DNA of 64,000 nt from an uncultured Gammaproteobacteria bacterium (lineage in GTDB: Bacteria > Patescibacteriota > Microgenomatia > Daviesbacterales > UBA10151). Under the pieces are notes generated by a model. The model saw nothing but the letters and a program-made list of their open reading frames with translations. It was not told where the DNA came from and made no database searches. The first letter of the stretch is position 1. Each line of letters starts with the position of its first letter. Location: the NCBI GenBank assembly GCA_964459095.1, contig CAYWKL010000001.1, forward strand, positions 21,253 through 85,252. The letters are read 5' to 3'. Below are positions 1 to 64,000 of the stretch, piece by piece. The position numbers and the translations under genes are program-made.

Positions 1-1
1 T

Positions 2-832
2 GCCTCAATTGACGAAATAAATGAGGAAGCAAACCCTGATTATGCTGTAGCAAATTTTGCCTGGGCAACAAGAGGATTTTACTGGTGGATGAACAGTTTA
101 CCTGAGGATTTTTTAAGATTTAATTTCCAAAAACCTATTGGTGTGCTTGAGTTTTCTTATCCAGCAATTGCTTTGCGGGAAATTGAACCATACTCTATAT
201 TTCCTGTTTTTAATACCTGGACTGCTCCGGATACAGACTTTATCGTAATTAAGGTTCCTAAGTTTAGGGTTTTAGATAAACAGGAGATTACAAAGTATGA
301 TTTCAGATCAAATACAAATAATTGGACTACGGAAGGATTATACTGGGAAGAAAATACTATTCTCTCATCTGAAGACGAAGGTCTAATAGTGGATAAACAA
401 TCGTCTAGACTGCCTAGTCCCAGATGGCAATCATCACCTGTAGATATTGATGGATGGAGGGGCTTTGAAATAGAATTCACAACAATAACAGAAACGGACT
501 CAGAAAAAATTAAAGGCGGATTTGTTTATGTAAATTTCTATAAAAGCCAAGAAGATGCGAAGCAGTCTAAAAACAGGATAGGGGTAAGAGTGAGTTCCAG
601 GACTAACGTGCCAAATATTTGGCTTAATAAATCATTGATTGGGACAGTGCCAAAAGATGCTAGATATATGACTATTGCTTTTTATGCATATGAAACATCA
701 ACTTCTAAAAGCATTTTACAGACATTAACTTTATATAAAGCGGATGTTGAGGTAGATTTGGGAGGAGTTAAAGTTACACCAATTCATATCGATCAAAATA
801 ATTTATTCCCCAACAGCCATGGGAACTTATAA
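2..832 (+). CDS. Hypothetical protein, 5'-partial. The reading frame is open back to the window edge.
   Basis: The ORF track gives 89..832. The same frame has no stop from nt 2, so the gene probably starts upstream of the window. I recognise no motifs. Confidence 0.45.
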   Translation, partial: ASIDEINEEANPDYAVANFAWATRGFYWWMNSLPEDFLRFNFQKPIGVLEFSYPAIALREIEPYSIFPVFNTWTAPDTDFIVIKVPKFRVLDKQEITKYDFRSNTNNWTTEGLYWEENTILSSEDEGLIVDKQSSRLPSPRWQSSPVDIDGWRGFEIEFTTITETDSEKIKGGFVYVNFYKSQEDAKQSKNRIGVRVSSRTNVPNIWLNKSLIGTVPKDARYMTIAFYAYETSTSKSILQTLTLYKADVEVDLGGVKVTPIHIDQNNLFPNSHGNL

Positions 833-855
833 ATTTTTTTGATAGAATAATCGAT

Positions 856-1860
856 ATGAAAAGATTAGCTCTTATAGGCTATGGGTATTGGGGACCTAAT
901 ATCTTAAGAAATTTATTTGATACTCCAAATACTGAAGTTGTTTATTTAGCTGATTTGTCAAAAGATAGACTTAATTTAGCAAAAAAAAGATACCCTTCAA
1001 TTAAAACAACTGAAAATATTGATTTAATTCTGAATGATCCTTCAATTGACGGAGTAATAATTGCAACACCTACAAAAACTCATTTTTCACTCGGACAAAA
1101 GTTTTTAAATCTAGGAAAAAATATTTTAATAGAAAAACCAATGACCCAAAATTTGGAAGAAGCAATTAACTTAGTTAGGCTTTCCAAAAAAAAGAAAAAA
1201 TTGCTTATGGTAGATCACACGTTTTTATTTAACGATGCAGTTATAAAAATCAAGGATTTAATTGATAAAGGAGAGTTAGGAAATATTTTATATATAGACT
1301 CAGTTAGGGCTAACCTTGGGCTTTTTCAAACAGATGTTAATGTAATCTATGATCTCGCTTCACATGATTTTTCAATAATTCAATATTTTCTTGAATCTAA
1401 ACCCAAATCAATAAAAGCAACAGGCGCATCCCATTACAGCAAACAGGAAGATGTTGCATACATTAGCGCAAAGTACCCAAATAATATAATGGCACATGTT
1501 CATGTAAGTTGGCTTTCTCCTTTAAAAATAAGAAGAATGATGATAATAGGAACAAAAAAAATGATAGTTTATGATGACACCGAAACTGCTGAAAAAATAA
1601 GAGTTTATGATAAAGGGATTATTATGGATTTAAATAGTGCATTAGCTGAGCAAATAAAGATTGGATACAGGTCTGGGGATGCTTGGTTACCGAAAGTAAA
1701 CATAATAGAACCATTAAGTCTAATGCTTGAAGAATTTGTTAGAGGTATAGAAAAGAAAAAGGGAGAAGTTAAAAGTTCCGGGAACTTTGCCTTAAGCGTG
1801 ATGGAAACTCTTGACGGCGCTACTAAATCCGTTAGAACAGGAAGAAAGGTAAATCTATAA
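856..1860 (+). CDS. Gfo/Idh/MocA-family NAD(P)-dependent oxidoreductase (WbpB/GnnA-like sugar-nucleotide 3-dehydrogenase)
   Basis: N-terminal Rossmann motif 'LALIGYGYWGPN'. Has the family's conserved 'EKP' motif ('ILIEKPM'). Lies immediately upstream of an acetyltransferase and an aminotransferase. Confidence 0.75.
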   Translation: MKRLALIGYGYWGPNILRNLFDTPNTEVVYLADLSKDRLNLAKKRYPSIKTTENIDLILNDPSIDGVIIATPTKTHFSLGQKFLNLGKNILIEKPMTQNLEEAINLVRLSKKKKKLLMVDHTFLFNDAVIKIKDLIDKGELGNILYIDSVRANLGLFQTDVNVIYDLASHDFSIIQYFLESKPKSIKATGASHYSKQEDVAYISAKYPNNIMAHVHVSWLSPLKIRRMMIIGTKKMIVYDDTETAEKIRVYDKGIIMDLNSALAEQIKIGYRSGDAWLPKVNIIEPLSLMLEEFVRGIEKKKGEVKSSGNFALSVMETLDGATKSVRTGRKVNL

Positions 1861-2330
1861 TGCCTGTTTCAAAAGATACAAAACTTGGAAAAAATGTAAA
1901 AATTTTCCATAAAGATTTAGTGAATATTTACGGATGCCAGATTGGTGATAATAGCATTATTGGTGCTTTTGTAGAAATTAAACCCACTGCTAAAATTGGA
2001 AAAAATGTAAAAATTCAAGCAGGAGCATTTATCCCTGAAGGTGTAATTATAGAAGACGGAGTTTTTATTGGACCCCATGTTGTTTTTACTAATGATCTTT
2101 ATCCAAGGGCTATTAATGAGGATGGGACTTTAAAGAAATCAAAAGATTGGCAGATAACTCCAACTTTTGTTAAAAAGGGTGCATCAATTGGTGCTAATGC
2201 AACTATACTTTGTGGAATAACAATTGGAGAAAAAGCAATGATTGGAGTAGGAGCTGTTGTGACAAAAAGTATCCCTGATAAAGCAATTGCTATTGGAAAC
2301 CCTGCAAAAATTAAAAGATATCTTAAATAA
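1860..2330 (+). CDS. Left-handed beta-helix (hexapeptide-repeat) N-acetyltransferase, WbpD/WlbB/PglD-like
   Basis: Repeated [LIV]-G-x-x-x-x hexapeptides ('IGDNSIIGAFVEI', 'IGKNVKIQAGAFI', 'IGANATILCGITIGEKAMIGVGAVV'). 156 aa. Its start shares 1 nt with the upstream stop (TAATG). Confidence 0.7.
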   Translation: MPVSKDTKLGKNVKIFHKDLVNIYGCQIGDNSIIGAFVEIKPTAKIGKNVKIQAGAFIPEGVIIEDGVFIGPHVVFTNDLYPRAINEDGTLKKSKDWQITPTFVKKGASIGANATILCGITIGEKAMIGVGAVVTKSIPDKAIAIGNPAKIKRYLK

Positions 2331-2332
2331 AT

Positions 2333-3439
2333 ATGCACATCCCCCTAGTAGACTTGAAATCTCAATACAAGGATATAGAAAGCTCAGTTAATAAAGAGGT
2401 ATTAAAAGTTTTAAGAGAAGGAGATTTCATTTTAGGTAAAAGTGTAGATAAGTTTGAAAAGAAATTTGCTGATTATATTGGGGTTAAATATTGTATTGGG
2501 GTGGCATCTGGGACTGACGCCCTACTTTTATCTCTAAAAGCTCTAGGTGTAGGCAAAGGAGATGAGGTAATTACAGTTCCAAATACTTTTATCGCTACAG
2601 TTTTTCCAATCATTCTCCTTGGGGCAAGGCCAGTTTTTGTGGACATAGATCCTAAAACTTATCAAATTGATACAGAAAAACTAAAGGAGACAGTCACTAA
2701 AAAAACAAAGGTAATTTTACCAGTACATTTATTTGGAATTCCTGCAAACATGAAAGAGATATTAAGTCTTGCAAGAAGTTCCAATATTTCTGTACTCGAG
2801 GATACTGCTCAAGCACATGGAAGTTCTATAGAAAGCAAAAAATGCGGATCATTTGGTGATATTTCTGCCTTTTCATTTTATCCAGGCAAAAATTTAGGCG
2901 CAGCAGGAGATGGCGGAGCTGTTGTCACAAATAGTGCAAGGCTTGCAAATCTAATAAAAAGTATGCGCAATATTGGGCAATCAAAAAAATATAAGCATGA
3001 TATTTTTGGGTTTAATAGCCGCCTTGACTCTCTGCAGGCAGCCGTACTTTTAGTAAAACTAAAACTTCTTGACAAGTGGAATACTAAAAGAAGAAGCCTT
3101 GCAAATAAGTATAAGCAGTTACTTAAAGATTTACCAATTATTTTACCACCGGATCTTCCTACTGGATTTTTAGAAAACTTTCATTTATATATAATCCGAA
3201 CAAAAAAAAGAGAAAAATTAATGGATTATTTAAAATCAAAAAAAGTTTTTTGCGGAATACATTATCCTATTCCAGTACATCTACAAAAATCACTGAAATA
3301 CTTAGGGTTTAAAAAGGGGGATTTCCCTATTACTGAAAAATATGCAAACGAAGTGCTCTCGCTTCCAATTTTTCCACAAATGAGTGAGGAGCAGGTATTT
3401 AGAGTTTCATCACTTATTCACAAATTTTTTAAAAAATGA
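2333..3439 (+). CDS. DegT/DnrJ/EryC1/StrS-family PLP-dependent sugar aminotransferase (WbpE-like)
   Basis: N-terminal 'IPLVDLKSQY'. 'GVASGTDALLLSLKALGVGKGDEVITVPNTFIAT'. Typical length of 368 aa. Confidence 0.85.
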   Translation: MHIPLVDLKSQYKDIESSVNKEVLKVLREGDFILGKSVDKFEKKFADYIGVKYCIGVASGTDALLLSLKALGVGKGDEVITVPNTFIATVFPIILLGARPVFVDIDPKTYQIDTEKLKETVTKKTKVILPVHLFGIPANMKEILSLARSSNISVLEDTAQAHGSSIESKKCGSFGDISAFSFYPGKNLGAAGDGGAVVTNSARLANLIKSMRNIGQSKKYKHDIFGFNSRLDSLQAAVLLVKLKLLDKWNTKRRSLANKYKQLLKDLPIILPPDLPTGFLENFHLYIIRTKKREKLMDYLKSKKVFCGIHYPIPVHLQKSLKYLGFKKGDFPITEKYANEVLSLPIFPQMSEEQVFRVSSLIHKFFKK

Positions 3440-4395
3440 GTAGTTTAAAAATTGTAGTTACAGGTGGGGCAGGTTTAATTGGATCTTGGGTAGTTGATTA
3501 TCTCCTATCAGATAAAGATCTTAAAGTAAAAGAAATTGTTGTTTTAGACAATTTTTTTAGGGGAACAAGAGCTAATTTAAGAGAAGTTTTAAAAAATAAA
3601 AAGGTAAAGGTAGTTAAGGGTGATATCAGAGATATAAGTCTTGTAAATAAAGTAATAAAAAACGCAGATTTTGTAATACATGAAGCAGCAATAAGAATCA
3701 CTCAATGTGCTGAAAATCCAAGAGAGTGTAATGAAGTATTGGTTGACGGGACTTTTAACATTTTAGAAGCTTGTGTTAAACAAAAGGTAAAAAAACTAAT
3801 TTTTAACTCTTCTGCTTCTGTTTATGGAGACCCCTCATATCTTCCAATGGATGAGGATCACCCATACAATAATTTAACAGCCTATGGAGCTGGAAAAATT
3901 GCAAATGAACATATGGCAAAAGCTTTTAGAAAAATGTATGGATTAAATTATATGTGTCTGCGCCCTTTTAATGTATACGGACCAAGAATGGATATTTACG
4001 GCGCATATACAGAAGTTTTAATAAGGTGGCTTGATAGAATAGATGAAGGGCTTCCGCCAGTTATTCATGGCGATGGCAAACAATCAATGGATTTTGTGTA
4101 TGTTGAAGACGTTGCTAAAGCCACAATGTTAGCGTTAAAGTCCAAGATTAATGAAGGTGTTTATAATGTAGGGACTGGAAAAGAAACTGATCTTAGAACT
4201 TTATTAAATTTGCTTTTAAAGGTAAATAAATCAAAGTTAAAACCTATTTTTGAAAAGCAAAGAACTGCAACTCATGTTTCAAGAAGAAGAGCTGATATAA
4301 AAAAAGCAAAAAAGGATTTAGGGTTTGTTGCTAAAACATCTGTTAAGGAGGGTTTAAAAAAGTTAATTGAATGGAAAAAAGAAAGCGTCTTGTAA
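3436..4395 (+). CDS. NAD-dependent epimerase/dehydratase (extended SDR)
   Basis: 'VTGGAGLIGSW' GxxGxxG motif. 'YGAGK' (YxxxK) catalytic motif. 319 aa. Has a 4-nt ATGA overlap with the upstream gene. Confidence 0.8.
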   Translation: MSSLKIVVTGGAGLIGSWVVDYLLSDKDLKVKEIVVLDNFFRGTRANLREVLKNKKVKVVKGDIRDISLVNKVIKNADFVIHEAAIRITQCAENPRECNEVLVDGTFNILEACVKQKVKKLIFNSSASVYGDPSYLPMDEDHPYNNLTAYGAGKIANEHMAKAFRKMYGLNYMCLRPFNVYGPRMDIYGAYTEVLIRWLDRIDEGLPPVIHGDGKQSMDFVYVEDVAKATMLALKSKINEGVYNVGTGKETDLRTLLNLLLKVNKSKLKPIFEKQRTATHVSRRRADIKKAKKDLGFVAKTSVKEGLKKLIEWKKESVL

Positions 4396-4399
4396 AACC

Positions 4400-5524
4400 A
4401 TGAATATCCCCTTAACAAAACCCTACTTCAGCAAAGATGAAGAAGATGCAGTCATTAAGACCCTTAGGTCTGGCTGGGTTACGCAGGGTCCAAAAGTAGA
4501 GGAATTTGAGAATTTGGTAGCAAAATATACAGGAGCTAAGTATGCTAGCGCTGTTTCATCGGCCACAACTGGACTCTTTTTATCCCTTTATGCATTAGGT
4601 GTAGATCCTGGGGATGAGGTAATTGTTCCTTCTTTTACTTTTATTGCCTGTGCAAATGTAATTGTGCACTTAGGAGGACAACCAGTATTTGTTGATATAG
4701 ATTCTGAAACATATAATCTTAGTCCAGCTCTGGTTGAGAAGAAAGTTACTAAAAAAACTAAAGCAATAATTGCTGTAGATCAAATAGGACTTCCTTGTAA
4801 TATAAAAGAAATTTTAAAAATTGCTAGAAGAAATAATATTCATATTGTTGAAGATGCAGCATGTGCCATTGGAAGCAAGGTTAATGGAAAAATGGTGGGC
4901 AGTTTAGGACATTTAACAGTTTTTAGTTTTCATCCAAGAAAATCAATAACAACTGGTGATGGGGGAGTAATAGTAACAAACAATAAATCCTTAGATAAAA
5001 AGCTAAAGATGTTGAGGCAACACGGAATGTCTGTTTCTGACGTTAAAAGGCATAAATCAAACAAAGTAATTAAAGAATCTTACCGGTTTGTTGGTTTTAA
5101 TTTCAGAATGACAGACCTTCAAGCTGCAGTTGGAGTAGAGCAAATGAAAAAGCTTCCTGAAATACTTAAAAAAAGAAGACTTTTAGCAGAACGTTATACT
5201 AATGCATTTAAAAATAAAAAAAATATAATCACTCCTTTTGTTCCCAAGGGTTTTGTTCACAATTATCAATCTTATATGATTAGATTAAATACTAAAAAAG
5301 TAAGTGTTGCTGCTTTGAGGCAAAGACTATTAAATTTAGGAGTTAATACCAGGTTTGGAATTATGGCTTCTCACCTAGAACCTGCATATACAAAAATGAT
5401 GGGGAAAATTTCTTTACCTGAAACAGAAAAAGCAACAAGGCAAACTTTGATTTTACCCCTCTATTATCATATGACAAAAGAGCAACAAGAATTTGTCATT
5501 GATGAGATTTTAAAGGCAACTTAA
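4400..5524 (+). CDS. DegT/DnrJ/EryC1/StrS-family sugar aminotransferase (second copy)
   Basis: 'MNIPLTKPYF…', 'VSSATTGLFLSLYALGVDPGDEVIVPSFTFIACANV'. The longest ORF starts at 4367 and overlaps the upstream gene. The ATG at 4400 fits the family's N-terminus better. Confidence 0.85.
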   Translation: MNIPLTKPYFSKDEEDAVIKTLRSGWVTQGPKVEEFENLVAKYTGAKYASAVSSATTGLFLSLYALGVDPGDEVIVPSFTFIACANVIVHLGGQPVFVDIDSETYNLSPALVEKKVTKKTKAIIAVDQIGLPCNIKEILKIARRNNIHIVEDAACAIGSKVNGKMVGSLGHLTVFSFHPRKSITTGDGGVIVTNNKSLDKKLKMLRQHGMSVSDVKRHKSNKVIKESYRFVGFNFRMTDLQAAVGVEQMKKLPEILKKRRLLAERYTNAFKNKKNIITPFVPKGFVHNYQSYMIRLNTKKVSVAALRQRLLNLGVNTRFGIMASHLEPAYTKMMGKISLPETEKATRQTLILPLYYHMTKEQQEFVIDEILKAT

Positions 5525-5531
5525 AAAATAA

Positions 5532-6653
5532 ATGGAAGATTTTGAGCACGGAATTCCTGACAATCCCTATAATAAGCATGCTTGGATACTGGGCAACCCT
5601 GAGATAGGGGAGGGTGTTTGGATAGGAGCCTTTTGTTTAATTGATGCTCTGCATTCACACTTAAAAATAGGGAAATGGTGTGATATTTCAAGCGGTGCAC
5701 AAATAATCACTCACTCAACTGTAAGAAGGTGCATATCTGAAAGAAAACTAAACTTTATTGATAAAGCACCAGTAGAGATTGGCGATTATTGCTTTATAGG
5801 GACAAATGCGGTAATTTTAATGGGAACAAAAATTGGCCACCACTCTGTTATAGCTGCAGGAGCGCTAGTAGAGGAAGATTCAAATATCCCCCCTTATTCT
5901 TTGGTTGCAGGCGTTCCTGCAAGAGTAATTGGGTCAAGCAGAAAGTACCTCAAAAATCTACCAATGGAGTCAGTGTCAGTTGTTATCCCTGCCTATAACG
6001 AGGAAGAAACAATAGAGGAGGTTGTCAAAGATGCCCTTAAAAATTTATCAATACTTGTAAAAGATTATGCGGTTGTCTTAGTTGATGATGGATCAAAAGA
6101 TAAAACAGGAAAAATTATTGATCAATTATCAAAGAAAAATAAGAAAGTAAGGGCTATTCATCACAAGAAAAATCAAGGATTTACAGGGGCCATAAAAACT
6201 AGTTTAAAATCTGGGACGAAAGATTTAATTTTTTTAGCTCCTGCTGATGGACAATTCAATTTTAAGGAACTAGGTGCTTTTATAAAAGCTATTAATGGAT
6301 ATGATTGTGCGGTTGGATACAGAATTAAAAACGAGGAGACTTTTATAAGAAAATTTAACTCCAAAGGCTTCCATTTGCTATCAAGAATTTTGCTAAATAT
6401 AAATTTAAAAGAGATTTCAACAGTATCAATGTGGAGAAAGACTATGATAGATTCATTAACAATAGATTCTAGCCAAGGGAGTGCAATGCTTCTACCTGAA
6501 ATTATAAGTAAGGCTATAAAAAGGGGGTTTAAATTTACTGAAGTACCTATTCACTGGTACGAGCGAAAAGGTGGGAAATCAAAAGGAGCTAATCCAATAG
6601 TTATAGTTAAAACATTTATAGAAATGCTTCGGTTGTCAATAAAGAATTTATAA
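5532..6653 (+). CDS. Two-domain fusion: an N-terminal hexapeptide acyltransferase (~aa 1-135) joined to a C-terminal GT2 DPM1/ArnC/GtrB-like polyprenyl-phosphate glycosyltransferase
   Basis: N-terminal hexapeptide repeats ('IGEGVWIGAFCLI', 'IGDYCFIGTNAVILMGTKIGHHSVIAAGALV', 'VAGVPARVIG'). Then 'VSVVIPAYNEEETIEEVV…VLVDDGSKDKT…HHKKNQGFTGA' in one uninterrupted ORF. Confidence 0.65.
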   Translation: MEDFEHGIPDNPYNKHAWILGNPEIGEGVWIGAFCLIDALHSHLKIGKWCDISSGAQIITHSTVRRCISERKLNFIDKAPVEIGDYCFIGTNAVILMGTKIGHHSVIAAGALVEEDSNIPPYSLVAGVPARVIGSSRKYLKNLPMESVSVVIPAYNEEETIEEVVKDALKNLSILVKDYAVVLVDDGSKDKTGKIIDQLSKKNKKVRAIHHKKNQGFTGAIKTSLKSGTKDLIFLAPADGQFNFKELGAFIKAINGYDCAVGYRIKNEETFIRKFNSKGFHLLSRILLNINLKEISTVSMWRKTMIDSLTIDSSQGSAMLLPEIISKAIKRGFKFTEVPIHWYERKGGKSKGANPIVIVKTFIEMLRLSIKNL

Positions 6654-6665
6654 ATAAGTTAATAC

Positions 6666-9401
6666 ATGCTAAGAAAATTTAGCTCAAAAATCTTTAAGTT
6701 CATAAATAATCATTTCTCACTTTTTTTATTGGCTGTAGTGTTTATCTCTTTAGGACAAATGATTTTTATGGATGTGTGGCAGGATGACCAAGCCCTTTTT
6801 TTTAAATTGGCCCACATAAATGAGCCAGCGGGATTCTTTGGGGATGGACCGTTTGGTGCAGGGCCCTATCGATATGCTGCTACCCCATTTATTCCGATTT
6901 ACCACTTCTTTAAATTTAACACTTACGCCTATTTTGCTTTTATGCTCACTTTATACGGTCTTGCAACCATTGCTTTATATAAAACTTTTAAACTTATTTT
7001 AGGAGATACTGCTGGAAAAGTTTCGGGATTCTTATTTGCAGCAGGGTACATAACTTCTGATGGCGCTTACAGAATGGCAAATAGTGTAACTACTAGTTTC
7101 TCAGTTATATTTGTGTCTTTAATTCTCTATTCTTACTGGAAATATTTAAGAAAAAGAGGAACTGTTTGGTATATTCTTGCACTTATCTTTTTCTTTCTAT
7201 CTCAAGAACTGGCTATTACAAGGATGCATTATTTTTTTGCAGTAATAATTATATTTGAGATTATTTTTTTTATCTGGGGGAGTTCAATCAAAAAAATATC
7301 CTTTGTAATTTTAAGATTAATCCCATTTTTTATAGTTTTTTATCATTACATGATTTCTGGTGGAGATCCACGAGTTGGAGAGTCTTCAAGTTATTTTTTT
7401 GCATTTCTAAACAATAAATTCTATTTATATTATGGATTTTTTGCATCCCTAGCTAATTTAATAATTCCTGACTGGCTACTTAAACCTATTTTCAATTTTT
7501 TATCTCAAGGCTCTAATTTAGGACTTTCAAATATTTCAAGATTAACACTTATTTTCTTGGTGCTTTTTTCTGCAACTGCTATTTTTTTTATTTTTAAAAA
7601 GAGTTTGAAGATTAAGATAACTTCATTTATCTTAATTATAAGTTGGCTCCTTTGGGCTAAAAACATTTTTAACACTCCTTTTTTAAGTCTTTCACCTTCT
7701 GATTTTTTTTCAGCTTATATAGGCGGAATAATATTAATAATTTATAGCTTAGGTATTTTTTACTTTGAGAGGTTTAAAAAAATTCTCATTTTTCTAGGAT
7801 TTTGGCTTGTGGGAAATATCATTGCATACTCAGCTTACTTCCCAACAGTTGCGTATGAAACAACTAACAGATATTTAACACATTCATTTCTGCCATTAGT
7901 AGCTATATACGGATTAATATTTAGCATTTGCATAAAAAAGAAGGGTTTTACTAAATATATAGCTTATTTAATTATGGTGATTGCCTTTCTTAATATTTTC
8001 GCTTCAATTCAATATCAGCAAAATATCCTAATTAGCAGAAGCTTTAAAACCAAGAGTTTTTATAGCCAGCTAAAAACTTTGCTCCCTGAAATAAAAAAGG
8101 GTGACATTATATTCTTTGATCTTGCTGATTCAAACCAAGGGATATATAAAGATGCTATCTCTGCCGCGATGATGCCCGATACTACCTCGTTTGCATGGAG
8201 ATATGGGATTGATAGGTATGATTTTAAGTTAACAAATGATTTCAATGAGTTATTAAAAATATTCTCTGATGAGAAAAAAAATCCCCAGCAAGTCCACTCT
8301 TTTTGGTTTTCAGGTAAAGACTTAGTTTCAACTTCCAAAGATGTAAGAAAATACTTACAGGGATCTCTAAATGTAGAAAAAGATATTGATCTTAACTTAA
8401 CATCAAATGCTCAATTAGAAAATAAAAACGACTCAACTTTATATAGTCAAGAAGATATTAAAATTGATTTTGAAGACCCAATTAAAAATTTGGTTCCATT
8501 AACTTTAAGTTTAATTATAAAAGCTAATCCTTTAGACTTAAGAGATCTGAAATTTCCACTAATAAACACTGCTTTAAATGAACCAACAAAAGTAAAATAT
8601 AGTTTGCTAGGTGTTAATGAAATTCTACATTTTTTTGAGTATCAAAAATTCAAGAATTCCTTCTATCAAAATTTAAAGTTAAAAACTTCAAGTAACTGGC
8701 AGGATAGAGTTTTAGAGAACTTGATGGATCAGGACTCATCTAGTGTTTGGCAATCTGATAGAGTTCTATGGAGGGATAACAGAGCTCTTGTAGAAATAGA
8801 ACTTCCGACCGAAAGTACGCTTAGTAAATTAGTTTGGGTAAATGGTTTTCCTAACAACACACCTATTTCCTATTCAATTGAAAGTTCCCTAGATGGAAAA
8901 AATTGGACTCAGGTATTAATAGTAAATAAAAATGAAAAAATAATTGACACAAGACCTCAAATAGTTAGTTTTAAACCTACAAAGGTAAAGCATATTCGTA
9001 TGGTTATAACAGCTACAATTGGAGGGGACTCCCCTAGCCTGTCAGAAATTTGGGTAGTTCCTTCAAGATTTAACGATTTGGAAATAGAAGAAGCTGAAAA
9101 TTATTTAACAAATCCCTTTCTGTATATCAGCGAAAAGAGCCATTTCTTCAACTTACTTAACTTAACCTCAAATACAGGCAAGACATCGCTTTATTGGAAA
9201 AATGATAAAAGTGAAGCTTTTCAAACAAGTAAAGATACACAAATTAATATAATCTATGATGGAATACCAAGAGTATACGAAACCCCTATTCCCGCAGGAG
9301 GATTAAACCTTTCAAGTATCATGTTATCGAATTTTACTATCCCCGGAGATATATCAATATTAAATATCAGCTCTTCAGTAAAGCCATTGAAAAAATTATG
9401 A
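6666..9401 (+). CDS. Large polytopic membrane protein (GT-C-like?) with a C-terminal F5/8-type-C (discoidin)-like carbohydrate-binding domain
   Basis: About 450 aa of hydrophobic helices with 'DVWQDDQ' near the N-terminus. The C-terminal domain 'SSSVWQSD…LVEIELPTESTLSKLVWVNGF…YSIESSLDGKNWTQ' matches the discoidin pattern. Confidence 0.55.
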   Translation: MLRKFSSKIFKFINNHFSLFLLAVVFISLGQMIFMDVWQDDQALFFKLAHINEPAGFFGDGPFGAGPYRYAATPFIPIYHFFKFNTYAYFAFMLTLYGLATIALYKTFKLILGDTAGKVSGFLFAAGYITSDGAYRMANSVTTSFSVIFVSLILYSYWKYLRKRGTVWYILALIFFFLSQELAITRMHYFFAVIIIFEIIFFIWGSSIKKISFVILRLIPFFIVFYHYMISGGDPRVGESSSYFFAFLNNKFYLYYGFFASLANLIIPDWLLKPIFNFLSQGSNLGLSNISRLTLIFLVLFSATAIFFIFKKSLKIKITSFILIISWLLWAKNIFNTPFLSLSPSDFFSAYIGGIILIIYSLGIFYFERFKKILIFLGFWLVGNIIAYSAYFPTVAYETTNRYLTHSFLPLVAIYGLIFSICIKKKGFTKYIAYLIMVIAFLNIFASIQYQQNILISRSFKTKSFYSQLKTLLPEIKKGDIIFFDLADSNQGIYKDAISAAMMPDTTSFAWRYGIDRYDFKLTNDFNELLKIFSDEKKNPQQVHSFWFSGKDLVSTSKDVRKYLQGSLNVEKDIDLNLTSNAQLENKNDSTLYSQEDIKIDFEDPIKNLVPLTLSLIIKANPLDLRDLKFPLINTALNEPTKVKYSLLGVNEILHFFEYQKFKNSFYQNLKLKTSSNWQDRVLENLMDQDSSSVWQSDRVLWRDNRALVEIELPTESTLSKLVWVNGFPNNTPISYSIESSLDGKNWTQVLIVNKNEKIIDTRPQIVSFKPTKVKHIRMVITATIGGDSPSLSEIWVVPSRFNDLEIEEAENYLTNPFLYISEKSHFFNLLNLTSNTGKTSLYWKNDKSEAFQTSKDTQINIIYDGIPRVYETPIPAGGLNLSSIMLSNFTIPGDISILNISSSVKPLKKL

Positions 9402-9935
9402 TTTCAATTGTTTAAGCAAGTCTTTAACACTGTCAATATTTATTTGGATATCTTTTTGTTGTGCACTTGGAACACTTATTTTAATTGAGTTAAGAACAAT
9501 AAGTTGTTTATCTAGGGACTCAATAATTTTTATCTTAAGTAAATCTGCTGTTTCATTATCTTCTCTGGATAGTTCTTCATATAAAGAAACAGCATTTTTT
9601 CTTCTGTTTTGAGCATTGCTCATGGTTTTCAATGCGTTACTATAACCTTTATTATTGTATAAATATTCACCTTCTATCAATCTCTTTTCAGATAAAGTTA
9701 AACTATATTCTGCTTTATTCGTTTTGCCAAACGTTATTAACTCTCTAATTGACTCTTTAAATTGTTTTAGTGGATAAAGCGGATCACCTAGCACCTTACC
9801 AGGAGTTATAGGAAAAAAGAGTTCATATGAGCTAGGAGGTGTTGCAGTTTTTTCTGCTTGGGCTTCCACCCTACCTACAATAAATATACCTGTAAACAAA
9901 AGGAGCGAAACAATGAATAAGTTAAGAATCTTCAT
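9396..9935 (-). CDS. Secreted hypothetical protein (signal peptide + coiled/low-complexity region)
   Basis: 'MKILNLFIVSLLLFTGIFIVGRVEAQAEK' looks like a signal peptide. No catalytic motifs. Confidence 0.5.
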   Translation of the reverse strand: MKILNLFIVSLLLFTGIFIVGRVEAQAEKTATPPSSYELFFPITPGKVLGDPLYPLKQFKESIRELITFGKTNKAEYSLTLSEKRLIEGEYLYNNKGYSNALKTMSNAQNRRKNAVSLYEELSREDNETADLLKIKIIESLDKQLIVLNSIKISVPSAQQKDIQINIDSVKDLLKQLKS

Positions 9936-10716
9936 CTTTAACTACAATATAGGAGATGTACATAGATGGTGTCAATAACCAATAAAAATAACTATCAAGT
10001 TTTTTTACAATCTTTAAACTCTCTCTGAGAAGTCTTTTATTTATAAGTCCTATCAATATTTCTGCAGGTAGAAATAATGTCCACACAGGGAGTCCTCTTG
10101 TAGTCAAAAGTTTAAACCCTTGCGTCCTTAGCAACTTAACTATATCCTTTTTGTAAAAACTTGTTGATTCAATTTCGGCAAAACTACTTCCTCTTAGTAA
10201 TGGTATTAAGCCTCCTAAATTTATAATGTTATACCCAATACTGTTTCTTTCTATTAATATTACTTTTCCATTCTTTTTTAGAATTTCTTTAATTTTTTTT
10301 ATAACTTTTATTTGCTCATTGAGGACTGTGATATACATCAGAGTTGTCACAATAATTATTACATCAAAACTTAGCGGTTTAAATTTAATTTCTTTTATAT
10401 CTCCAACATAAGCTTTAGCTCTTGGATTTAAAGAATTGTTGTAAATGTCAACGTAAGTTTTAGCAATGTCGATGCCGATTATATTTGCTTTTGGAAAATC
10501 TTTCAAAATTCTTTTTGATATTCTTCCAAATCCGCAGCCGAGATCTAAAATCTTTACTTTCTTTTCCTCATCAATTGCATTTTTAATAACCTCATACATC
10601 CATTCATCTAAATAGTCATTTACATACCTGGGTAAGGATTTGGGTAATACACCCTCAATTTTATCTTTATATTTTTTACTTCTTTCTTCCCAAGCACTAG
10701 TAATTTTGGCTTTCAT
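9922..10716 (-). CDS. Class I SAM-dependent methyltransferase
   Basis: Motif I 'ILDLGCGFGRISKRIL'. Also 'NIIGIDIAKTYVD' and 'VIIIVTTLMYI'. Confidence 0.7.
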   Translation of the reverse strand: MKAKITSAWEERSKKYKDKIEGVLPKSLPRYVNDYLDEWMYEVIKNAIDEEKKVKILDLGCGFGRISKRILKDFPKANIIGIDIAKTYVDIYNNSLNPRAKAYVGDIKEIKFKPLSFDVIIIVTTLMYITVLNEQIKVIKKIKEILKKNGKVILIERNSIGYNIINLGGLIPLLRGSSFAEIESTSFYKKDIVKLLRTQGFKLLTTRGLPVWTLFLPAEILIGLINKRLLRESLKIVKKLDSYFYWLLTPSMYISYIVVKDEDS

Positions 10717-11627
10717 TTTTTCAATTTTAGAGAAACTAAAACAAGAAATACACTCATCTCTGCTATTGTTAGTAAAAAACGAAATGCCAATGCGATTCCT
10801 GATGCTAGGCTAAGTGGAATCTGCGCATAGATACTTAAAAAATAAGCTAGGGAAACCTCAGTTACTCCAAGGCCTCCAGGAGCAATAATTGTTAGGTATC
10901 CAATTAACCAAGAGAAAGCATAAATTCCTGAAATAGTGAGAAGATTTAAATCTAGTTTATGAAGAAAGGCATATTGAATAAGGATAAGTCCGAGTCCATT
11001 GAGAACAAAGTTAAATACAAAAAAAGGGGAAGGGAGTAAAAGATTCCTATTATTTGGCAAGTTACCTCTTTCACCCACATCCTTTTTTGCAAGTTTCAGA
11101 AGTGTATTTAGAATTTTCCTACTTATGAATGGCATTAGTGTTAAGCTGCCTGCTATAAGAAAGAAAAACATAATAAACTTTACTTGGGATGAAGGTATAA
11201 TAAATTCAAGAGCGAATAAAGAAACAAAACAAGCAGCAAGAACAGATAAAAAAATCTCCTGAACTAAAGAAATGAGAGTTTTTTCCCTAGATATACTAAG
11301 CTCGCTTTTAGCAAGTTCTATCCTTCCTAAATATTGCCATACAGTTCCTGGTATGTACCTTGATGTAAGAGAAATTATCCATACACGTAAAGCTACAATT
11401 AGCTTAATTTTCCTGTCTCTTATTAGTAAATACCAACAGAAAGCAGCTTCTGGATAAACAAAAAGTAAAACTATAAATGAAACTGCTAAAATAGCGATGT
11501 CAAGATTTTGTAAATATCTTTCAAATTGAGCCCAATTTAACAACACATTCCTTAGAAGAAAGGAGAGTAAAAGAATAGGAATTAATACTTTAAAGATTGC
11601 CTTAAGTTTGCTTAAATCATTAAACAT
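10713..11627 (-). CDS. Flippase-like integral membrane protein (lysyl-phosphatidylglycerol-synthase TM-region family, UPF0104-like)
   Basis: Eight-helix hydrophobic profile. 'IAPGGLGVTEVSLAYFLS' (P-G-G-x-G-x-x-E) and 'RYIPGTVWQYLGR'. Confidence 0.55.
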   Translation of the reverse strand: MFNDLSKLKAIFKVLIPILLLSFLLRNVLLNWAQFERYLQNLDIAILAVSFIVLLFVYPEAAFCWYLLIRDRKIKLIVALRVWIISLTSRYIPGTVWQYLGRIELAKSELSISREKTLISLVQEIFLSVLAACFVSLFALEFIIPSSQVKFIMFFFLIAGSLTLMPFISRKILNTLLKLAKKDVGERGNLPNNRNLLLPSPFFVFNFVLNGLGLILIQYAFLHKLDLNLLTISGIYAFSWLIGYLTIIAPGGLGVTEVSLAYFLSIYAQIPLSLASGIALAFRFLLTIAEMSVFLVLVSLKLKK

Positions 11628-11681
11628 ATCAAAAACTCAACAATTGTATACTAAACTAAACCAATAGTATATTTAAGAAAA

Positions 11682-12851
11682 ATGTCACACTTTCACTCCC
11701 TTTATAGACAATTAAAAAATAAATTTCAAAAAAGCAATTTATTTAAACCCATTTCCTTTTTGTTACTTTTTTCCATCCCGAGCGTGTTAGTTACTTTTTT
11801 TTTACTTGAAATATTTGTAAGAATTTTTCTTCCAGTAAGCGATGCCCCAGATATTTACTTTGACCCAAACTTGGGAAATATATTTGTTCCAAACCAAAAA
11901 GGTGTTTTTGTCAAAGGAAAAAGTAGCGAAATCAAGGCCAAATATAATATTAATAACAAAGGCTGGAATTCCCCCTATGACTATGGGTACGAGAAACCCA
12001 CAGATACAATAAGAATTGCTGTTATTGGAGATTCCTATATCGAAGCTTTGCAAGTTGATTATGATAAATCCTATCCTTATTTACTAGAGAATTTACTGAA
12101 TAAGAATGACAATCACGGAAAGAAAGTTCAGGTTTATACTTTTGGACATTCTGGAGCAAATCTTTTCCACTACCAAAGCATCCTTACTGAAGTAGTTAAA
12201 AAATATAATCCGAACTTTGTAATTATTAACATAGTTTTAAATGACTTTGATGAAAGCTTTTACGGACTAAGCAGAAAAGATAACTGGTCCTTAATTTATG
12301 AGGATTCTAAGTTTAAAAAAGTCTTTCCAAAAGAAGTTAGTAATTTGCCTCTTAAAAAATTTCTTAGACACTCTGCAATTGTAAGATATCTGACTATAAA
12401 TCTCGATCTAGTCAATACTTCACCAATTTTCAACAAACTTTTTTATGCAGAAACAAGAAATTACAACAAAAATGAAACTCCTAAACAAATCGATAAAAAG
12501 ACTATTGCTTTATTGATTCGCTTTGTTTTAGAGAATATCAATAAAGAAAACAAACAAAATAATATAAAAACCATACTTATATTGGATACAGATAAGAAAA
12601 AAGTTTACGAAAATAATTACACCTTTAAAAATTTTTACATTTCAGAAACTAAGAATATTGCTCAACAGTTAGGGATACCTATTCTAAATCTTGAAGAAGT
12701 ATTTGAAAAGGATTGGAAAAATAATCATATGAGATTTAATTTCGAATTTGATGAGCATTGGAATGAATATGGTCATAAAACAATAGCTAATGCCCTTTTT
12801 GAGTTTTTAGACAAAAGGAATTTATATCTTAAGATTTTTGAGAGCAATTAG
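11682..12851 (+). CDS. Membrane-anchored SGNH/GDSL hydrolase-fold protein, AlgX/AlgJ-like glycan O-acyltransferase candidate
   Basis: N-terminal TM helix. Block I 'IAVIGDSYIEA'. 'VLNDF'. C-terminal 'FDEHWNEYGH' resembles the D-x-H-W signature of AlgX/AlgJ. Confidence 0.5.
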   Translation: MSHFHSLYRQLKNKFQKSNLFKPISFLLLFSIPSVLVTFFLLEIFVRIFLPVSDAPDIYFDPNLGNIFVPNQKGVFVKGKSSEIKAKYNINNKGWNSPYDYGYEKPTDTIRIAVIGDSYIEALQVDYDKSYPYLLENLLNKNDNHGKKVQVYTFGHSGANLFHYQSILTEVVKKYNPNFVIINIVLNDFDESFYGLSRKDNWSLIYEDSKFKKVFPKEVSNLPLKKFLRHSAIVRYLTINLDLVNTSPIFNKLFYAETRNYNKNETPKQIDKKTIALLIRFVLENINKENKQNNIKTILILDTDKKKVYENNYTFKNFYISETKNIAQQLGIPILNLEEVFEKDWKNNHMRFNFEFDEHWNEYGHKTIANALFEFLDKRNLYLKIFESN

Positions 12852-13937
12852 ACTTTTTGACGATGCTTTTTCCCAAGTAAACTGTCTTCCCCACTTAAGA
12901 GCTCCTTTAGACAACTGGTGATAAAGTTTTTTATTGGTTATTAATTTGTGAATTTCATTGGCTAAATCAACAGGACTTCTTTTAGTAATTATTCCACTTA
13001 TCCCATGCTTTACTGAATCTACCAAACCAGCAGATTTGTAAGCAACAACTGGAGTCCCTGCAATATTAGCTTCTATATTAACAAGTCCCCAACCTTCTCT
13101 TTTAGAGGGGTTTACTAATATATGAGCTTTTGACAATAATTCAAATTTCTTTTTTTCATCAATATGTCCTAAAAATTTAATCTTTTTTTTGAAATAAGCT
13201 TTTTCTACCTTCTTTTTTATTTTTTTCTCATACTCTTTTGTCTCCCCTTTTCCTACAACCCAAAAGGAATAATTCTTATTTTTTTTATATAGAAGTTCAA
13301 AGGTTTTAAGAACGTCTTCCATTCCTTTATCTCTTGATAATCTTCCCAAATACATTATGGTTGGGTTTTTCTCTTTCTTGTTTTTTTTGAATTTCACTAC
13401 ACTTACACCGTGATGGATTACATAAATATTACTTTTTTTGATACCAAAGGAAATTAAATCTTTTTTTGTAGAATCGGAAGCAGTAATAAAGATAGTATTT
13501 TTATATATACTAAATATAAGAGGTTCCAAAAGGTAACCTAACAATCCAACAATAAAATTTATTGGGAATTTAAAATGATTGAAGAACCATACTTCTTTTG
13601 CTACTTCCTGGATAATCGCCAATTTAGGATTTTTAACATATAAGGGTGTAAAAAAAGGGATTCCATGAAACTGATCTATTATCAAGTCAAAATTCTTTTT
13701 GTTTTTCAAGTAAAAAAATAACGCAGCAAGCTGAACACCCAAGTATTGATTCCCTTTCCTTATAATTTCTACCTGATCAATATTCTCTTTTCCCCTTGAA
13801 TTTTCAAATCTTGAAGAAAGAAGGGTTACTTTATGCCCTTTTTTTATCCACCCTTTAGAGTGTTCATGAATACTTTGTTCTGCACCTCCTGCTAAGGGGT
13901 GTTTGGGATCTCGCCAAGAAAGAATTAGAATATTCAT
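12822..13937 (-). CDS. GT4-family (GT-B) glycosyltransferase
   Basis: 'WRDPKHPLAGGAEQ' N-terminus. E-x7-E region 'EGWGLVNIEANIAGTPVVA'. Confidence 0.85.
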   Translation of the reverse strand: MNILILSWRDPKHPLAGGAEQSIHEHSKGWIKKGHKVTLLSSRFENSRGKENIDQVEIIRKGNQYLGVQLAALFFYLKNKKNFDLIIDQFHGIPFFTPLYVKNPKLAIIQEVAKEVWFFNHFKFPINFIVGLLGYLLEPLIFSIYKNTIFITASDSTKKDLISFGIKKSNIYVIHHGVSVVKFKKNKKEKNPTIMYLGRLSRDKGMEDVLKTFELLYKKNKNYSFWVVGKGETKEYEKKIKKKVEKAYFKKKIKFLGHIDEKKKFELLSKAHILVNPSKREGWGLVNIEANIAGTPVVAYKSAGLVDSVKHGISGIITKRSPVDLANEIHKLITNKKLYHQLSKGALKWGRQFTWEKASSKSLIALKNLKI

Positions 13938-13945
13938 TGCAAGAC

Positions 13946-15967
13946 CTAATTAATTACCTCCCAAATTTGCGAAATTGAATTTTCATATATTTTCACAATT
14001 TTATAATCTCCTGGAGAAAGTTTTAATCTATTTTCAAAACCTTGATTTTTACTTAAAATTATGTACTTTGCACCTAATTTATAAAGATATTCTCCTGCTT
14101 TTTTGTGATCAGTAATTCCAAAAAGCTTATTATTGTAGAGCAACTTTTTCCCAGATAGTACCCCAACATAGTCTCTTATATTTCCATAAGAAGGATTAGT
14201 ACTATCAAATGTGGCACAAACTAGACATTTTGAATCCTCAACAACTGTAACTCCTTTTTTCTTCACTTTTAAATGTAAAAGAGCGTCATATTCAGACTGA
14301 CTAATTATATATTTATGACTGAGTTTGTTTAAAACTAAGTATGTCACATAAGCACCGCTAATAACTGCAACTGTAAGTATTAACAAATAAAAAATACTAA
14401 GATGCTTTTTTGAAATAAGATAAATAGTAAAAAGAAATAATAAAACACTGGCTATTATAATAATTGGAGTTATAAGTTTGATTTTAGGTCTTATTAAGAA
14501 ATAGATTGTAGCGACAGATAGATTCCGAAGTTTAACTCCTTCTTTATCAACTGGGAAATTCTTATTAATCTGTATAGTAATGTCATCTCCAATCTTTACT
14601 TTAATATAGGGATGATTTAGAAGTTTTGATAAATCTTTTTGAGAAAAATTTTCGAAAACTATACTTTCCTTTTTTAAAATAATTTTTTTATTGTCAGATA
14701 AAGTTATTATTACACCAGCTCCGCTGTAAGATAAGTTAAAGGAATTTATATTATCAAATTTAACTACTGAACTAGGGTCATTTATCTTGTCAACAACAGA
14801 GGGTATGTTAATTAACAAATTGTCCTCTGTAACTTTATCTTTATAGAAAGGCTCCTGAAAGTTTTCTTGATATATCCTAAAATCAACTAATTCTATACTT
14901 TTGGTCTCTGGGTTAAATATAATTCCCATTCTATATTCAGGAGTTTGATACCAATAGCTCCGTACCTTGGTATTTAGAAGATCACTTCCTCCTATTAAAC
15001 TTGAGGGTGTTTCTTTAAATTTGGCTTTAAACCATTTTCCGAATTCTTCCATAGTTAGAAATTCCATTCCAGTCTTATTTGCCAAACCAACAAGTGTATC
15101 AAGCTGTGTCGAGTATGATTTAGAATAAACATCTTCTGGTAAATCCGCTTCTAGCCCAAATACAGCTTGACCAAAGAGGTTAGAGTTTTTTAAGGCATAA
15201 AGTTTAAATAGGTTTTTTAAATAGTCATTATTAAACCCCAAAGTTAAATAATCTTGACTGCTGTATTTACTTACAATTGAATCTCCATAAGCATTTAAAG
15301 GGTCCCTTGGAGCCCACTGAATTGTAACTACACCTAGCTTATTTTTCTCTGTGGCAGGAATTCCTGCATGAAACTTGCTCGGATAAAATGGATATGACCA
15401 ATATTGCCCCCAGATAGAGTAATTATCTGTTGAATACTGATCTGCCACAGAAAGGTTGGTAATTATTCCGTACTTTTTAAACATATACTCTAGCGAGAAA
15501 CTGTCTATCCACCAAGCCCCTACAGATTTTGGATAGAATCCAAATCTGCCTTTAAACTGCGCAAATAGTATATTTATCAATTTAATCCTCTCTTTTTGCT
15601 TATAACCTACTAAAAATAAAGACCGTGCTCTGTGCCAAGAATCAGAAGAATGATAATCTACACCAGCCCTTTTTGCTAAATCAGGTGTAACTTCAACAAA
15701 AATTCCTATTTCCTGTTTTTTGTCAAAATCTTTAATGAACTCAATAATTTTAGAATCTTCTAATACGTCGTAAGTTACAAGCCAAGTAGAGGGTAATCTT
15801 CTTTTTATTATTTCCTTATACTCTGCTTTAATACTTTCAAATGGAGTCTTGTTATAATTTGAAATCCTTACAGGATGGATAAGATTTATGTACTCTTGAT
15901 TTGCAAACACATTTTTTGGGAATAAAGAAAAAAAAATTACAAAAAAAAATAGGATAGTTGTTTTCAT
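13946..15967 (-). CDS. Secreted, C-terminally membrane-anchored protein carrying a conserved extracytoplasmic domain of unknown function (paralog of the N-terminal half of 44560..47982)
   Basis: Signal peptide. 'FVEVTP…SVGAWWIDSFSLEYM…DQYSTDNYSIWGQYWSYPFYP…VVTIQWAPRDP' aligns by eye with 'FLEVTP…SVGAWFIDSFSLNYM…DQYSTDNYQIWGQYFGYPYYP…VVITQWAPRDP' in the 1140-aa protein. Late TM segment 'IIIIASVLLFLFTIYLI'. Confidence 0.5.
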   Translation of the reverse strand: MKTTILFFFVIFFSLFPKNVFANQEYINLIHPVRISNYNKTPFESIKAEYKEIIKRRLPSTWLVTYDVLEDSKIIEFIKDFDKKQEIGIFVEVTPDLAKRAGVDYHSSDSWHRARSLFLVGYKQKERIKLINILFAQFKGRFGFYPKSVGAWWIDSFSLEYMFKKYGIITNLSVADQYSTDNYSIWGQYWSYPFYPSKFHAGIPATEKNKLGVVTIQWAPRDPLNAYGDSIVSKYSSQDYLTLGFNNDYLKNLFKLYALKNSNLFGQAVFGLEADLPEDVYSKSYSTQLDTLVGLANKTGMEFLTMEEFGKWFKAKFKETPSSLIGGSDLLNTKVRSYWYQTPEYRMGIIFNPETKSIELVDFRIYQENFQEPFYKDKVTEDNLLINIPSVVDKINDPSSVVKFDNINSFNLSYSGAGVIITLSDNKKIILKKESIVFENFSQKDLSKLLNHPYIKVKIGDDITIQINKNFPVDKEGVKLRNLSVATIYFLIRPKIKLITPIIIIASVLLFLFTIYLISKKHLSIFYLLILTVAVISGAYVTYLVLNKLSHKYIISQSEYDALLHLKVKKKGVTVVEDSKCLVCATFDSTNPSYGNIRDYVGVLSGKKLLYNNKLFGITDHKKAGEYLYKLGAKYIILSKNQGFENRLKLSPGDYKIVKIYENSISQIWEVIN

Positions 15968-16710
15968 CTTTTTATATGTTTCCTAGTGTAGAAATTAGTT
16001 TTTAATCTAAAATATACTCCTAAAGTATCCAAAAACATCCGAAAAATTGTTTTCCAAGAAATCCTACTGGTTTTTTTATCAAATTTAACTTCTAAAGGCG
16101 CTTCAAATATTCTCTTAAATCCCAAAGCTCTTGCAACTGCTAAAAGCTCTATATCCATTGCATATTTTTTCACAAACATTCTTGGTAGGACCTTTTTTAT
16201 CACATTTCTTTTAAATATTTTTATTCCACTTTGAGTATCAGTTAAAGGAAGTCCAAATAACGCCTTAACAAATATATGATAACCAATGCTTAAAGTTCTT
16301 CTTAGGAGTGGATAATTTACCCTTGAAACAGGATGCCTTTTTGAACCAATAATTATATCTGCATTATACCAAGTCATATGCGACATCAACATCATAATAC
16401 TAGCCGGGGAAATTTCTCTTCCTGCATCTATAAATGAAACGAGCTCTCCCCTACTTCTCATAATCCCATACCTTACCGCAAATCCCTTACCCCTATTTTG
16501 AGGGTAGTCAAAAATTCTAATCCTCTTTGATTTTAAATTTTTTACTTTTCTTTTAGTCTCTTCAGGATCACCATCGATCACACAAATAATTTCAAAATTA
16601 AAATTTTTTAGCCCTTCTAGTAAAACTTTTTCTATAGTTTGTAAATCTTTTCTTAAAGTTCTTGCCTGTTTGTAAGCGGGTACGATAACTGATAGTAATT
16701 TCTTTCTCAT
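15964..16710 (-). CDS. GT2-family glycosyltransferase
   Basis: 'LSVIVPAYKQARTL', 'ICVIDGDPEETK'. 248 aa. Confidence 0.8.
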   Translation of the reverse strand: MRKKLLSVIVPAYKQARTLRKDLQTIEKVLLEGLKNFNFEIICVIDGDPEETKRKVKNLKSKRIRIFDYPQNRGKGFAVRYGIMRSRGELVSFIDAGREISPASIMMLMSHMTWYNADIIIGSKRHPVSRVNYPLLRRTLSIGYHIFVKALFGLPLTDTQSGIKIFKRNVIKKVLPRMFVKKYAMDIELLAVARALGFKRIFEAPLEVKFDKKTSRISWKTIFRMFLDTLGVYFRLKTNFYTRKHIKR

Positions 16711-16749
16711 TGCAGAAACCTATTGTATATTTTTTTAGCTGATTATCAA

Positions 16750-18003
16750 TCACCTTCTAAGGAGGATTATTGTAAGGATTGAAAGTATTATTAGCATAAT
16801 AAATGAAACCATCAACGAAACCATTATTACTTGTATTAAACTACTATGAAAATAAACTATTAAAATTATTTGAAGTAATGCTCCTATACAAGGGATAAAA
16901 ACAGTTTTAACTTTTCCTATTGATAAATTGAAATTTATTACTACCCAAGCTAGCGACAAAACAGTAATAAATAACCCATATGGAAGCAAAATCTGTGAAC
17001 CACTTAGGTAGGCTTTTCCAAAAAGAAGGGATATTGCTAAATCCGGAAATAAAAAATATATAAAAATAATGACCGAACTAAAAAATAATGTAATACCTAG
17101 TGTTAATAAAAAAACCTTAATGAATTTTTCATTATTTGAATTTTTCATCGAAATTATCGGAAACATTACTGAAGTAACTGGGGCAACTGCAAAGAAAATT
17201 ATTTTACCAAGGGAGGATACTGATGCGTAAATCCCTGCATTGAAACTATCAAAAAAATGCTTAACAAGAAGAACATCAGATGAGTAAAATGAAGTTAAGG
17301 TTATAAATTGCAAAAAGACCGGAATTGTATAAAGAAAGATAGATTTCATCTTTATTATAGAGTTTGATTTTTGAGTTCTCCTAATGTCTTTTAAGAAGTA
17401 AAAACTAAGTCCCCATCCAGCTATTGAGGCAATTAGAATCCCTAGTAAAGCTCCAAAAACTTTAAGTCCTAACAATACTAGTGCAAACCATAAAAAAAGT
17501 TTAATTAAAGTGTCAGAAAAAATACTTCCGACAAAAAGCCCGAACCTCAACATTCCTTGTAGGATTGCGCGATAAAATGCAGCCGGGATAAAGAAAAAAA
17601 ACCCAATTGAAACCAAATACAATAAAAAAGTATTATTAATATTTAAAAAGTCTGATATATTTGATGAAAAGATAGAAATTATAAATACTAAACCAAAACT
17701 TAAATAATAGATTTTTTTATTCAATAAGCTATAAATTAAGCGAATTTCATTTTTGCTTTTTGCTGATGATACAAATTTAACTATTACAAGGCTAAGAGAT
17801 TGCGGAAATATCGCCAAAATGGTTACCAAAGATATTAGAGCTGCAAGCACTCCATAATCAGAGGGTCCTAGCACTCTGCCCATAGTCATATGATAAATAT
17901 AATTAATTGCATTTGCGCCGTTGGTCCCAAGAACCATAATTAAACTACCTGAAAAAAAAGGGTGTCCAACCACTAGTAAAAAATTTTTCCTCATGATACC
18001 CAA
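16750..18003 (-). CDS. Wzx-like (MOP-superfamily) polysaccharide biosynthesis/flippase protein
   Basis: About 12 predicted helices. N-terminal 'GANAINYIYHMTMGRVLGPSDYGVLAAL' is typical of Wzx/RfbX. Confidence 0.6.
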   Translation of the reverse strand: MGIMRKNFLLVVGHPFFSGSLIMVLGTNGANAINYIYHMTMGRVLGPSDYGVLAALISLVTILAIFPQSLSLVIVKFVSSAKSKNEIRLIYSLLNKKIYYLSFGLVFIISIFSSNISDFLNINNTFLLYLVSIGFFFFIPAAFYRAILQGMLRFGLFVGSIFSDTLIKLFLWFALVLLGLKVFGALLGILIASIAGWGLSFYFLKDIRRTQKSNSIIKMKSIFLYTIPVFLQFITLTSFYSSDVLLVKHFFDSFNAGIYASVSSLGKIIFFAVAPVTSVMFPIISMKNSNNEKFIKVFLLTLGITLFFSSVIIFIYFLFPDLAISLLFGKAYLSGSQILLPYGLFITVLSLAWVVINFNLSIGKVKTVFIPCIGALLQIILIVYFHSSLIQVIMVSLMVSFIMLIILSILTIILLRR

Positions 18004-19151
18004 TATCCTCTAAAAAAAAGCGAACTTTCTATAAAGAGCAAAACTCCTGACACAATTATATATAAGAATCTAAAAAAGATTGGCAATTTAGCCAAAATTA
18101 TTCCTAAAAAAATAAAACCAGGGAAAAGGACTAGCACATAACGCGGAAGAGAAGAAAAACTACCTTGGAATGTTGGTACAATAAATCCTAATACCAAATA
18201 TATCATGTATTGGTAATTAATTTTTTTGACAAATCCAAATATGATTAAAAAAATAAAAAGTAGTGCGCTAATAAATTCCAAAATTATAGTTTGATAGATC
18301 ATATTCCATTGATTAATATTCAGAAGTATTCTTATATATCTAAATATTATCTGCGGTATGGTAACAATTCCTTGCTGATGTTGTTCCCCAACAATAAGTT
18401 GTTGGTTATAAAAGGCAAATGGATCTTGGGCAACAATAATAAGATTAATCATATATACGATTAATCCCAGTGGAATAATAAATATCCAAAAAAATTTAAA
18501 TCTATTTTTCCCAAAAAACTTTGGAACGAACGAAAAGAAAATTAATATCCCGAAAATTCTTGTTACAGATGCAAAAAGACCAAAAATTGATGAGTATAAC
18601 CACTTATTTTTCCTTGCCAAATAAAAAGAAACCAAAGTCAAAAATAGAAATAATGATTCAGAATATACTGCGCCAAAAAAAAATGAGGTAGGATATAAGA
18701 CTAAGCTCAAAACAGCCAAAAAAGCAATTTTTCTAGAATGATCAATTCTAATTAAATCATAAAGAACTATTAACGATAGCAAAAAGAACAAATTATTAAC
18801 TAATACTCCTATAAAAATCGGATAAAAGTAACTTGTGAAATCATTTACGATGAGTGGTTGTGATAAATAGCCAATCACCTTAGGATATAGAGGGAAGAAG
18901 GCATACTGTAGGGGTTTGTAACCATTAACTGCTATTGAAATAAAATGTTCTCCATCAAAGTTTGCCCAAGAAAAAAATTCTGGTAGAAGAGAGAAGTTTT
19001 TATATGTGCCGCCTAAAAACTTGTCTGTTGAGAAAATTGTCAAATATCTACTTGAGAAAAAGAGCGCTAAAAAAGTAATTAGTTTCCAGGAAAAAAAAAT
19101 TCCTAATATTGCCCAGAAATCAGATCTTATTTTTTTAATCTCCCAAAGCAT
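17991..19151 (-). CDS. Polytopic membrane glycosyltransferase-like protein, PIG-V/DUF2029-type (GT-C superfamily)
   Basis: 'WANFDGEHFISIAVNGY' resembles the conserved D-x-E-H/Y…IA..GY loop of PIG-V/GT87-type mannosyltransferases. The longest ORF starts at 19241. The internal Met at 19151 removes a 107-nt overlap with the upstream GT4. Confidence 0.45.
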   Translation of the reverse strand: MLWEIKKIRSDFWAILGIFFSWKLITFLALFFSSRYLTIFSTDKFLGGTYKNFSLLPEFFSWANFDGEHFISIAVNGYKPLQYAFFPLYPKVIGYLSQPLIVNDFTSYFYPIFIGVLVNNLFFLLSLIVLYDLIRIDHSRKIAFLAVLSLVLYPTSFFFGAVYSESLFLFLTLVSFYLARKNKWLYSSIFGLFASVTRIFGILIFFSFVPKFFGKNRFKFFWIFIIPLGLIVYMINLIIVAQDPFAFYNQQLIVGEQHQQGIVTIPQIIFRYIRILLNINQWNMIYQTIILEFISALLFIFLIIFGFVKKINYQYMIYLVLGFIVPTFQGSFSSLPRYVLVLFPGFIFLGIILAKLPIFFRFLYIIVSGVLLFIESSLFFRGYWVS

Positions 19152-20169
19152 ACTTATAAACCTCAATTGTTTCTTCTGTGCATCTGCTCCATGAGAATCT
19201 CTTAATATTCTCAAACCCCTTTTGTACGAGCTTCTTTGCAAGTCTTGGATCGCCTAAAAGTTTTCTTATCCCCTCTTCAATTGAGGAGGGATTGTATGGA
19301 TTAACATAAATTACACCTTCTCCTCCTACCTCTTTCATAGCTGATATTGGGCTTGTAATAACTGGAGTTCCGCAAGCTTGTGATTCAACAATAGGTAACC
19401 CAAACCCTTCATAAAATGATGCAAGAATAGTTATCTTTGCAAGATTAATTGTGCAGACCAAATCTTCAGTCGGCATAAATCCTTTAAGGTGTATTAATGG
19501 ACTTTCTTTAAACCTATCAAGAAACTTCTTATAAGAAGATAACTCTTTGTGTTCTGAAATTGTAGTAGTGAAACTGTTTCCTATCATTACTAAGTTAACG
19601 TTTGCCGACTCCGCGGCTTCTGCAATCCCATAAAGATTTTTATTCCAATTTATATCCCCATAATAAACAATGAATTCTGAAGGAAGGTTATATTTTTTTG
19701 AAACATTATCTAATTTATTTTGGCCCTCTATTTTAGTGAATTCTCTAGAAGGGGCAAGGTATATCGGAAATACCTTTTCTTCCTTTACTGACAATTTTTT
19801 TTCAATATCTTTTTTTGAGGAATAAGAATCTGTGATTATGCAGCTAACTTGTCTTAAAGATAGTTTCTGTCTTAAGAGATTAATGCCTCCTTTTATACCT
19901 TTGGGATAATGCTCTGGGAAGAGTAATGGAATCACATCATGTATTGTCACAACAATAGGGAAGTTTTTAAAAAGAGGCAGAGTGTGATTGAAAAAATCAA
20001 AGGTTGGGTAATGAACAAGATCAACTCTTCCTAGAGCAGACAAGTCCTCAAATTCAATTACTGAAATTTTTTTCTTTCTCAAATTTAGAATGAGATTTCT
20101 TGTATAGTTACCTATTCCTCTTTTATCATGACCCTCTTTTAAATTTCTAATACTTATACCAACTTTCAT
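19135..20169 (-). CDS. GT4-family glycosyltransferase
   Basis: 'EGFGLPIVESQACGTPVITS' E-x7-E motif. Confidence 0.85.
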   Translation of the reverse strand: MKVGISIRNLKEGHDKRGIGNYTRNLILNLRKKKISVIEFEDLSALGRVDLVHYPTFDFFNHTLPLFKNFPIVVTIHDVIPLLFPEHYPKGIKGGINLLRQKLSLRQVSCIITDSYSSKKDIEKKLSVKEEKVFPIYLAPSREFTKIEGQNKLDNVSKKYNLPSEFIVYYGDINWNKNLYGIAEAAESANVNLVMIGNSFTTTISEHKELSSYKKFLDRFKESPLIHLKGFMPTEDLVCTINLAKITILASFYEGFGLPIVESQACGTPVITSPISAMKEVGGEGVIYVNPYNPSSIEEGIRKLLGDPRLAKKLVQKGFENIKRFSWSRCTEETIEVYKYALGD

Positions 20170-21041
20170 TGTCTTAAATATCTGTAGTATGCCCTTGGGA
20201 ATCTTAATGAGGAAAAAAAAGAAAAAATAATTCCAGGAACTCCATCTAAAATCCCTTTATGCCTTATTAAAGTCATAAAAAACCAAACAGATGGTTTAAT
20301 TAAAAAGTAGTTAATTCCTTCAAAAATATTTTTTTGAACATGTTCACGAATAAGTTCATCTTTAATTAAATTTACATACCTAGAATTCCTATCAAGATAT
20401 CTTTTAAAGGTTGGGTCTGCAATATGAAGTAAGTCATTTTCTAACCAACCCACCTTTCCATTCACTACAATTTGCTCATGTACGCTTTTGCAAGGAAAGT
20501 ATGCTTTTCCTTTTTTTACCAACCTTATTACTCCATCCGGATAAACACCTCCGTACTTTAGAAAGCTTCCAAGAAAATAGTTTAGACGCGGTATAAAAAA
20601 TGCACAATATTCTTTAGTATCTTTGCCTATATTTCCATCTCTTTTCTCAAGCAAGGCTACATGTTCCCTGAATAATTTTCTTTTTTTTAATCCTTTCTCG
20701 TATTGATCAACTTCCTCATCTTTCATATTCAAAACCAAAATTATCTCTTTTCCTAAGGACTCAGTAACTCTTTCATCCGCATCAAGTTGCAGAATCCACT
20801 CATTAGTGGCTGCATCAAGTGCTTTTTGTTTGTTTATATGAAATATTGGTGGGTTTTCAGTCTCAATGATTTTTGCATTAAATTTCCTAGCAATTTCAAG
20901 AGTATGATCGCTAGATCCTCCATCAACAACAACGACTTCTGAGGCTATATTTTTTACTGAGCTCAAACATTCCTCTAGTGTTTTTTCTTCATTATAAACA
21001 GCAAGCACAATTGATAAATTTTTCATATTATTTAGCTGCAA
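20166..21041 (-). CDS. GT2-family glycosyltransferase (KdtX/WaaE-like)
   Basis: 'LSIVLAVYNEEKTLEECL…VVVVDGGSSDHTLEIA…QLDADERV'. Confidence 0.8.
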   Translation of the reverse strand: MQLNNMKNLSIVLAVYNEEKTLEECLSSVKNIASEVVVVDGGSSDHTLEIARKFNAKIIETENPPIFHINKQKALDAATNEWILQLDADERVTESLGKEIILVLNMKDEEVDQYEKGLKKRKLFREHVALLEKRDGNIGKDTKEYCAFFIPRLNYFLGSFLKYGGVYPDGVIRLVKKGKAYFPCKSVHEQIVVNGKVGWLENDLLHIADPTFKRYLDRNSRYVNLIKDELIREHVQKNIFEGINYFLIKPSVWFFMTLIRHKGILDGVPGIIFSFFSSLRFPRAYYRYLRQ

Positions 21042-22647
21042 TTAAATAAAAAGCCGTACCACCATCTGGAAAATAAACTATTTTCTTAATTTCAAAATCA
21101 TTTATGTATCTTAATCCATCATACTGACTTGAAGTAACTACATAAAGCCTTGCTGGTTGAGGAAAAACCTCAATTGGTTCCCAGTACTCAAATATATATC
21201 TGTCAAACGCGGAAACTAGATTAAAACTCCTAGTGTGTGAATTATTATACTCGACTTCTTTAACATATTCCTCTAATGGCTTTTTTGTATAGAAAAGGAA
21301 AAAAATATAAGGTTGTGATCTTACGTTGGTCATATAAACTTCTTTGTATTCTGGGTGTTTTTGTACATATTCAACAATTTGCTTCATACCATATTGCCAA
21401 TCTATAGCATACCTTTTTGCATATTCTGAATAATATTTTTGGCAATATTGATTAAAGTTCAAAAGAAAGAAGAATAAAAGTATAAAGCCTGTGATTATCT
21501 GAACCCAGCCCAATTTAGAAATGGTTAGGAACCTATAAATTCCGTAAGCCTCAATTATTTGCCAACTACCTAGAGAAAACATAGCTCTTGCCGCATGAGG
21601 TACTTCTGTACTAAATGAGGCAGCAAGGGGTGCAAGTATCGCTACAATTAAAATCACTAAGCCTGTTTTTTTTCTCGATAATAAAATTAGCACCGAACCC
21701 AAAATTAAAAAGGGTAGATCTAGCAAATAAAATTCTCCTGTTACTCGTGAGGATAATCTTGGATTTTTATCCCCATTTTTAAAAAGATAGTCGTAAGAAA
21801 AGTGTGATAAATAATTACTTAGAACTACGTTTACTTTTCCTAAACTTAAATTCTCGGTTTTAGAGAAAATATAAGTTTTTTTGGCTAAATCATCAGGTAT
21901 TAAGGTTTGCTTTGCTCGCGAAATTCCTAAAAGAGCTGGGTTAAAAAATACTACTCCTCCAATCAAAAATATTAAGATTAAACCAATTAATAAATCAGTC
22001 CTTTTGCTTTTTAGCTCATTGTAAAAAAGTACAAAAAGTAAAATTAAAACAATAGGGACAATAATTTTGGGACTATGATAACTTAAAAAGGTAACCCCAA
22101 AAGTAAGAAAAGAGAGCCCTAAAAATCCATTTTTTTTATCAAGGCCTTTAAAAAATAAATAAAGACTAAGCAGGAAAAAGAAAACTGTGAAGTTTAACTC
22201 ATGATTAAATCTTGAAAAATGAATAGCATATGGCGAGATGGCTAGCAGAAATGATGCTATTAGCCCTATTAAATTATTTTTAAAGACAACTCTTCCAAGA
22301 AAGAAAATTATTAAAACATTTAATGTCCCAAAAAATACTGAGGGCAATCTAACGCTAAGTTCTGAAAGCCCAAGGATCTTTACAAAAATAGCAGTTAAAT
22401 AAATATGAACAGGGTGCTTGTCATCCAAAAAGGAAATAAAATATGCTGGGAAGAAATTCCCTCTCTCATCTCTTCCATAACTCGCGATTGTCCATGCATT
22501 ATAACCTACTGCAGCCTCATCCCAGGAAATAGATGGAGGTACCTCTGTAATTTTATAAATCCTTACAATACCAGCAAAAGCAATAATAAGTATTAAAATA
22601 AACCAAACTTTATACTTAAAAACTTGTTCTAATTTATTCATATACAC
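21028..22647 (-). CDS. GT-C glycosyltransferase, PMT/ArnT-like (GT39/GT83-type), paralog 1
   Basis: N-terminal TM, then 'PPSISWDEAAVGYNAWTIASYGRDERGNFFP' (loop-1 DE motif). More than 10 helices. Soluble C-terminal domain. Confidence 0.7.
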   Translation of the reverse strand: MYMNKLEQVFKYKVWFILILIIAFAGIVRIYKITEVPPSISWDEAAVGYNAWTIASYGRDERGNFFPAYFISFLDDKHPVHIYLTAIFVKILGLSELSVRLPSVFFGTLNVLIIFFLGRVVFKNNLIGLIASFLLAISPYAIHFSRFNHELNFTVFFFLLSLYLFFKGLDKKNGFLGLSFLTFGVTFLSYHSPKIIVPIVLILLFVLFYNELKSKRTDLLIGLILIFLIGGVVFFNPALLGISRAKQTLIPDDLAKKTYIFSKTENLSLGKVNVVLSNYLSHFSYDYLFKNGDKNPRLSSRVTGEFYLLDLPFLILGSVLILLSRKKTGLVILIVAILAPLAASFSTEVPHAARAMFSLGSWQIIEAYGIYRFLTISKLGWVQIITGFILLFFFLLNFNQYCQKYYSEYAKRYAIDWQYGMKQIVEYVQKHPEYKEVYMTNVRSQPYIFFLFYTKKPLEEYVKEVEYNNSHTRSFNLVSAFDRYIFEYWEPIEVFPQPARLYVVTSSQYDGLRYINDFEIKKIVYFPDGGTAFYLIAAK

Positions 22648-24157
22648 TAAATATTGCTTTTCCGGAGAGATCTTTTATAGTTTTTGTCTTTTCTCTACTA
22701 CCAACGTATTCCCCTGGTTTAGCAAATATAATTAGTTTCTTGTCTTTCTCGTTTTCTAATTCACTCAAGTTAAAGGAGAAGTTATTAAAGCTTTTGACTA
22801 AAGAATGTCCCCATTTATCTGGAGGATTATATTCAACTGTTTTTTGGAACTTATCAGGAGGAAACTCTAAATAGTATAAAGCAAATATATAAGGTTGCCC
22901 TAAATAATCAGATATGAAGACTTTATCGTATTTTCTTAAATCAATACTCCCTTTAAATATTTCTTTATAAGGGTATTGCCAATCTAAAGAGGATCTTAAG
23001 TTGTAGTTTTTAATAAAATCATAAAAATAGGCGAAGAAAAAGATAGCATAAAAAAACAATACAACGCAGTAGAAAAATCTTAACTTGAAAGCATCCTTTA
23101 AATAAACAATTCCATAAGCAGTAATGATAGATATAAATGGTATAAATAAAATAGCCCTTAGGGCATGAGGCGATTCTTTGCTGATTGCCGCAGGAATTAA
23201 ACTCAAAAATAATATATAGAAAATTACACCTGACTTTTTTTGTTTTTGCTTAAGGACCGCAAAAATTCCCACCGAAATAAAAATAATATCTAGCAAATAG
23301 AGCATCCCTCCAAACCCTGTGTGGCTTCTTAAGTTTTTGTCTCCATTTGTAAAAAGAAAGTCAGGGCTCAAATCTGATAAATAGTTGGAAGTGAAATTAT
23401 ATAATACATTTACTGGACTATCTCCCTGGCTTAAAATACTGGTAGTCTTAAATCTTGAAGTTTGCTCAACGACATTTAACTTAAATGCAGGATAAAAAGA
23501 TATAAGAAATAATAAAAGAAGCAAGGGTAAGTAAACCAAACTCTTTCTATTTAAATTTTTAAGCCAACTAATAAAAACCCATATAAGAAAAAGGGGAGTA
23601 ATTATTCTAAAACTGTTATAGCTGTAAATGCTCGGTATAAAGGCAAGGATTGTTACTAATTTTACTAAGAAAGAATTTTTGGAGTTCAAAAAAGAAAAAA
23701 ATCCAAGACAAAAAAATGCTATACCTGCTGTTGCCTCAAAACCCGCTCTGCTCACTATAAAAAACCAAGGAGATATGGACAATAAAAAGGAAGATAAGAG
23801 TCCTATTTTTTCTCCCTGTTTTGTAAATAGTTTCCGGCAAATTAAAATAATTAACATCATTGTTGCAAATGCATATAAACTTGCAGGAACTCTTACAGAC
23901 CATTCATTTAAGCCGAAAAGTTTTACAAAAAAGGCAACTGAGTAAATATAAACAGGTAATTTAAATTCACCAAATGCTCTAAAATGGACTGGTAAAAATT
24001 TACCCCACTCATCTTTTAGACTCTCTGATATAGAATAAGCATTATATCCAATGGATGCTTCGTCCCAGTACAAGGAGGCAGGTATTTGAGGTAAAAATAT
24101 TAATCTTGTTGAAAGAAAGAAGAGAGTTATTAAAAAAAATGCTATTTTTATTTTCAC
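22634..24157 (-). CDS. GT-C glycosyltransferase, PMT/ArnT-like, paralog 2
   Basis: 'PASLYWDEASIGYNAYSISESLKDEWGKFLP'. Same architecture as 21028..22647. Confidence 0.7.
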   Translation of the reverse strand: MKIKIAFFLITLFFLSTRLIFLPQIPASLYWDEASIGYNAYSISESLKDEWGKFLPVHFRAFGEFKLPVYIYSVAFFVKLFGLNEWSVRVPASLYAFATMMLIILICRKLFTKQGEKIGLLSSFLLSISPWFFIVSRAGFEATAGIAFFCLGFFSFLNSKNSFLVKLVTILAFIPSIYSYNSFRIITPLFLIWVFISWLKNLNRKSLVYLPLLLLLFLISFYPAFKLNVVEQTSRFKTTSILSQGDSPVNVLYNFTSNYLSDLSPDFLFTNGDKNLRSHTGFGGMLYLLDIIFISVGIFAVLKQKQKKSGVIFYILFLSLIPAAISKESPHALRAILFIPFISIITAYGIVYLKDAFKLRFFYCVVLFFYAIFFFAYFYDFIKNYNLRSSLDWQYPYKEIFKGSIDLRKYDKVFISDYLGQPYIFALYYLEFPPDKFQKTVEYNPPDKWGHSLVKSFNNFSFNLSELENEKDKKLIIFAKPGEYVGSREKTKTIKDLSGKAIFSVYE

Positions 24158-25807
24158 TTAATTTTCAACAATTTCAAAAGCTATATCTCCATTTAGAAAA
24201 TTTATAGTTTTAAGTTTTTCTTTTCTAGAAAAATCTCCATATTTACCAATAAAGAGGATTTTTTTATCTGGATACTTTTTTACAATATCTGCATATGTAG
24301 TCCCTTTATCAGCTAAATCAGGAAAATAGAACTTGTCAAAATTTAAAACTCTTATCCAATCGTAAGTTTCAAATCTATTTAAGTTAGGATCATTTTGAAA
24401 CTTACTTGGGTCATATTTAGAAAAAAATAAAGTAAACATGTGTGGCTCGCCGTAATGTCTAGAGAATACAATTAGGTCGTAGTTCTCTTTATTTCGATTT
24501 ATATAATCCACAACCTGTTTATAACCATACTGCCAATCCCTTGAATATCTTGTTGAGTACAAACCGTAGTAAAGATAAAAATAGTATCCAATAGAAATAA
24601 TGAGAATAAATATAGTAAAAAAAATAGATGCAAGAAATAGTCTGCTTTTTCTAAATATCCAACCAAAAAATATTGATAGACCATAGGCTGTAAGTACTGA
24701 ATAAGCTGGAGCTACAATAAGAGTCCTTAAAGCATGAGGGGTACTATCGTTTGTTACCGATACTGGAATAATTCCTAAAAGTATCCAAGAAAAAATAAAA
24801 AAAGCAAATCTCTCTCTTCTTTTTACAAGAAAATATACTCCTAATAAAATGAATGGTGCTTGAAAAAGAAAAAGTTCACCCATTCTCTGAACATGGTGTT
24901 GTTTATGAGGTGCTCCGCTAATAAACAAAAAGTCAGGTGTGAAGTGGGCTAAATAATTTGAAATGAAATATAAACTAACATACGTGACTCTGTTATGGAT
25001 TAAAACGGGGAGCGGATCAGGCAGATTTGAATTTCCTCTTGCTTCATTAATCCTGGGAACCAACCCTGGATCATCTGTGATACTTACGAGTTTATATCTA
25101 GCACTCCCTTCCCCACTTAAAACAAAAGGGATCATCGGAATCAAAAGAATAAAAAAAAGTACTAAACTTATTAAAAAATATTTTTTGTAATTTATTAAAT
25201 ATTTAAAATAAAATGTCCAGTTAGCTAAAAGAAATAGCGGAGTAAAAACTCTTGCGCTATTGTAGGTATACAAAGAGATTGCCAGCGGTATACTCGAGAC
25301 TACTAGGTATTTACTTTTAGAAAAACCTTTAATTAATAGCCAAAAACCCAAGAGGATCCAGAATATAGAGAAAGACGATTCAAAAGAAGCTCTTGTTAGG
25401 TGTATATGCCAAGGAGAGATACTTAATAAAAATGCAGAAATTAATCCTATTTCAAATTTTTTAAATAACTCTTTAGTGAGAAGAAAAATTAGTAAAACGC
25501 TAAGAGTCCCATAAACTACAGGTGTAATTCTAACACCAAGTTCATTTAACCCAAATATCCAAATTCCTGGAATTGAAAAATAAATTTGAACAGGAAGTTT
25601 GTACTCACCATAAGATTTAAAATGCAGTGGAAAAGATACTCCCCATTCGTCTTTTCCAGTCTTTAGAATTGAATAAGCATTGTATCCTATAGATACTTCA
25701 TCCCAGTTTAAAGACGGAGGAATCTCAGCAACTTTATATATTCTTAGAAATAAGGCTAAAAAAAGAATAAATGAAAGAAAAAATATTGTTATTTTGGTTC
25801 GTTGCAT
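24158..25807 (-). CDS. GT-C glycosyltransferase, PMT/ArnT-like, paralog 3
   Basis: 'PPSLNWDEVSIGYNAYSILKTGKDEWGVSFP'. Confidence 0.7.
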   Translation of the reverse strand: MQRTKITIFFLSFILFLALFLRIYKVAEIPPSLNWDEVSIGYNAYSILKTGKDEWGVSFPLHFKSYGEYKLPVQIYFSIPGIWIFGLNELGVRITPVVYGTLSVLLIFLLTKELFKKFEIGLISAFLLSISPWHIHLTRASFESSFSIFWILLGFWLLIKGFSKSKYLVVSSIPLAISLYTYNSARVFTPLFLLANWTFYFKYLINYKKYFLISLVLFFILLIPMIPFVLSGEGSARYKLVSITDDPGLVPRINEARGNSNLPDPLPVLIHNRVTYVSLYFISNYLAHFTPDFLFISGAPHKQHHVQRMGELFLFQAPFILLGVYFLVKRRERFAFFIFSWILLGIIPVSVTNDSTPHALRTLIVAPAYSVLTAYGLSIFFGWIFRKSRLFLASIFFTIFILIISIGYYFYLYYGLYSTRYSRDWQYGYKQVVDYINRNKENYDLIVFSRHYGEPHMFTLFFSKYDPSKFQNDPNLNRFETYDWIRVLNFDKFYFPDLADKGTTYADIVKKYPDKKILFIGKYGDFSRKEKLKTINFLNGDIAFEIVEN

Positions 25808-27378
25808 ATTTTAGAGGCATTTACTTTGTATGCAGTTAATCTATCATAACCGGAAATATCCTTGACTTCAAATTCATATTTGAGATTATGAATCCTTGCC
25901 TGAATATCTGATATTGCTACATTATCCCCTACTAACATGATCTTGCTTTTGCAATCAGCAATTTTCCAGTCAATTGGCTTAAACTTGATATTATTGACGG
26001 TATATATTTCATATACTTTCACGTCTTTCGAATAGTAGGGACTCTCAAGTTGAGAACGAAGCTCTTTTTGTAAATTTTTAGGGTCAAAACTGGTTAAATA
26101 TGCTAATCTTAATCCTGCACCAGGGTCTCGGGCTGAATCTATAATTATTTTGTAATCCTTGTATTTATTTAATTTTTGGAATAGGGAAAGGTAAACATTT
26201 CCATAATCTTTTGCCCGTTCATACTTAAATAAAATAAAATACGAGAAATAAAATGACACCAGGGATTGAATTACGATAAGGATTAATACCGCAAATCCTA
26301 TTTTGCCTGGAAAATATTTAATGATTTTAAAAAAACCTAAAGATATGATAAGTGCGAATATCCAAATAGATTCTAGAGCTCTGAGTGGATAATAACTGTC
26401 CCCAGTTAGCGCTGCAGAAACTGGAGTAATAATTATTAAGATTAAAACTAGCTTAAAAAATTTTTTGTTTAGTGACTCTCTTAAGCTTTTAATACCAAAA
26501 ATAAATGGAATAATAAATATCGTGTAAAAAACCCCAAGTGTTGGCGGCATTCTCCCGAGTGCTGATCCCAAGTCAAAGAACAAATTTCTAGGTGAAAAAT
26601 AGATTAAATATCTTTTTATAAATTCTCCCAAAAAAGAGTGTGTCGTTCCTAAATATCCGACCTCAACTAAACGCCTAGTTAAAGCTCCCGTTGTCAAAAG
26701 AAAAAGGTGCGGCATCATTAAAATGATAAACGCGAATAAACCTAAAATTAGTCCTTTTTTATGTTTAAGGAAATACTGTCTAAAAAGAAAAATGAAACTA
26801 GGTAGAAAGAGTAAGCTTATAATTCTCTCACTGTAGTAAGCATGAGTTGATAAAGCAAGAAGAGTTGTAGCAACCACAAAAAACCAAATTTTTCTTAAGG
26901 AAAGGGTAAAAAATAAAAGACTGCTAACAAAAAATAAAACTCCCAAATTCCCTTCAGCAACCAAACGGCTAAAATATATAGACCAGGGAGAAATCGCAAT
27001 AATAAGTGATGAGATAAGCGCTAGCTCTTGTCTTTTTTTAACGCTAAATAGCTCTAAGCTCAAAAAGTAAGTAATTAGAACCAACAACGTACCTGCTAGA
27101 GCAGAAACAGATCTTGCGGACTCTACTCTGTTTCCAAATATTGAAATTGGAATGGTTGCAAAATAAGTATATAACGGAGGCTGGTAGGACCCGAATGATC
27201 TAAAAAGTAAGGGGAAAGGTTGTCCATATCTATCTTTACCAGACTGCATTAGAGAAAACGCGTTATATCCATGTGACTCTTCATCCCTGTGGATTCCAGC
27301 AGGAATCTCTCCCAGCTTATAAAATCTCAGTGAAAAAGCAAGAATAAGTATAAACGACAAAAGGATTTTTGATTTCAT
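25789..27378 (-). CDS. GT-C glycosyltransferase, PMT/ArnT-like, paralog 4
   Basis: 'PAGIHRDEESHGYNAFSLMQSGKDRYGQPFP'. Confidence 0.7.
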   Translation of the reverse strand: MKSKILLSFILILAFSLRFYKLGEIPAGIHRDEESHGYNAFSLMQSGKDRYGQPFPLLFRSFGSYQPPLYTYFATIPISIFGNRVESARSVSALAGTLLVLITYFLSLELFSVKKRQELALISSLIIAISPWSIYFSRLVAEGNLGVLFFVSSLLFFTLSLRKIWFFVVATTLLALSTHAYYSERIISLLFLPSFIFLFRQYFLKHKKGLILGLFAFIILMMPHLFLLTTGALTRRLVEVGYLGTTHSFLGEFIKRYLIYFSPRNLFFDLGSALGRMPPTLGVFYTIFIIPFIFGIKSLRESLNKKFFKLVLILIIITPVSAALTGDSYYPLRALESIWIFALIISLGFFKIIKYFPGKIGFAVLILIVIQSLVSFYFSYFILFKYERAKDYGNVYLSLFQKLNKYKDYKIIIDSARDPGAGLRLAYLTSFDPKNLQKELRSQLESPYYSKDVKVYEIYTVNNIKFKPIDWKIADCKSKIMLVGDNVAISDIQARIHNLKYEFEVKDISGYDRLTAYKVNASKICNEPK

Positions 27379-27381
27379 AAT

Positions 27382-28029
27382 TTATGCAAAATATTTCTTA
27401 AAAGAACCTAGAGTATAAATTATCCCAAGACTAATAATAGAAACAATCACAGGAAAAAGCGCGATTGGTCCAAAATTATTTCCTATATCTGTAAGACCAG
27501 AAATCAATATAATTAGGGAAAAAGAAGCGGCTAGCCACTTATTAAGAAATGTGAGTAAGTAAAATGCTCCAACAAGTGCAAAGGGAAGAAAAAGTAATGG
27601 AAATTTAGAGGGAAAGTAGTTTTCGATGTCAAATAGCCTTGCTTCATTATTAAAATACTTAACCAAAGGAGGCCTTGTTTTGTTTATGTAGAAAACAAAA
27701 AGTCTATTACTTGCAAAATAAAAATCAAATTCCTTAAAAAAGTATTGATATCTATCTTTAATTTGAATTTCTTCAAGCTCTGAATTTCTAAAAATGCTTT
27801 GATCTGAAAAGTTATATAGTAAGTAACCCAAAAGAATTAAAAACAAACTACAGATCAAAAATACCCTGAATTTGGATATTTTTTTATTTACTAAGAAACT
27901 TAGTAAAGAATAGCTTAGTAGTAGGCTAGCTAGTCCTTGGAATAAATTAATTTTAAAGATCACAAAAAACCAAGATGTAAAAAAGCAAACTGTAATAACA
28001 AGAAGTACTAAAAAAAATTCTTTTCTCAT
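27382..28029 (-). CDS. Small integral membrane protein, function unknown
   Basis: Hydrophobic 215-aa ORF. The longest ORF (to 28101) overlaps upstream by 73 nt. The Met at 28029 gives a 1-nt stop/start overlap. Confidence 0.4.
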   Translation of the reverse strand: MRKEFFLVLLVITVCFFTSWFFVIFKINLFQGLASLLLSYSLLSFLVNKKISKFRVFLICSLFLILLGYLLYNFSDQSIFRNSELEEIQIKDRYQYFFKEFDFYFASNRLFVFYINKTRPPLVKYFNNEARLFDIENYFPSKFPLLFLPFALVGAFYLLTFLNKWLAASFSLIILISGLTDIGNNFGPIALFPVIVSIISLGIIYTLGSFKKYFA

Positions 28030-29450
28030 TAAATTACAAAAAGTCGCCAAATAAAGGGAAGATGCAGTTTTGAAAGGAATGTTTGAGGTCCTAAAATGCA
28101 CTCAGCTCCTTGACAAGAGATTTCATAATGAGAGTAAATATATTTAATATTAAAATAAAATCCTGTGATAATAACGAAGATTAATATTAATCTTATTAGA
28201 TTCTTTAAAAAGGAGGCTTTTAATATCTCGTTTATTATTGAAGGAAAAAGTAGAAAGCCCAAAGTCAACCTAAAACCCAGTGGCTGGATGTTTGGATTAA
28301 AGGCATTAACCAGTAAACTTCTTCCCCCAAGGAGCATACCAACTGCAATAAAAGAGGTAAAAAAATTTGCTTTTTTTATTAAATAAATAAGACCCCAACT
28401 TCCCATAATTGAAAGAAACGGAAAAAGAGGATACCTATACCAGGCAAGTAAATCACCTTCGCCTCCTGAAATCATAATTATAATAAGCCAATAAACAAAA
28501 CTAAAAGGGATTATTATTAGCTTTTTTGAAGGAGGAGAAAAAATAAAGTAAACTGCACAGAGTAGAGTAAAAACATACCAACTATCAGTAAGGGTTGTCC
28601 AGTCATAAGATGGAGAAGTAAAAAACCAAGCTAAACTTTTAAATCCAACTGGTCTAAAAGATTGAACTGAAGTAATTTTCCAGAAGATTTCTGCATCGAA
28701 ATAAATCCCATATGCAAAGAAAATTAAAATAAAAGGGATTGTAGAAAAAAAAATATAAATTGCATTTCTTATCATTCTTTGTTCAAAAAGGATAAATAAT
28801 ACCAAGGGCATAATAAAAAAGCCTGTGGGTTTTGCAAGTCCTGCAACACCACAAAGAACTGGGATTGGAAGAAGATAAATCTTTTTTCTTTGGTCCTTAA
28901 ATTTTATTAATAAAAAAATTATAATTATTAAAGATAACGCAATTAGATTTTCAGGAACTGCCATTCTTGAACTTAAAACAAATATAGGAACAGTTCCATA
29001 AATCAACATAGATAGTATTCCAACCCAAAAGTAAGTTAATTTTTTGGCAACTAAAAAAATAAAAATTGAAGTAAGGGTAGAAATAAATATAACTGGAAAC
29101 CTTATAAATGCTGTGGGGATCCAATCTGTCCTATCAGCTTTATAAAAATGACCAAACCATCCCACTAAAAGAGAAAAAAGAGGTGGCTCATCAAGCCAAG
29201 GTTTATAAAGTGACACTCCCCCTTTTGGAAGTCCTCCTTTATAATCAATCGTTCCCCTAAAAACTTCTGCCTTTTTTGGATAATCCAGAGTTGACCAAGA
29301 AACGGGAACTCCGGTTTCAACAAGGTAAATCCCTGACCAACCATAGAGCATTTCCTCAAGATTTCCCATAAAAGGGGATCTTTCATAATTGTGCGCTCTT
29401 AAAATAAATGTAAATATAAATGCCAATAAAAATATCACAATTTTTATCAT
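28029..29450 (-). CDS. Polytopic membrane protein, divergent GT-C-like
   Basis: '…KPWLDEPPLFSLLVGWFGHFY' acidic loop motif. 'GLAKPTGFF'. About 11 helices. Confidence 0.45.
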   Translation of the reverse strand: MIKIVIFLLAFIFTFILRAHNYERSPFMGNLEEMLYGWSGIYLVETGVPVSWSTLDYPKKAEVFRGTIDYKGGLPKGGVSLYKPWLDEPPLFSLLVGWFGHFYKADRTDWIPTAFIRFPVIFISTLTSIFIFLVAKKLTYFWVGILSMLIYGTVPIFVLSSRMAVPENLIALSLIIIIFLLIKFKDQRKKIYLLPIPVLCGVAGLAKPTGFFIMPLVLFILFEQRMIRNAIYIFFSTIPFILIFFAYGIYFDAEIFWKITSVQSFRPVGFKSLAWFFTSPSYDWTTLTDSWYVFTLLCAVYFIFSPPSKKLIIIPFSFVYWLIIIMISGGEGDLLAWYRYPLFPFLSIMGSWGLIYLIKKANFFTSFIAVGMLLGGRSLLVNAFNPNIQPLGFRLTLGFLLFPSIINEILKASFLKNLIRLILIFVIITGFYFNIKYIYSHYEISCQGAECILGPQTFLSKLHLPFIWRLFVI

Positions 29451-29466
29451 TTTATTAATTTTATCT

Positions 29467-30216
29467 TTATTTTAAGTTAGAGTAATATTTAAATTTAATA
29501 ATTTTATATTTATGTAATTTGTAAAAGAATAAATACAAAAAAGTCTCTAAAATAAATTTAATTCCTTTTATAACTTTTATTGAGGAGGCTTTATCATGAT
29601 ACCTAGTAGGAATAGGAATTTCTCCAATTCTAAAACCATGACTAAGTGAAGAAAAGACCATTTGTTGATCAAAAACAAAATCATCAGAAAAATTTTTAAA
29701 TGGCACTGTTTCCAAAACTTTTCTAGAATATGCCCGAAAACCTGAAAAGTGCTCAGTAAAATTAACTCCTAAAATGATATTTTCAAAAAAACAAACTAGC
29801 CGATTTATGAAATATTTAAGTTTAGGCATTCCACCCTGCAGGGCTGAAATTTTACTTTGTATTCGACTTCCAAACATAAAGTCAAATCTTCTTTGAATTA
29901 TTGGCCTGATTAATTCTTTTATTAAACGAGCGTCATATTGGTAATCTGGGTGAAGCATTACTACTATCCCAGCCTTTTCTTCTAAGGCCTTTTCATAGCA
30001 TGTTTTTTGATTACCTCCATAACCTAAATTTTTTTTATGAGTTAGTACTTTTATCCCTAAACCTTTCGCAACATCAACAGTATTATCTGTGCTTTTATCA
30101 TCAACAAGAAGTATGTTTTGTGATAAGTTTTTTGGGATCTCATTAAAAGTGTCTTGTAGTGTGCGCGCAGCATTATAGGCTGGCATAACGATTATTACTT
30201 TGCGAAAATTTCTCAT
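29467..30216 (-). CDS. GT2 DPM1/GtrB/ArnC-like polyprenyl-phosphate sugar synthase
   Basis: 'VIIVMPAYNAARTLQDTFNEIPKNL…ILLVDDKSTDNTVDVAKGLGIKVLTHKKNLGYGGNQKT'. Confidence 0.75.
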   Translation of the reverse strand: MRNFRKVIIVMPAYNAARTLQDTFNEIPKNLSQNILLVDDKSTDNTVDVAKGLGIKVLTHKKNLGYGGNQKTCYEKALEEKAGIVVMLHPDYQYDARLIKELIRPIIQRRFDFMFGSRIQSKISALQGGMPKLKYFINRLVCFFENIILGVNFTEHFSGFRAYSRKVLETVPFKNFSDDFVFDQQMVFSSLSHGFRIGEIPIPTRYHDKASSIKVIKGIKFILETFLYLFFYKLHKYKIIKFKYYSNLK

Positions 30217-31850
30217 AATTTTATAGCATAAAAAGCTGGCTCTTTATTATAAAAGTAAAAGGTTTTAAGAATTTTATTTTTTTCAACACTCTTTATAGGA
30301 ATGCTCCAAGAACTGGCAATAACTAAAGTATTTTTATTTTTTTTATCTTCTCCCCAATTTAGTTTCCTTATAGAGAATTTATCAAAAAGGACTTCTCTTT
30401 CTTTTTTCCCTAACTTATATTCATTTTGCATTTTTTGCGGGTTTAGTTTTCCATAATAGGCCAGATAATAATGTGCGCCTGTGCCAATTCTGGGACTTAC
30501 GTCCCCATATTCTGGGTCAAAAATAATTTGGTTGAAACTGCTATAGTTTGCCCAAATAAATAGTGATACTTCTTTAAAGGGATATTGCAAATCTTGGGAT
30601 TTTTCTCTTGGGTAATTAACAAAGTAAATCATTAGAAAGAAGCCAAAGTTCAAAAGAATTAGAACAGGAATTAATATATATATTGGATACCTAAACTTAA
30701 TTTTTTTTTCTTTTAAAATATTAAAGGCAAAATAAAATCCACAAGCTGATATTATATTTAGCATAGTAAATACCATTATGCTTCTGTGGGGGCTGTGAGC
30801 CTCAAAAGTTAGGCCGCTTGGTATTGTTCCAAGAATTACCCAAGCAAGGATAAATTTTTTTGCGCTAGAAAAATTGCGTAATTTAATCAAATAAATTAAT
30901 CCTAAAATAAAAAAAGGAAATTGCAGAAAATACAAAGGGCCTGAGTCAATTAACCCCTGATTGGTAAGATCAAGTCCGTCTACAAATAAAAAAGTCGGAT
31001 TAAATTGGATCAATAATCTATTAAAACTATACTTGATGATCATTAATTTTTCTTGTACGTAGCTTATTTCTGGGTTTTTTTGTTTGACAAACTGAATTAG
31101 TTCTCCAAGTACTGGATCTTGAGTTATAAACACTGTTTTCGATCTGTATTGTGCATTCGGATTTGTTAAAATAATCAGATAAAGAGGCATTAACAAAAAT
31201 AAAAAGACAAGTATTGGCCAAAAGAAAATCTTTAAATTGTAAGAGGGTTGATTTCTAAAAATTAGAATAAAGGAAATAATCACTAATGGAATAATTAGCG
31301 CATGCGAAAAGTAAGTATACATTGCTAAAGCTAATAGTCCAAAACCAAAATAAAGACTAACTCTTTTTTTAGAAAGTAAAAGACCAAAACCCAAAAGCAT
31401 AAAAAAAATTCCTGCTCCGTTTTCAAAACTTTTGCGTGAAAAAAATATTTCGAAAGGTGCTATAGCAGTAAAAAAGCTGGCTATTAGAGCTACCCGATTA
31501 TTTCTTAATAGCTTAGTAACAAAAAAGTACACTGCAAAAATGTTTAAACTCCCAAAAATTGCTGCTGGAATCCTAATGGTAATTTCTCCTCCACCTAAAA
31601 GAAAAAAGATGGGTACTGTTATATAAGTATAAAAAGGAGATTTGTAATCATTAACTGAAGTAAAAATTGTAGGTAGGAAATTACCATATATATCTTTTCC
31701 GGTTTGCGCTATAGATATAGCATCATAAAGTTGTGTTACCTCATCATGATTTAGTTGTATAGGAAACTCTCCTAACTTGTAAAATCTTAAAAAAACTCCC
31801 AGTAGAAAAATTAATACTAAAATTAAAAATTCTTTGTTCAGTTTAAGCAT
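30213..31850 (-). CDS. GT-C glycosyltransferase, PMT/ArnT-like, paralog 5
   Basis: 'PIQLNHDEVTQLYDAISIAQTGKDIYGNFLP'. Confidence 0.7.
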   Translation of the reverse strand: MLKLNKEFLILVLIFLLGVFLRFYKLGEFPIQLNHDEVTQLYDAISIAQTGKDIYGNFLPTIFTSVNDYKSPFYTYITVPIFFLLGGGEITIRIPAAIFGSLNIFAVYFFVTKLLRNNRVALIASFFTAIAPFEIFFSRKSFENGAGIFFMLLGFGLLLSKKRVSLYFGFGLLALAMYTYFSHALIIPLVIISFILIFRNQPSYNLKIFFWPILVFLFLLMPLYLIILTNPNAQYRSKTVFITQDPVLGELIQFVKQKNPEISYVQEKLMIIKYSFNRLLIQFNPTFLFVDGLDLTNQGLIDSGPLYFLQFPFFILGLIYLIKLRNFSSAKKFILAWVILGTIPSGLTFEAHSPHRSIMVFTMLNIISACGFYFAFNILKEKKIKFRYPIYILIPVLILLNFGFFLMIYFVNYPREKSQDLQYPFKEVSLFIWANYSSFNQIIFDPEYGDVSPRIGTGAHYYLAYYGKLNPQKMQNEYKLGKKEREVLFDKFSIRKLNWGEDKKNKNTLVIASSWSIPIKSVEKNKILKTFYFYNKEPAFYAIKL

Positions 31851-33430
31851 ATATCTGCTAACAAATAAACCCTTTCCGTATTCGTTGAATCTTTGAATAC
31901 CTTGTTAAACTTTACGCTTTCAAAATATCGTTTTAATCTTTTTATGTCTTTTTCAGTTACATAAGCTCTAGTTTTTGTTAAAGAATACTCGCACCGATTA
32001 AATTTCTCATCCGAGTTAATAGTCCTTATTTGCCATAGTGAACTTTGGTTAAATTTATAAGGAAATTTCAAATTCTCAAAATTATTATCTGGCCTAAAAT
32101 TTGTATTCCATGCAACATAAGGAATAATATCAGTAATAATTTTGTCAGAATAAGCAACAGGGGTATTTCCAAAACTGCTACTTGCATCATCTATCACATT
32201 TTGAATCCAGACAGGACGAATGTTGTTAGTTTTTTTAATAAAACTTATAGGAAAAACTAAATTTAAAATCAACTCAAATAAAGCAAGAATTAAGATTAGG
32301 GAAGATACTCCTAGTCTTAATTTAGAAAGACCTAATGCTATGATCATAGCTACAAATGGCATAAAAAATATAAAGGTTTCTATTGCCGAATTTTGGAAAA
32401 TTAATGGGTAGGTAAAAACAATTATAAAACCTAAAAGGAATCTATAGTTTGTCTCATATCTTATAAGGGTGTAAACTCCTATTAAAAAAGGGATTATCAA
32501 TATTTTTTCCCATACCCCTATTAGGGGAAAATTTATTACTCCTTGGCTATCAAGTTCTCCAAAAAGTTTATCTAAACTTATGTTTGAAAGGTATGAAGAT
32601 AAATTATAGGTTACGTAGTGTGTTTTATTGAAAAATATCTTGCCAAGAATTTGCGCCAAGTTAGCATCATAAACCTGCCCTCTAAGTCTATTAATACCAT
32701 TACTTATACTAAGATCATAAAAATTTAAAAAGTTATTCTCAAGTAAACTCCTTAAGCCTTGTTCAATATTAAGATAAACTATTAAACTTAAAGCAGATAG
32801 GAAAAAGGGTGTTGCGCAAATTAACCATTTATGCTTATTTCCCCATTTTTTTTGCACAAAACATATTGTATAGATTACAAATATTGGCAAGATAAACCAA
32901 GCTATTTTTTCTGTTAATATTATTAGCAGAAATAAAACAATTAGAAGGAAATAGTTTATCTTAGGTCTAATCAAGTAGTAAAATGTAAGGGCAAATAACA
33001 CTGTTAAAACTATTTCCTCATTTGGCACTTTTGAAAGAAAATAAAGGGGAGGAGCAAAAGCTACTAAAACACTCGTATACAAACTAATTGATTTATCTTT
33101 AAATAAGCTTTTTGAGATTAAATAAGAAATCAGAATTAAAAAAGTACCTATAACGATAAATGGCAATCTTACTCCTATCTCATTTTTTCCAAAAAACAGC
33201 TCTCCAAAGGCTACAATATAGGAAACAAGCGGGAGCCGATAGTCACTTAGAGAATTAAATAAAAAAGGTAAGTTTCTTCCTAGCTCATCTGTGGCGAAGT
33301 GAGAAAGTGTATACCCTCTGTACGCAATCCTCGCTTCTTCCTCGGTAAAGTATGGGAAATCAAAATTTATTAATCTAATTAAAAATCCCAAACTCAAAAT
33401 AACAATTATCAGATTTATATTTTTGGTCAT
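31838..33430 (-). CDS. GT-C glycosyltransferase-like, divergent PMT-type
   Basis: 'FPYFTEEEARIAYRGYTLSHFATDELGRNLP'. Polytopic. Confidence 0.6.
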   Translation of the reverse strand: MTKNINLIIVILSLGFLIRLINFDFPYFTEEEARIAYRGYTLSHFATDELGRNLPFLFNSLSDYRLPLVSYIVAFGELFFGKNEIGVRLPFIVIGTFLILISYLISKSLFKDKSISLYTSVLVAFAPPLYFLSKVPNEEIVLTVLFALTFYYLIRPKINYFLLIVLFLLIILTEKIAWFILPIFVIYTICFVQKKWGNKHKWLICATPFFLSALSLIVYLNIEQGLRSLLENNFLNFYDLSISNGINRLRGQVYDANLAQILGKIFFNKTHYVTYNLSSYLSNISLDKLFGELDSQGVINFPLIGVWEKILIIPFLIGVYTLIRYETNYRFLLGFIIVFTYPLIFQNSAIETFIFFMPFVAMIIALGLSKLRLGVSSLILILALFELILNLVFPISFIKKTNNIRPVWIQNVIDDASSSFGNTPVAYSDKIITDIIPYVAWNTNFRPDNNFENLKFPYKFNQSSLWQIRTINSDEKFNRCEYSLTKTRAYVTEKDIKRLKRYFESVKFNKVFKDSTNTERVYLLADICLN

Positions 33431-33441
33431 CTTTTATCAAC

Positions 33442-34920
33442 TTATTTTACATATATGCTATATTCTTCTAAAGACGATTTTATTTGTCTAAATCCTTGCT
33501 TATTTAAGGTTTCTTTATCTGCCGAACTAGCAAGTAAAACATCTCCGTCTAAAAGTTTCACTCCTGGCCTCCACATTTTTAAAGGTTTGCTAAAATAAGC
33601 TTTCTCAAAAAACTTTGCTGCGCTAGATTCCTTTTGATAATAATCCCAAAGAATAACTGGTTTAAGTTTATATTTTTTTGAATATTTAGATAGCTCCTTA
33701 AAAGTTATATTTGATGTGCTAGAAAAATCTGTAACAACCTGTCTAGGATATTCGTTCCAATAATAGGAGACAAATTCAATGTAATTTATAAAAACTAAAC
33801 ATAAAATTAAGAAAAAAATTAACTTACTTTTTTTAAGTAAAAAAGATATTCCTTGAGTAGAGATTATTGCAAAAAAAGGCATTAATGCCATTAATCTACT
33901 AGCTCTGTAAATTTGATCAGTCAGCCCGAAAAAAATAGGCGTTAGGAAAAAACAAGCCAAAGCAAAATAAAGAGGCATGCTTTTTTTGGCAACACCCTGG
34001 TAAATACCTGTTAGGAAAAAAGGTAAGGTAAAAAATAAAAACATCCCGTGTTTGCCTGTAGAATGATAAGCAGTAGCATCTCCTTTTAAGAATAAGAAAC
34101 TTAGGTCAAAGGAAGATAAATATGGAAGAAAAAAATCCTGATAATTTGCTAGATGAACTGGCTGGTTATAGTTGAGTAGTGCCCCAGGATATTTGATTAA
34201 ACCGACAGCTATGAATAAAAGTGTAGGTAAAAACCCAGCTAAAAAAAACCTAAGAGACTCCAGCTTTGATTTATTCTTTTTTGTTCTATCAAGTAGGATA
34301 GCTCCTATACCAACTAAAGCATATACAGGTACAATGAGTCTCATACCGTTATATGAAAATATACTTAAACCTAAAGAAATACTCCCCAGGAGCAAATAAA
34401 TATTGCGATTAAGTTTAAAATATTTAAACATCATTAAAATCCAAAAACATATAAAAGGCAAGGGAGCAATATTTTCACTAGCTAAATGGCTTTGTATCAA
34501 AAGCAAGGGTGACATTGAAAAAATTAACAAGCCTATTAAAGATTCTAAGTTAGCGAAAATCTGTTTTAAAATTAAAAAAAGTAAAGTAACACTAACTAAA
34601 GCTATAAAAACACTAACTAACCTTAAATTGAACAAAGATTTTCCAAGTATTTTGAAAACTATGATACTTGAATATATTGTGATAGGCTGCTTCCATTCTT
34701 TTTTGTCTAAGGTTAGAATAAACAAAGGAATAATTCTTTTATTCTCATCACGTAAAGTCTCAGATATAAGAATACTGTTTAAACCAATAGCTGCTTCATC
34801 TCCATTTATTCCAGGAGGTATAGATTCAAGTTTGTACGAAAAAATAAAGAAAAAAATTAAGGATATTAAAAAAATAAATAATATTTCTTTCTTTACGGCA
34901 ATAATTCCCAAACTTTTCAC
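33442..34920 (-). CDS. GT-C glycosyltransferase-like, PMT-type
   Basis: 'PPGINGDEAAIGLNSILISETLRDENKRIIP'. Confidence 0.6.
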   Translation of the reverse strand: MKSLGIIAVKKEILFIFLISLIFFFIFSYKLESIPPGINGDEAAIGLNSILISETLRDENKRIIPLFILTLDKKEWKQPITIYSSIIVFKILGKSLFNLRLVSVFIALVSVTLLFLILKQIFANLESLIGLLIFSMSPLLLIQSHLASENIAPLPFICFWILMMFKYFKLNRNIYLLLGSISLGLSIFSYNGMRLIVPVYALVGIGAILLDRTKKNKSKLESLRFFLAGFLPTLLFIAVGLIKYPGALLNYNQPVHLANYQDFFLPYLSSFDLSFLFLKGDATAYHSTGKHGMFLFFTLPFFLTGIYQGVAKKSMPLYFALACFFLTPIFFGLTDQIYRASRLMALMPFFAIISTQGISFLLKKSKLIFFLILCLVFINYIEFVSYYWNEYPRQVVTDFSSTSNITFKELSKYSKKYKLKPVILWDYYQKESSAAKFFEKAYFSKPLKMWRPGVKLLDGDVLLASSADKETLNKQGFRQIKSSLEEYSIYVK

Positions 34921-34923
34921 TTA

Positions 34924-35772
34924 CTATTTCTTTCCTAACTTTTGACTAATAAATATACTTAAGCGAATTAATAAGCCAATTAGAAACCCGTGGAAGATGT
35001 TTGCACTTTTTATCTGGTAATATTTCCTTCCTGTTTTCTCTAAGGGGGTAAGTTCAGATAAAAATCCACCATTACCGGTCTTTACTTCATCTTCACTACC
35101 TCCTAGTACATGAGATATTCTTGCTCCAGGAATATAGTAAACTTTAAGTCCTACTTTTTTTATACTCCTACAAAGATCTAGATCCTCATAGTAGAGAAAA
35201 TATTTCTCGTTAAACCCTCCTACTCTTTCAAAAGTATTTTTTTTAATCATCATACATGTCCCATATGCACTTTCCACCTCAATATTGCCCCCTGTCTTTG
35301 GAGCATACTCTGAGTATAAATTTTCTTTGCCAAATACATATTCTCCTATTGCGCGATTTAATGTAGGAAGATTTCTAACCGAAGGTTGTATCTTCCCATT
35401 CATTGTAAAAATTGCAGGAACAACTATTCCTACCTTTTCATTCTTACTAATAAATTCATATAAGATTTCTAAGGTATTCTTATATAGTTTTGTATCAGGA
35501 TTCAAAAAAACTAAATAACTGTTTGAAGCTATATTTGCTCCTATATTATTTGCTACAGAGAATCCAGAATTTTCAGCGCATTCGATTAATTTTATTTTCT
35601 TTTTTTCATTTAAAGCTTTAAACTCTAATATTTTCTGGCAAGTCCTATCACTTGAATTATTATCAACAATAATTAGTTCGGAATCCTCAGAGATGCTTTC
35701 AGCAGTAGATTTAAGATATTCATCTATAGTTTTTTCATTATTGTAAGTAACAGTTATTATTGACAGCTCCAT
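34924..35772 (-). CDS. GT2-family glycosyltransferase
   Basis: 'LSIITVTYNNEKTIDEYL…LIIVDNNSSDRT'. Confidence 0.8.
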   Translation of the reverse strand: MELSIITVTYNNEKTIDEYLKSTAESISEDSELIIVDNNSSDRTCQKILEFKALNEKKKIKLIECAENSGFSVANNIGANIASNSYLVFLNPDTKLYKNTLEILYEFISKNEKVGIVVPAIFTMNGKIQPSVRNLPTLNRAIGEYVFGKENLYSEYAPKTGGNIEVESAYGTCMMIKKNTFERVGGFNEKYFLYYEDLDLCRSIKKVGLKVYYIPGARISHVLGGSEDEVKTGNGGFLSELTPLEKTGRKYYQIKSANIFHGFLIGLLIRLSIFISQKLGKK

Positions 35773-36893
35773 TAGTTTTTTATTAGATTTTTTATTTTCT
35801 TTTCAAAATGTTCTTCAGAAAATATTAAAGCCTTTTGTTTAGCATTTTTTCTCAATTTTCTAATTTTTTCCTCACTACCTTTTATTATGTTTAATGTATA
35901 CTCCTTTAACTTCGAGAGGTCATTCCATAAAAAACCATTAATACCCTGATCAATTATTTCAGGTTGACCCCCTAAGTTTATAACAACAGGAATGCATTCA
36001 GCAGACATAGCCTCCACAGTTGAAATTCCAAAATGTTCAAACTTTTTAGGATTATTTTCACCAAATCCTGTTGCGTGCCAATAAATTGAGGATTTGCCAT
36101 ATAGCTTTACCAGATCCCCAAAACTTATATTTTCAAAAAACTCAACAGGGTAATTTTTTGCAAGGTTTTTAAGGTATTCAAAGTATTTTTCATTCCCTGA
36201 ACTTAAACCTCCAGCTAAACAAAGCCTCCAATCTTTTAAGCCTTTGTCAACCATTTCTTTAAAAACTTTTATCAGGACATCATGCTTTTTTGGTTTAGAA
36301 AGTGAAAAAAAACCTACAGATAGTATTTGTTTTTCTTTTTTCAAAGGGGCAAGTTTATCTACTTCAACAGGAGGATAGATTACTTCACCCGCTAGATTTA
36401 GGTATTTTTCAATATTCTCTTTTGTAAATTGGGAATTATAAATTGCTTTTGTCCAAGATTTAAGCTTTATCTTTCCAAAAAGGCCACTAGTTTTAACTAC
36501 ATCAAGTGGTGACTGAAAATGTATGAAACTTTTTTTTGCTCCTGATAAAAAAATACTCCCATCAGATAGATAGAAGAAAACATCATATTTAGTTAAAAAT
36601 AAATACCTACTTAGAGCGTTTGAACCAATTCCAAAAGGACCTTTTTTAAAATTAACTTTAGAAAGATTTAAGTCATGAAAGAGGTGTATTTTCTTTTTTA
36701 TTAGATAAATTCCAAGAGAAAATAAATGTGCATCAAGAAGCACGTCTACACTATGCTCTTTAGATAAAACTTCTGCAATTGTTAAAACGTACCTTTCACC
36801 ACCACCTGATGTATCCAAATAGGGTGTATAGATTGCAATTCTCACTCTATTAAGTATTATACTTAATTTAAAAATTACTCTACATATCCCCAA
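35772..36893 (-). CDS. GT4-family glycosyltransferase
   Basis: 'FGISTVEAMSAECIPVVINLGGQPEII'. Confidence 0.8.
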   Translation of the reverse strand: MGICRVIFKLSIILNRVRIAIYTPYLDTSGGGERYVLTIAEVLSKEHSVDVLLDAHLFSLGIYLIKKKIHLFHDLNLSKVNFKKGPFGIGSNALSRYLFLTKYDVFFYLSDGSIFLSGAKKSFIHFQSPLDVVKTSGLFGKIKLKSWTKAIYNSQFTKENIEKYLNLAGEVIYPPVEVDKLAPLKKEKQILSVGFFSLSKPKKHDVLIKVFKEMVDKGLKDWRLCLAGGLSSGNEKYFEYLKNLAKNYPVEFFENISFGDLVKLYGKSSIYWHATGFGENNPKKFEHFGISTVEAMSAECIPVVINLGGQPEIIDQGINGFLWNDLSKLKEYTLNIIKGSEEKIRKLRKNAKQKALIFSEEHFEKKIKNLIKN

Positions 36894-38362
36894 AGAGATT
36901 CAGTAAGATTTAAATCCTCAGCAGAGCAAAGCTCCTTAAGGTTTTGAAAATCCTTTTCTCTAGGCTTAACTACTCCAATTATTCCTGAACGGAAATCTAT
37001 TTTCTCATCAGATAAATAAAAAGGTAAAGATATATTATAGACTGGTACATCAAGGGATGGCTTTGTTAGTTTAAGACCATTCAGATAAAAAATATACCTG
37101 AAGCCAAATTGGTTCCCAATTGATGTTATATATGAAATTCCAACACAAGGAAAATTTCTTTTTTTACTATCCTTAAGAATATATGAAGTAATTTCTTGTC
37201 TTTCCTTATATCCAAAATTTGCACTGTCTTTTATATTTACTAACAGATTTAAATTATTTACAAGTATTGCAAAAAACAATATAAGAATTATACGTATTCC
37301 AATTTTTTTGAATTTAACAATATATGCTAGCGCAAATACTATTATTATAAGAAATAAAGTGTCAATATTTGTAAAATAATATTCAGAAATCCCTTTACTT
37401 GAAAAACTAAAAAATAAAACCATTGATGCAAACCATGTAAAAATGATCAGAAAAATTCTTTTGCTTATAAATGCTTTGTAAGAAAGAAAGAATAAAATTA
37501 ACAGGAGTGCTGTCGCAACTATTAAATTTGTTGGAAAGCTGCCTCGCTCTGGAAAAAATAATAAGCCATACGAGTTTGAACTTACGTGAGATAAAACTTT
37601 AATAAATTTTTCGGTGAAGTTGGAGCTTTCCTGACTAAGAATAAAAGAATTAAAAATCGCTTTTAACTGAATAAAACCGTGCCTTGTTTCAAACAGTATT
37701 AATGGTACTACAGGAACTAAAAAAGCTATAAAAGTTTTAATTAGATCTTTTTTAGAAGGTAGCTTTCTGGCCAAAAATAAAGCAACAATAGCAGAGAGTA
37801 GAAGTGGTGCTTCAGCTAAACTGATATGCCAAATAAGTCCAGATAAAAACCCCAAAAGAGGTAAGAAATTTAAATTACCTTTGGCTATATTTACAACTGT
37901 ATAAAAAAACCAGATCTCCCAGATAAACATAGTATTTGTTGGAACTACCCAGCGATCATGCAAAACTCGAGTAAGTAAAACTGATTGCAAAAAAGCCGCC
38001 ATTAAACCTACCCAAACATTAACAAGCTTCTTAAAGATATAAAAATAACTTAAGATTGTTAGAATAGAAAGAACCAACCCAAATAATATTGCACCTGTTG
38101 GAAGCATATTAGTTATCAAAAAAAATGGAACAAGTGAATAATAAAATAACGGGCCAATGAAGATACCTGTTTGGCTTGTTTCTTGCCCTATCAACCTTAA
38201 GTGTTTGTTTACTACAATGTCCTTTACTATCCAGGAATAGATATCCCCATCATGTGCATATTCAAATCTTTCGTATGCTTTGTAAGCTCTAAAAAAAACT
38301 GAAATACAGATTATTATCAATAAAAGAAGCAAAATCTTTTTCCTGAAAAAAAACTTTTTCAT
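36875..38362 (-). CDS. Polytopic membrane protein, PMT_2-like GT-C candidate (paralog of 58007..59503)
   Basis: '…FEYAHDGDIYSW…LIGQETSQTGIFIGPLFYY' parallels 'FLGDEGRDALVVKK…LGPPTSVGNMYLGPLYYY' in 58007..59503. Confidence 0.5.
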   Translation of the reverse strand: MKKFFFRKKILLLLLIIICISVFFRAYKAYERFEYAHDGDIYSWIVKDIVVNKHLRLIGQETSQTGIFIGPLFYYSLVPFFLITNMLPTGAILFGLVLSILTILSYFYIFKKLVNVWVGLMAAFLQSVLLTRVLHDRWVVPTNTMFIWEIWFFYTVVNIAKGNLNFLPLLGFLSGLIWHISLAEAPLLLSAIVALFLARKLPSKKDLIKTFIAFLVPVVPLILFETRHGFIQLKAIFNSFILSQESSNFTEKFIKVLSHVSSNSYGLLFFPERGSFPTNLIVATALLLILFFLSYKAFISKRIFLIIFTWFASMVLFFSFSSKGISEYYFTNIDTLFLIIIVFALAYIVKFKKIGIRIILILFFAILVNNLNLLVNIKDSANFGYKERQEITSYILKDSKKRNFPCVGISYITSIGNQFGFRYIFYLNGLKLTKPSLDVPVYNISLPFYLSDEKIDFRSGIIGVVKPREKDFQNLKELCSAEDLNLTESLWGYVE

Positions 38363-39172
38363 TTAAAGCTTAAAGGAGAAGTTGTTCCTCAGGAGTTCTT
38401 CATCTATTTCTTTATAAATTTGTTCTCTTGTTTTAGGTTGTTGAAACTCCCAAAGTCTTATATAAGTAATAATTAAGCTGAATACTTGTAGTATTGAATC
38501 TATCACCCCAATAGTTCCTGAGAAAAAACCTTTTTTTATAATCCCTTGATTTATTGTTTCAGTAAGTAAAATTCTAAGCAGTCTCCACCCAACCATTTTT
38601 GGATGTCCTGATCTTAATCTTAAGTTTGCATCTATTTTTGAGTAGTCGAGACTTTTAAGAACTATTTGATCAATATTTCTGTGGGTTAAGTGTAGAAGGG
38701 ATTTTTTTGTATATCCTAAGGATCCTTTAAATGTAGCATACTCATGTACACTCCCTACCCAACTTATAAAATCAGATTTTTTAATAAGTCTTATAACCCA
38801 GTCTGGCCAAAAGGGACCATATTTTTCTTCCTTACCAAAAATTATATTTTTTCTTGACAGTGCATATGCTGAGTGCTCTGAATTAGAAACCAAAGTAAGT
38901 ATTTCTTCCTTTAAATCCTTTAGCACTCTTTCATCAGCATCTACATATAAAATCCAGTCTCCTTTAGTTTTATCAAATGCAAAGGTTCGCAAACTTGAAA
39001 AATCTTCCATTTCTACAGAAAAAATTTTTTCTGTGTATTTTTTTGCAATATCTTTAGTTTTATCAGTTGAAGCGTTATCAACAACAATTATCTCATCAGC
39101 CCATTTAACAGATTCTAGACATGTTGAGATTTTATCTTCTTCGTTTTTTGCTATGACTGCAACGCTTAACAT
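38363..39172 (-). CDS. GT2-family glycosyltransferase (KdtX/WaaE-like)
   Basis: 'LSVAVIAKNEEDKISTCLESVKWADEIIVVDNASTDKT'. Confidence 0.75.
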   Translation of the reverse strand: MLSVAVIAKNEEDKISTCLESVKWADEIIVVDNASTDKTKDIAKKYTEKIFSVEMEDFSSLRTFAFDKTKGDWILYVDADERVLKDLKEEILTLVSNSEHSAYALSRKNIIFGKEEKYGPFWPDWVIRLIKKSDFISWVGSVHEYATFKGSLGYTKKSLLHLTHRNIDQIVLKSLDYSKIDANLRLRSGHPKMVGWRLLRILLTETINQGIIKKGFFSGTIGVIDSILQVFSLIITYIRLWEFQQPKTREQIYKEIDEELLRNNFSFKL

Positions 39173-39192
39173 TATTAAAATTTATCATATCA

Positions 39193-40038
39193 TTACAAAC
39201 TCCCTTTTCCAAACTTACATAAAAGAAAATCTATAAAAGCTTTGCGTTTTGCAGAATTCCTTAAATTCCTTAGTGCCTCCCTAATTAATGCTAATCTTGT
39301 TCGAAATGGTAAAAACTTTGAAGCAAGAAGTAATCTATTTCTTGTAATATAGTAGTCCTGTAAGGAGGAACCAAGACCTGTTGATTTTGCGTTATCATGA
39401 AAAATAAGTGCCTGGGGAACATACATTATTTTAAAACCTGCTTTTTTAGCCCGCAAACAAAAATCCGTGTCTTCATAATATAAAAAGTATCTCACATCAA
39501 ATATACCAATTTTTTCAAACACTTTCGCCCTTACAAATATTGCTGCGCCGGTTGCAAAGTCCACTTCTAAATCCTTATCAAATTGACCTTCATCTTTTTG
39601 ATCTACTCCGATATGAGACCCTAATACATTCTCAGAATCAAATTCTCCACCCGCATACCAAATTATTTTAGAGTTTGCAAAATAAATTTTGGGGCTTGAG
39701 ATGTCTGAGGAGTGCTCCTTAGACTTCTCAAGAAGTACCCGAATAGTATTTTTTTCAATATAGGTGTCTGGGTTTAAAATAAAAACATACTCATTTTTTT
39801 CTTCTAGTGCTTTTTTTATACCAACATTATTTCCACCACTGTAACCTAGATTTTCACCTGTTTGCATAAATGTAAGATTATTCTTTTTTGGAAGTCCTTC
39901 CTCCAGGCCATCCCCTGAGTTATTATCCAATACAATGATTTGTAAATCCTTATAAGAAGAATTTAAGACTGACCTTACACACTTTAAGGTTAAGTCCTTA
40001 ACTTTGTAATTCAAAATTACAACAGCGATTTTTTCCAT
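39193..40038 (-). CDS. GT2-family glycosyltransferase
   Basis: 'IAVVILNYKVKDLTLKCVRSV…IIVLDNNSGDG'. Confidence 0.8.
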   Translation of the reverse strand: MEKIAVVILNYKVKDLTLKCVRSVLNSSYKDLQIIVLDNNSGDGLEEGLPKKNNLTFMQTGENLGYSGGNNVGIKKALEEKNEYVFILNPDTYIEKNTIRVLLEKSKEHSSDISSPKIYFANSKIIWYAGGEFDSENVLGSHIGVDQKDEGQFDKDLEVDFATGAAIFVRAKVFEKIGIFDVRYFLYYEDTDFCLRAKKAGFKIMYVPQALIFHDNAKSTGLGSSLQDYYITRNRLLLASKFLPFRTRLALIREALRNLRNSAKRKAFIDFLLCKFGKGSL

Positions 40039-40943
40039 CAGTTTGAAATTTTATTTTTGGCTTTTTGTACAAGCCTTTTGAGGAGATTTTTTGGAAGATT
40101 GCCATATTTAAACCAATAATCAATTTCCTTTTGCGCTTGCCTTTTTTCTAAATCCAAATCAGCTAGCGAAATCTCTTTCTCCTGGAACTTTTCATATTCC
40201 CACATTCTTAAATATAGAACAAAAAAAGAAAAAGCCTGAAGTACGCTTAAGGCTAGACCATGCAGCCCATCTTTGAAACCTTTATTTGCAAAAAAACGCC
40301 CTAAAAACTCAGAAGTGGGTTTTTTTATTAGATCTTTCCAGTCAAATTTATATCCTTCTTTTCTAAGCTCTTTTGCTTGGATTTCACTGTAACGGATCAT
40401 TCTTTGTAAGTACTGGCTAATTGAATTGTAGTGATAGTGGATTATTGCCCATCTTTCCTCTGGTGGTACTTTTACACCCTGGCCTTCTACTTTTGGTTTA
40501 CTATGTATTTTGTTCCCCCAAAAACTTCTGCCTTTTCTAAAAAAACGTATTTGATAGTCTGGCCACCACAAAGAAGCCTTCATCCATTTTCCGAAAATAA
40601 TGTTTTTTCTTGGTATCTCCAGGTAGTTTGATACTGTGTGTTTGTTTACAAAATCCTTTATATAATCTGCTAAGGAAGAAGGTATTTCCTCGTCTGCATC
40701 AACTATTAAAACCCACTCGTGAGATGCTTTTGAAATCACAAAATTTCTTGCTGGCTCAACATATCCTATTCTCTTGTGAAAAATAACTATCGCTCCTAAT
40801 TTTTTTGCAATTACTGGGGTATCATCATCAGAGTGCATATCACAAACTACAATCTCATCTACCCAGCTTAGTGAGTTAATCACCCTCTCGATAGTTTTTT
40901 CTTCATTAAAAGTATTTATTACAGCAGTAATTTTTCCATTCAT
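40038..40943 (-). CDS. GT2-family glycosyltransferase (KdtX/WaaE-like)
   Basis: 'ITAVINTFNEEKTIERVINSLSWVDEIVVCDMHSDDDT'. Confidence 0.75.
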   Translation of the reverse strand: MNGKITAVINTFNEEKTIERVINSLSWVDEIVVCDMHSDDDTPVIAKKLGAIVIFHKRIGYVEPARNFVISKASHEWVLIVDADEEIPSSLADYIKDFVNKHTVSNYLEIPRKNIIFGKWMKASLWWPDYQIRFFRKGRSFWGNKIHSKPKVEGQGVKVPPEERWAIIHYHYNSISQYLQRMIRYSEIQAKELRKEGYKFDWKDLIKKPTSEFLGRFFANKGFKDGLHGLALSVLQAFSFFVLYLRMWEYEKFQEKEISLADLDLEKRQAQKEIDYWFKYGNLPKNLLKRLVQKAKNKISN

Positions 40944-40965
40944 GATATTTCTACTATACTAAAAT

Positions 40966-42582
40966 TTAGTTCATCTTGAAAATTAATTTCTCTTCACCTA
41001 GTGGATTTGATATCGCTTGATATCCCTCTAATTTATCTTTATCAGTATTTGAAGTAATAAAAAGTGACTTTCCTTCTAGATTTTTGGCAAAATCTTCAAA
41101 ATCTTGGGCAGGTAAATTACCTATATAAACATTATCAAATTTTTTAAATTCTTTATTTAACAATTTGTTTCTTTTTTTATTTTGGGAAATAATTTTTTCA
41201 GGTTTTTGATCTGCAAAAAGAGGGTAAGCATATTCAATATTATCTATCTTGTCAGATAGTATTACAAAATCAAACTTTTTTTTATTAATGTTTGCAAATT
41301 CTGAAGCTTTCTTTGCAGAATATGACCAAAAGTCGCCGTATAGATTTGGTGACAAAAAGAAAAGTTTTTCTATAAAGAAAATAAGTTGCATTCCAATAAG
41401 AAAAATCAAGCAAAAACCAATTACTTTTCCCCATTTTAAAGAAAATAGATAAATAAATCCTGAACCTGAAGCTAAAATTAGCGGCGGGAGCATAAAAGAA
41501 CTTCTTAAGAAATGAGTTACACCCAAAAAAGCGGTTGGCACAGGTGAAATTAGAATCCAGAAAAAATTTAAGAAAAATATTTTTTTACTCTTTTTGAATA
41601 AAAAGATTAAACCAAAAAAAAGAGCAATAATTTGGGAAAAATATATTGCTCCAAAATTTGCCATATTATGACGAGGGTTTCCATCACCGCTAAAAATAAG
41701 AAATTGTGGCGAAAAATTTTCAAAATATGATTTTAAAAATAGCACAAAATATTCATTAGCTTTGTTGTGAAAAATTGATGAAATTTCTCTTGGTAATGAG
41801 CTCAACGATCTTTCTTCATTGATTTTTTGAATTACAAATGTATTTTTTTCTGGATCCGAAAAAATGTTTAACTTTGAAAATCTTTCCTCAGATCCCAGAT
41901 AAATAGTTTGATAAAAAGAGGCAAAAGCAAAAGACCCTAATATCAACACAGCAAAAATTACCTGCAACTTAACTTTTAAAAGATTTGAAATCTTATTTGT
42001 AAAAAGAACCAATGTAGGGATGAATAAAAAAAGAGTTAATTTATAAGTTGGATAAGTATGAATAGCAAATCCAAAAAGAAGGGCAGAGAGTGGATAATAC
42101 CAACCATTTTCTTTTCCTTTAAGGTACAGGAAAACTCCAAGTACTGATAAAAATAAGGCAAAGTGAGCTTCAAATCCTGCTCTACTTAAAGATATGTCCC
42201 AGGTTGAAATAGCCATTAGGGAGGCTGCAAAAAGACCGGCTTTTTCAGAAATCAACTTTTTGCCAATTAAAAAAATTAGAAGTACTAAAAGGACCCCAGA
42301 CAATGCTGACAGGCTTCGTACACCTAAGGTACTATCTTGAAAAAAAGCAACAAAAGGGATTGATGCATAGACATATACTGGGGGTCTACCACCTCCCATT
42401 GAAAAAAATAGTGGAAAACTTTGGCCTGTTTGATCTTTTCCTGTTTGGTAAAGAGATTTTGCATCCAATACTATAGTCAACTCATCTCCATAAAGTGCGG
42501 GTGGATTGTTGGAAAGATCAATAAATCTTAAAAAAAAGCTAAAAAGTAAAATTAAAGCAAGCAGTATTGTTGTTTTTTTCAT
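40966..42582 (-). CDS. GT-C glycosyltransferase, PMT/ArnT-like, paralog 6
   Basis: 'PPALYGDELTIVLDAKSLYQTGKDQTGQSFP'. Confidence 0.7.
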   Translation of the reverse strand: MKKTTILLALILLFSFFLRFIDLSNNPPALYGDELTIVLDAKSLYQTGKDQTGQSFPLFFSMGGGRPPVYVYASIPFVAFFQDSTLGVRSLSALSGVLLVLLIFLIGKKLISEKAGLFAASLMAISTWDISLSRAGFEAHFALFLSVLGVFLYLKGKENGWYYPLSALLFGFAIHTYPTYKLTLFLFIPTLVLFTNKISNLLKVKLQVIFAVLILGSFAFASFYQTIYLGSEERFSKLNIFSDPEKNTFVIQKINEERSLSSLPREISSIFHNKANEYFVLFLKSYFENFSPQFLIFSGDGNPRHNMANFGAIYFSQIIALFFGLIFLFKKSKKIFFLNFFWILISPVPTAFLGVTHFLRSSFMLPPLILASGSGFIYLFSLKWGKVIGFCLIFLIGMQLIFFIEKLFFLSPNLYGDFWSYSAKKASEFANINKKKFDFVILSDKIDNIEYAYPLFADQKPEKIISQNKKRNKLLNKEFKKFDNVYIGNLPAQDFEDFAKNLEGKSLFITSNTDKDKLEGYQAISNPLGEEKLIFKMN

Positions 42583-44567
42583 ATTTTATAAATTCTTATT
42601 CCTCCTTCATCATAAATCAGCTCAAAACTTTTTGGTACGTTTAAAAGTTCTTGATCGGGTTCTAAATATAAATATCTAGCAGAATATTTCTCGGCAAAGT
42701 TTTCTAGCTTTTTTCCGGTATCATCCTTAAAGGCCTCTTCTCTAATTCTTAATAAGTCATCTATTCTGTACCCCATTATTTTGACCTGTTCCTCATCCGA
42801 TAAAAGTGTCTTTCTTCCTGAAAATGCAGAAACATAACCGGTGTCGTACCAATTGTATATTGGTTTCGGGGGATAAGTTTTAGATCCTTTATATTTATCA
42901 AAAGGAACTGTAAGAATAATATCAGAAGGATTAGAAACCTTATTCAAAAAGGTAAGAGCATCTAAAGATTCATAGGTTATTTTTGAAAGAGGTTGATTTG
43001 TATAAAATTGCAATAATAATCCAACTTGCGTAGGAATAGAAAGTATTATTATAAAAAATGAAATGACTATTTTTAATAATTTGTGCCTTAGGGCTTTTAT
43101 GAGATCTGCTACTGTAATCGCTGCAAGAAAACCGAAAAGCAAAAGAAAGTACTGGTTAAATTGAATTGTATTCCAGGCAACTCCCTTTTGTAGAAAAAAC
43201 ACAGGAATAAAGAAAGAGAGCGTTGTTATAATAATAAAAAATAAATTAAAAAAATCTTTATATATTTTTTTGGAGGTAAGTTTAAAGTAGGTAAAAAATC
43301 CTATAAACCTCATGCCTAAATTGCCAAAAAGGAAAATCAAAAATGCAGTTGCTTCAACTTGAATAACTCTTTTCCAGTTATTTTCTGCTATGTATGTTTG
43401 TCTTCTAAGTTCAAGATCTAACCAATTTAACCGGTCAGGAGCAACCACCATTGTTCTTATAAACCACCATGGCTCATACACTAAAAATTCCTTAGAATTT
43501 TTGCTATTTGGCAAATAAATAAGCATTGAAAAAATCAACGTATACAAAAAAATAATTGAAATCTGGAGCTTTCTTTTTATGATCAATTCAAATAGTCCTG
43601 TTGCTAAAAGCCCCCCTAAAATTAAAAGACCAGCATAAATTTTAAATTCAATTATTATTGCACCAAAAAAAATGCTAAGCCAAAAATATGTTTTGTTTCT
43701 TTCTTTAATAAAATTAAAAAAGGAGATTAAAAAGGCAATTAGAATAATAAATGCTGACGCGTGAGGAGGATTTCCTAACACAGAATGAGTTTGGGAAACC
43801 CAAAAAATAGTTTCACCTGAAAGGTTATGATTTTGTGGGATTGTAAGTAAGTAACCAAAACTTCCTACAAAAAATACAAAAAACATCGACCAAAGGCCAG
43901 CAATTTTACTTCCAGACCACTTTCTAACAAGTAAATAGCTTGAAAGACCAAGAAGAAGAGAAAAAACAACAGGCATTAATCTAAAATAGATATCTAAATT
44001 AGAAAATTTATAAAGTCTGCTCATCTCTGACATTAATAAATCTGAAAAAAAATGATAATTTTGTAGAGGCTTTCCTAAATATTCAGGATTTTTAAAAGGG
44101 AAGTCTCCCCTTTTTAATTCTTCCATTAAACTTAAATGCCAAACACCATCATGGCCGTGTGAGCTGTAAAAATAAATCCCATCTTCATATTTCATACCTG
44201 AAGGAGCATTAACAGCAACCTGAAAAATTATTCCTAGGATCAGTAGAGTAAAGAAAAATTTATTATTCTTTATCCATCCTCTCAGCAATTCAAAATCAAG
44301 CTTATTTAAGGATTTAATCAAAACTAGCAAACCTAAGACCGGAATCAGCCAAATAAGAAATTTTAAATAAAGAAATGTTAAAACGTATGCACTGATTGTA
44401 AAAAAAGCAATTCCAAAAATGCTCGCTATAGTAAAGTCCTCCAAAAATCCTCTTGAGCGATAATTAATTAATCTAAGAATCACATAAGATGGAAGGGTAA
44501 AAGAGATAAGTGAAACAGTTAGAAATAAAAATAGAAGTAAAAACTGAATCAAAATATTTTCAATCAT
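42579..44567 (-). CDS. Polytopic membrane protein of an unclassified family with a 'GHDGVWH' motif (paralog of the C-terminal half of 44560..47982)
   Basis: 'FYSSHGHDGVWHLSL…NYHFFSDLL…FIGNLGMRF' versus 'GPNGHDGVWHVAL…NYHYLYDLL…FIGNLGVRF'. Both C-terminal soluble tails are alike. Confidence 0.5.
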   Translation of the reverse strand: MIENILIQFLLLFLFLTVSLISFTLPSYVILRLINYRSRGFLEDFTIASIFGIAFFTISAYVLTFLYLKFLIWLIPVLGLLVLIKSLNKLDFELLRGWIKNNKFFFTLLILGIIFQVAVNAPSGMKYEDGIYFYSSHGHDGVWHLSLMEELKRGDFPFKNPEYLGKPLQNYHFFSDLLMSEMSRLYKFSNLDIYFRLMPVVFSLLLGLSSYLLVRKWSGSKIAGLWSMFFVFFVGSFGYLLTIPQNHNLSGETIFWVSQTHSVLGNPPHASAFIILIAFLISFFNFIKERNKTYFWLSIFFGAIIIEFKIYAGLLILGGLLATGLFELIIKRKLQISIIFLYTLIFSMLIYLPNSKNSKEFLVYEPWWFIRTMVVAPDRLNWLDLELRRQTYIAENNWKRVIQVEATAFLIFLFGNLGMRFIGFFTYFKLTSKKIYKDFFNLFFIIITTLSFFIPVFFLQKGVAWNTIQFNQYFLLLFGFLAAITVADLIKALRHKLLKIVISFFIIILSIPTQVGLLLQFYTNQPLSKITYESLDALTFLNKVSNPSDIILTVPFDKYKGSKTYPPKPIYNWYDTGYVSAFSGRKTLLSDEEQVKIMGYRIDDLLRIREEAFKDDTGKKLENFAEKYSARYLYLEPDQELLNVPKSFELIYDEGGIRIYKI

Positions 44568-47500
44568 TTCTTTTCGAATAAATAATTACATCTTCGTTTT
44601 CAAAAAGAACTTTGTAATTTTCTCCATCTAGAAAACTGTTGTAAAACTTAGGGATATAAATATACTCAATTCCATTGTCAGTAAGAAACGATTTTGCTTC
44701 TCCTTTTGATGCAAAAAATTCTTTTGACTGAATTCTTCTTTTTTTATAATCAATTCCTAAAATCTCATTTTGAACTTCATCTTCCAAAAAAACTGGTTTT
44801 TCAGAAAAAGCTGAAACATATGAAGAGGTATCATATGCGAAAAGGGGCAGCGGGTCAGACAATTTTATTTTCGTAGAAGATTCATAAGGATATGTTAAGA
44901 CAATTCCTTTTTCTTGTTCCTGTAAAAAATCTAACCCTTTAAGTTCACCACTGCTAATATAGGTATGCGGCAGAGGATATAAATAACCTTTTGCAACAGC
45001 TACAGAATTTATTGGTGCTAATATTAGTATGAATCCTAAAAGTAATATATTTAATATTGAAGGTAATTTTAGATAAATAAATGCAACAAAAATCCCTGCA
45101 TAAATGGCAGAGAAATAAAGAAAATAATAAAAAAATTGAATTGTATTCCAAGGAGTTCCTATTTGTATAAAAAGAAGAGGTAAAATAAAAGAAAAAATTA
45201 AAATACAGAAAGTTAAAAATACCAAACTATTTTTTAAATACTTAAGATAAAGTAAACCTATCAAAACAAAAAATCTTACCCCTAGGTTTCCTATAAAAAA
45301 TAAAAATACACCTAAGGATTCAACTAAAAAAAACTTAAACATCTCTCCTCTTTGCAGATACGCAGATCTTGCTCCAGACAATCTTATCCAACCAATTCTG
45401 TCAGGGGTATCAATCATTGTATGAACAAGCCATAAAGGAGCAAATAAAAAGTTTTGAGAAATTTTAAAATTAGGAATAAAAATTCCAAGTGACAAAATCG
45501 AACCCAAAAGTAAAACAAATATCAAATATATTTTTTTTCTAAAGAATTGAAAAATCATTAAAATAAAAACGGATATAAAAATGAGAATCGATGAATAAGC
45601 TTTAAAACCAATTAGCCCCCCCAAAAGCATTCCGCTAACAGCTATCATCCCCCACTGTCTAGTATTTAACTTGCTTATTAGGAGCAAACTGGCAATAACT
45701 AAAATGAATGAGATCGCAAAAGGCGGATTTAAATTAAAAGATATCGATTGATTTGCCCAAAAAGAAGATTCTCCAGATAAAACTCTTTCTTTTATCCAAG
45801 TTACAACCCACCCAAAACTACCTGCAAAATATACAAAGTAAAGTGGAATTAAATATAAGGAAATGGTGTTTTTAATTTTCTCAAATTTTAGGGGTAAATT
45901 ACTTATAAAACTTACTACACCTAATCCCAAAAGAATTGAGAATAAAATAGGAAAGAATCTAAAAACTAAATCCTCTGTTGAAATGAAACTCAAACTGGAC
46001 GTAGTTGCTATTAAAAGATCATATAAATAATGATAGTTTTTTAGAACTTCACCAGAAAAAACGGGATTTTCTGGGGGTAGGCCATTTTTTATTTGATTTG
46101 CTAGTGCAACATGCCATACTCCATCATGACCATTAGGTCCCCAAAAACCCATTCCATAAATAAATGAAAGACCACTTTTAAAGGTGGGCATCACTTGGAA
46201 TATTGTTCCTAAAATTATTAAACCTAATATATATAAATTAGGCATTTTTAGGTTAAATTTATACTTTCCCTTATAAATAATACTTAAAATTAAAAACACC
46301 AAAATATAAAAAAAGAGGAGAAGGTTAAGTTTAAAAAAGCCAGCTATATAAGAGACTAATGTTAAACTCGTTAGTCCAATTACAGTTGATAAGAATACTT
46401 CTTCAACTAAAGTATTGTAGATTTTTGAAATGAACTTTCTAACTATGAAAAGTCCTGGAATAAAAATCCCAATAATAAAAAAGATTGTGAATTTAAGTGA
46501 GTTTAAAATTGCTTGAAGTGGTTTCCAAAGTAATTGCGTATCTAAAACATTTGAATTTTGTTTAGGCTCCAGAGTATTTTTTAAGGCATTTAAAATGACT
46601 CCATCAATTGAAGAAATTTGTTTATCAATGGAAATATCACGAGTCATAAAAGCAATCTCTCTATTATTCCCTGCCTGATTTTTATACGATATTAAAAAGT
46701 CACTGTTAATCCTTTTGTAATTTAAATCACTTATCTTACCTTCATCTATAACTAATTTTTGCCCAAAACTTACTTCATCTAAAACTCTTGTTGCAGATGT
46801 TGCAAAATTTAGTGTCTCACAACTGTGTTTAAAACAAAGTTCTTCTTGATTGTCCAAATATTGTCTAACATCTCTCAAAATTGAACCATCTCTTCCATAA
46901 AACCAGGCAGCTCTATAAAAAACATCCATAAACCAGACAGATTTATTTTCAGTTCCTAGTGGATCATTTGAAACAATTATTTGTTCAGGGGATAGATTTG
47001 GAAAAGTTTTTTTGTAAATTTCAGAGAATTCGCTCATGGTAAGAAAGGTTAGCTTTCTTTTTTTTCGATCTTGATCCAAAACGTCCATTTGCTTCGTATA
47101 CTCCCCTTTATACTTATTCCATGAATATGAATTCTCAAGCCCTACAACTATTTGATTAACCTGATTATATTGTTGATCTAGATATAGACTTGTTATTTTT
47201 TTAAAATAATTAATATCTAAATCATGAAAATCTATATAATCATTTGGTTGAACGCTTAAAGTACTCTCTTCAACTGCTTTTCCATAACCATTCACTGGAT
47301 CCCTTGGGGCCCATTGAGTTATTACAACTGGAATTTTATTTTCTAATGTTTGAGCCGGCAAAAGAGTATGAGTCTTTTGAGGGTAATAAGGATAACCAAA
47401 ATATTGGCCCCAAATTTGATAATTATCAGTTGAGTATTGATCTGAAACTATTAAGGCAGCGCTGATACCGTATTTTTCGTACATGTAATTCAAGGAAAAA

Positions 47501-47982
47501 CTGTCTATAAACCATGCCCCAACTGATTTCGGATAATCACCAAATGTATCTTTGAATTTACTAAAGGAGGCATCTATTAATTTAACTCTATCTTCCTTTG
47601 AATAACCTGTTAAAAATACACTTCCTGCCCAATGCCAATTCCCGGATTCGTTGTATTTGATATTAGCAAGACTAGCAAACTGTGGAGTTACTTCCAGAAA
47701 TACTCCCTTTTCATAACTCCTTTCGTTTTTTAGTAAATTTATTATTTTTGCATTTGTAAAAACATCAGGCCTTATCAAAAATGTTGCAGGAATATTTCTC
47801 TTTTTTAACTCATCAAGCTCTCCTTTAACTGCATCTTCGGGTTTTTGATCTTTAGGATCCCAAAAATCTGCTCCTCTTACGGGATTTACTACAGTAACAT
47901 AGGAGTTAGAAGCTGCAAGAATCTTATTGGGGTAAAGAAGAGTTACTACTAAAGTTAAAACAAATAAAGTTATTTTAAACAT
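44560..47982 (-). CDS. 1140-aa protein: signal peptide + conserved extracytoplasmic domain (shared with 13946..15967) + 'GHDGVWH'-family polytopic membrane domain + C-terminal soluble tail
   Basis: See the two paralogy observations above. N-terminal 'MFKITLFVLTLVVTLLYPNKILAASNS' signal peptide. Confidence 0.5.
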   Translation of the reverse strand: MFKITLFVLTLVVTLLYPNKILAASNSYVTVVNPVRGADFWDPKDQKPEDAVKGELDELKKRNIPATFLIRPDVFTNAKIINLLKNERSYEKGVFLEVTPQFASLANIKYNESGNWHWAGSVFLTGYSKEDRVKLIDASFSKFKDTFGDYPKSVGAWFIDSFSLNYMYEKYGISAALIVSDQYSTDNYQIWGQYFGYPYYPQKTHTLLPAQTLENKIPVVITQWAPRDPVNGYGKAVEESTLSVQPNDYIDFHDLDINYFKKITSLYLDQQYNQVNQIVVGLENSYSWNKYKGEYTKQMDVLDQDRKKRKLTFLTMSEFSEIYKKTFPNLSPEQIIVSNDPLGTENKSVWFMDVFYRAAWFYGRDGSILRDVRQYLDNQEELCFKHSCETLNFATSATRVLDEVSFGQKLVIDEGKISDLNYKRINSDFLISYKNQAGNNREIAFMTRDISIDKQISSIDGVILNALKNTLEPKQNSNVLDTQLLWKPLQAILNSLKFTIFFIIGIFIPGLFIVRKFISKIYNTLVEEVFLSTVIGLTSLTLVSYIAGFFKLNLLLFFYILVFLILSIIYKGKYKFNLKMPNLYILGLIILGTIFQVMPTFKSGLSFIYGMGFWGPNGHDGVWHVALANQIKNGLPPENPVFSGEVLKNYHYLYDLLIATTSSLSFISTEDLVFRFFPILFSILLGLGVVSFISNLPLKFEKIKNTISLYLIPLYFVYFAGSFGWVVTWIKERVLSGESSFWANQSISFNLNPPFAISFILVIASLLLISKLNTRQWGMIAVSGMLLGGLIGFKAYSSILIFISVFILMIFQFFRKKIYLIFVLLLGSILSLGIFIPNFKISQNFLFAPLWLVHTMIDTPDRIGWIRLSGARSAYLQRGEMFKFFLVESLGVFLFFIGNLGVRFFVLIGLLYLKYLKNSLVFLTFCILIFSFILPLLFIQIGTPWNTIQFFYYFLYFSAIYAGIFVAFIYLKLPSILNILLLGFILILAPINSVAVAKGYLYPLPHTYISSGELKGLDFLQEQEKGIVLTYPYESSTKIKLSDPLPLFAYDTSSYVSAFSEKPVFLEDEVQNEILGIDYKKRRIQSKEFFASKGEAKSFLTDNGIEYIYIPKFYNSFLDGENYKVLFENEDVIIYSKRND

Positions 47983-49453
47983 TTCTTAGAGATTTTATAT
48001 CGTTTTTGATTTTGTCTTTTCCAAAAATAAAGATCAATGTAAAATAACAGCTCACCCCTATAAATATTGCCAGTATTAACGAAAAAACCTCTCTTACAAA
48101 GAAAATTGAAAATGTATAAACCAATATTGCCATGAGCAGTGAGGAAATTGTGGGGAGTGCAACAGCCTCTAAAACTTTTATAGCTAAGACTTTTTTGACA
48201 TAAATAATCGTTAGTACAGAGCTGAAAGAAATTACAAATGAGGAAACTGCCACCCCTTGAAAACCTATTACTAAACTAAGTATTGGTGTCAGTATAAAAG
48301 TAAGAACAGTCCACATTACCATTAACTTCAAAGTAATTTTTATTTGCCCTATTGCATTAAGGGTATTTGTAAATGTTGTAGAAATTACAGCCCAATAAGT
48401 CGAGAATGCAAAAAGGTAAAAACTAAAAACAGCGGGTTTCCATTTATCAGAAACAACAAATTCAACTAAAGATGGTAGAATTGCTCCAATCCCAAAAAGA
48501 ACTGGATAAACTAAAAGCGAAGTTATAAAAAGTGATTTTTCAACTAATTTAGATAAATTTTCTTTGTCTTCTTGCAGTCTTGAAAAAGCAGGAAAAGTAA
48601 TTCTTATAACAACATTCATTATTTCAAGAGGTAAAAGTGCCAGTGATTGGGACCATGTAACATATCCAACACCGGATGTTCCTATTATCTTTGCTACAAC
48701 TAGTGGGACAAGACGGTCCTTTGCTAGAGCCAACAAAGTATTTAGCTGGAAAGGCACCCCAAAAGATAAAAGTCTTTTTGCTGAAATTTTATCAACACCT
48801 ATGCCGATTTTAACCGGGGCAACTATATATATTGCTAATACTCCTAAAAATGATCTGGAAAAGGAAGCAATTGTAAAACTCCAAAGATCAAAATTTAAAA
48901 AAACTAAAGCAATCAATAGTCCGTTAAAAACAAATGTTTCAAGAATTTCCACCCCAACAAGAGGTTTAAAATTTAAATTACGCTCAAGCATTACTGAGGG
49001 TATAACTTTAAGAGAAGTTAAAAAAAAGCAGATCCCAAGTACTCTTACCAACCACACCCCATTTTCATCTAAACCATAAAATGACGAAAGAAGTGGGGCT
49101 AAAACAACAATAATAACACTTAGTGCACTAACAAGAGTTTGTTGAATTGTAAAGGTTGTTTTTATATCCTGATGAGTTATCTCATCTTTTTTTTGTATTA
49201 AGGAAGCTCCTAAACCTACATCAGAAAAGAAAGCAAAAAAAGAAATGACTGCAGTAGCTATATTAAAAACTCCTAATGTATCAACAGGTAAAACTCGAGC
49301 AAGGATTATATTTATTGTCAAAAACCCTATTGCTCGAAGAGCAATTTGTCTTGCTGTGAGAGTAATGAAGGAAGATTTTATTCTTCCTTTAATCTCAGAA
49401 AGACTTAAATAAGCAGAGCTTTTCTTAGAATAAGCAGAACTGGATAAATCCAT
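47975..49453 (-). CDS. Wzx-like (MOP-superfamily) oligosaccharide flippase / polysaccharide biosynthesis protein
   Basis: 'ARQIALRAIGFLTINIILARVLPVDTLGVFNIATAV' N-terminus. About 14 helices over 492 aa. Confidence 0.7.
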   Translation of the reverse strand: MDLSSSAYSKKSSAYLSLSEIKGRIKSSFITLTARQIALRAIGFLTINIILARVLPVDTLGVFNIATAVISFFAFFSDVGLGASLIQKKDEITHQDIKTTFTIQQTLVSALSVIIVVLAPLLSSFYGLDENGVWLVRVLGICFFLTSLKVIPSVMLERNLNFKPLVGVEILETFVFNGLLIALVFLNFDLWSFTIASFSRSFLGVLAIYIVAPVKIGIGVDKISAKRLLSFGVPFQLNTLLALAKDRLVPLVVAKIIGTSGVGYVTWSQSLALLPLEIMNVVIRITFPAFSRLQEDKENLSKLVEKSLFITSLLVYPVLFGIGAILPSLVEFVVSDKWKPAVFSFYLFAFSTYWAVISTTFTNTLNAIGQIKITLKLMVMWTVLTFILTPILSLVIGFQGVAVSSFVISFSSVLTIIYVKKVLAIKVLEAVALPTISSLLMAILVYTFSIFFVREVFSLILAIFIGVSCYFTLIFIFGKDKIKNDIKSLRNV

Positions 49454-49480
49454 AAGTTAATTTTAACAAAGAAGCTTAGT

Positions 49481-50752
49481 TCATACATTTCCCAAATTCT
49501 TTTTTGAAAAAAATGAGTAAAAATAATAAGTGCAGGCCCCAACAAAAATACTTTGGATAATACTTCTTGAGAAATTATAATCTAAGCTTATATTTAGAGA
49601 CTGCCAAATACTGACTGAATCATATAAATTAGGCGCAATAGGAGAGAAAAGTCCTATTGTTAGTCCGGGATCAAAAAAGAAAAGGGAAGCAAACCAACTA
49701 AAAAGAATTAAACTTAAAGGAATTAAACTCTCAAATCCTGAACGGATTAGGTGAATTGCCAAAAATGGTGTTACCCATAGTAACCATTGAGGATGAAAGT
49801 GAGTAAAAATAAAAAAAGACAAAAGTATAATTAAAAAAATATTCCATAAGTTTTTTCTCTCAATACCCTTTATAGAGATAAAGATATAAAGAAATATTAA
49901 AAGGGTAGGAAAAAGTAATATTGACTCGCCTCCTGAAATTGGAACTGCGGCGTAAAAACTTTTCAAAGTTTGATTTGCTACTAACGCTGAGTTCTTGAAA
50001 CCACTTGAGCTTAAAAAGGGGAGTATGAGTATTATATAGGGAATTAGCCCTAAGAAAAAAATTCCTGCTCTTTCAAAAAAACTCTTTTTTATTAAGGCTA
50101 AGGATACTAAAAGAAAAAGTGGGTAGATTTTAAAAGCTATACCTAACCCTAAACTTATTGAGGCAAAAGACGTAAATTTTGAATATTGAGAGCGTGCTAC
50201 AAAGTAAATTGCCAAAATTGAAAAAAAAGTAGGGATAATATCAAATTGTCCCATCATATAAGTTGCATAAATATCAATTGGATTAAACATCCAAAACATA
50301 AGTATTAAAAACTTATCCTTTTTTTCTGTAAATAATTTCATTAATAAAAAGGCTACACTTAAATCAAAAATCAAATAGGGTATTTTGAGTGTCAAAAGAT
50401 GCACGAGAAGGGAAGAGGACAAAAGAGTATCTTTAATGTTGATTAAAAAGTTAATTCTAAACTCCTCACCTACAACTAAAGCAAAAGGTGCTCCAAAACC
50501 TCCAAGGAAAAAATATACAGCAGGGGGATAGTTAAAATTAAACTGCCCAAAGGTTTTATTTATTGGATTCCCCTTTGATAAATTTGGAAGATAATCATAA
50601 AAATTTAAAGGATTAGTTTTTGATAAAACATATCCACCTAGATCAAAAATTTGAATATCAGAGTGATAAGTAAAAGGGGAAATAAGCAACCTTAAAAGTA
50701 TACCTACTATTAAAATGGCAGCGAATTTGTTCACTATTAAATCATATAACAA
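49481..50752 (-). CDS. Polytopic membrane protein, possible GT-C-type (DUF2029-like?)
   Basis: Hydrophobic throughout. 'FTYHSDIQIFDLGGY' early loop. I recognise no firm family motif. Confidence 0.4.
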   Translation of the reverse strand: MLYDLIVNKFAAILIVGILLRLLISPFTYHSDIQIFDLGGYVLSKTNPLNFYDYLPNLSKGNPINKTFGQFNFNYPPAVYFFLGGFGAPFALVVGEEFRINFLINIKDTLLSSSLLVHLLTLKIPYLIFDLSVAFLLMKLFTEKKDKFLILMFWMFNPIDIYATYMMGQFDIIPTFFSILAIYFVARSQYSKFTSFASISLGLGIAFKIYPLFLLVSLALIKKSFFERAGIFFLGLIPYIILILPFLSSSGFKNSALVANQTLKSFYAAVPISGGESILLFPTLLIFLYIFISIKGIERKNLWNIFLIILLSFFIFTHFHPQWLLWVTPFLAIHLIRSGFESLIPLSLILFSWFASLFFFDPGLTIGLFSPIAPNLYDSVSIWQSLNISLDYNFSRSIIQSIFVGACTYYFYSFFSKKNLGNV

Positions 50753-52418
50753 CTCTTTTAAATTTAGAACCCAAACTTATGAAAAACAAAGCAGTAATCA
50801 AAGATATAATTGAAACGATATCTAATGCCACTTTCCATGGTATTTCAGTAAAATAAATTCTTATTTTACTTTTCCCTGCTGGAATTTTCACGGTAATTTC
50901 ACCAAATTTTTCACCTGGGATGATTTTAGTTGGATTGTTATTCAACTGTGCAACCCAACCTGGAAAAAAATATTTATTAAATCTTAATATTCCAGAATTT
51001 GAGCTTTCTAGTAAAAATAAGTAATTAAATTCTGAATTCTTTCTTGTATTTATAATCTTAAGATCAGAGTAAGAAACAATAGGATAAAGTTTATTAGGTC
51101 TTACAGAAGTCTCCTTTGGAAGCCTTAGATATTCTTCTTGAGTGTCTTGATATTCAGTATTCGCCTTTGGGTAAGGGATATATCTTTTTAAATAATATTC
51201 GTCAGTTCTCCCAAGAAAATCTTCTGGTCTAAAGTAATTAAAACTTATAAGTATTGTTAGAAATATCAAAATTATTCCCGCTAAGTTAGAGTATTTAAAA
51301 AATTTAAATGGAATTATAAAAAATGGTAGGAAGAATGTTGTTAACATTAAAAAGCGCCAGGGAAACTGAAAATATGGGAAAAACGGAAAATTTGACCAAA
51401 TAAAACTTGACCTAAAATTCATCAAAAAAATTGCTATCAGAAGGGAAAGAATTGCCCAAATAAGAAGAGATTTCTCTGTTAAACTAGTTTTTTTCCAAAG
51501 TGATATTAACAACAATATACCTGTTATAAAGGCAAAAATACCTGGTAAACCGAGGAAAAACGAAATGCCATCATATGGGCCGGGGACTGAGGCACCATAC
51601 CCCCAGTACGGTTTAAAAAGTTGCAAAAGGGAAGGGAAGTGGTCAGCAAAATTAAACACAGTATCGTATTTCATTAACCTGCTCTCTGTTATTGCAGGCA
51701 ACCAAAAATAAATGCTCACTAATAGTCCAAGAAAAAAACCAAAGAAAGTTTCAACTAAAGGTTTTAGGGAAAATCTAACATTTATTAATCTTGTTAAACA
51801 AAATAAAAGAGCAAAAGGAATAAACATATACGCGCTTATATTGTGCGACAAGATAAGACCCCCTACTGATAGTGCACAAATCCCTATCCATTTAAGGTTT
51901 CTTTTTTGTTTTGTTATTTTTATTATTGAAAGAATAATTAAAGGTAAAAAAATAAAGGCAACTGTCTCCCCTATTGCCCCTCTTACATAAATATCTACTG
52001 CTCTGTATGGGGCATATATATAAATTAGTGCTCCTGCAAGAGATAAAAGCCTGCCGACAAACTCTCTAAGTAAAAAAAACATTGCAAATCCTGATGTAAA
52101 CAAACTTAAAGCAAAAACAGCTTTTATACTATCGACAAAGTTTAAGCTTAAAAGATGAAACATCTCACCAAAATAAAAAGGTAAGGGAAAAACAAAATTA
52201 AAAAGAGGGTAACCAAATCCAAAACTTAAATCTGGCACAAATCTTGGTGGAATCTGCCCAGCTCTTAGTGTTCTATCCATCTCAAAAAGCCAAGCAATAT
52301 GCAAATCGTCAGACGCTCCGTAGTACCCGGGTACAAGAAGTGAAAAAGTAGTTGGACTAATTAAAACAAACAGTAAAATCCACCAATATTTATTTAGAAA
52401 ATATTTTTTGCTTTCCAT
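50742..52418 (-). CDS. Polytopic membrane protein, unclassified GT-C-like family with 'DDLxI…RWVPD…GFGYP' motif, tandem paralog A
   Basis: 'PGYYGASDDLHIAWLFEMDRTLRAGQIPPRFVPDLSFGFGYPLFNF'. C-terminal beta-rich domain plus a terminal TM. Confidence 0.5.
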   Translation of the reverse strand: MESKKYFLNKYWWILLFVLISPTTFSLLVPGYYGASDDLHIAWLFEMDRTLRAGQIPPRFVPDLSFGFGYPLFNFVFPLPFYFGEMFHLLSLNFVDSIKAVFALSLFTSGFAMFFLLREFVGRLLSLAGALIYIYAPYRAVDIYVRGAIGETVAFIFLPLIILSIIKITKQKRNLKWIGICALSVGGLILSHNISAYMFIPFALLFCLTRLINVRFSLKPLVETFFGFFLGLLVSIYFWLPAITESRLMKYDTVFNFADHFPSLLQLFKPYWGYGASVPGPYDGISFFLGLPGIFAFITGILLLISLWKKTSLTEKSLLIWAILSLLIAIFLMNFRSSFIWSNFPFFPYFQFPWRFLMLTTFFLPFFIIPFKFFKYSNLAGIILIFLTILISFNYFRPEDFLGRTDEYYLKRYIPYPKANTEYQDTQEEYLRLPKETSVRPNKLYPIVSYSDLKIINTRKNSEFNYLFLLESSNSGILRFNKYFFPGWVAQLNNNPTKIIPGEKFGEITVKIPAGKSKIRIYFTEIPWKVALDIVSIISLITALFFISLGSKFKRVVI

Positions 52419-54072
52419 AAAAATAAATTAAAACTAAAAAGACCATTGTTAAAGCCGTTAGAATATTTGCAACTTCTCTAACTTTCGTATTCTCAAAAAT
52501 ACCCTTTATTTCATACTCTCCCTTTGGTAAATCTATTTCTATTCTTCCTAATAGATTGTTGTTTGAGTGGGTTATTTTTTTACCGTTTTCATAAACTGTC
52601 CAATTCGGAAAATCAAAAACTGGGATTTCTATTTTTGATTCTTTTTTTGCATCCGCATTGAATGAAAAATTGCTCGAGTGATTTGAGAAGTTAAATATTT
52701 TTGCATTACCTGATTTTACCAAAGGAGCGTCCGGGGCTTTTTCTCTTGGTTCATATGCAGTTTTAGGTAGATAATCTAATATTGCGGCTTTTTGTTGTTC
52801 TTCAAATAACTTTCCAGACAACTTTTGAGTATCAGTTAAATTATAAATTCTTTGTGGTCTAAAATATGTCCAGTTTAAAAAAATTACAGCTGATGAAATT
52901 GCGAAAAATATTAAAAGGGAGAACTTTTTTGGAAAAATACTAACAAAGAATCCTCCAAGTAAACTAGCTGAAAAAACTGATAAAGCCAAAAATCTCCAAG
53001 GAAACTGAGTAAATTGCAAAGTGTCAGAAAGCTCCCAAATAAATGCAGATTTGTTATGCATCATAAATACTGAAAATGAAAACATAGTAAGTCCAAACAA
53101 AACAATAAATAGATTTTTAATTCGTTCCCTTTTTCTTTGAAGGAAGAAAAAAATTAGCCCTAATATAGAAAGAGGGGCAAAAAACCACAAAGGCCATCCT
53201 ATTTGAAATGATATGGTATCTTTATCCCCAGGCACTGAAGCACCATACCCCCAGAACCTATCCAGAAAAATTTGCTTAATTGAAACAAAATGGGCCCTGA
53301 AATTTAAATCCCCTATCCTTAAGGAATCTGTATTAACTAAGTCTTTCTCAAAATACGCTGGAATAGTGAAAAATGCTGATAAACCAAATCCTCCCAAAAA
53401 GGCTAAAATTAGAAGTAGAGGATTTTTTCTTTCATAAATAATCCAAAAAATACACCAAAGAAAAATCCAAGGTAAAAATAAAATTGTCATTATTGTATGA
53501 CTGGTAAAAAATGCTCCTAATAATAAAGAACTAAATAAAAAATATTTGTAAGTATTTTTGTCTATTAATTTTAAAAGAATGTAAAAAAGTAAAGGAACTA
53601 GGGCAATTGCAAAACTTTCTGATAGTGCACCTCTTACATAAGTATCTAAAGCCCTGTATGGAGCGAACATAAATAAAACAGCACCTGTTACCCCAGAAAT
53701 TTTTCCCCAAAGATCTTTTACAAAAATATACATCCCTAACGAACCTATTATTAAAGGAATTAAAAAGAGTATTTTTGCTGAAATGATATATCCAAAAATG
53801 AAACTTAAAAATGCACCTACATAAAAGGAGAGAGGGTTGTAATAATTGTAAAGAGGGAATCCATTTCCAAACCCCATATCAGGAACCCATCTGCAGGGAA
53901 TTTGAAAATCAACCAAACATTTTCTCATCTCAAAAAGCCTCATAATTTGAAGATCATCATGGTGAGAAAAATAACCGGGGAGAAGAAGTGGCCAGATTGT
54001 GAGGATAACAAGAGTTGTTAAACAAAAGATCTCCCAGTTTTTAGTAAATCTTTTTTTTAGAGTAGTAAACAT
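52390..54072 (-). CDS. Same family, tandem paralog B
   Basis: 'PGYFSHHDDLQIMRLFEMRKCLVDFQIPCRWVPDMGFGNGFPLYNY'. Confidence 0.5.
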   Translation of the reverse strand: MFTTLKKRFTKNWEIFCLTTLVILTIWPLLLPGYFSHHDDLQIMRLFEMRKCLVDFQIPCRWVPDMGFGNGFPLYNYYNPLSFYVGAFLSFIFGYIISAKILFLIPLIIGSLGMYIFVKDLWGKISGVTGAVLFMFAPYRALDTYVRGALSESFAIALVPLLFYILLKLIDKNTYKYFLFSSLLLGAFFTSHTIMTILFLPWIFLWCIFWIIYERKNPLLLILAFLGGFGLSAFFTIPAYFEKDLVNTDSLRIGDLNFRAHFVSIKQIFLDRFWGYGASVPGDKDTISFQIGWPLWFFAPLSILGLIFFFLQRKRERIKNLFIVLFGLTMFSFSVFMMHNKSAFIWELSDTLQFTQFPWRFLALSVFSASLLGGFFVSIFPKKFSLLIFFAISSAVIFLNWTYFRPQRIYNLTDTQKLSGKLFEEQQKAAILDYLPKTAYEPREKAPDAPLVKSGNAKIFNFSNHSSNFSFNADAKKESKIEIPVFDFPNWTVYENGKKITHSNNNLLGRIEIDLPKGEYEIKGIFENTKVREVANILTALTMVFLVLIYFYGKQKIFSK

Positions 54073-55750
54073 AAAAAAGAAAAACTACAAATACTAAGCT
54101 GGTTAAGGTTAAATAATCTCCGATACTTCTAATGAAAGTATTTGTAAGTCTTGCTTCTATTATATGACGGCCAGGGCTAACATCAAAAGTAATTAAACCT
54201 AAACAAAACTCTTGCCTCCTACAATCATTATAAATGTGTTTTACTTCTTTCCCATCAATAAAAACTTTCATCCCTGGGAAATGAAATAAGGGAAGGCGCA
54301 ATCTAGATTTTTCGAAAACTAAAATTTCTCCTTTCTGCGAACTGGCTTTTTTTACATAACTAATAAAATCAACATCACCACTCATTACCTCGGGCAATTT
54401 CGGAGCTTTTTCTATTGGAGGAAGTTTTGCATAAATTGGTAAGTAGTCAAAAATACTAATTGTTAATTGTTTCTCCCAAAGGTTTCCTGAGAATTTATCT
54501 TTGTCAGAAATATTTAACCATTTTAAAGGTTGAAAAAAGCTTGCGTACATAACAAATGCAATAACTACTGATAGTATCCCAACAACTAAAGAAGCTATAT
54601 TACTTTTTTTAAAATGCAGTTTAGAAATTTGATAAATTGAGATTGCGCTTAATGCGGAGAGTAAAAAAATACTGACTGCATTAAATCTCCATGGAAACTG
54701 CAGGTAAGTTAAGAAGGGAATTGGCGACCAAAGAAAAGAAGATTTTTGGTGCATCATAAAAAGAACCAAAAGTTCAACCATTGATAAAACAAAAGTAAGT
54801 ATTGCCAATTCCTTATTTTTCCTAAAATTTACAATCCCTAGAATTACCGCTAATAAAGAAAGAACCCACTGAACATGCCCGGTTGTTAGGGATAAATCGT
54901 CTCCAGGCCCTAAATAAGAAGATCCAAACCCCCAGTGATTTGAGATAAACAATTGATAAACGTCCACAAAGTGTTGTCTATAATCAAAATACCCTCCTAA
55001 AAGGGACTCTGTATGAGCAAATTGTCTCTCAAATAAAACAGGTAATGTAAAAAAAGCGGCAAGTCCTAAGCCAAAAAGCCCTGACAAACCAATTTTAATA
55101 GTCTCTTTCCATTTTTTTTCTAAAATTATTAAAGATAAAATCCAAATTCCTAAAACAGGAAAAAATATCAAAGACATTAAGTTATGGGTTGTAAGTAGAA
55201 GTGCAACAGATATTGCAAAAAAACAAAAATAATTTAATCCTCTTTTCTTGATTAGCATATAAGATGACCAAAAAAGTAATGGAAAAAAGACTAACGCCCA
55301 AAACTCACTCATTGCTCCCCTTACATAAACCTCAACTGCTTTATAAGGAATATATGTATAAAGAAGGGTTCCAACAAATCCCGGCCAAATACCTAAAAAA
55401 TTTCTCAAAAACAAAAACATTGCAAAAGCACTAAAGACAAACCCCACTGCAAAAAGTATTTTTACAGAATCTATAAATTGGAATCCTATTAAGTGAATTA
55501 TTTCTCCTAGATAATAAACACCTGGAGGGTAATATATAAATTGCGGGTAACCGTACTGATAACCTGGATCAGGAACCCATCTACAAGGAAATTGTAATTC
55601 TTGAAAGCATTTGTCCATTTCAAAAATCCTAAAAGCTTGCAGATCATCTTGCATTGGGAAAAATCCTGGGCGCACCAAGCTATAAAAGGTAGGAATTGTA
55701 AAAATAAAAAGTAAAATCCAAACAAAGATCTTAGGTTTTAAGATATTCAT
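54041..55750 (-). CDS. Same family, tandem paralog C
   Basis: 'PGFFPMQDDLQAFRIFEMDKCFQELQFPCRWVPDPGYQYGYPQFIY'. Confidence 0.5.
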   Translation of the reverse strand: MNILKPKIFVWILLFIFTIPTFYSLVRPGFFPMQDDLQAFRIFEMDKCFQELQFPCRWVPDPGYQYGYPQFIYYPPGVYYLGEIIHLIGFQFIDSVKILFAVGFVFSAFAMFLFLRNFLGIWPGFVGTLLYTYIPYKAVEVYVRGAMSEFWALVFFPLLFWSSYMLIKKRGLNYFCFFAISVALLLTTHNLMSLIFFPVLGIWILSLIILEKKWKETIKIGLSGLFGLGLAAFFTLPVLFERQFAHTESLLGGYFDYRQHFVDVYQLFISNHWGFGSSYLGPGDDLSLTTGHVQWVLSLLAVILGIVNFRKNKELAILTFVLSMVELLVLFMMHQKSSFLWSPIPFLTYLQFPWRFNAVSIFLLSALSAISIYQISKLHFKKSNIASLVVGILSVVIAFVMYASFFQPLKWLNISDKDKFSGNLWEKQLTISIFDYLPIYAKLPPIEKAPKLPEVMSGDVDFISYVKKASSQKGEILVFEKSRLRLPLFHFPGMKVFIDGKEVKHIYNDCRRQEFCLGLITFDVSPGRHIIEARLTNTFIRSIGDYLTLTSLVFVVFLFYVYYSKKKIY

Positions 55751-57276
55751 TTTGCAGGTGTTACTTTAAAAAGTAAAATTGATAAAGGAGGTGCTTTAAA
55801 ACCCTCTGCTTTAGGATAATCTTTAATCAGAGTAAATCCCTCTTCAAAATTAGATAGGTTCTGAGCGTTAGCTACATAAAAAGTGGGAACTTCTTTTGCA
55901 GTTATCCTTAAATCCTTAGGAAAATCCTTATTGCTTGGGGCAATTTTAATATTGGTATTTTTATCCAAATAAATTTGTAGGCCATCTGGCAGAGTCCCGA
56001 ATGTCCCTTGTGCTCCAACAACAATTTCCCTACCGCCTGACTCACTTTTCAAATAATTTGCTATTTCCTTTAAACCATAACCAGCTGTCCAGTCCTCTAG
56101 ATACCCTCTTCTTTCGTTTTTGGGTAAGGGGGTTTTTGAGGGATTAGCTAAAACATAATAATTAAAATAAGCAGTTTGAGGAAGAATTAGTAAAAGAAAG
56201 ATCAAAATCTTAATCAATGATTTTATTTTTAACTTTCTGTCTATTTCAGATATTACCCAGGCCGCTATAACAAGAAGCGGGGGGATTGAAAATAAAATAT
56301 ACCTTGCTGTAAAAGTTCTTAAGAATGCCATTTCAATAAGTAGCGGAATTAGCGCCCAAGCGCAAACAGCTAAAGCACTTCTGTTTCTTAAAACAAAACT
56401 TAAAAAAATTCCTGAAATAATAAGGACCAAAATAGGTATTGTTATTATTTTAGGAAACCAGTCTATTAAATCATTTAAATGAGGTATAAAAGGATCCAGG
56501 GGTCTTGGTATCAATTCCTGGACAGAAAAGATATAGTCTTGATTTCTTAAGCTTAATGAAGAAAATCCTGGCCCAAGTCTTAAAAGATTGTACATCATCA
56601 ACCCAATCAGAATAGAAACAATAAAAAATCCAATTGATTTAAAAAATCTCTTAGTTAAAATTCTTTTTGAAAAATTAAAGGTAAAAAAAACTGCAGGGAT
56701 AGATAAAAAATTAAACATTCCTGGAGTTTTAGTTAAATAACCTCCTCCTAAAATAAATCCTAAAATCAAGCTTAAGTCGAGTCTTGGATTTTTAATAAGT
56801 AAAAGAGAAAAAATTAAGGCCCAAATTGAAAAAAAAGAAAGCATTGAATCAACCAAAGCCATCCTGTCAAAAAAGATCACCATAGGAGTTATAACTATTA
56901 AAAAACCTGCCCAAAGTCCTACTTGTCTGTTAAAAAATTTCCAACCTAAAAATATTGCTCCTAAAAAAGTTAATAAACCTGAAAAAACTGAAAGTATTCT
57001 CCCTGCAAATAAAGGATCTGAAAAAACTTTAAACATTGGCATCAATACCCACATAAAAAGTGGTGTTTTCCCATCAGATAAAGGAAGAAATCGCAAAGTT
57101 GGCTCTGCTCTCATAACTTGTGCCCATCTTATATAGATTGCCTCATCTGCAAAAATTGGCTGAAGAGTTAAATTAGGGAGTCTTAAGACAAAATATGAAA
57201 TACAAAGAAAAAATAAAATAATTAAAGAAAATTTATTTTTTTTAAAAAAATAGCGCATTTTAACTGTATCTTCCAA
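55747..57276 (-). CDS. GT-C glycosyltransferase, ArnT-like (GT83-type)
   Basis: 'LTLQPIFADEAIYIRWAQVM' resembles the ArnT D-E-x-R/Y loop. Polytopic. Sits directly upstream of a DPM1-like GT2. Confidence 0.65.
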   Translation of the reverse strand: MEDTVKMRYFFKKNKFSLIILFFLCISYFVLRLPNLTLQPIFADEAIYIRWAQVMRAEPTLRFLPLSDGKTPLFMWVLMPMFKVFSDPLFAGRILSVFSGLLTFLGAIFLGWKFFNRQVGLWAGFLIVITPMVIFFDRMALVDSMLSFFSIWALIFSLLLIKNPRLDLSLILGFILGGGYLTKTPGMFNFLSIPAVFFTFNFSKRILTKRFFKSIGFFIVSILIGLMMYNLLRLGPGFSSLSLRNQDYIFSVQELIPRPLDPFIPHLNDLIDWFPKIITIPILVLIISGIFLSFVLRNRSALAVCAWALIPLLIEMAFLRTFTARYILFSIPPLLVIAAWVISEIDRKLKIKSLIKILIFLLLILPQTAYFNYYVLANPSKTPLPKNERRGYLEDWTAGYGLKEIANYLKSESGGREIVVGAQGTFGTLPDGLQIYLDKNTNIKIAPSNKDFPKDLRITAKEVPTFYVANAQNLSNFEEGFTLIKDYPKAEGFKAPPLSILLFKVTPAK

Positions 57277-58006
57277 CTAAATCATTTATCCTAATTCTGA
57301 ACATATCATAAATTGCGGCCAGAGCATCTTTTACAACTTGCACTCTTTCTGTATCTACATAATTCCAGGTAACTTCAACTTCTGCAATTTTAAACCCGTA
57401 TTTTTTTGCCAAATATAAAAGTTCTACGTCAAAGCCAGCATTAACTGCCCCACCGCTAAAGTGTACTACTCCCCACTCTTTTTCTATTTTGGGAATAATT
57501 TTATCAATTGAGGATCTGTTAAAAGCTTTAAAACCACACTGCGTATCTGAAAAAGGTAATCCTAAAATTATTCCTCTTAAAACTGAGAAACCCCAAGCTG
57601 CAATAACTCGAATTGCTGGGGCTCCTTTTCTTCCTTTTCTTGATCCGATCACTAAATTAAAACCATCTTCAAACTTAGGGAGAAATTTTTCTATTTCAGA
57701 AATTGGAGTAGCTTGATCCATATCTGTAAAAAGCACAATTTCTCCTTTTGATCTGAGTAAACCTGTTAAAACTGCTTTTGCCTTACCACCATGAGAATTT
57801 TCTATCAACCTAAAGTTTTGATATTTTTTTGTTTCCTCGTTTATAAGTTCTATCGAATCATCACTAGACCCATCATCAACAACAATTATCTCATATGTGT
57901 ATTTCTGATCCTTTAAGTAGTCAAAAACTTTCTCTAAACTTCCTTTCCTTATATTACTTGCTTCATTGTAGGAAGGTATAACAATTGACAGAATTACTTT
58001 TTCCAT
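57260..58006 (-). CDS. GT2 DPM1/ArnC-like polyprenyl-phosphate sugar synthase
   Basis: 'LSIVIPSYNEASNIRKGSLEKVFDYL…IIVVDDGSSDDS…LFTDMDQATP'. Confidence 0.8.
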   Translation of the reverse strand: MEKVILSIVIPSYNEASNIRKGSLEKVFDYLKDQKYTYEIIVVDDGSSDDSIELINEETKKYQNFRLIENSHGGKAKAVLTGLLRSKGEIVLFTDMDQATPISEIEKFLPKFEDGFNLVIGSRKGRKGAPAIRVIAAWGFSVLRGIILGLPFSDTQCGFKAFNRSSIDKIIPKIEKEWGVVHFSGGAVNAGFDVELLYLAKKYGFKIAEVEVTWNYVDTERVQVVKDALAAIYDMFRIRINDLVGRYS

Positions 58007-59503
58007 TTAATTAGGACTACCTCCTGGGTTAGGAACTAACTTAAAAACTTTTACCCCATCAACATTTTCCTCATTTTCTATTTTTGCATATCCAAAAGCA
58101 GATATCTCATATTTAGGGTGGTTTATTGGGTTACACACTTTATCCTCACAAACAACAAAAAGCTGGCCAGTGTTAGCCTCGCTTAAATGTTTTGGAGGGT
58201 TCCCTAATTTGTAAAGATAAAATTGATAAGCTGAGTCATAATTTCTCTCTGCAATTAAAGCAAAATTAAAGGCTTCACCTTTTGATTTTTTAAATATATA
58301 TTCTGAGATCATTTTTGTTTTTAGGTATTGATTATTTGGAGGAATAAATAATGGGCTATTTATTAAGCTGATATAACCAACAACTAATATAGCTAAAACA
58401 ACAAATGGAAATTTAAAAGGTTTCTTAATTATAAAAATAAATGCGCCTAGTAGTAGATAAGGTGTCGGATTTAAAAAACCTAAGTAATGATCATAAACAG
58501 CTTGTCTATAAAGGGAAAGTCCTATTAAACCAAAAACCAACCAGCAACTTAATAGCAAAATAGGGTAATTAATTTTTTTGTATCTAACGAAGTTATATAA
58601 ATTGGTAAAAATCGGGATAGCAATGATTACGGACAGTACCCAAATTACAAAACTTATACCTGAAGCTATATACCTTCCAATTAAATTATCTGAATAGATT
58701 GGCAAAAACCTAATAATTGGCGAAGCCAGCTCTTTATCTATTGGGGTCTCTTTTCCAGAAATTATATTCATTAAGGATCGAAAATTTAAAAAATTATACT
58801 TAAAATCAAAAATTACAAGGGGCAGCATTAAAAAAATAAACGAAAGTATCCCGAGTGAAGTTCCTAAAAATAAAGACTTTTTAGGCAATTTTCTTGATGC
58901 TTCATAAAAATAAAAAACTATTATTGTAGGAAGTAATAGAAGAGCTAAATAGTGCATTTGGATTGCAAAAGCGAACGCTATTCCTATTAAAACAAACCAT
59001 CTAAAATCGCCAGTTTTATGGATTTTATACAAACCAAGAATTACAAGGGAGGCAAAAAAAGGTTCAGGGTTAGGATTCCATGAGGATTTAGAATAAATTA
59101 TATTTACTGGTGAAATTGAATAAGTTAAAGATGCTAGTATGGCTGGCAAAAATCCAAACCAAGATCTTGAAAGATAATAAATCAGAACAACAGTTAAACT
59201 GCCAATTAGTGCAACCATTCCTGCTGCTCCAACTGGATCAAGCCAAAAAATTGCCATAGGAACACTCATCATGTAGTAATAAAGAGGGCCTAAATACATA
59301 TTTCCTACTGAAGTAGGGGGACCAAGCAAAGGATAATCTTTGTCCACTAAAATTTTCTTAACCACCAAAGCGTCTCTTCCTTCATCACCTAAAAAGGTCA
59401 TGTACTCATCCAGACGATAAAAACGAAAGAAAATAGTGATAAGAATTATTAGTGCAAAAACTAAAACTTCTAATTTATGTTTATTTATTTTTTCGATAAT
59501 CAT
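58007..59503 (-). CDS. GT-C glycosyltransferase-like, PMT_2-type
   Basis: 'FLGDEGRDALVVKKILVDKDYPLLGPPTSVGNMYLGPLYYY'. Confidence 0.55.
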   Translation of the reverse strand: MIIEKINKHKLEVLVFALIILITIFFRFYRLDEYMTFLGDEGRDALVVKKILVDKDYPLLGPPTSVGNMYLGPLYYYMMSVPMAIFWLDPVGAAGMVALIGSLTVVLIYYLSRSWFGFLPAILASLTYSISPVNIIYSKSSWNPNPEPFFASLVILGLYKIHKTGDFRWFVLIGIAFAFAIQMHYLALLLLPTIIVFYFYEASRKLPKKSLFLGTSLGILSFIFLMLPLVIFDFKYNFLNFRSLMNIISGKETPIDKELASPIIRFLPIYSDNLIGRYIASGISFVIWVLSVIIAIPIFTNLYNFVRYKKINYPILLLSCWLVFGLIGLSLYRQAVYDHYLGFLNPTPYLLLGAFIFIIKKPFKFPFVVLAILVVGYISLINSPLFIPPNNQYLKTKMISEYIFKKSKGEAFNFALIAERNYDSAYQFYLYKLGNPPKHLSEANTGQLFVVCEDKVCNPINHPKYEISAFGYAKIENEENVDGVKVFKLVPNPGGSPN

Positions 59504-60204
59504 CTTAGGCGGTATTTAATCCAAAATTTGACCAAATCAATAAAAGAATTAATTATGACTTTTAAACTTGCTCCAGTTGGTTTGCCGAAAAGCCTTGGAT
59601 AGTGATTTACACCAATTTGAACAATATTAAATCCATATTTTTCTGCCTTTATAACAAGCTCTGCATTAATCATCCCCCCTCTTGTTGACTCAAGGTGAGG
59701 AATTGTGTCTAGGAATCTCTTACTTACTATTTTAAAACCGCAGTCTACATCCTTGAGCTTTAATCCAAAAAAAATAAAAAGTAAAATTGCCCACCCTTTT
59801 GCGATTACTAAACGAATAAACGGATCATTTCTTTTTATTCTATATCCAATGATTAAATCTGCCTCAAAAGTTTTGTCTATAAATTTAGTTACCTCAGAAA
59901 AATCAAACTGTCCGTCAGCGTCCGTGTATGTAATCCAATCAAATTTGGATTGATAAAATCCAGCCTGCAGCGCAGCACCATACCCTCCATTTCTTTGATG
60001 AATCACCTTAATTTTGTCGTGTTTTTTAGCGTAGTTTTCTGCTTTTTCCCCTGTTTTGTCTCTTGAGCCATCATCAACAACAATTATCTCGTAGTCCTCA
60101 AGGTCAAGATTTTCCAGCACTTTTTGGGCTTTTTCAACAGTTGAAACAATATTCCCCTCTTCATTAAAGCATGGAAAAAAGACAGAAAGCTTTTGAACAG
60201 ACAT
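59500..60204 (-). CDS. GT2 DPM1/ArnC-like polyprenyl-phosphate sugar synthase
   Basis: 'LSVFFPCFNEEGNIVSTVEKA…IIVVDDGSRDKTGEKA…TDADGQF'. The longest ORF extends to 60240. That would overlap the divergent plus-strand gene, so the Met at 60204 is preferred. Confidence 0.75.
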   Translation of the reverse strand: MSVQKLSVFFPCFNEEGNIVSTVEKAQKVLENLDLEDYEIIVVDDGSRDKTGEKAENYAKKHDKIKVIHQRNGGYGAALQAGFYQSKFDWITYTDADGQFDFSEVTKFIDKTFEADLIIGYRIKRNDPFIRLVIAKGWAILLFIFFGLKLKDVDCGFKIVSKRFLDTIPHLESTRGGMINAELVIKAEKYGFNIVQIGVNHYPRLFGKPTGASLKVIINSFIDLVKFWIKYRLR

Positions 60205-60227
60205 GTTTACTATGCTAACATCAAATT

Positions 60228-61373
60228 GTGTCCAAAACAATTAAAAATCTATTAATTTTGAGTCTAACAGCAATATTTCTAACTATACTTATTTGGCTTC
60301 CGTCAATTTTGGGGTTGAAGAATTTTTATTACATGGATTTTTCGCAAGGTTTCGCGAATATTTATAGAAATTATGATGGTCTTGAATATATAGTAATTGC
60401 AAAAACATTCTATAATCCAACATTAATAGCTAATCTTGGCCAGACTCTTCCTGCAAATTATTATGCTGCCCATTTCCCAGGATATTCATTTCTAATTTTG
60501 ATCTTTGCACCAGTTTTTGGAATGTTAAAGTCTATGCTTTTTGTTTCAAGTTTATTCACGATTCTTTCAGTGTGGGCTTTTTATTTTTTGGTTAAAGACT
60601 TTAAACTCTCGTCTAATCCGCTTTTGCTCTCCATAATTTTTCTTATTCTTCCTGCAAGGTGGCTTATTGTACACTCGATTGGCTCCTCAGAACCCATATT
60701 TATTTTCTTCATAATCTTAGCACTTTATTTTTTCATGAAATTTGAAGAGATTCCAAAACAAAAGTTTATCTGGGCTGCAGCATTTTTTGGTTTAGGAGCA
60801 CAGATAACAAGACCTCCTGGGATTTTACTTTTTGCCTGTCTAGGACTTTACTTAATATGGAAATATCGGGAAAAAATCCTTACTAAAATTTGGAAGTTTT
60901 ATCCCCTTTTACTTATTTCTTTAGGATTACTGGGCGTATTTTATTGGTATTTACTTTCTTATGGTGATTTTTGGGCATATTTTAAAAGTGGAGACAATAT
61001 TCATTTATTATTTCCCCCATTCCAGGTATTTAACTCAAACCAGTTTTGGGTTGGGCAGCATTGGTTGGAAGATATAATTTTAGTTTTTATTTTAGGACTA
61101 TATGGTGGAATTTTACTTATAAAACAAAAACTTCTGCCTTTAGGATTTTTTGTATTAATTTATATTACAGCGTCCTTTTTTGTAGCTCATAGAGATATAA
61201 GTAGATACACACTCCCAGTTTTTCCATTTGTTTTAATTGCATTTGAAAAAGTTTTAGTAAGCAGAGAGTTTAGATTAGTTTTGATAATTTTAGCGCTAGC
61301 TATTTACCTTTATGTCCAAAATTTTATATTAAATAATATTGCACCAATTCCTAATTTAAAGGTTTTTGATTAA
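60228..61373 (+). CDS. Polytopic membrane protein, PIG-V/DUF2029-like GT-C candidate (paralogous motif to 17991..19151)
   Basis: 'YDGLEYIVIAKTFY' parallels 'FDGEHFISIAVNGY'. GTG start at 60228, with an in-frame TAA 12 nt upstream. Confidence 0.45.
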   Translation: MSKTIKNLLILSLTAIFLTILIWLPSILGLKNFYYMDFSQGFANIYRNYDGLEYIVIAKTFYNPTLIANLGQTLPANYYAAHFPGYSFLILIFAPVFGMLKSMLFVSSLFTILSVWAFYFLVKDFKLSSNPLLLSIIFLILPARWLIVHSIGSSEPIFIFFIILALYFFMKFEEIPKQKFIWAAAFFGLGAQITRPPGILLFACLGLYLIWKYREKILTKIWKFYPLLLISLGLLGVFYWYLLSYGDFWAYFKSGDNIHLLFPPFQVFNSNQFWVGQHWLEDIILVFILGLYGGILLIKQKLLPLGFFVLIYITASFFVAHRDISRYTLPVFPFVLIAFEKVLVSREFRLVLIILALAIYLYVQNFILNNIAPIPNLKVFD

Positions 61374-61441
61374 GAATTAAACTAATTTCCTGATCTTCTG
61401 ATACACAAAACTGCTATAGCTTAGCGTTGTATCAGACTTAG

Positions 61442-61466
61442 ATATCACACCCCGGGGGTGTGATAT
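61442..61466. repeat. Perfect inverted repeat ATATCACACCCC-G-GGGGTGTGATAT (12-bp arms) in the only sizeable intergenic gap. Candidate operator or hairpin.
   Basis: Read directly: arm 61442-61453 is the exact reverse complement of 61455-61466. There is no downstream T-run, so it is not a canonical intrinsic terminator. Confidence 0.6.
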
Positions 61467-61500
61467 TAATTGCACGATGTCGCGCATATTGATTATAGTA

Positions 61501-61528
61501 TTGACAATTGGGGTTTTATATTTATAAT
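61501..61528 (+). promoter_or_regulatory. Consensus sigma70-type promoter: TTGACA (61501-61506), 16-nt spacer, TATAAT (61523-61528). It sits 7 nt upstream of the ATG at 61536.
   Basis: Both hexamers are perfect consensus with 16-nt spacing. It would produce a leaderless or near-leaderless mRNA for the 61536 ORF. Confidence 0.4.
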
Positions 61529-61535
61529 TCTGATT

Positions 61536-62375
61536 ATGTCTAGAGGAACCCCAGAGTTTACGCCTACAAGTCACATGACAATTAAAGCAGGAGTACCTTT
61601 TAGATTACCTAATATTTATGTTCAGAGTGACATACCAAGATATCCAAGTCATGTAGAAGAATTGTCAGAAGTTACCCTACAAATTCATACTGGAATTTGG
61701 AGAGTTCTGGAAGACCATTTTGTAGCAATTCAAGATCTTCAAGGGATATCAGTTGGTAGATTGCGAAGTTTAAGAAAAGTTAATTTTGAGGGTGCTGATT
61801 TAGACAGACTAAGTAGTGGCAGAAGCGACTCGGAGGCATATATAAACCCAGTTGGGCATTTTTTCCCAAAATTCGATGTAGGGGATGGTCGAGTTCAGGT
61901 TGAGGAAAGTACTTTACCCAGACAAGTAGAATTTGCTCTGTCAGTAGATGGGCCAATACGGTTTGATTCCTTGGGATTCATGATGATTTACCGCGGGGGT
62001 GAAAGAATTGGAGCTAGAGACAGAGACGAACCTAGTTTAGTAGTAGCTCGACCAGGACTTTATTTGGACCGGGTAGACGATCCAATTGATGGAATTATAC
62101 TCCACCCTTTCTGTGCATCTGTTTGCAACGATTATGCAAAAGTGCTATTCCCTCCTGCCAAAATGCATTCTAATCAAGATTTCTTAAGGTATCCATGGTG
62201 GGTTATTTACGATGGAGCCCGACCACCTCTCGAGAATCTCTACAGAATGATTGATGAAATTGACCATCAGCAAAGACAAGAAAATGCACAAAGAATTATG
62301 GCATCTATAGAGGCAGCTGCGAGTAGCGAAACAGACAACCGAGCTCCATCCGATCTTAGCGAAACACACGACTGA
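61536..62375 (+). CDS. Hypothetical soluble protein, compositional outlier (clearly higher G+C and R/D/G/P-rich). Alternative TTG start at 61470.
   Basis: An uninterrupted roughly 900-nt ORF. Local G+C is visibly about 45% against about 30% in the flanks. No TM segment and no recognisable motif. Confidence 0.45.
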   Translation: MSRGTPEFTPTSHMTIKAGVPFRLPNIYVQSDIPRYPSHVEELSEVTLQIHTGIWRVLEDHFVAIQDLQGISVGRLRSLRKVNFEGADLDRLSSGRSDSEAYINPVGHFFPKFDVGDGRVQVEESTLPRQVEFALSVDGPIRFDSLGFMMIYRGGERIGARDRDEPSLVVARPGLYLDRVDDPIDGIILHPFCASVCNDYAKVLFPPAKMHSNQDFLRYPWWVIYDGARPPLENLYRMIDEIDHQQRQENAQRIMASIEAAASSETDNRAPSDLSETHD

Positions 62376-62385
62376 AATCCTTAAA

Positions 62386-63567
62386 CTAATCTCCTTTGTT
62401 TCTCCATGTTATAAAGTGATTAATTGTAAAATTCCAAATCATAACAGGTGGGATTGTGGCAAAGAAATACAAATTATAGTAGGCAACATTAACTCCTAAA
62501 ATATTTACTGTTCCTTCCCCATAAATTAAATCCAAAAGTTTGACTATTAAAACTCCAATAAGTAATCCTCCCAAACTAATTAAATTGAATGTTGCAAACT
62601 TAGAATAAATTGGACTTGTATTTTTTCTGTGTCTAAAGGTCCAAACGTGATTGAGGATAAAGTTATTAACAATTGCTATTTCTGTAGAAAATGCTTTAGA
62701 AGTTGCAGGAGGTGTTCCCAAATAGACTATGAAAACATTATAAAAAATAAAGTCTACTGTTGTTCCTGTTACACCAACTAATCCAAATTTTATTAAAGTT
62801 TTTGCCCTTCTTGTTAAATAAAAGATAGGAATATGTATTCCCCAAGAATTCAGCCTAATATCAAGCGAATAAGTAATAACATCGTAAATATAATTTATAA
62901 CTTTATTTTTTGAATATCCTTCTGCTCTGTTTTTAAAAACAAGCGGGATTTCTTTATACTTCTTGGTATGTAGAGTCAGCTCATGAAGCATTGCAGGTTG
63001 AATAATAAAAGTTTTTTCTTTCCAAGGAAGTTTTTGAATATCTAGCTTGTTAAAAAGTTCTGGGATAAAAGCTCTTGTGGAATTAGTAAACTCATGAACC
63101 TTAAAAGGTCCCATCAGAATTCTACAAAAAAAAGATGCTCCTGAACTAAAAAATTTTCTAGAAGGGGCTAGTAAATTTTTTCCACCTAGAACAAATCTTG
63201 AGCCAATTGCCAGATCATTTCCTTCTTCTATGGTTTTAATTAAACGCACAATTATCTCAGGATCAACTTGCTCGTCAGCATCTATCTGAATCAAAATATC
63301 AGGGTTCAAGTGTTCTAGAGCATATTGATGACCTTTCATTATGGCAACCCCTAATCCTTTTTCCACACTTAAATAATGTACATTTGGGTATTTTTTTTCT
63401 AAGTCTTTTGCAATTCTTGCTGTACCATCTAAAGAGAGGCTATCTACTATTAATATTTCAAGTTTGTGTCCAGGCAGTTTCGTTCCTTGAGATAAAACAT
63501 CTTCTACCATGCTTTTTATGTTCCCCACCTCATTAAAAGTAGGAAGAAGTACTGAGACTGTTTTCAT
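62386..63567 (-). CDS. GT2 DPM1-like polyprenyl-phosphate sugar synthase fused to a C-terminal GtrA-like 4-TM domain
   Basis: 'VSVLLPTFNEVGNIKSMVEDV…ILIVDSLSLDGT…IDADEQV'. C-terminal 'VGVTGTTVDFIFYNVFIVYLG…IVNNFILNHVWTFR' (GtrA signature N-x3-N-x2-W-T-F). Confidence 0.75.
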   Translation of the reverse strand: MKTVSVLLPTFNEVGNIKSMVEDVLSQGTKLPGHKLEILIVDSLSLDGTARIAKDLEKKYPNVHYLSVEKGLGVAIMKGHQYALEHLNPDILIQIDADEQVDPEIIVRLIKTIEEGNDLAIGSRFVLGGKNLLAPSRKFFSSGASFFCRILMGPFKVHEFTNSTRAFIPELFNKLDIQKLPWKEKTFIIQPAMLHELTLHTKKYKEIPLVFKNRAEGYSKNKVINYIYDVITYSLDIRLNSWGIHIPIFYLTRRAKTLIKFGLVGVTGTTVDFIFYNVFIVYLGTPPATSKAFSTEIAIVNNFILNHVWTFRHRKNTSPIYSKFATFNLISLGGLLIGVLIVKLLDLIYGEGTVNILGVNVAYYNLYFFATIPPVMIWNFTINHFITWRNKGD

Positions 63568-63590
63568 TTATTTAAGAGATTGTAATTTAT

Positions 63591-64000
63591 TTAGGAGAAT
63601 TTAGCGAGATCAGAATCCACCATCATTCCTATTAACTCTTTGAACTTTATTTTTGCTTCCCAACCTAGAGTTTGTTTTGCTTTTGCAGGGTTACCACACA
63701 AAGGACCAGTTTCTAAAGGTCTTATAAATCGATCCGAAACCTCTACATGATCTTGCCAATTTAAACCTGCGTGAGCAAAGGCAACCTCAACCATTTCTCT
63801 TATAGAATGAGTCTCGCCTGTTGCTATTACAAAATCATCAGGAGTCTCTTGTTGCATAATCAAATAAATTGCTTCAATGTATTCTTTTGCATACCCCCAG
63901 TCACGCTGCGCGTCCAAATTGCCCATTTCCAATTTCCAGTCTCTTGTAACAATTGGTCTTCCTGCTTCGTTTAAAGGAGGGCTTTTAACTTTGTTTGCAA
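63591..64000 (-). CDS. gmd: GDP-mannose 4,6-dehydratase, C-terminal part (the gene continues beyond the window end)
   Basis: 'GNLDAQRDWGYAKEYIEAIYLIMQQETPDDFVIATGETHSIREMVEVAF' matches the GMD C-terminal signature 'GNxDxxRDWGHAKDYVEAMWLMLQQ..PxDFVIATG'. The frame stays open upstream to position 64000. Confidence 0.8.
   Translation of the reverse strand, partial: ANKVKSPPLNEAGRPIVTRDWKLEMGNLDAQRDWGYAKEYIEAIYLIMQQETPDDFVIATGETHSIREMVEVAFAHAGLNWQDHVEVSDRFIRPLETGPLCGNPAKAKQTLGWEAKIKFKELIGMMVDSDLAKFS

Follow-up and report, generated by a model that had tools for sequence, protein, structure and literature searches.

Several bifunctional sugar-nucleotide enzymes are known in which an acyltransferase is paired with a partner from its pathway. 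GlmU combines an LbH acetyltransferase with a nucleotidyltransferase domain and catalyzes two consecutive steps, and in ArnA an N-acyl (formyl) transferase is joined to another pathway enzyme. A second kind of relative is found among the three-component systems GtrB/GtrA/Gtr, CsbB/GtcA/YfhO, DPMS/DPM1-PMT and PpgS-Rv3779, where a GT2 on the cytoplasmic side supplies a polyprenyl-P-monosaccharide to a GT-C enzyme acting outside the membrane; in none of these GtrB-, CsbB-, DPMS- or PpgS-type systems is an acetyltransferase fused to the lipid-loading GT2. In this study we describe a gene that joins the two activities. It lies in a 64-kb stretch of DNA from an uncultured Microgenomates bacterium, which was analyzed as a whole and is called the window here, and it codes for an LbH (hexapeptide) acetyltransferase domain followed by a GT2 domain of the polyprenyl-phosphate glycosyltransferase type (Table 1). 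The fusion resembles GlmU and ArnA in pairing an acyltransferase with a pathway partner. It differs from both in that the partner is a lipid-phosphate glycosyltransferase and not a uridylyltransferase or an SDR, and from GlmU also in the reversed order of the domains. We consider it probable that the protein is peripherally associated with the membrane and bifunctional, catalyzing the two final cytoplasmic reactions in a pathway for lipid-linked amino sugars. If this holds, it would be, as far as we could find, the first polyprenyl-phosphate glycosyltransferase with a built-in donor-tailoring acetyltransferase. The components and the logic are already known; the wiring alone is new, and no concept is overturned.

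Table 1. Features of the fusion gene and its neighbors (positions in the window)
Feature	Position	Strand	Details
GFO/IDH/MocA oxidoreductase, nucleotide-sugar 3-dehydrogenase-like (WbpB/WlbA role)	856..1860	+	Pfam GFO_IDH_MocA and C-terminal domains
LbH#1, stand-alone hexapeptide acetyltransferase, 3-amino-sugar N-acetyltransferase class	1860..2330	+	Pfam Hexapep
DegT#1, C3-aminotransferase class	2333..3439	+	Pfam DegT 1.4e-119
Extended SDR, WbpP/GalE-type, 4-epimerase-like, possibly 4-oxidase	3436..4395	+	Pfam Epimerase
DegT#2, ArnB/perosamine-synthase-like C4-aminotransferase	4400..5524	+	Pfam DegT 1.6e-115
LbH (hexapeptide) acetyltransferase domain	5532..5942	+	Fusion residues 1-137; invariant T60-H61-x-T63, R66, W30, D38
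Conserved inter-domain linker	5943..5966	+	Residues 138-145; in frame, conserved in 34 homologues
GT-A fold GT2, polyprenyl-phosphate glycosyltransferase type	5967..6653	+	Fusion residues 146-373 plus stop
911-aa membrane protein, candidate acceptor-side transferase	6666..9401	+	GT-C fold

The first-pass annotation had described one uninterrupted ORF of 373 aa, and indeed the reading frame at 5532..6653 (+) runs from ATG to TAA without internal stop. In HMM domain calls the Pfam models Hexapep/Hexapep_2 cover approximately residues 40-135, and Glycos_transf_2 begins at residue 149 (E = 1.8e-25). A check for a frameshift or stop near the domain junction at nt 5930-5960 had been advised. This region codes for 'GSSRKYLKNL' in frame and is kept as 'GSSKKFLKG' in an alignment of 34 homologues; in the predicted structure the linker region (residues 137-144) has a pLDDT below 50. 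A search for the same fusion in related genomes had been suggested too, and more than 110 homologues (53-87% identity) with the same Hexapep and GT2 architecture were found. Clustered at 90% identity, full-length proteins of about 375 aa form at least 113 clusters, which are 54-87% identical to the query, cover 95-100% of it and carry precomputed Hexapep and Glycos_transf_2 matches. They come from many samples and assemblies, and a protein identical to the fusion is also coded on a contig of a separate Logan assembly (run SRR12113430). Because of these homologue clusters, the conserved in-frame junction and the second assembly, a fusion made by sequencing or assembly is excluded, and the chance that any artefact of sequencing, assembly or gene calling underlies it is negligible. 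Hence the LbH-GT2 fusion gene is real and conserved in uncultured Microgenomates bacteria. By phmmer, both halves were found in one ORF only in Microgenomates loci. In a profile search of 1.84 billion representatives, one full-length fusion representative was among the best 150 matches, and the matches listed from scans of genome and metagenome contigs were almost only distant relatives with the GT2 or the LbH half alone. Candidates for independent fusions (L012 from Myxococcota, L098, L100, L101, L131 and L144) appeared as tblastn spans that phmmer did not confirm. A literature search on LbH-GT2 fusions or GT-C islands of CPR bacteria found nothing relevant.

The claim of a hexapeptide acyltransferase domain in the N-terminal half (Pfam Hexapep 5.5e-12) was borne out as well, and the predicted structure shows beta-helix strands over fusion residues 18-135. 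Sequence and fold searches agree in placing this half closest to a sugar N-acetyltransferase, Pcryo_0619 (8vr6/8vr7; 41% identity over 126 aa), with a phmmer E of 3.3e-21 (79 bits) to 8vr6 and a Foldseek E of 5e-11 to 8vr7, the title of which in Foldseek is 'Pcryo_0619 N-acetyltransferase from Psychrobacter cryohalolentis K5'. Both have the TH-x-T-x-x-R motif and a short LbH fold of the same kind. They differ in that Pcryo_0619 is a stand-alone protein of 182 aa with a longer N-terminus, coded in the O-antigen locus of a Gram-negative bacterium. We take its substrate to be the UDP-4-amino precursor of 2,3,4-triacetamido-2,3,4-trideoxy-L-arabinose; our literature search on this enzyme (8VR6, 8VR7) found no paper. 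W30, D38, T60-H61, T63 and R66 are common to the LbH half and Pcryo_0619 and are invariant across the 34 homologues, down to 53% identity. H61, which lines up with the His in the 'THDTVR' of 8vr6, is presumably the catalytic base. From the nearest solved homologue and the gene context we infer that the domain N-acetylates a nucleotide-linked amino sugar in a trimeric active site. It might be possible instead that the domain is catalytically dead and serves the GT2 as a trimerisation or scaffolding module; in one locus (L007) the same operon has an orthologous GT2 without the LbH domain, so the GT2 can work alone. However, the invariance of exactly those residues that are shared with Pcryo_0619 argues for retained activity, and we regard a dead domain as very unlikely.

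For the C-terminal half a GT2 of the DPM1/ArnC/GtrB type had been proposed, and in both sequence and fold its closest matches are ArnC, PfDPMS and GtrB. These three give the best PDB sequence matches and, in Foldseek, E-values of 5e-14 (ArnC), 4e-12 (DPMS) and 6e-11 (GtrB). Ranks 1-11 are polyprenyl-P transferases aligned over 226-249 columns, and every match of the GT2 half down to rank 33 belongs to this class as well; the AF2 model has a pLDDT of 86. The best NCBIfam matches (ArnC, PgfS, dolichyl-P hexose transferase, AglJ and PpgS) are likewise all polyprenyl-phosphate transferases, with every equivalog score far under its cut-off. An assignment as ArnC orthologue was rejected, with 73.4 bits to the ArnC equivalog NF007986 against a cut-off of 529. 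The domain carries the motifs PAYNEE, DDGSxDxT, APADGQ, KEISTVSxWR and RxGGxSKG. Invariant in the 34 homologues are P153, N156, E157, D186, G187, S188 and D190 (PxYNE, DDGSxD) as well as R345, G348 and K351 (RxxGxSK), the latter aligning with 'EREFGESK' of ArnC. Two features depart from the canonical pattern. At the DxD site, which reads A236-P237-A-D239-G240-Q, an invariant Pro stands for the first Asp, but neither the second Asp nor the Gln has changed; this PAD variant is specific to the clade, DAD or DMD being present in the paralogues of the window. In addition, 'EIST-VS' is found where 'D..CGFK' is usual. Judged by these sequence changes, the chemistry of the GT2 may differ from that of ArnC and DPMS.

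ArnC and GtrB have two TM anchors and PfDPMS has four, whereas no TM helix (no hydrophobic segment) was detected in the fusion, which ends 21 residues past the SKG motif. A TM anchor is not universal in this class: the model for PpgS spans 226 positions, and window paralogues of 246-249 aa have either no TM helix or a single weak segment within the GT-A core. Helices 271-288 and 355-372 of the fusion are amphipathic, with hydrophobic moments of 0.41-0.49. The lack of a TM helix, the non-canonical DxD site, the altered acceptor-loop motif and the low equivalog scores would also suit an ordinary soluble or peripheral GT2 that extends a lipid-linked oligosaccharide or uses another acceptor. Yet not a single other class appears among the Foldseek matches of the GT2 half to rank 33, and conservation extends to the RxxGxSK motif and to the amphipathic helices at the C-terminus. 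The closest GT2 relatives, moreover, are fused to domains with 9-11 TM helices (one with a PMT_2 match) or to a GtrA domain; among them are two members of the PAD-motif clade, P0164 and P0168, with GT-C-like domains of about 10 TM helices. Short paralogues of the same PP-GT2 type without TM helices also adjoin GT-C genes throughout the window. Taken together, we think an ordinary GT2 quite unlikely, and the GT2 half would move a monosaccharide from a nucleotide sugar onto polyprenyl phosphate.

The operon upstream had been described as an SDR and a DegT aminotransferase. Both are present, and they are preceded by a GFO/MocA oxidoreductase, a second hexapeptide acetyltransferase and a second DegT (856-3439), which that description had missed. 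The best NCBIfam match of the oxidoreductase is the archaeal UDP-GlcNAc 3-dehydrogenase (1.4e-48, under its cut-off). LbH#1 is closest in the PDB to WxcM-like 4mzu (1e-30), the N-acetyltransferase 7s43, 3mqg (labelled 'lipopolysaccharides biosynthesis acetyltransferase') and QdtC 3fs8, all of which we take to be 3-N-acetyltransferases acting on 3-amino sugars. DegT#1 matches 7b0d (4e-119), QdtB (1e-105) and WbpE (3e-80). For DegT#2 the start is most likely ATG 4400 rather than TTG 4367, where the mechanical ORF begins. In the PDB it is closest to ArnB 1mdo (1.1e-66), perosamine synthase and 8vr3/8vr5, and in NCBIfam PseC (1.6e-101) scores higher than ArnB (1.7e-86; 290 bits against a cut-off of 631), both under cut-off; by these scores it appears ArnB-like and is not an ArnB orthologue. 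The SDR is closest to 6dnt (2e-50), WbpP, WbgU and Pal, with UXS and ArnA far lower; 6dnt, 1sb8 and 3ru9 are the WbpP-type epimerases among these matches. Signature motifs of epimerases, decarboxylases and dehydratases have been tabulated, the decarboxylase motif being 'SAE' with a Glu (PMC12820599). With 'NSSASVYG' and 'YGAGK' the SDR has no such Glu. An assignment as ArnA-type oxidative decarboxylase was rejected on the 'SSASVYG' motif, the epimerase best matches and an E of only 8e-16 to the ArnA model. Structures 8vr3/8vr5 (DegT) and 8vr2 (SDR) match DegT#2 and the SDR of the window; their PDB codes adjoin 8vr6/8vr7/8vrm, and from the neighboring codes we assume that all of them stem from one Psychrobacter set.

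The gene order GFO, LbH, DegT, SDR, DegT, fusion is found in all six fusion loci counted (contigs coding the fusion proteins), with a discoidin-domain membrane protein 0-6 kb downstream in each. What lies between the 4-aminotransferase and the GT2 differs from relative to relative: an LbH, either fused or separate, a methyltransferase, or no domain at all. In a split form (L171) an ArnB-like DegT is followed by a stand-alone LbH and then by a GT2 that overlaps the LbH by 4 nt, and in L006 the order is DegT, methyltransferase, GT2. This variation fits an amine-capping step ahead of lipid loading. The LbH half could also be an O-acetyltransferase, or could acetylate the lipid-linked sugar or another position, while the GT2 would still load polyprenyl phosphate. 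Its weaker matches include the O-acetyltransferases WcaF, Mat, LacA, Vat and WbbJ, the operon already has an N-acetyltransferase in LbH#1, and in L002 a formyltransferase directly precedes the fusion, behind DegT#2. The latter matches Fmt (1e-41) and ArnA (8e-37) in the PDB and leans to the ArnA-type stand-alone formyltransferase in NCBIfam. It could already cap the 4-amine, and in that genome the LbH domain would then lack an obvious target for N-acetylation. On the other hand, among solved structures an N-acetyltransferase scores best by a wide margin (79 bits for Pcryo_0619, 50 bits for the next LbH and at most 36 bits for O-acetyltransferases), and the matches of LbH#1 are taken to be 3-N-acetyltransferases, so the 4-amine would otherwise be uncapped. 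Also against this alternative, stand-alone orthologues adjoin ArnB-like DegT genes, and it is a methyltransferase that takes the place of the domain in variants. Sequence alone does not decide between N- and O-acetylation; weighing these points we regard the O-acetyl or other-position alternative as unlikely and prefer N-acetylation of the 4-amine.

Contrary to the first-pass annotation, the fusion is not the end of the operon: after a gap of 12 nt downstream comes a gene for a 911-aa protein, read in the same direction. Residues 1-472 of this protein form a GT-C-fold TM domain of about 14 helices, whose first outer loop bears an acidic motif, the invariant D40-D41 after TM1. The outer part is rich in beta structure, with a CBM32/F5_F8_type_C lectin domain around residues 671-800. 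The protein matches no Pfam GT-C family, and in this point and in the lectin domain it differs from the GT-C partners of the three-component systems.

The locus had also been said to mirror the Arn pathway. The ArnB-like DegT upstream (1mdo, 1e-66), the ArnC-like GT2 and the GT-C fold directly downstream agree with this, and the steps in common would be C4 amination, N-acylation, loading of polyprenyl phosphate and hand-over to a GT-C enzyme. What does not correspond is the WbpP/GalE-type SDR, epimerase-like where Arn has a decarboxylase, the extra C3 branch, and a GT2 that has no TM helices, carries PAD for DAD and is no orthologue of ArnC. The acyl group, too, is a formyl in Arn, transferred by a domain fused to the SDR, whereas here it is probably an acetyl, and the LbH domain that would transfer it is joined to the GT2. 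No equivalents of ArnD, ArnE and ArnF were seen: among the scanned window ORFs there was no match to a deacetylase (ArnD-like) family, no ORF of 70-200 aa with at least three TM segments (ArnE/F-like flippase) was present in the window, and neither a flippase nor a deacylase was found next to the fusion gene. Two flippases of the Wzx type are coded at distances of 10 kb and 41 kb from it. A Pfam match to UDP-sugar 6-dehydrogenase was likewise absent from the scanned window ORFs of the size expected for such an enzyme, about 420-440 aa. The Arn-like logic, in which the amine is capped before lipid loading and transfer by a GT-C, thus seems supported in outline. Microgenomates (CPR) are, to our knowledge, not known to make lipid A; lipid A therefore seems an unlikely acceptor.

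A possible course of the pathway can be proposed. The upstream enzymes would convert UDP-HexNAc to a 3-acetamido-4-amino sugar nucleotide, with the GFO 3-dehydrogenase, DegT#1 and LbH#1 as the C3 branch and the SDR and ArnB-like DegT#2 as the C4 branch. The LbH domain, which presumably forms a trimer as other LbH enzymes do, would N-acetylate the new 4-amino group with acetyl-CoA and the invariant His61. At the inner membrane face the GT-A domain would take the acetylated sugar off UDP and load it onto polyprenyl (undecaprenyl) phosphate. The lipid-linked sugar would then be flipped across the membrane and placed on a cell-surface acceptor by the adjacent GT-C/CBM32 protein. By coupling amine capping to lipid loading, the fusion would commit the acetylated sugar alone and would pull the unfavourable transamination forward, a logic shared with ArnA formylation ahead of ArnC; thereby it probably ensures that only acetylated amino sugar reaches the neighboring surface-decorating membrane transferase. 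We infer all of the substrates, the reaction order, the trimeric state and the pairing with this GT-C. The sugar is more likely of the 3,4-diacetamido type than an Ara4N analogue, because the operon has a complete branch for C3 amination and acetylation. The SDR resembles UDP-GlcNAc 4-epimerase, a type not known to release a 4-keto sugar, and with regard to the supply of substrate for DegT#2 this counts against the proposed course.

A more speculative version, which we hold to be rather doubtful with all its parts taken jointly, is an Arn-like system of Microgenomates for modifying the cell surface, built on a trimeric, channelling LbH-GT2. A UDP-2,3-diacetamido-4-amino sugar might then be capped and at once committed to undecaprenyl phosphate. 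The product, equally tentative, might be a lipid-linked 2,3,4-triacetamido sugar, a type so far known only from the Psychrobacter O-antigen, and it is conceivable to the same limited degree that a previously unclassified GT-C/CBM32 family installs this sugar on a surface glycan or protein. No firmer is the idea that the PAD/EIST active site is an adaptation to a bulky, tri-N-acetylated donor.

The surface chemistry of CPR bacteria is, as far as we know, largely uncharacterised. With the six-gene sugar module, the fusion and its GT-C/CBM32 partner, the locus offers an expressible handle on CPR envelope glycosylation, and, if the inferred functions hold, it provides a natural test of the idea, derived from the ArnA-ArnC example, that N-acylation acts as the gate through which amino sugars enter lipid-linked pathways. 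The genomes of these uncultured CPR bacteria give remarkable space to GT-C enzymes: about 20 of them are coded in the 64-kb window, and many pairs of GT2 and GT-C genes are found there.

The LbH acetyltransferase domain and the GT2 domain are genuinely fused. As the first-pass annotation had claimed, both lie in one uninterrupted ORF running from ATG to TAA, in a window of 31% G+C. Of the 373 aa encoded, the initial third matches Pfam hexapeptide repeats, and Glycos_transf_2 begins at residue 149. The frameshift or stop that might have joined two genes artificially at the domain junction is not there: the linker GSSRKYLKNL (nt about 5930-5960) is in frame and kept among 34 aligned relatives, and one contig of a separate Logan assembly encodes an identical fusion protein. 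Searching 5.8 billion protein clusters, we found at least 113 full-length relatives (~375 aa, 54-87% identity to the query), all with precomputed Hexapep and Glycos_transf_2 matches; where the source is named, it is Microgenomates or Woesebacteria, and the annotation is just 'glycosyltransferase'. Only one full-length fusion representative was among the best 150 matches of a profile search against 1.84 billion representative proteins, the other top matches being stand-alone GT2s, stand-alone LbHs, GT2-GT2 tandems, one GtrA-GT2 protein and many GT2-TM-domain fusions. The fusion family appears to be one tight group, limited to Microgenomates. No published account of a polyprenyl-phosphate GT2 with a fused acetyltransferase was found.

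Nearest in sequence to the LbH half are PDB 8vr6/8vr7/8vrm (E = 3e-21), titled in the fold search as the Pcryo_0619 N-acetyltransferase of Psychrobacter cryohalolentis K5 (41% identity over 126 residues); far lower scores go to Mat-, LacA-, WcaF- and Vat-type O-acetyltransferases. Both proteins have the T-H-x-T-x-x-R loop, W30 and D38, which do not vary across the fusion family. The GT2 half is of the ArnC/DPM1/GtrB type, as had been proposed: ArnC, PfDPMS and GtrB are its top PDB sequence matches, and in the AlphaFold model of the fusion (pLDDT 86) ArnC (E = 5e-14), DPMS (4e-12) and GtrB (6e-11) come ahead of other glycosyltransferases. Its best NCBIfam matches (ArnC, PgfS, dolichyl-phosphate hexose transferase, AglJ, PpgS) are all under their equivalog cut-offs. 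The PAYNEE, DDGSxDxT and RxGGxSKG motifs are invariant in the 34-sequence alignment. APADGQ at residues 236-241 (window 6237-6254) replaces the DAD..Q metal motif, an invariant Pro standing for the first Asp of DxD, and KEIST-VSxWR occupies residues 293-303 (window 6408-6440), where 'D..CGFK' is usual. Both variants are present in the closest stand-alone GT2 relatives and absent from the window's own paralogues, of which 59500-60240 is the best match (34% identity); judged by sequence, they form a clade-specific variant of the predicted active site. No transmembrane helix was found in the fusion protein, and its C-terminus is an amphipathic helix.

Five tightly packed genes precede the fusion on the same strand (see table). 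The order GFO, LbH, DegT, SDR, DegT, fusion recurs in all six fusion loci obtained (the window, L002, L004, L168, L169, L170), with the SDR relocated in L004. In L169 (6818-8878) a single 686-aa protein unites the C3-type DegT with the SDR, a second fusion event of the same pathway. The SDR lends no support to the first-pass analogy with ArnA: its signatures 'SSASVYG' and 'YGAGK' (motifs tabulated in PMC12820599) are typical of WbpP/GalE epimerases, and UDP-GlcNAc 4-epimerases (6dnt, WbpP, WbgU) match it best, with UXS and ArnA distant. Several related loci hold a PMT_2 gene at the position of window ORF 89-832.

Features of the window and their closest families
Feature	Position	Strand	Remarks
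247-aa ORF	89-832	+	directly upstream of the sugar operon; no Pfam or NCBIfam family match
GFO/MocA oxidoreductase		+	resembles UDP-GlcNAc 3-dehydrogenases
LbH acetyltransferase, 156 aa	1860-2330	+	best solved relatives 4mzu, 7s43, 3mqg and QdtC, which we take to be 3-amino-sugar N-acetyltransferases
First DegT	2333-3439	+	closest to C3 aminotransferases QdtB, WbpE
Extended SDR	3436-4395	+	WbpP/GalE-epimerase signature
Second DegT	4400-5524	+	closest to C4 aminotransferases ArnB, perosamine synthase
LbH-GT2 fusion	5532-6653	+	373 aa
304-aa protein	10713-11627	-	7 TM segments; no Pfam or NCBIfam family match
Three paralogous membrane proteins	42579-47982, 13946-15967	-	662, 1140, 673 aa; up to 14 TM segments; no Pfam or NCBIfam match
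Four short DPM1-like GT2s	15964-16710, 29467-30216, 57260-58006, 59500-60240	-	246-249 aa; each adjoins a GT-C-like membrane protein; TM anchor not evident
Two Wzx-type flippases	16750-18003, 47975-49453
PIG-V-like protein	17991-19241
PMT_2/ArnT-like GT-C proteins (examples)	21028-22647, 24158-25807, 30213-31850, 55747-57276, 60228-61373
Three YfhO-like paralogues	50742-55750
301-aa protein	61470-62375	+	no family match in Pfam
Fifth DPM1-like paralogue	62386-63567	-	joined to GtrA/DPMS TM domain
GDP-mannose 4,6-dehydratase-like SDR, C-terminal part	63591-64000	-	frame open to the window end; gene truncated only because the window stops there

Close relatives differ in what separates the GT2 from the C4 aminotransferase. 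In L007 the operon is the same, but its orthologous GT2 (56% identity) has no LbH domain, and L006 runs DegT, methyltransferase, GT2. The short contig L171 (3-1552) shows the split order: an ArnB-like DegT (57% identical to that of the window), a stand-alone LbH (P0178, 166 aa) and a PgfS/ArnC-type GT2 whose gene overlaps that of the LbH by 4 nt; on the high-GC contig L089 a stand-alone LbH (62% identical) adjoins a DegT. This variation fits amine capping by the LbH domain ahead of lipid loading. A complication for this reading is L002, where a 317-aa formyltransferase (9046-9999) stands between the ArnB-like DegT and the fusion, besides the fused LbH. In NCBIfam it matches PRK06988 (245 bits) and ArnA (1e-56), and Fmt under its cut-off; it is of ArnA type and makes the Arn resemblance stronger.

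Close relatives of the GT2 half (P0164, P0168, P0171, P0195, P0205, P0236, P0238, P0243, P0244, P0283) carry C-terminal domains of 9-11 TM helices, with a PMT_2 match in P0238 and the PAD/EIST variant also in P0164 and P0168. Such joining to TM-helix domains or GtrA speaks for the GT2 supplying a GT-C enzyme, and the TM-helix fusions would put both lipid-linked glycosylation steps in one polypeptide.

The analysis establishes the domain identities, the gene order, the split and fused forms and the fold of the neighbour; substrates, order of reactions, oligomeric state and partner are inferences. It seems somewhat probable that the fusion is a bifunctional enzyme: the LbH domain would N-acetylate the 4-amino group of a UDP-linked 3-acetamido-4-amino sugar, the GT-A domain would next move the acetylated sugar onto polyprenyl phosphate and, after flipping, the GT-C/CBM32 protein directly downstream might pass it to a surface acceptor. 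Such a system would operate in the manner of the Arn pathway and of the GtrB or CsbB three-component systems. The likeness to Arn drawn in the first-pass annotation would hold for this overall logic; however, the pathway is without ArnA-type decarboxylation and, as far as the ORFs scanned show, ArnD-type deacylation, and the GT2 is no ArnC orthologue (73 bits vs a cut-off of 529).

Taken together, the genes of the window make up a single glycosylation island, mostly on the minus strand between 12800 and 63600, with at least 12 paralogous PMT_2/ArnT-like GT-C proteins, three GT4 and several GT2 proteins. A 1179-aa protein of L002 that looks related to the three paralogous membrane proteins gives weak GT-C_AftD and DUF5667 matches.

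Follow-up and report, generated by a model that had tools for sequence, protein, structure and literature searches.

Gene content of the locus

We analyzed a 64,000-nucleotide stretch of DNA (the window; G+C 30-34%), in which open reading frames and crude transmembrane (TM) counts reveal 24 polytopic membrane proteins. Thirty-five genes (12822-60240) lie on one strand with intergenic gaps of no more than 39 bp, and all ORFs are intact. By its best homologues, which bear the name Candidatus Daviesbacteria, the window belongs to that group, in agreement with the resemblance to Patescibacteria originally noted from the sequence. Candidatus Daviesbacteria is a groundwater bacterium of the candidate phyla radiation. 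The genes that accompany the membrane glycosyltransferases are as follows.

856..5524, plus strand: g02-g06, nucleotide amino-sugar synthesis genes (Pfam; NCBIfam)
5532..6653, plus: g07, hexapeptide acyltransferase fused to an ArnC-like GT2, candidate polyprenyl-P amino-sugar synthase (Pfam; NCBIfam)
9396..11627, minus: g09 (DUF5667, N-terminal anchor), g10 (SAM methyltransferase), g11 (304 aa, ~9 TM) (Pfam)
11682..12851, plus: g12, weak SGNH/GDSL-like protein, N-terminal TM (below Pfam gathering score; NCBIfam)
12822..13937, minus: g13, GT4 Leloir glycosyltransferase that ends the 35-gene array (Pfam; L001/L005 orthologue 50% identical)
13946..15967, minus: g14, secreted or anchored 673-aa protein (residues 2-396 39% identical to the g38 N-terminal domain)
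15964..16710, minus: g15, short GT2, polyprenyl-P-sugar-synthase-like (Pfam; best NCBIfam match PpgS; 31% identical to g45)
16750..18003, minus: g16, Wzx-like MOP flippase (Pfam Polysacc_synt, 62.7 bits)
19135..21041, minus: g18 (GT4) and g19 (GT2), Leloir glycosyltransferases (Pfam)
27382..28101, minus: g24, 239-aa, ~7-TM protein (one homologue, in L036)
29467..30216, minus: g26, short GT2, DPMS/AglJ-like polyprenyl-P-sugar synthase candidate (best NCBIfam matches AglJ, PpgS)
34924..36893, minus: g30 (GT2, rhamnosyltransferase-like) and g31 (GT4) (Pfam; NCBIfam)
38363..40943, minus: g33, g34 and g35, three GT2 Leloir glycosyltransferases (Pfam; NCBIfam; orthologues 51-64% identical)
47975..49453, minus: g39, Wzx-like MOP flippase whose gene lies directly upstream of g38 (Pfam Polysacc_synt_3, 189 bits)
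57260..58006, minus: g45, short GT2, GtrB/ArnC/PgfS-like polyprenyl-P-sugar synthase candidate (NCBIfam PgfS, the best match, and ArnC)
59500..60240, minus: g47, short ArnC-like GT2, first gene of the 35-gene array (best NCBIfam match ArnC, 74 bits)
62386..63567, minus: g50, GT2 plus GtrA/DPMS four-helix TM domain, Dol-P-Man-synthase architecture (Pfam)

The original prediction placed five DPM1/ArnC-like GT2 enzymes and nine other GT2/GT4 enzymes between 9396 and 61373. We found four of the former (g15, g26, g45 and g47) and eight of the latter (GT2: g19, g30, g33, g34 and g35; GT4: g13, g18 and g31) in that interval, and the totals agree if g07 and g50 are included, which brings the donor-synthase candidates to six in the window. 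Every GT2 match is far under the NCBIfam equivalog cut-offs, including the best matches of g07 (ArnC PRK10714, 73 bits) and g50 (AglJ). The g07 protein is 34% identical to g47, and g50 combines Glycos_transf_2 (80.5 bits) with GtrA_DPMS_TM (70.4 bits) by Pfam. The sole PDB match of g26 is the P. furiosus Dol-P-Man synthase (5mlz), and those of g45 are led by GtrB (5ekp, 4.7e-14), ArnC (9bhc, 2.8e-13) and DPMS (5mlz). Donor-synthase candidates adjoin membrane glycosyltransferase genes at three places (g47-g46-g45-g44, g27-g26-g25 and g07-g08). Both expected Wzx flippases, g16 and g39, were recovered by Pfam, and flippase candidates number two or three against the six donor synthases.

The g02-g06 genes encode a GFO/IDH/MocA oxidoreductase (best match UDP-GlcNAc 3-dehydrogenase), a NeuD/PglD-type hexapeptide N-acetyltransferase, two DegT/PseC/ArnB-like aminotransferases and an SDR dehydratase/epimerase; all of their NCBIfam matches fall under equivalog cut-offs and identify families only, not the sugar. 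DUF5667 also adjoins the cluster in related loci L001 and L002, and g12 is possibly a glycan O-acyl esterase or transferase. The g11 protein had no family match and no similarity to GT-C families in hhalign, g14 had no family match, and g24, which matched nothing in Pfam or NCBIfam, weakly resembled the PMT_2-like family in its C-terminal TM part by hhalign (59.9%). In the window, as in the L001, L003 and L005 gene tables, we found no initiating phosphoglycosyltransferase (Bac_transf or MraY/WecA type), no Wzy-type polymerase and no chain-length regulator.

Families and folds of the GT-C proteins

The interval 9396-61373 was predicted to hold about 20 membrane proteins of the GT-C type, and Pfam, profile comparison, orthologues and fold together yield 20; they amount to ~10,900 codons, or ~63% of the interval by summed lengths. 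A 21st, the 911-aa protein g08 to the left of the interval, had likewise been anticipated, and its structural model (GT-C plus CBM32) agrees with hhalign.

6666..9401, plus strand: g08, GT-C membrane domain (~residues 1-470) with extracytoplasmic domains, among them a CBM32/F5-8 type C module (673-789)
17991..19241, minus: g17, PIG-V/Mannosyl_trans2-like GT-C (Pfam 33.9 bits vs gathering score 22.4)
21028..27378, minus: g20, g21, g22 and g23, four PMT_2/PMT-like GT-C paralogues (Pfam; WDE/RDE first-loop motif)
28029..29450, minus: g25, PMT_2-like GT-C (Pfam 42.8 bits; L001 orthologue 60% identical)
30213..34920, minus: g27, g28 and g29, three PMT_2-like GT-C paralogues (Pfam; HDE, EEE and GDE motifs)
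36875..38362, minus: g32, divergent PMT_2-like GT-C (BLAST to g46, 1e-14; hhalign 94.1% to the PMT_2-like family)
40966..42582, minus: g36, PMT_2-like GT-C (Pfam 39.3 bits)
42579..44567, minus: g37, GT-C family without a Pfam match, OST-like fold
44560..47982, minus: g38, 1140-aa fusion of a g14-like N-terminal extracytoplasmic domain (~3-405) and a g37-family GT-C domain (~582-1112)
49481..50752, minus: g40, GT87/PIG-M-like GT-C (46-55% identical orthologues carry PF09594 (GT87), PF05007 and PF06728)
50742..55750, minus: g41, g42 and g43, three PTPS_related/YfhO-like GT-C paralogues, DD motif (Pfam; paralogy)
55747..57276, minus: g44, PMT_2/PMT-like GT-C, ADE motif (Pfam; hhalign 97.9%)
58007..59503, minus: g46, PMT_2-like GT-C, GDE motif (Pfam; hhalign 98.4%)
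60228..61373, plus: g48, PMT_2-like GT-C, divergently transcribed (Pfam 37.1 bits)

Twelve of the 20 reach the Pfam gathering score for PMT_2 or PMT (g20, g21, g22, g23, g25, g27, g28, g29, g36, g44, g46 and g48), with g22 and g44 passing the threshold of PF02366 (PMT), and profile comparison adds g32. The others are the three PTPS_related/YfhO-like proteins (g42 scores 40.5 bits against a gathering score of 26.4), g17, g40 and the g37/g38 family. Mutual identities are 28-36% among g20-g23 (BLAST) and 30-36% among g41-g43, and orthologues of g17 are 43-45% identical. Those of g22 (61-66%) are named [quoted passage not shown] Seven membrane ORFs, g32 and g40 among them, have no Pfam match of their own, and five of the seven were assigned to GT-C via profile, transitive homology and fold. 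Single-sequence searches of PDB sequences with membrane ORFs gave no matches; the PMT_2-like family profile matched ArnT (5ezm, E 3.6e-7) and STT3 (0.003) among solved structures. By hhalign, g32, g08 and the PTPS_related family (95.7%) reach 94-98% against the PMT_2-like family; the Wzx proteins, our negative controls, score <3% and resemble no GT-C family.

In the g37 protein, three additional TM helices at the N terminus supplement a core of ~13, an invariant H-D140-G-x-W-H occupies the first external loop, and residues 528-661 form a C-terminal alpha/beta domain. Its structural model matches GT-C enzymes only (Foldseek probability 1.00, vs at most 0.12 for transporters). By BLAST, g38 is 39% identical to g14 in its N-terminal domain and 33% identical to g37, whose motifs it shares; g37 and g38 constitute a previously unannotated family that, from its modeled fold, looks oligosaccharyltransferase-like.

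The acidic first-loop motif that had been described as a GT-C hallmark is present as WDE, RDE, HDE, GDE, ADE, EEE or LEE in the PMT_2-like proteins, DD in the PTPS_related proteins and g08, and HDG in g37 and g38. It is kept in all paralogues, whose alignment shows a near-invariant D36 and an invariant E37. The PMT_2-like, PTPS_related and g08 proteins have lysine and arginine in their N-terminal tails, and the counts of these residues in g37 alternate over its first four segments (0, 3, 0, 5) ahead of a 77-residue loop with the HDG motif. Both charge patterns suggest that the acidic loop lies outside, as was expected.

Conservation across Microgenomates

Synteny searches recovered the same supercluster in ~60 Microgenomates species, Daviesbacteria and Woesebacteria among them, at a density of 7-13 GT-C genes per 22 kb. 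Gene order is kept across Microgenomates, and gene content differs locally (g23, g24, g40 and g25 have been gained, lost or moved). The divergent g46/g48 pair persists in L045 and L052, g38 has a 51% identical orthologue in L003, and 25 of the 27 related loci with a Wzx have it next to, and co-directional with, a gene of the g38 type. Since orthologues are 37-69% identical and syntenic, paralogues are only 22-36% identical, and the acidic motif is kept, the array resembles a fixed pathway rather than a set of drifting duplicates.

A candidate envelope-glycan pathway and its alternatives

We consider it likely that this is a core envelope-glycan locus, an extracytoplasmic assembly line that builds a complex envelope glycoconjugate from polyprenyl-phosphate sugar donors. 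Beyond fold and family, we infer the functional scheme of the array from sequence. Nucleotide-activated N-acetylated amino sugars would be supplied by g02-g06. By homology, g07, g15, g26, g45, g47 and g50 would each put a single sugar on polyprenyl phosphate at the cytoplasmic face, and the eight Leloir GT2/GT4 enzymes would make a lipid-linked oligosaccharide primer, which one possible route, an AglJ-like GT2 acting on polyprenyl monophosphate, could start without a phosphoglycosyltransferase. Lipid-linked sugars would be moved outward by g16 and g39, the Wzx-like MOP flippases, and by the GtrA-type domain within g50. Most sugars would be added on the outer side of the cytoplasmic membrane. 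There, the 21 GT-C enzymes, of six lineages, would each contribute one defined sugar or linkage to the growing glycoconjugate using the conserved acidic residue of the first external loop. The best candidates for transferring the flipped primer to its final acceptor would be g38 and g37, directly behind the Wzx gene g39. The CBM32 module suggests that the acceptor of g08, at least, is a glycan; the final carrier may be a wall polymer, a lipid anchor or a surface protein.

The original prediction allowed for either a surface glycan or protein O-glycosylation; assembly of an envelope glycoconjugate is now favored, whose acceptor could be a glycan, a lipid or a protein, with O-glycosylation one possibility. 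A system dedicated to protein glycosylation, in which PMT_2/GT39-like and YfhO-like GT-Cs O-glycosylate Ser/Thr-rich regions of S-layer, pilus or membrane-anchored proteins from polyprenyl-P-sugars, and the paralogues serve different sugars, elongation steps or targets, appears rather unlikely. It would recall Pmt of Actinobacteria and the PgfS/PgfM1 and GtrB/PgtC2 systems of streptococci, where PgfS with a GT-C (PgfM1), and GtrB with a YfhO-family GT-C, glycosylate Ser/Thr-rich disordered protein regions (PMC12041528). The family 39 name of g22 orthologues, the PMT matches of g22 and g44, the best NCBIfam match of g45 (PgfS) and the fold of g37/g38, nearest to protein-acting enzymes, are all consistent with it. 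However, no Ser/Thr-rich acceptor candidate was found in the window (S+T 10-17% in g01, g09, g12, g14 and g49), g08 bears a glycan-binding module, and the best solved-structure match of the PMT_2-like family is ArnT rather than Pmt. PMT_2 also includes ArnT-like lipid and glycan transferases. Moreover, 21 GT-Cs, eight Leloir enzymes and two Wzx proteins far exceed the needs of the known O-mannosylation systems.

The locus could also be a collection of independent three-component modules (GT2 synthase, flippase and GT-C), rather than a single assembly line; each would decorate a polymer encoded elsewhere in the genome, for instance a teichoic-acid-like polymer or a peptidoglycan-linked glycan, with a side-branch sugar. 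Three-component systems in which MOP/MATE or GtrA flippases occur with GT-Cs bearing C-terminal CBMs are widespread (PMC11127046; PMC7389260), and the adjacent GT2/GT-C pairs (g47-g46, g45-g44, g26-g25 and g07-g08) and locally variable gene content point the same way. Yet there are 21 GT-Cs to six donor synthases, with stretches of three to five successive GT-C genes lacking a GT2 of their own, and a single pathway better fits an array that is co-directional, tightly packed and conserved in order; we therefore regard separate modules as improbable. That the membrane proteins are transporters or other non-glycosyltransferases, or mostly decaying functionless duplicates, as the seven Pfam-less ORFs and the empty PDB searches might hint, is effectively refuted by the GT-C assignment of five of those seven and of g08, the Foldseek values, the intact ORFs and the conserved orthologues with their acidic motifs.

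Mycobacterial lipoarabinomannan/arabinogalactan assembly and PMT/Ppm1 protein O-mannosylation were originally named as the closest precedents for the array. Because the Pfam-less g37/g38 pair is nearest in fold to oligosaccharyltransferases, lipid-linked-oligosaccharide pathways of archaeal/eukaryote type and bacterial three-component glycosylation systems are precedents at least as close as the mycobacterial one for the assembly line that we favor. We found no description of such an array in the literature searched. The array takes up ~5% of the small Candidatus Daviesbacteria genome, and it is not unique to this window but a conserved trait of Microgenomates.

GT-C glycosyltransferases and the layout of the locus

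The 64-kb window has a G+C content of 30-34% and carries 50 substantial ORFs (g01 to g50, numbered by coordinate), with no tRNA genes found in it. The main blocks of genes are as follows:

g02 to g08, 856-9401, plus strand, the segment that contains the next entry
g05 to g08, 3436-9401, plus strand (opposite to the array), a self-contained Arn-like module
g09 to g11, on the array's strand, beyond g12, a single plus-strand gene
g47 to g13, 60240 down to 12822, minus strand, a 35-gene operon-like array of 47.4 kb
g48, divergent from g47

ORF coordinates place most junctions of the array at an overlap of 1-32 nt or a spacing of at most 39 bp, with longer overlaps at two of them, g25/g24 and g18/g17. 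The longest-ORF start of g17 (17991-19241) runs 107 nt into g18, which gives the protein a K/R-rich N-terminal tail of 44 residues, and the 5′ ends of g47 (TTG start) and the divergent g48 (GTG start) share 13 nt, 60228-60240; the true start codons of g17 and of g47/g48 probably lie further downstream. Two plus-strand ORFs, 34403-34945 (180 aa, largely within g29) and 48564-49079 (171 aa, entirely within g39), probably represent shadow ORFs, antisense to AT-rich coding sequence, rather than genes.

The original prediction placed about 20 membrane glycosyltransferases of the GT-C fold between 9396 and 61373, and counted the 911-aa protein g08, just outside, as another. Using Pfam, BLAST, hhalign and structure modeling, we likewise counted 20 in this interval. 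Twelve window proteins belong to PMT_2 or PMT at or above the Pfam gathering score: g20, g21, g23, g25, g27, g28, g29, g36, g44, g46 and g48 score at least 26.1 bits for PMT_2, and g22 and g44 at least 22.7 bits for PMT, these values being the respective gathering thresholds. Pfam also assigned g17 to Mannosyl_trans2 (PIG-V) and g42 to PTPS_related. All-against-all BLAST resolved eight PMT_2-like paralogues with 22-36% mutual identity (g20-g23, g27-g29 and g36), with g44, g46, g32 and g25 as outliers of this family, and a second paralogue family (g41, g42 and g43, 30-36% identical).

Single-sequence phmmer searches with g22, g37 and g42 against PDB sequences gave nothing useful, which made it necessary to turn to profiles or structure models. 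With a profile, the PMT_2-like family matched ArnT (E 3.6e-7) and STT3 (E 0.003) among PDB sequences. Compared with this family by hhalign, g32 reached 94%, g25 88%, g44 and g46 98% each, the g41-g43 family 95.7% and g08 97.6% (E 3.6e-12), whereas the negative controls, the two Wzx proteins, stayed below 3%; profile-profile comparison is the sole link of g32 and g08 to PMT_2/PMT. The g40 protein has no Pfam match of its own, and many of its orthologues, at 46-55% identity, carry PF09594 (GT87), PF05007 (PIG-M) or PF06728. Sequence evidence yields 18 GT-C genes, to which structure adds g37 and g38 for 20 in the interval, and g08 brings the set to 21, spanning six lineages. GT-C enzymes are marked by a polytopic membrane domain of 8-13 or more TM helices, and in the models of g37 and g08 its fold matches that of solved GT-C enzymes.

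The acidic first-loop residues, one of the hallmarks named in the prediction, are retained: E37 is invariant in the eight PMT_2-like paralogues and in their orthologues, where D36 almost never varies, and D140 is kept in 106 of the 107 members of the g37/g38 family. The proposal that the acidic loop faces outside draws support from the K/R counts of the N-terminal tails, the pattern of loops in g37 and homology. The first four segments of g37 contain 0, 3, 0 and 5 K/R residues and are followed by a 77-residue loop, a pattern that argues for three extra N-terminal helices, with both the N-terminus and the HDG loop outside. Kyte-Doolittle positive-inside parity over all loops came to 160 (even) versus 146 (odd), a count in which helices were missed; our topology reading used the N-tail K/R counts and the g37 pattern only.

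The oligosaccharyltransferase-like g37/g38 family

The g37 protein matches the C-terminal half of g38 (33%, BLAST). Neither protein matched any Pfam family, even at E up to 10, or any NCBIfam model; neither belongs to Pfam STT3 (PF02516) or has sequence similarity to STT3, AglB or PglB. A family profile built from 31 sequences had no match in PDB sequences; with an E cut-off as loose as 10 it retrieved no oligosaccharyltransferase (OST) there. All 120 listed homologues are without Pfam domains, and the few named ones among them are 'hypothetical protein' entries of Candidatus Daviesbacteria and one of 'Actinobacteria bacterium'.

An AlphaFold2 model of g37 on the family alignment is confident (pLDDT 84.7, pTM 0.89) and shows a 13-TM core, with an AglB/PglB-type domain of mixed alpha/beta structure at the C-terminus. 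OST catalytic subunits take all eleven top places among the Foldseek matches of this model (E 4e-9 to 8e-7, TM about 0.41-0.50); AftA, AftB and AftD are also among its structural matches, a likeness that is general to GT-C enzymes. The possibility that such membrane proteins are transporters was not borne out, as Foldseek gave transporters a probability of at most 0.12 with the g37 model. On the strength of the model, g37 and g38 are GT-C enzymes whose architecture is closest to that of oligosaccharyltransferases. Because hhalign of the family was weak against the PMT_2-like family (14.9%) and moderate against the g08 family (78%), their GT-C assignment rests on structure.

Across 107 family members, the first external loop has the invariant residues D140, W143 and H144; the others are N170-Y-H172, D176, E252, W256, N266-P-P268, K309, W368, R379, R389, R420, Q460, Q469, Y578 and D591. 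The g37 subfamily carries the motif A/N-W-Y-D-T-G-Y, and we considered whether A-W-Y-D-T-G-Y corresponds to the WWDYG of OSTs. We rejected it as a family feature: the g38 subfamily lacks the Trp (AYDTSSY, VYDSTAY), which falls below 93% conservation across the 107 sequences, and only Y578 and D591 are conserved in that region. WWDYG does not occur family-wide in the C-terminal domain of these 107 sequences, and a D-E-x-Q-x-x-I stretch bears only a loose resemblance to the DK/MI motif.

An extracytoplasmic domain of about 400 residues occurs in two forms that are 39% identical, one stand-alone in g14 (13946-15967), which has a C-terminal membrane anchor, and one fused ahead of the OST-like GT-C in g38 (44560-47982, residues ~3-405). 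It had no Pfam or NCBIfam match in either protein. At one related locus from another Microgenomates genome (L029), a full-length g14 homologue (41% identity) adjoins genes of the g37/g38 family. This domain could bind or process the acceptor.

Candidate donor synthases, flippases and missing steps

Interleaved synthases of polyprenyl-phosphate sugars and two Wzx flippases had been predicted alongside the GT-C genes, and candidates for both are present. Six GT2 proteins (g07, g15, g26, g45, g47 and g50) form one similarity group in all-against-all BLAST, and such GtrB-type genes adjoin GT-C genes. Their best NCBIfam matches are ArnC, PgfS, PpgS, AglJ and a haloarchaeal dolichyl-phosphate hexose transferase, all scoring far below the equivalog cut-offs, so we do not specify the sugar. 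AglJ is the best NCBIfam match for g26 and g50. The best solved relatives of g45 are GtrB (4.7e-14), ArnC (2.8e-13) and the P. furiosus Dol-P-Man synthase, the last being the sole solved relative of g26. A GtrA_DPMS_TM domain occurs in the window only in g50, fused to the GT2. The remaining partners are ordinary-looking Leloir enzymes, namely the GT2 proteins g19, g30, g33, g34 and g35 and the GT4 proteins g13, g18 and g31, together with g16 and g39, which Pfam identifies as MOP/Wzx-like.

On the opposite strand, g02-g04 resemble a trio of UDP-GlcNAc 3-dehydrogenase, N-acetyltransferase and aminotransferase (Pfam, NCBIfam). The module that follows consists of an SDR dehydratase/epimerase, an ArnB/PseC-like aminotransferase, a fusion of a hexapeptide N-acyltransferase with an ArnC-like GT2 (g07) and a GT-C with a CBM32 domain (g08). 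Since g07 comes after an SDR enzyme and an ArnB/PseC-like aminotransferase, g05-g08 reproduce Arn logic. The acyltransferase-GT2 fusion is itself unusual. The g08 family is small, with 356 cluster representatives among 1.84 billion, and the carbohydrate-binding module of g08 argues for a glycan acceptor, as has been argued from the CBM of a GT136 enzyme (PMC11127046).

Neither the 50 window proteins nor the gene tables of three related loci (L001, L003 and L005) contained a match to Bac_transf, to Glycos_transf_4 (MraY/WecA type), to Wzy_C or to Wzz. A phosphoglycosyltransferase and a Wzy could still be encoded in another part of the genome. Lack of the former leaves a real gap, one that would be solved by AglJ-like initiation on polyprenyl monophosphate or by a gene elsewhere. 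Two membrane proteins have no family assignment, g11 (10713-11627, about 9 TM) and g24 (27382-28101, about 7 TM), each of them possibly an accessory subunit or a missing flippase. By hhalign g11 has no similarity to any of the GT-C families here, and the analysis gave no support for a resemblance to MprF-type flippase domains. For g24, a weak hhalign match (59.9%) to the C-terminal helices of the PMT_2-like family raised the possibility of a GT-C pseudogene remnant, but one homologue of similar length and 32% identity at another locus (L036) indicates a real small membrane protein. At the cluster edge, g09 (9396-9935) encodes a small, N-terminally anchored DUF5667 protein; at L001 (9480-9968) and L002 (414-902) a DUF5667 gene is found immediately upstream of the g22 orthologue and transcribed divergently from it, which suggests a conserved association of this gene with glycosylation genes.

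Conservation, precedents and a proposed pathway

Homologues named by source come mostly from Candidatus Daviesbacteria, at 46-66% identity. The same genes recur in nearly identical order in GCA_040960095.1 (L001) and GCA_016184225.1 (L003 and L005, contiguous over 36.5 kb). Given that one-to-one orthologues are 37-69% identical and paralogues only 22-36%, we conclude that the duplications are old and that each copy has been kept. When a single genome of each GTDB species was scanned for g37/g38-family motifs, the supercluster came up at 60 loci, which belong to Daviesbacteria, Woesebacteria and further Microgenomates and in some cases have placeholder titles, and this recurrence makes it a lineage-wide trait rather than a single-genome curiosity. 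Each 22-kb stretch at these loci contains 7-13 GT-C ORFs in recurring orders, and in 25 of the 27 loci with a Wzx gene, a g39-type Wzx directly adjoins a g38-type gene on the same strand. The divergent g46/g48 pair (58007-61373), both PMT_2-like GT-C genes, is kept as a divergent pair in L045 (17467-20068, 33%/43% identity) and L052 (13149-15767, 36%/46%).

Many GTDB representative contigs that clearly carry the supercluster (L006, L008, L010, L014-L016, L020 and others) are titled 'uncultured Gammaproteobacteria bacterium isolate binchicken_...', and some homologue records 'Actinobacteria bacterium'; on Microgenomates supercluster records these titles are misleading placeholders. Public annotations read only 'glycosyltransferase family 39 protein' or 'hypothetical protein'. 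The system had been put forward as undescribed, and we found no description of the locus in full-text literature searches on glycosylation and glycosyltransferases of CPR, Patescibacteria, Microgenomates, Daviesbacteria or Woesebacteria.

Among the closest relatives of the locus are the three-component systems (GtrA/GtrB/Gtr, CsbB/GtcA/YfhO, ArnC/ArnEF/ArnT and the GT136 pentofuranose system; PMC11127046), which share with it a GT2 of the polyprenyl-P-monosaccharide synthase type and a GT-C with a first-loop acidic residue, in some cases also with a C-terminal CBM, as in g08; for their flippase (GtrA-type or MOP/MATE), the candidate counterparts in the window are the GtrA_DPMS_TM domain of g50 and the MOP/Wzx-like g16 and g39. 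The g05-g08 module mirrors the logic of ArnC/ArnEF/ArnT. Each module of those systems, however, has a single GT-C and decorates a polymer that another pathway makes, whereas the window has 21 GT-C genes and six synthases in one array, with long GT-C runs that lack a synthase of their own. Wzx/Wzy O-antigen and capsule clusters likewise combine nucleotide-sugar genes, GT2/GT4 enzymes and Wzx in one operon; in the window, by contrast, no initiating phosphoglycosyltransferase, Wzy, Wzz/PCP or ligase was detected, and GT-C enzymes dominate.

The original prediction took mycobacterial lipoarabinomannan and arabinogalactan assembly and PMT/Ppm1 protein O-mannosylation as the closest precedents, and this holds in part. 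In mycobacterial and corynebacterial LM/LAM and arabinogalactan synthesis (PimE, MptA-C, EmbA-C, AftA-D, Ppm1), many GT-C enzymes, one after another, extend a glycan outside the membrane from polyprenyl-P-sugars, as we propose here, and the GT87-like g40, the short Ppm1/PpgS-like GT2 and the PMT-family members are shared with these systems or with Pmt. On the other hand, no window protein matched an Emb- or Aft-type Pfam family, and the link to the mycobacterial GT-C set runs only through the GT87 of g40 orthologues and the structural likeness of g37 to AftA, AftB and AftD. Mycobacterial GT-C genes of these pathways are scattered over a 4.4-Mb genome, whereas those of the window form one operon-like array of 48 kb in a genome of about 1 Mb, in a taxon and envelope unlike the mycobacterial ones.

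The inventory matches step for step that of the archaeal Agl pathway (Haloferax volcanii AglJ/G/I/E, AglD, AglR, AglS and AglB; PMC3871713) and of eukaryotic ALG/OST. Shared features are an AglJ/DPMS-like GT2 and further GT2/GT4 enzymes in the lack of a phosphoglycosyltransferase, and these further enzymes could, by analogy, extend a polyprenyl-monophosphate-linked glycan. The Wzx-like flippase compares with AglR, the GT-C enzymes that we propose use lipid-P-monosaccharides outside compare with AglS and ALG3/9/12, and g37/g38 have the fold of STT3/AglB, including the AglB-type C-terminal domain. They differ in that g37/g38 have neither sequence similarity to STT3/AglB/PglB nor a family-wide WWDYG, and in that the host is a bacterium. 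The locus appears to share the chemistry implied by the three-component, mycobacterial, Agl and ALG/OST systems; it differs in its scale (21 GT-C genes in ~55 kb of a ~1-Mb genome), its organization in one array, its taxon and its sequence-orphan OST-like family.

We propose that the GtrB/ArnC/DPMS-like GT2 enzymes would make polyprenyl-P-monosaccharides and that the flippases would export these together with a lipid-linked primer that the Leloir enzymes would build. Each GT-C would then add one defined sugar outside the membrane, and g38/g37 would transfer the exported primer. The use of polyprenyl-P-sugar donors by the GT-C enzymes is indirectly suggested by the interleaving of the synthase-like GT2 genes among them. 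Because g08 carries a CBM32 and the enzymes are so many, we favor a large glycan as the product over simple protein O-mannosylation. Less probably, the product would be a glycosylated protein, made by a pathway like the streptococcal Pgf/GtrB-PgtC2 one (PMC12041528) or like archaeal Agl (PMC3871713).

A more specific reading, which we consider improbable, is that CPR Microgenomates run a lipid-linked-oligosaccharide pathway in the archaeal and eukaryotic style. The glycan would be started on polyprenyl monophosphate by an AglJ/DPMS-like GT2, with no phosphoglycosyltransferase involved, then lengthened by Leloir glycosyltransferases and exported by a Wzx-like flippase. Its en-bloc transfer to surface proteins, or to some other acceptor, would fall to g38/g37 as a previously unrecognized, sequence-orphan relative of STT3/AglB, and about 18 ALG/AglS-like GT-C enzymes would elaborate the glycan outside the cell from polyprenyl-P-sugars. 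If this holds, OST-type glycosylation would have a third bacterial route, and a new GT-C family would come with it.

The OST-like orphan GT-C family, so tightly linked to Wzx, is a concrete candidate for a new class of glycan-transfer enzyme. The locus offers about 20 distinct predicted polyprenyl-phosphate-dependent transferases for glycoengineering, and it can help to annotate 'hypothetical proteins' across thousands of metagenome-assembled genomes. The genomes of CPR/Patescibacteria are about 1 Mb in size and are missing most biosynthetic pathways; related Woesebacteria chromosomes measure 0.98 and 1.08 Mb. At ~55 kb, the locus takes up about 5% of such a genome, and its 21 GT-C glycosyltransferases are comparable in number to the whole GT-C set of Mycobacterium tuberculosis. 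An investment of about 5% of the genome argues that, for these uncultured and probably episymbiotic cells, a complex surface glycoconjugate has central importance; it may serve host attachment, phage defense or envelope integrity.

Follow-up and report, generated by a model that had tools for sequence, protein, structure and literature searches.

The DNA analysed here, a window of 64,000 nucleotides, is one long glycosylation cluster. Two of its large proteins, of 673 aa (13946..15967, minus strand) and 1140 aa (44560..47982, minus strand), raise the question of what they have in common and what this common part does. A preliminary description, which gave both ORFs at these positions, proposed that the two proteins share a previously unrecognised extracytoplasmic domain at residues ~90–330, and that this domain might process glycans as a hydrolase or transglycosylase or serve as a binding module.

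Extent and architecture of the shared unit

Pairwise alignment of the two proteins bears out the existence of a large shared domain. BLASTP aligned residues 2–396 of the 673-aa protein with residues 3–405 of the 1140-aa protein at E = 1e-83 (157/406 identities, 39%), and a local alignment scored 734, compared with 44 ± 7 (maximum 85) for 200 shuffles. In the local alignment, identity was 40% over residues 24–400, 47% over 90–330, and 66% over 140–230. The three motifs quoted in the preliminary description were recovered in both proteins at the places given: YPKSVGAW.IDSFSL.YM (position 145 in the 673-aa protein and 150 in the 1140-aa protein), DQYSTDNY.IWGQY..YP.YP (176 and 181), and QWAPRDP.N.YG (217 and 223). 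The first of these, as originally written (..AWWID..), fits the 673-aa protein only, the 1140-aa protein having AWFID. The proposed boundaries, in contrast, proved too narrow. The common N-terminal unit spans approximately residues 24–400 or more, a stretch of ~400 residues comprising a barrel and a beta-sandwich, and a second common region of ~125 aa at the C-terminus had been overlooked (residues 545–673 versus 995–1140; HHalign probability 99%, E 6e-18).

Given that the G+C content of the window is 31%, the similarity could conceivably be an artefact of biased composition or low complexity in an AT-rich genome. We discard this explanation. The BLASTP E-value, the shuffle test, and the number of profile matches (963 cluster representatives at 50% identity with E ≤ 0.001, 536 of them at E ≤ 1e-30) rule it out, and the confident fold prediction by AF2 also argues against it. 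Those relatives that have a name belong to the Patescibacteria, most of them to the Microgenomates.

The AF2 model of the 673-aa protein (pLDDT 92.4, pTM 0.90) places the barrel strands at residues 25–33, 60–64, 85–90, 148–150, 170–174, 214–218, and 266–270, and the parts that follow are listed in Table 1. The N-terminal hydrophobic segments of both proteins, ending in VFA-N and ILA-A at the −3/−1 positions, look like Sec signal peptides. The extracytoplasmic placement proposed earlier is supported by these likely signal peptides, which precede the domain, and by relatives in which the domain follows a GT-C membrane core. A Wzz-type co-polymerase role for the short, 673-aa type, prompted by its two-helix anchor, was dropped because the predicted fold is a barrel and not a coiled coil.

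In the 1140-aa protein (AF2 pLDDT 86), every family-invariant residue of the domain is kept (E97, Q182, D186, W224, R227, S243, Q245, E283). Foldseek matched its membrane core to PglB (6gxc/3rce/5ogl, E 4e-5 over 640–666 columns), AftA (E 7e-3), and AftD (E 9e-3). The core contains an invariant loop motif, G610.G612.WG615....D620..WH624, following helix 583–601, and this loop with its invariant D620 probably faces the outside. Neither the membrane part of the 1140-aa protein nor the 662-aa paralog encoded beside it matched a Pfam GT-C family. This paralog aligns with the 1140-aa protein at 33% identity (BLASTP E 3e-65, residues 102–646 versus 582–1112), and a neighbour of the same type was also found in another locus (L005).

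Table 1. Positions of the parts of the two domain proteins and of neighbouring genes within the window.
Feature	Position	Strand	Basis
673-aa protein: likely Sec signal peptide (..NVFA-NQ), residues 1–22	15902..15967	-	Sequence; AF2 helix 2–14
673-aa protein: 7-stranded beta/alpha barrel, DUF3863-like, residues 24–320	15008..15898	-	AF2, Foldseek, HHalign, conservation in 330 sequences
673-aa protein: beta-sandwich, first part DUF3864-like, residues 321–485	14513..15007	-	AF2 strands 323–483; HMM stretch to 3lm3 313–404
673-aa protein: two-TM-helix hairpin anchor, residues 494–549	14321..14488	-	AF2 helices 494–519 and 525–549; hydrophobic sequence
673-aa protein: small alpha/beta C-terminal domain, homologous to the 1140-aa C-terminus, residues 550–673	13949..14320	-	HHalign 99%, E 6e-18; AF2
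1140-aa protein: likely signal peptide (..KILA-AS), residues 1–24	47911..47982	-	Sequence; AF2 helix 2–16
1140-aa protein: second DUF3863/DUF3864-like barrel and sandwich, residues 26–470	46573..47907	-	BLASTP E 1e-83; AF2; Foldseek 3lm3 E 4e-10
1140-aa protein: polytopic membrane core, ~13 helices, GT-C glycosyltransferase fold, residues 488–1000	44983..46521	-	AF2, Foldseek, invariant columns
1140-aa protein: C-terminal alpha/beta domain as in the 673-aa protein, residues 1001–1140	44563..44982	-	HHalign; AF2
662-aa paralog of GT-C core and C-terminal domain, lacking the DUF3863-like domain	42579..44567	-	BLASTP
Wzx-type flippase, immediately upstream of the 1140-aa gene, 8-nt overlap	47975..49453	-	Pfam Polysacc_synt_3 E 1e-55
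Second Wzx-type flippase, two genes upstream of the 673-aa gene	16750..18003	-	Pfam Polysacc_synt E 5e-17
Small GT2 glycosyltransferase, 4-nt overlap with the 673-aa gene start	15964..16710	-	Pfam Glycos_transf_2
GT4 glycosyltransferase, directly downstream of the 673-aa gene	12822..13937	-	Pfam Glycos_transf_1 E 1e-35

Relationship to the DUF3863/DUF3864 lineage

Scans of the 673-aa, 1140-aa, and 662-aa proteins against Pfam and NCBIfam gave no meaningful match, with no PF12979 hit in either domain protein even at E ≤ 1, and the names given at the source are all 'hypothetical protein'. The kinship became significant only once profiles were used. In single-sequence searches of the PDB, 3lm3 was a marginal hit (E 0.005 and 0.055), whereas hmmsearch with a family profile (A1) matched 3lm3_A at E 6.5e-7 in two colinear stretches, 146–220 and 304–385. 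HHalign of a family alignment (A2) against DUF3863 sequences gave a probability of 97.7% and E 7e-12 over 320 columns. The DUF3863 side of this comparison was a chimera of two fragments, each ~90–100% identical to 3lm3, since no protein longer than 293 aa was returned when two fragments of 3lm3 were used for searching. Foldseek ranked 3lm3 first for both models, with E 6e-15 over 419 columns (TM 0.64 on the target) for the 673-aa protein and E 4e-10 over 422 columns for the 1140-aa protein. Weak PF12979 matches were seen in 11 of 55 relatives (best 9.3e-5; precomputed PF12979 flags were 'faint'), and neither window protein reached the curated threshold.

3LM3 consists of DUF3863 plus DUF3864 (PF12979 plus PF12980). 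It is BDI_3119 of Parabacteroides distasonis, deposited as a 'putative glycoside hydrolase/deacetylase', and its structure is a 7-stranded glycoside-hydrolase/deacetylase barrel followed by a beta-sandwich; its relatives carry PF12980. The window proteins have the same barrel-plus-sandwich architecture and detectable sequence homology to it. Residues common to both branches (673-aa numbering) are R34, T61-W62, S148, Q177, D181, G187, a P-x-Y-P-S motif, E273, and the sandwich residues W339, R346, D362, and Y366. The last four are also conserved within the family, and R34, Q177, D181, E273, R346, D362, and Y366 are conserved in DUF3863 proper too.

The two branches are nevertheless far apart. 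Identity between them is only ~16–21%; DUF3863 has Ser at the D176 position and no clear counterpart of E92, and the window branch carries a ~25-residue insertion after strand beta3 that DUF3863 lacks. The window branch is tethered to the membrane and joined by fusion to GT-C or Wzx proteins, whereas the DUF3863 proteins examined appear to be soluble and two-domain (449 aa for the 3LM3 chain, ~474 aa for the reconstructed sequence). The gene contexts seen for DUF3863 proper (L006 and L007, where the genes appear frameshifted) are unrelated to those of the window branch and gave no clue to its role.

The shared unit is thus a distant, unannotated, deep, Patescibacteria-centred branch of the DUF3863/DUF3864 lineage and not a new fold. 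Comparison by HHalign and Foldseek, of the kind that the preliminary description had suggested, links the domain to 3LM3. Because of this homology, the fold and superfamily were already known, and the description of the domain as new is not supported. As a previously unrecognised domain it stands in part, having no Pfam or NCBIfam match and belonging to no named GH family or CE4; profiles, HHalign, and Foldseek all identify it, however, as a homolog of DUF3863 plus DUF3864. A literature search on DUF3863, DUF3864, PF12979, PF12980, BDI_3119, and 3LM3 returned nothing relevant, and a wider one on glycosylation in candidate-phyla-radiation bacteria yielded nothing informative. No activity was found for 3LM3 or any other member of the lineage, which counts against a catalytic proposal.

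Conserved residues, gene neighbourhood, and proposed function

Conservation was counted over 330 relatives, with sequences down to ~25% identity. G88, E92, Q177, D181, G187, W218, R221, S236, Q238, G271, and E273 (673-aa numbering) are 100% invariant, and conservation reaches at least 97% at R34, D176, and D239. The search for acidic or His candidates thus yielded invariant E92, D181, and E273 and no conserved His in these relatives, the best His column being H112 (66%). By their AF2 strand positions, R34, E92, D176/Q177, W218/R221, and E273 lie 0–4 residues after barrel strands beta1, 3, 5, 6, and 7. The C-terminal ends of barrel strands are the usual catalytic face, and the predicted positions of the invariant polar residues would fit such a face. 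Strong conservation alone cannot tell catalysis from tight ligand binding, a point to be set against a catalytic proposal.

Strand beta1 ends in N-P-V-R, and strand beta4 reads S148-V-G150-A-W-W-x-D155. The latter has no invariant carboxylate, D155 being present in 308 of 330 sequences (93%) with Gly in the rest; as beta4 is the nucleophile strand of GH57, this too speaks against such a proposal. Four arginines (R34, R127, R221, R346) are invariant or nearly so, and they would also suit a phosphate- or uronate-binding site, which tells against a hydrolase.

The placement of both proteins in a glycan-assembly cluster, as described earlier, is supported by their Wzx, GT2, GT4, and GT-C neighbours (Table 1), and much of this order recurs elsewhere. 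A Wzx gene lies directly upstream in 22 of 24 loci of the fusion type. Among loci of the short type, a small GT2 gene lies directly upstream in 17 of 43 and a GT4 gene directly downstream in 13 of 38 (also L001, L003, and L008), and the position of Wzx two genes upstream is kept in L001. Synteny is kept in L001, L005, L008, and L009. In other genomes the domain is also found covalently joined to such partners, behind a Wzx flippase in one protein (P0333) and behind PMT_2 GT-Cs in three others (P0397, P0377, P0450). Genes for di-N-acetylated amino sugars are present at 856–5524 (a GFO/IDH/MocA oxidoreductase, a hexapeptide acetyltransferase, and two DegT aminotransferases). Pfam scans of 33 ORFs of the window turned up no family of the Wzy, WaaL, or LCP kind, and the remaining long ORFs are paralogs of the scanned ones.

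We propose, with roughly an even chance of being right, that the domain is an enzyme module that processes glycans outside the cytoplasm, probably as a hydrolase or transglycosylase, and is coupled to surface-glycan assembly by Wzx and GT-C. The preliminary suggestion of a glycan-processing domain holds insofar as this is a discrete extracytoplasmic domain in a glycan cluster; its catalytic nature, bond type, and substrate we infer as follows. The module, in which a beta-sandwich follows a 7-stranded beta/alpha barrel of the glycoside-hydrolase/deacetylase superfamily, would sit on the outer side of the membrane, tethered in the short type by its own two-helix anchor and in the 1140-aa type by fusion to a predicted polyprenyl-phosphate-dependent glycosyltransferase of GT-C fold. 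Most probably its chemistry would be that of a glycoside hydrolase or transglycosylase that needs no metal and uses the carboxylates E92, D181, and E273, with Q177, R221, S236, Q238, and W218 forming a sugar-binding pocket. Its substrate would be a lipid-linked or nascent surface glycan just after Wzx has flipped it outward, and its action, such as trimming, cleaving, or re-attaching the glycan, may take place during transfer or extension by GT-C enzymes. A bolder version, possible but on the unlikely side, is that the module founds a new carbohydrate-active enzyme family, whether a metal-independent hydrolase, a transglycosylase, or a lipid-carrier-releasing enzyme, working as a physical unit with Wzx and an unclassified GT-C.

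The domain could instead be a non-catalytic glycan- or acceptor-binding module, a pseudo-enzyme that recognises extracytoplasmic substrate for the GT-C and holds the acceptor or growing chain. Its position behind the PMT_2 cores is where GT-C enzymes normally bear a soluble periplasmic domain, its predicted pocket is rich in invariant aromatics (W152, W186, W218, Y122, Y183), and the same superfamily contains CE4 pseudo-enzymes (BA3943, 7bkf/6hm9, among the Foldseek matches of the 1140-aa model). We consider this reading unlikely, given that the complete invariance of three carboxylates, one Gln, one Arg, and two Ser/Gln positions over the 330 sequences is more typical of catalysis, that the short type keeps every invariant residue although it has no GT-C core, and that the 1140-aa protein already possesses the usual C-terminal soluble domain. 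Very improbable, in our judgement, is action on the polyprenyl-(pyro)phosphate linkage, by which an LCP-like ligase or phosphodiesterase would free or transfer the flipped glycan, with Arg binding phosphate and the carboxylates Mg2+. The tight coupling to Wzx, including the one natural fusion, the conserved arginines beside E92, D181, and E273, and the lack of Wzy, WaaL, and LCP families among the scanned ORFs would all suit such an activity. However, we know of no member of the 7-stranded glycoside-hydrolase/deacetylase barrel superfamily that performs phosphoryl chemistry, and the obvious candidate for moving the glycan off the lipid carrier is the fused GT-C core itself.

Assigning an activity would annotate many 'hypothetical proteins' and provide a first function for DUF3863/DUF3864, for which a crystal structure has been available since 2010. 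Candidate-phyla-radiation (CPR) bacteria have tiny genomes, and despite this at least 60 kb are devoted to surface-glycan genes here; the activity could possibly show how CPR organisms complete or reshape the glycan of their envelope, a matter relevant to their episymbiotic lifestyle. If the module does found a new enzyme family, Microgenomates would have a new route to polymerise, trim, or attach surface glycan outside the cell, and the DUF3863 lineage, including the 3LM3 protein of the gut bacterium P. distasonis, would gain its first function. If it is an ordinary trimming hydrolase, the gain would be a new CAZy-type family and no new principle.

Comparison with known glycan-processing systems

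The closest matches of the 673-aa model after 3lm3 are CE4-like (3qbu, HP0310, E 8e-7; 3rxz; 3s6o) and the allantoinase PuuE (3cl6), followed by GH57 (2b5d, 3p0b) and GH38 (1hty) at E 5e-4 to 7e-3; the 1140-aa model matches 1k1x, from this GH57/GH38 group, at E 7e-4. These Foldseek E-values place the fold nearer to amidohydrolases of the CE4/PuuE type than to either GH57 or GH38, an observation that runs counter to the hydrolase proposal. NodB-type CE4 and PuuE/HpPgdA-like enzymes have the 7-stranded barrel superfamily in common with the window domain, as second-best structural matches (E 8e-7 to 1e-3; 3qbu, 3rxz, 2c1g, and 6h8n all at Foldseek probability 1.00), and several CE4 relatives act extracytoplasmically on cell-wall or exopolysaccharide glycans. 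CE4 is defined by an Asp-His-His metal triad, a catalytic Asp and His, and the motifs TFDD, H(S/T)xxH, LxH, and RxPY. The triad, the catalytic His, TFDD, H(S/T)xxH, and RxPY are all absent from the window domain, which has N-P-V-R instead of TFDD at the end of beta1 and no PF01522 match at E ≤ 1; we therefore reject CE4 membership. An atypical de-N- or de-O-acetylase or amidase of the CE4/PuuE type, acting without a canonical metal site on the acetamido sugars of the cluster as PgaB, IcaB, and PelA do on exopolysaccharides, would agree with the structural ranking, with the metal independence of PuuE, and with the amino-sugar genes; the missing triad, His, and motifs make it quite improbable.

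GH38 has a zinc site with His/Asp ligands and an Asp nucleophile, and GH57 (PF03065) has five conserved sequence regions, a Glu nucleophile on beta4, and an Asp proton donor. Membership in GH38 is rejected, there being no conserved His, no PF01074 match, and a Foldseek match only at E 3e-3. Because no His is conserved, the domain is neither a CE4 nor a GH38 metal enzyme. GH57 membership is rejected because there is no PF03065 match and no invariant carboxylate on beta4, and the structural similarity reaches only E ~5e-4. The preliminary description had held that a confident match to CE4 or a GH family would lessen the novelty: the superfamily is the same, but membership in CE4 and GH38 is excluded. 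Like the window domain, GH57 (AmyC, branching enzyme, 4-alpha-glucanotransferase) and GH38 (Golgi alpha-mannosidase II) have a 7-stranded barrel followed by further domains, differing from it in the zinc ligands of GH38 and the beta4 carboxylate of GH57. GH57 enzymes are metal-free, retaining enzymes with carboxylate catalysts, transglycosylases included, and GH38 enzymes trim glycans in maturation. We propose these two families as the closest functional analogy to the role suggested here.

PglB, AftA, and AftD resemble the membrane part of the 1140-aa protein in having a 13-helix core and a C-terminal soluble domain; the 1140-aa protein differs in having no Pfam GT-C match and no WWDxG-type OST motif in its sequence. 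To our knowledge, an N-terminal DUF3863-like ectodomain has not been described for GT-C enzymes. The organisation as a whole recalls PgaB, PelA, IcaB, PslG, and BcsZ, in which an outward-facing hydrolase or deacetylase encoded in a polysaccharide operon works on the polymer during export, and by analogy the window domain may be an enzyme-like ectodomain within a polysaccharide synthesis operon. Those systems are synthase-dependent or have other folds and belong to other families, whereas the partners of the window domain are Wzx and GT-C proteins, to which it is often covalently fused.

Two proteins with a common, probably extracytoplasmic domain

The 673-aa and 1140-aa reading frames were confirmed exactly as first described (see table). 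BLASTP aligned residues 2-396 of the former with 3-405 of the latter at 39% identity (E 1e-83), confirming that the two proteins have sequence blocks in common; their local alignment scored 734, compared to 44 +/- 7 for 200 shuffles. The three motifs quoted in the preliminary description occur in both, the first reading AWFID rather than AWWID in the 1140-aa protein. The proposed extent, residues ~90-330, was too short. Identity is 47% over that stretch and 66% over 140-230 in the local alignment, and the common N-terminal unit spans ~24-400 or more. A ~125-aa C-terminal domain is also common to both (HHalign probability 99%, E 6e-18). Given these two common regions, the 673-aa protein looks like the 1140-aa layout in which only two helices remain of the large membrane core.

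At one near-invariant position in each copy the residue differs from that of the family: the 673-aa protein has His at residue 31 where 50/55 relatives carry Asn (N-P-V-R motif), and the 1140-aa protein has Phe at residue 68 where most carry Trp (A-T-W-L motif). Cysteine pairs were observed in the short-type C-terminal domain (consensus D..CL.C in A1, the alignment behind the profile matching 3lm3_A; CLVC in the window protein) and in the sandwich of the 1140-aa type (C383 and C388, nearly invariant). Each pair could be joined as a disulfide, and this would agree with a position outside the cytoplasm.

Scans against Pfam and NCBIfam named nothing in the two proteins. A profile of 55 family members matched one solved structure, 3lm3_A (E 6.5e-7, two colinear stretches), and 11 of the 55 gave weak DUF3863 matches when scanned singly. 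AlphaFold2 on the family alignment yielded a confident model of the 673-aa protein (pLDDT 92.4, pTM 0.90), with an N-terminal signal helix, a barrel of seven strands (25-33, 60-64, 85-90, 148-150, 170-174, 214-218, 266-270), a beta-sandwich (323-483), two transmembrane helices (494-519 and 525-549) and a small alpha/beta domain (550-673). Its best PDB match by Foldseek was 3LM3 (E 6e-15, 419 columns, 16% identity), deposited as 'putative glycoside hydrolase/deacetylase BDI_3119', whose relatives bear PF12979 and PF12980 (DUF3863 and DUF3864). CE4-like structures followed (HP0310 3qbu, E 8e-7; 3rxz; PuuE 3cl6; PgdA 2c1g), then GH57 (2b5d, 3p0b) and GH38 (1hty). HHalign of the trimmed domain alignment to DUF3863 sequences gave a probability of 97.7% (E 7e-12, 320 columns). 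Together, the profile, structure and alignment matches place the domain in the DUF3863/DUF3864 lineage, from which it branches deeply; the lineage belongs to the superfamily of 7-stranded glycoside-hydrolase/deacetylase barrels. Confidence in this assignment of homology and fold is high.

The domain had been proposed as previously unrecognised, which is correct only in part. Its fold is not new, yet the family is unannotated, falling below the Pfam model to which it is homologous, and present family models leave it uncovered. The literature searched contained no mention of DUF3863, DUF3864 or 3LM3 in this sense. Identity to DUF3863/DUF3864 is ~16-21%, with a ~25-residue insertion after strand 3 on the window-domain side; the window family has D176 where DUF3863 has Ser, and is membrane-tethered and fused to GT-C or Wzx.

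Conserved residues and family distribution

Eleven residues are 100% invariant among 330 family domains (G88, E92, Q177, D181, G187, W218, R221, S236, Q238, G271, E273) and eight are at least 97% conserved (R34, Y122, R127, W152, D176, W186, S233, D239); both window copies retain all of them. R34, T61-W62, S148, Q177, D181, E273, W339, R346, D362 and Y366 are also kept in DUF3863 proper. Measured against the strand ends in the model, R34, E92, D176/Q177, W218/R221 and E273 lie at most four residues past strands 1, 3, 5, 6 and 7. Beta/alpha barrels bear their active sites on the face following the strands, and these residues would lie on the predicted active-site face. The suggested search for acidic or His catalytic candidates yielded acidic ones (E92, D181 and E273); no His column exceeded 66% in the 330 domains.

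CE4 enzymes have an Asp-His-His metal site with a catalytic His, and GH38 enzymes a zinc site. Since no His column passes that level, both sites are absent and membership in either family, as so defined, was rejected. GH57 enzymes carry their nucleophile on strand 4, which lacks an invariant carboxylate here, and this family was rejected too. The fold searches led to 3LM3 and DUF3863; the defining features of CE4, GH38 and GH57 that could be tested are absent.

A search of 5.8 billion proteins returned 81 relatives of ~600 aa, all unnamed or 'hypothetical'; about one fifth had a precomputed PF12979 flag, and those with named hosts belong to Patescibacteria (Azam-, Ames-, Woese-, Levy- and Daviesbacteria). 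Among 1.84 billion cluster representatives, the profile matched 963 proteins at E <= 1e-3, of which 536 reached E <= 1e-30, in architectures of ~600, ~750 and ~1140 aa and with the domain internal. Scanning one genome per GTDB species gave 171 loci, whose informative genome titles are Microgenomates or Patescibacteria. Many other loci, such as L013, L014 and L018-L020, lie in genomes titled 'uncultured Gammaproteobacteria bacterium isolate binchicken_...', although their proteins share 40-50% identity with those of Daviesbacteria and Woesebacteria; we suspect that these titles are placeholders or mislabels.

Coupling to flippases and GT-C transferases

The 1140-aa model (pLDDT 86) has the same barrel and sandwich, followed by ~13 membrane helices and, last, the C-terminal domain. 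Its membrane part matches PglB (E 4e-5, 640-666 columns), AftA and AftD by Foldseek, indicating a GT-C fold, and the 662-aa neighbour, which lacks the domain, is paralogous to this part. The loop motif G.G.WG....D..WH is invariant in the two, reading GFWGPNGHDGVWH in the 1140-aa protein and GHDGVWH in the paralog, and no Pfam or NCBIfam model matches them. They may represent an unclassified GT-C family acting directly after the Wzx flippase. Fusion proteins of other genomes carry the domain behind PMT_2 GT-C cores (proteins P0397, P0377, P0450), and P0333 (1639 aa) joins Wzx, domain and GT-C in one polypeptide, the counterpart of two adjacent window genes with an 8-nt overlap. The existence of such a fusion in nature speaks for flippase and transferase forming a physical complex.

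Gene order at both copies recurs elsewhere. A Woesebacteria chromosome has Wzx, small GT2, domain protein, GT4; locus L005 has PTPS_related x4, Wzx, fusion, paralog, PMT_2, GT2, GT2, GT4; loci L003, L008 and L009 are similar. Neighbours were counted at 80 species-level loci (26 fusion-type, 54 short-type), as lower bounds because single query sequences were used. Of the 24 fusion-type loci with sufficient flanking DNA, 22 have Wzx directly upstream. Among short-type loci, Wzx lies within 3 kb upstream in 18/43, a small GT2 directly upstream in 17/43 and a GT4 directly downstream in 13/38.

The window is one long glycosylation cluster (31% G+C). Its GT-C array, at a density unusual for a single 64-kb stretch, includes 11 paralogous PMT_2-type proteins (~500 aa, one BLAST cluster; members scanned match PMT_2 or PMT), accompanied by about a dozen GT2 genes, several GT4 genes, a PIG-V-like transferase, two Wzx-type flippases and methyltransferases. 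The sugar-nucleotide genes resemble, as a set, those that make di-N-acetylated amino-sugar nucleotides such as 2,3-diacetamido sugars, so the glycan probably contains such residues. The 911-aa protein, encoded next to the cluster and with no Pfam match beyond F5/8 type C, is a candidate surface lectin or glycan-binding protein, and the SGNH/GDSL protein could serve the same glycan as an O-acetyl esterase or transferase. The two antisense frames are most likely spurious in AT-rich sequence.

Features of the window
Feature	Position	Strand	Remarks
Sugar-nucleotide run	856..5524	+	GFO/IDH/MocA oxidoreductase, hexapeptide acetyltransferase, DegT aminotransferase, NAD epimerase/dehydratase, second DegT paralog
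911-aa protein	6666..9401	+	F5/8 type C (discoidin, galactose-binding-like) domain, residues 673-789
389-aa SGNH/GDSL-like acylhydrolase	11682..12851	+	Opposite strand; adjoins GT4 and domain-protein genes
673-aa protein	13946..15967	-	Short type
Short-type C-terminal domain	13949..14320	-	Cysteine pair
Residue 31, 673-aa protein	15875..15877		His31
PMT_2-type array	21028..42582	-	
PMT_2-type ORF	28029..29450		Outside 11-member cluster
Antisense ORF	34403..34945	+	170-180 aa; in PMT_2-group paralog (-)
662-aa protein	42579..44567	-	GT-C fold
1140-aa protein	44560..47982	-	Fusion type
1140-aa membrane part	44983..46521	-	GT-C fold
Residue 68, 1140-aa protein	47779..47781		Phe68
Wzx gene	47975..49453	-	Overlaps 1140-aa gene
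Antisense ORF	48564..49079	+	170-180 aa; in Wzx gene
PTPS_related/YfhO-like membrane paralogs	50742..55750		Three
PMT_2-type array	55747..59503	-	
PMT_2-type array	60228..61373	+	ORF outside 11-member cluster

Proposed role

The module would lie outside the membrane, tethered beside or fused to enzymes handling polyprenyl-linked sugars after flipping, and an extracytoplasmic role coupled to glycan assembly is likely. The conservation pattern suggests a carboxylate-based putative active site without metal ligands, in a predicted aromatic pocket lined by Arg and Gln; that the domain is catalytic as such is somewhat favoured. Given the outside placement next to flippase and GT-C and the carboxylate-type conservation, we favour a glycan-processing enzyme that would work on flipped or nascent surface glycan, its specific assignment as hydrolase or transglycosylase being tentative. 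That the domain is non-catalytic and binds acceptor or glycan for the GT-C enzymes appears rather unlikely. An atypical, metal-independent deacetylase or amidase is improbable; an LCP-like role on the lipid-carrier phosphodiester is more improbable still.

As an unannotated family recurrently coupled to flippases and GT-C enzymes, these proteins offer a useful, testable lead. The proposed glycan-processing role would follow a logic analogous to that of GH57 transglycosylases and GH38 trimming mannosidases, which belong to the same fold superfamily, and of the periplasmic modifying enzymes of exopolysaccharide operons.
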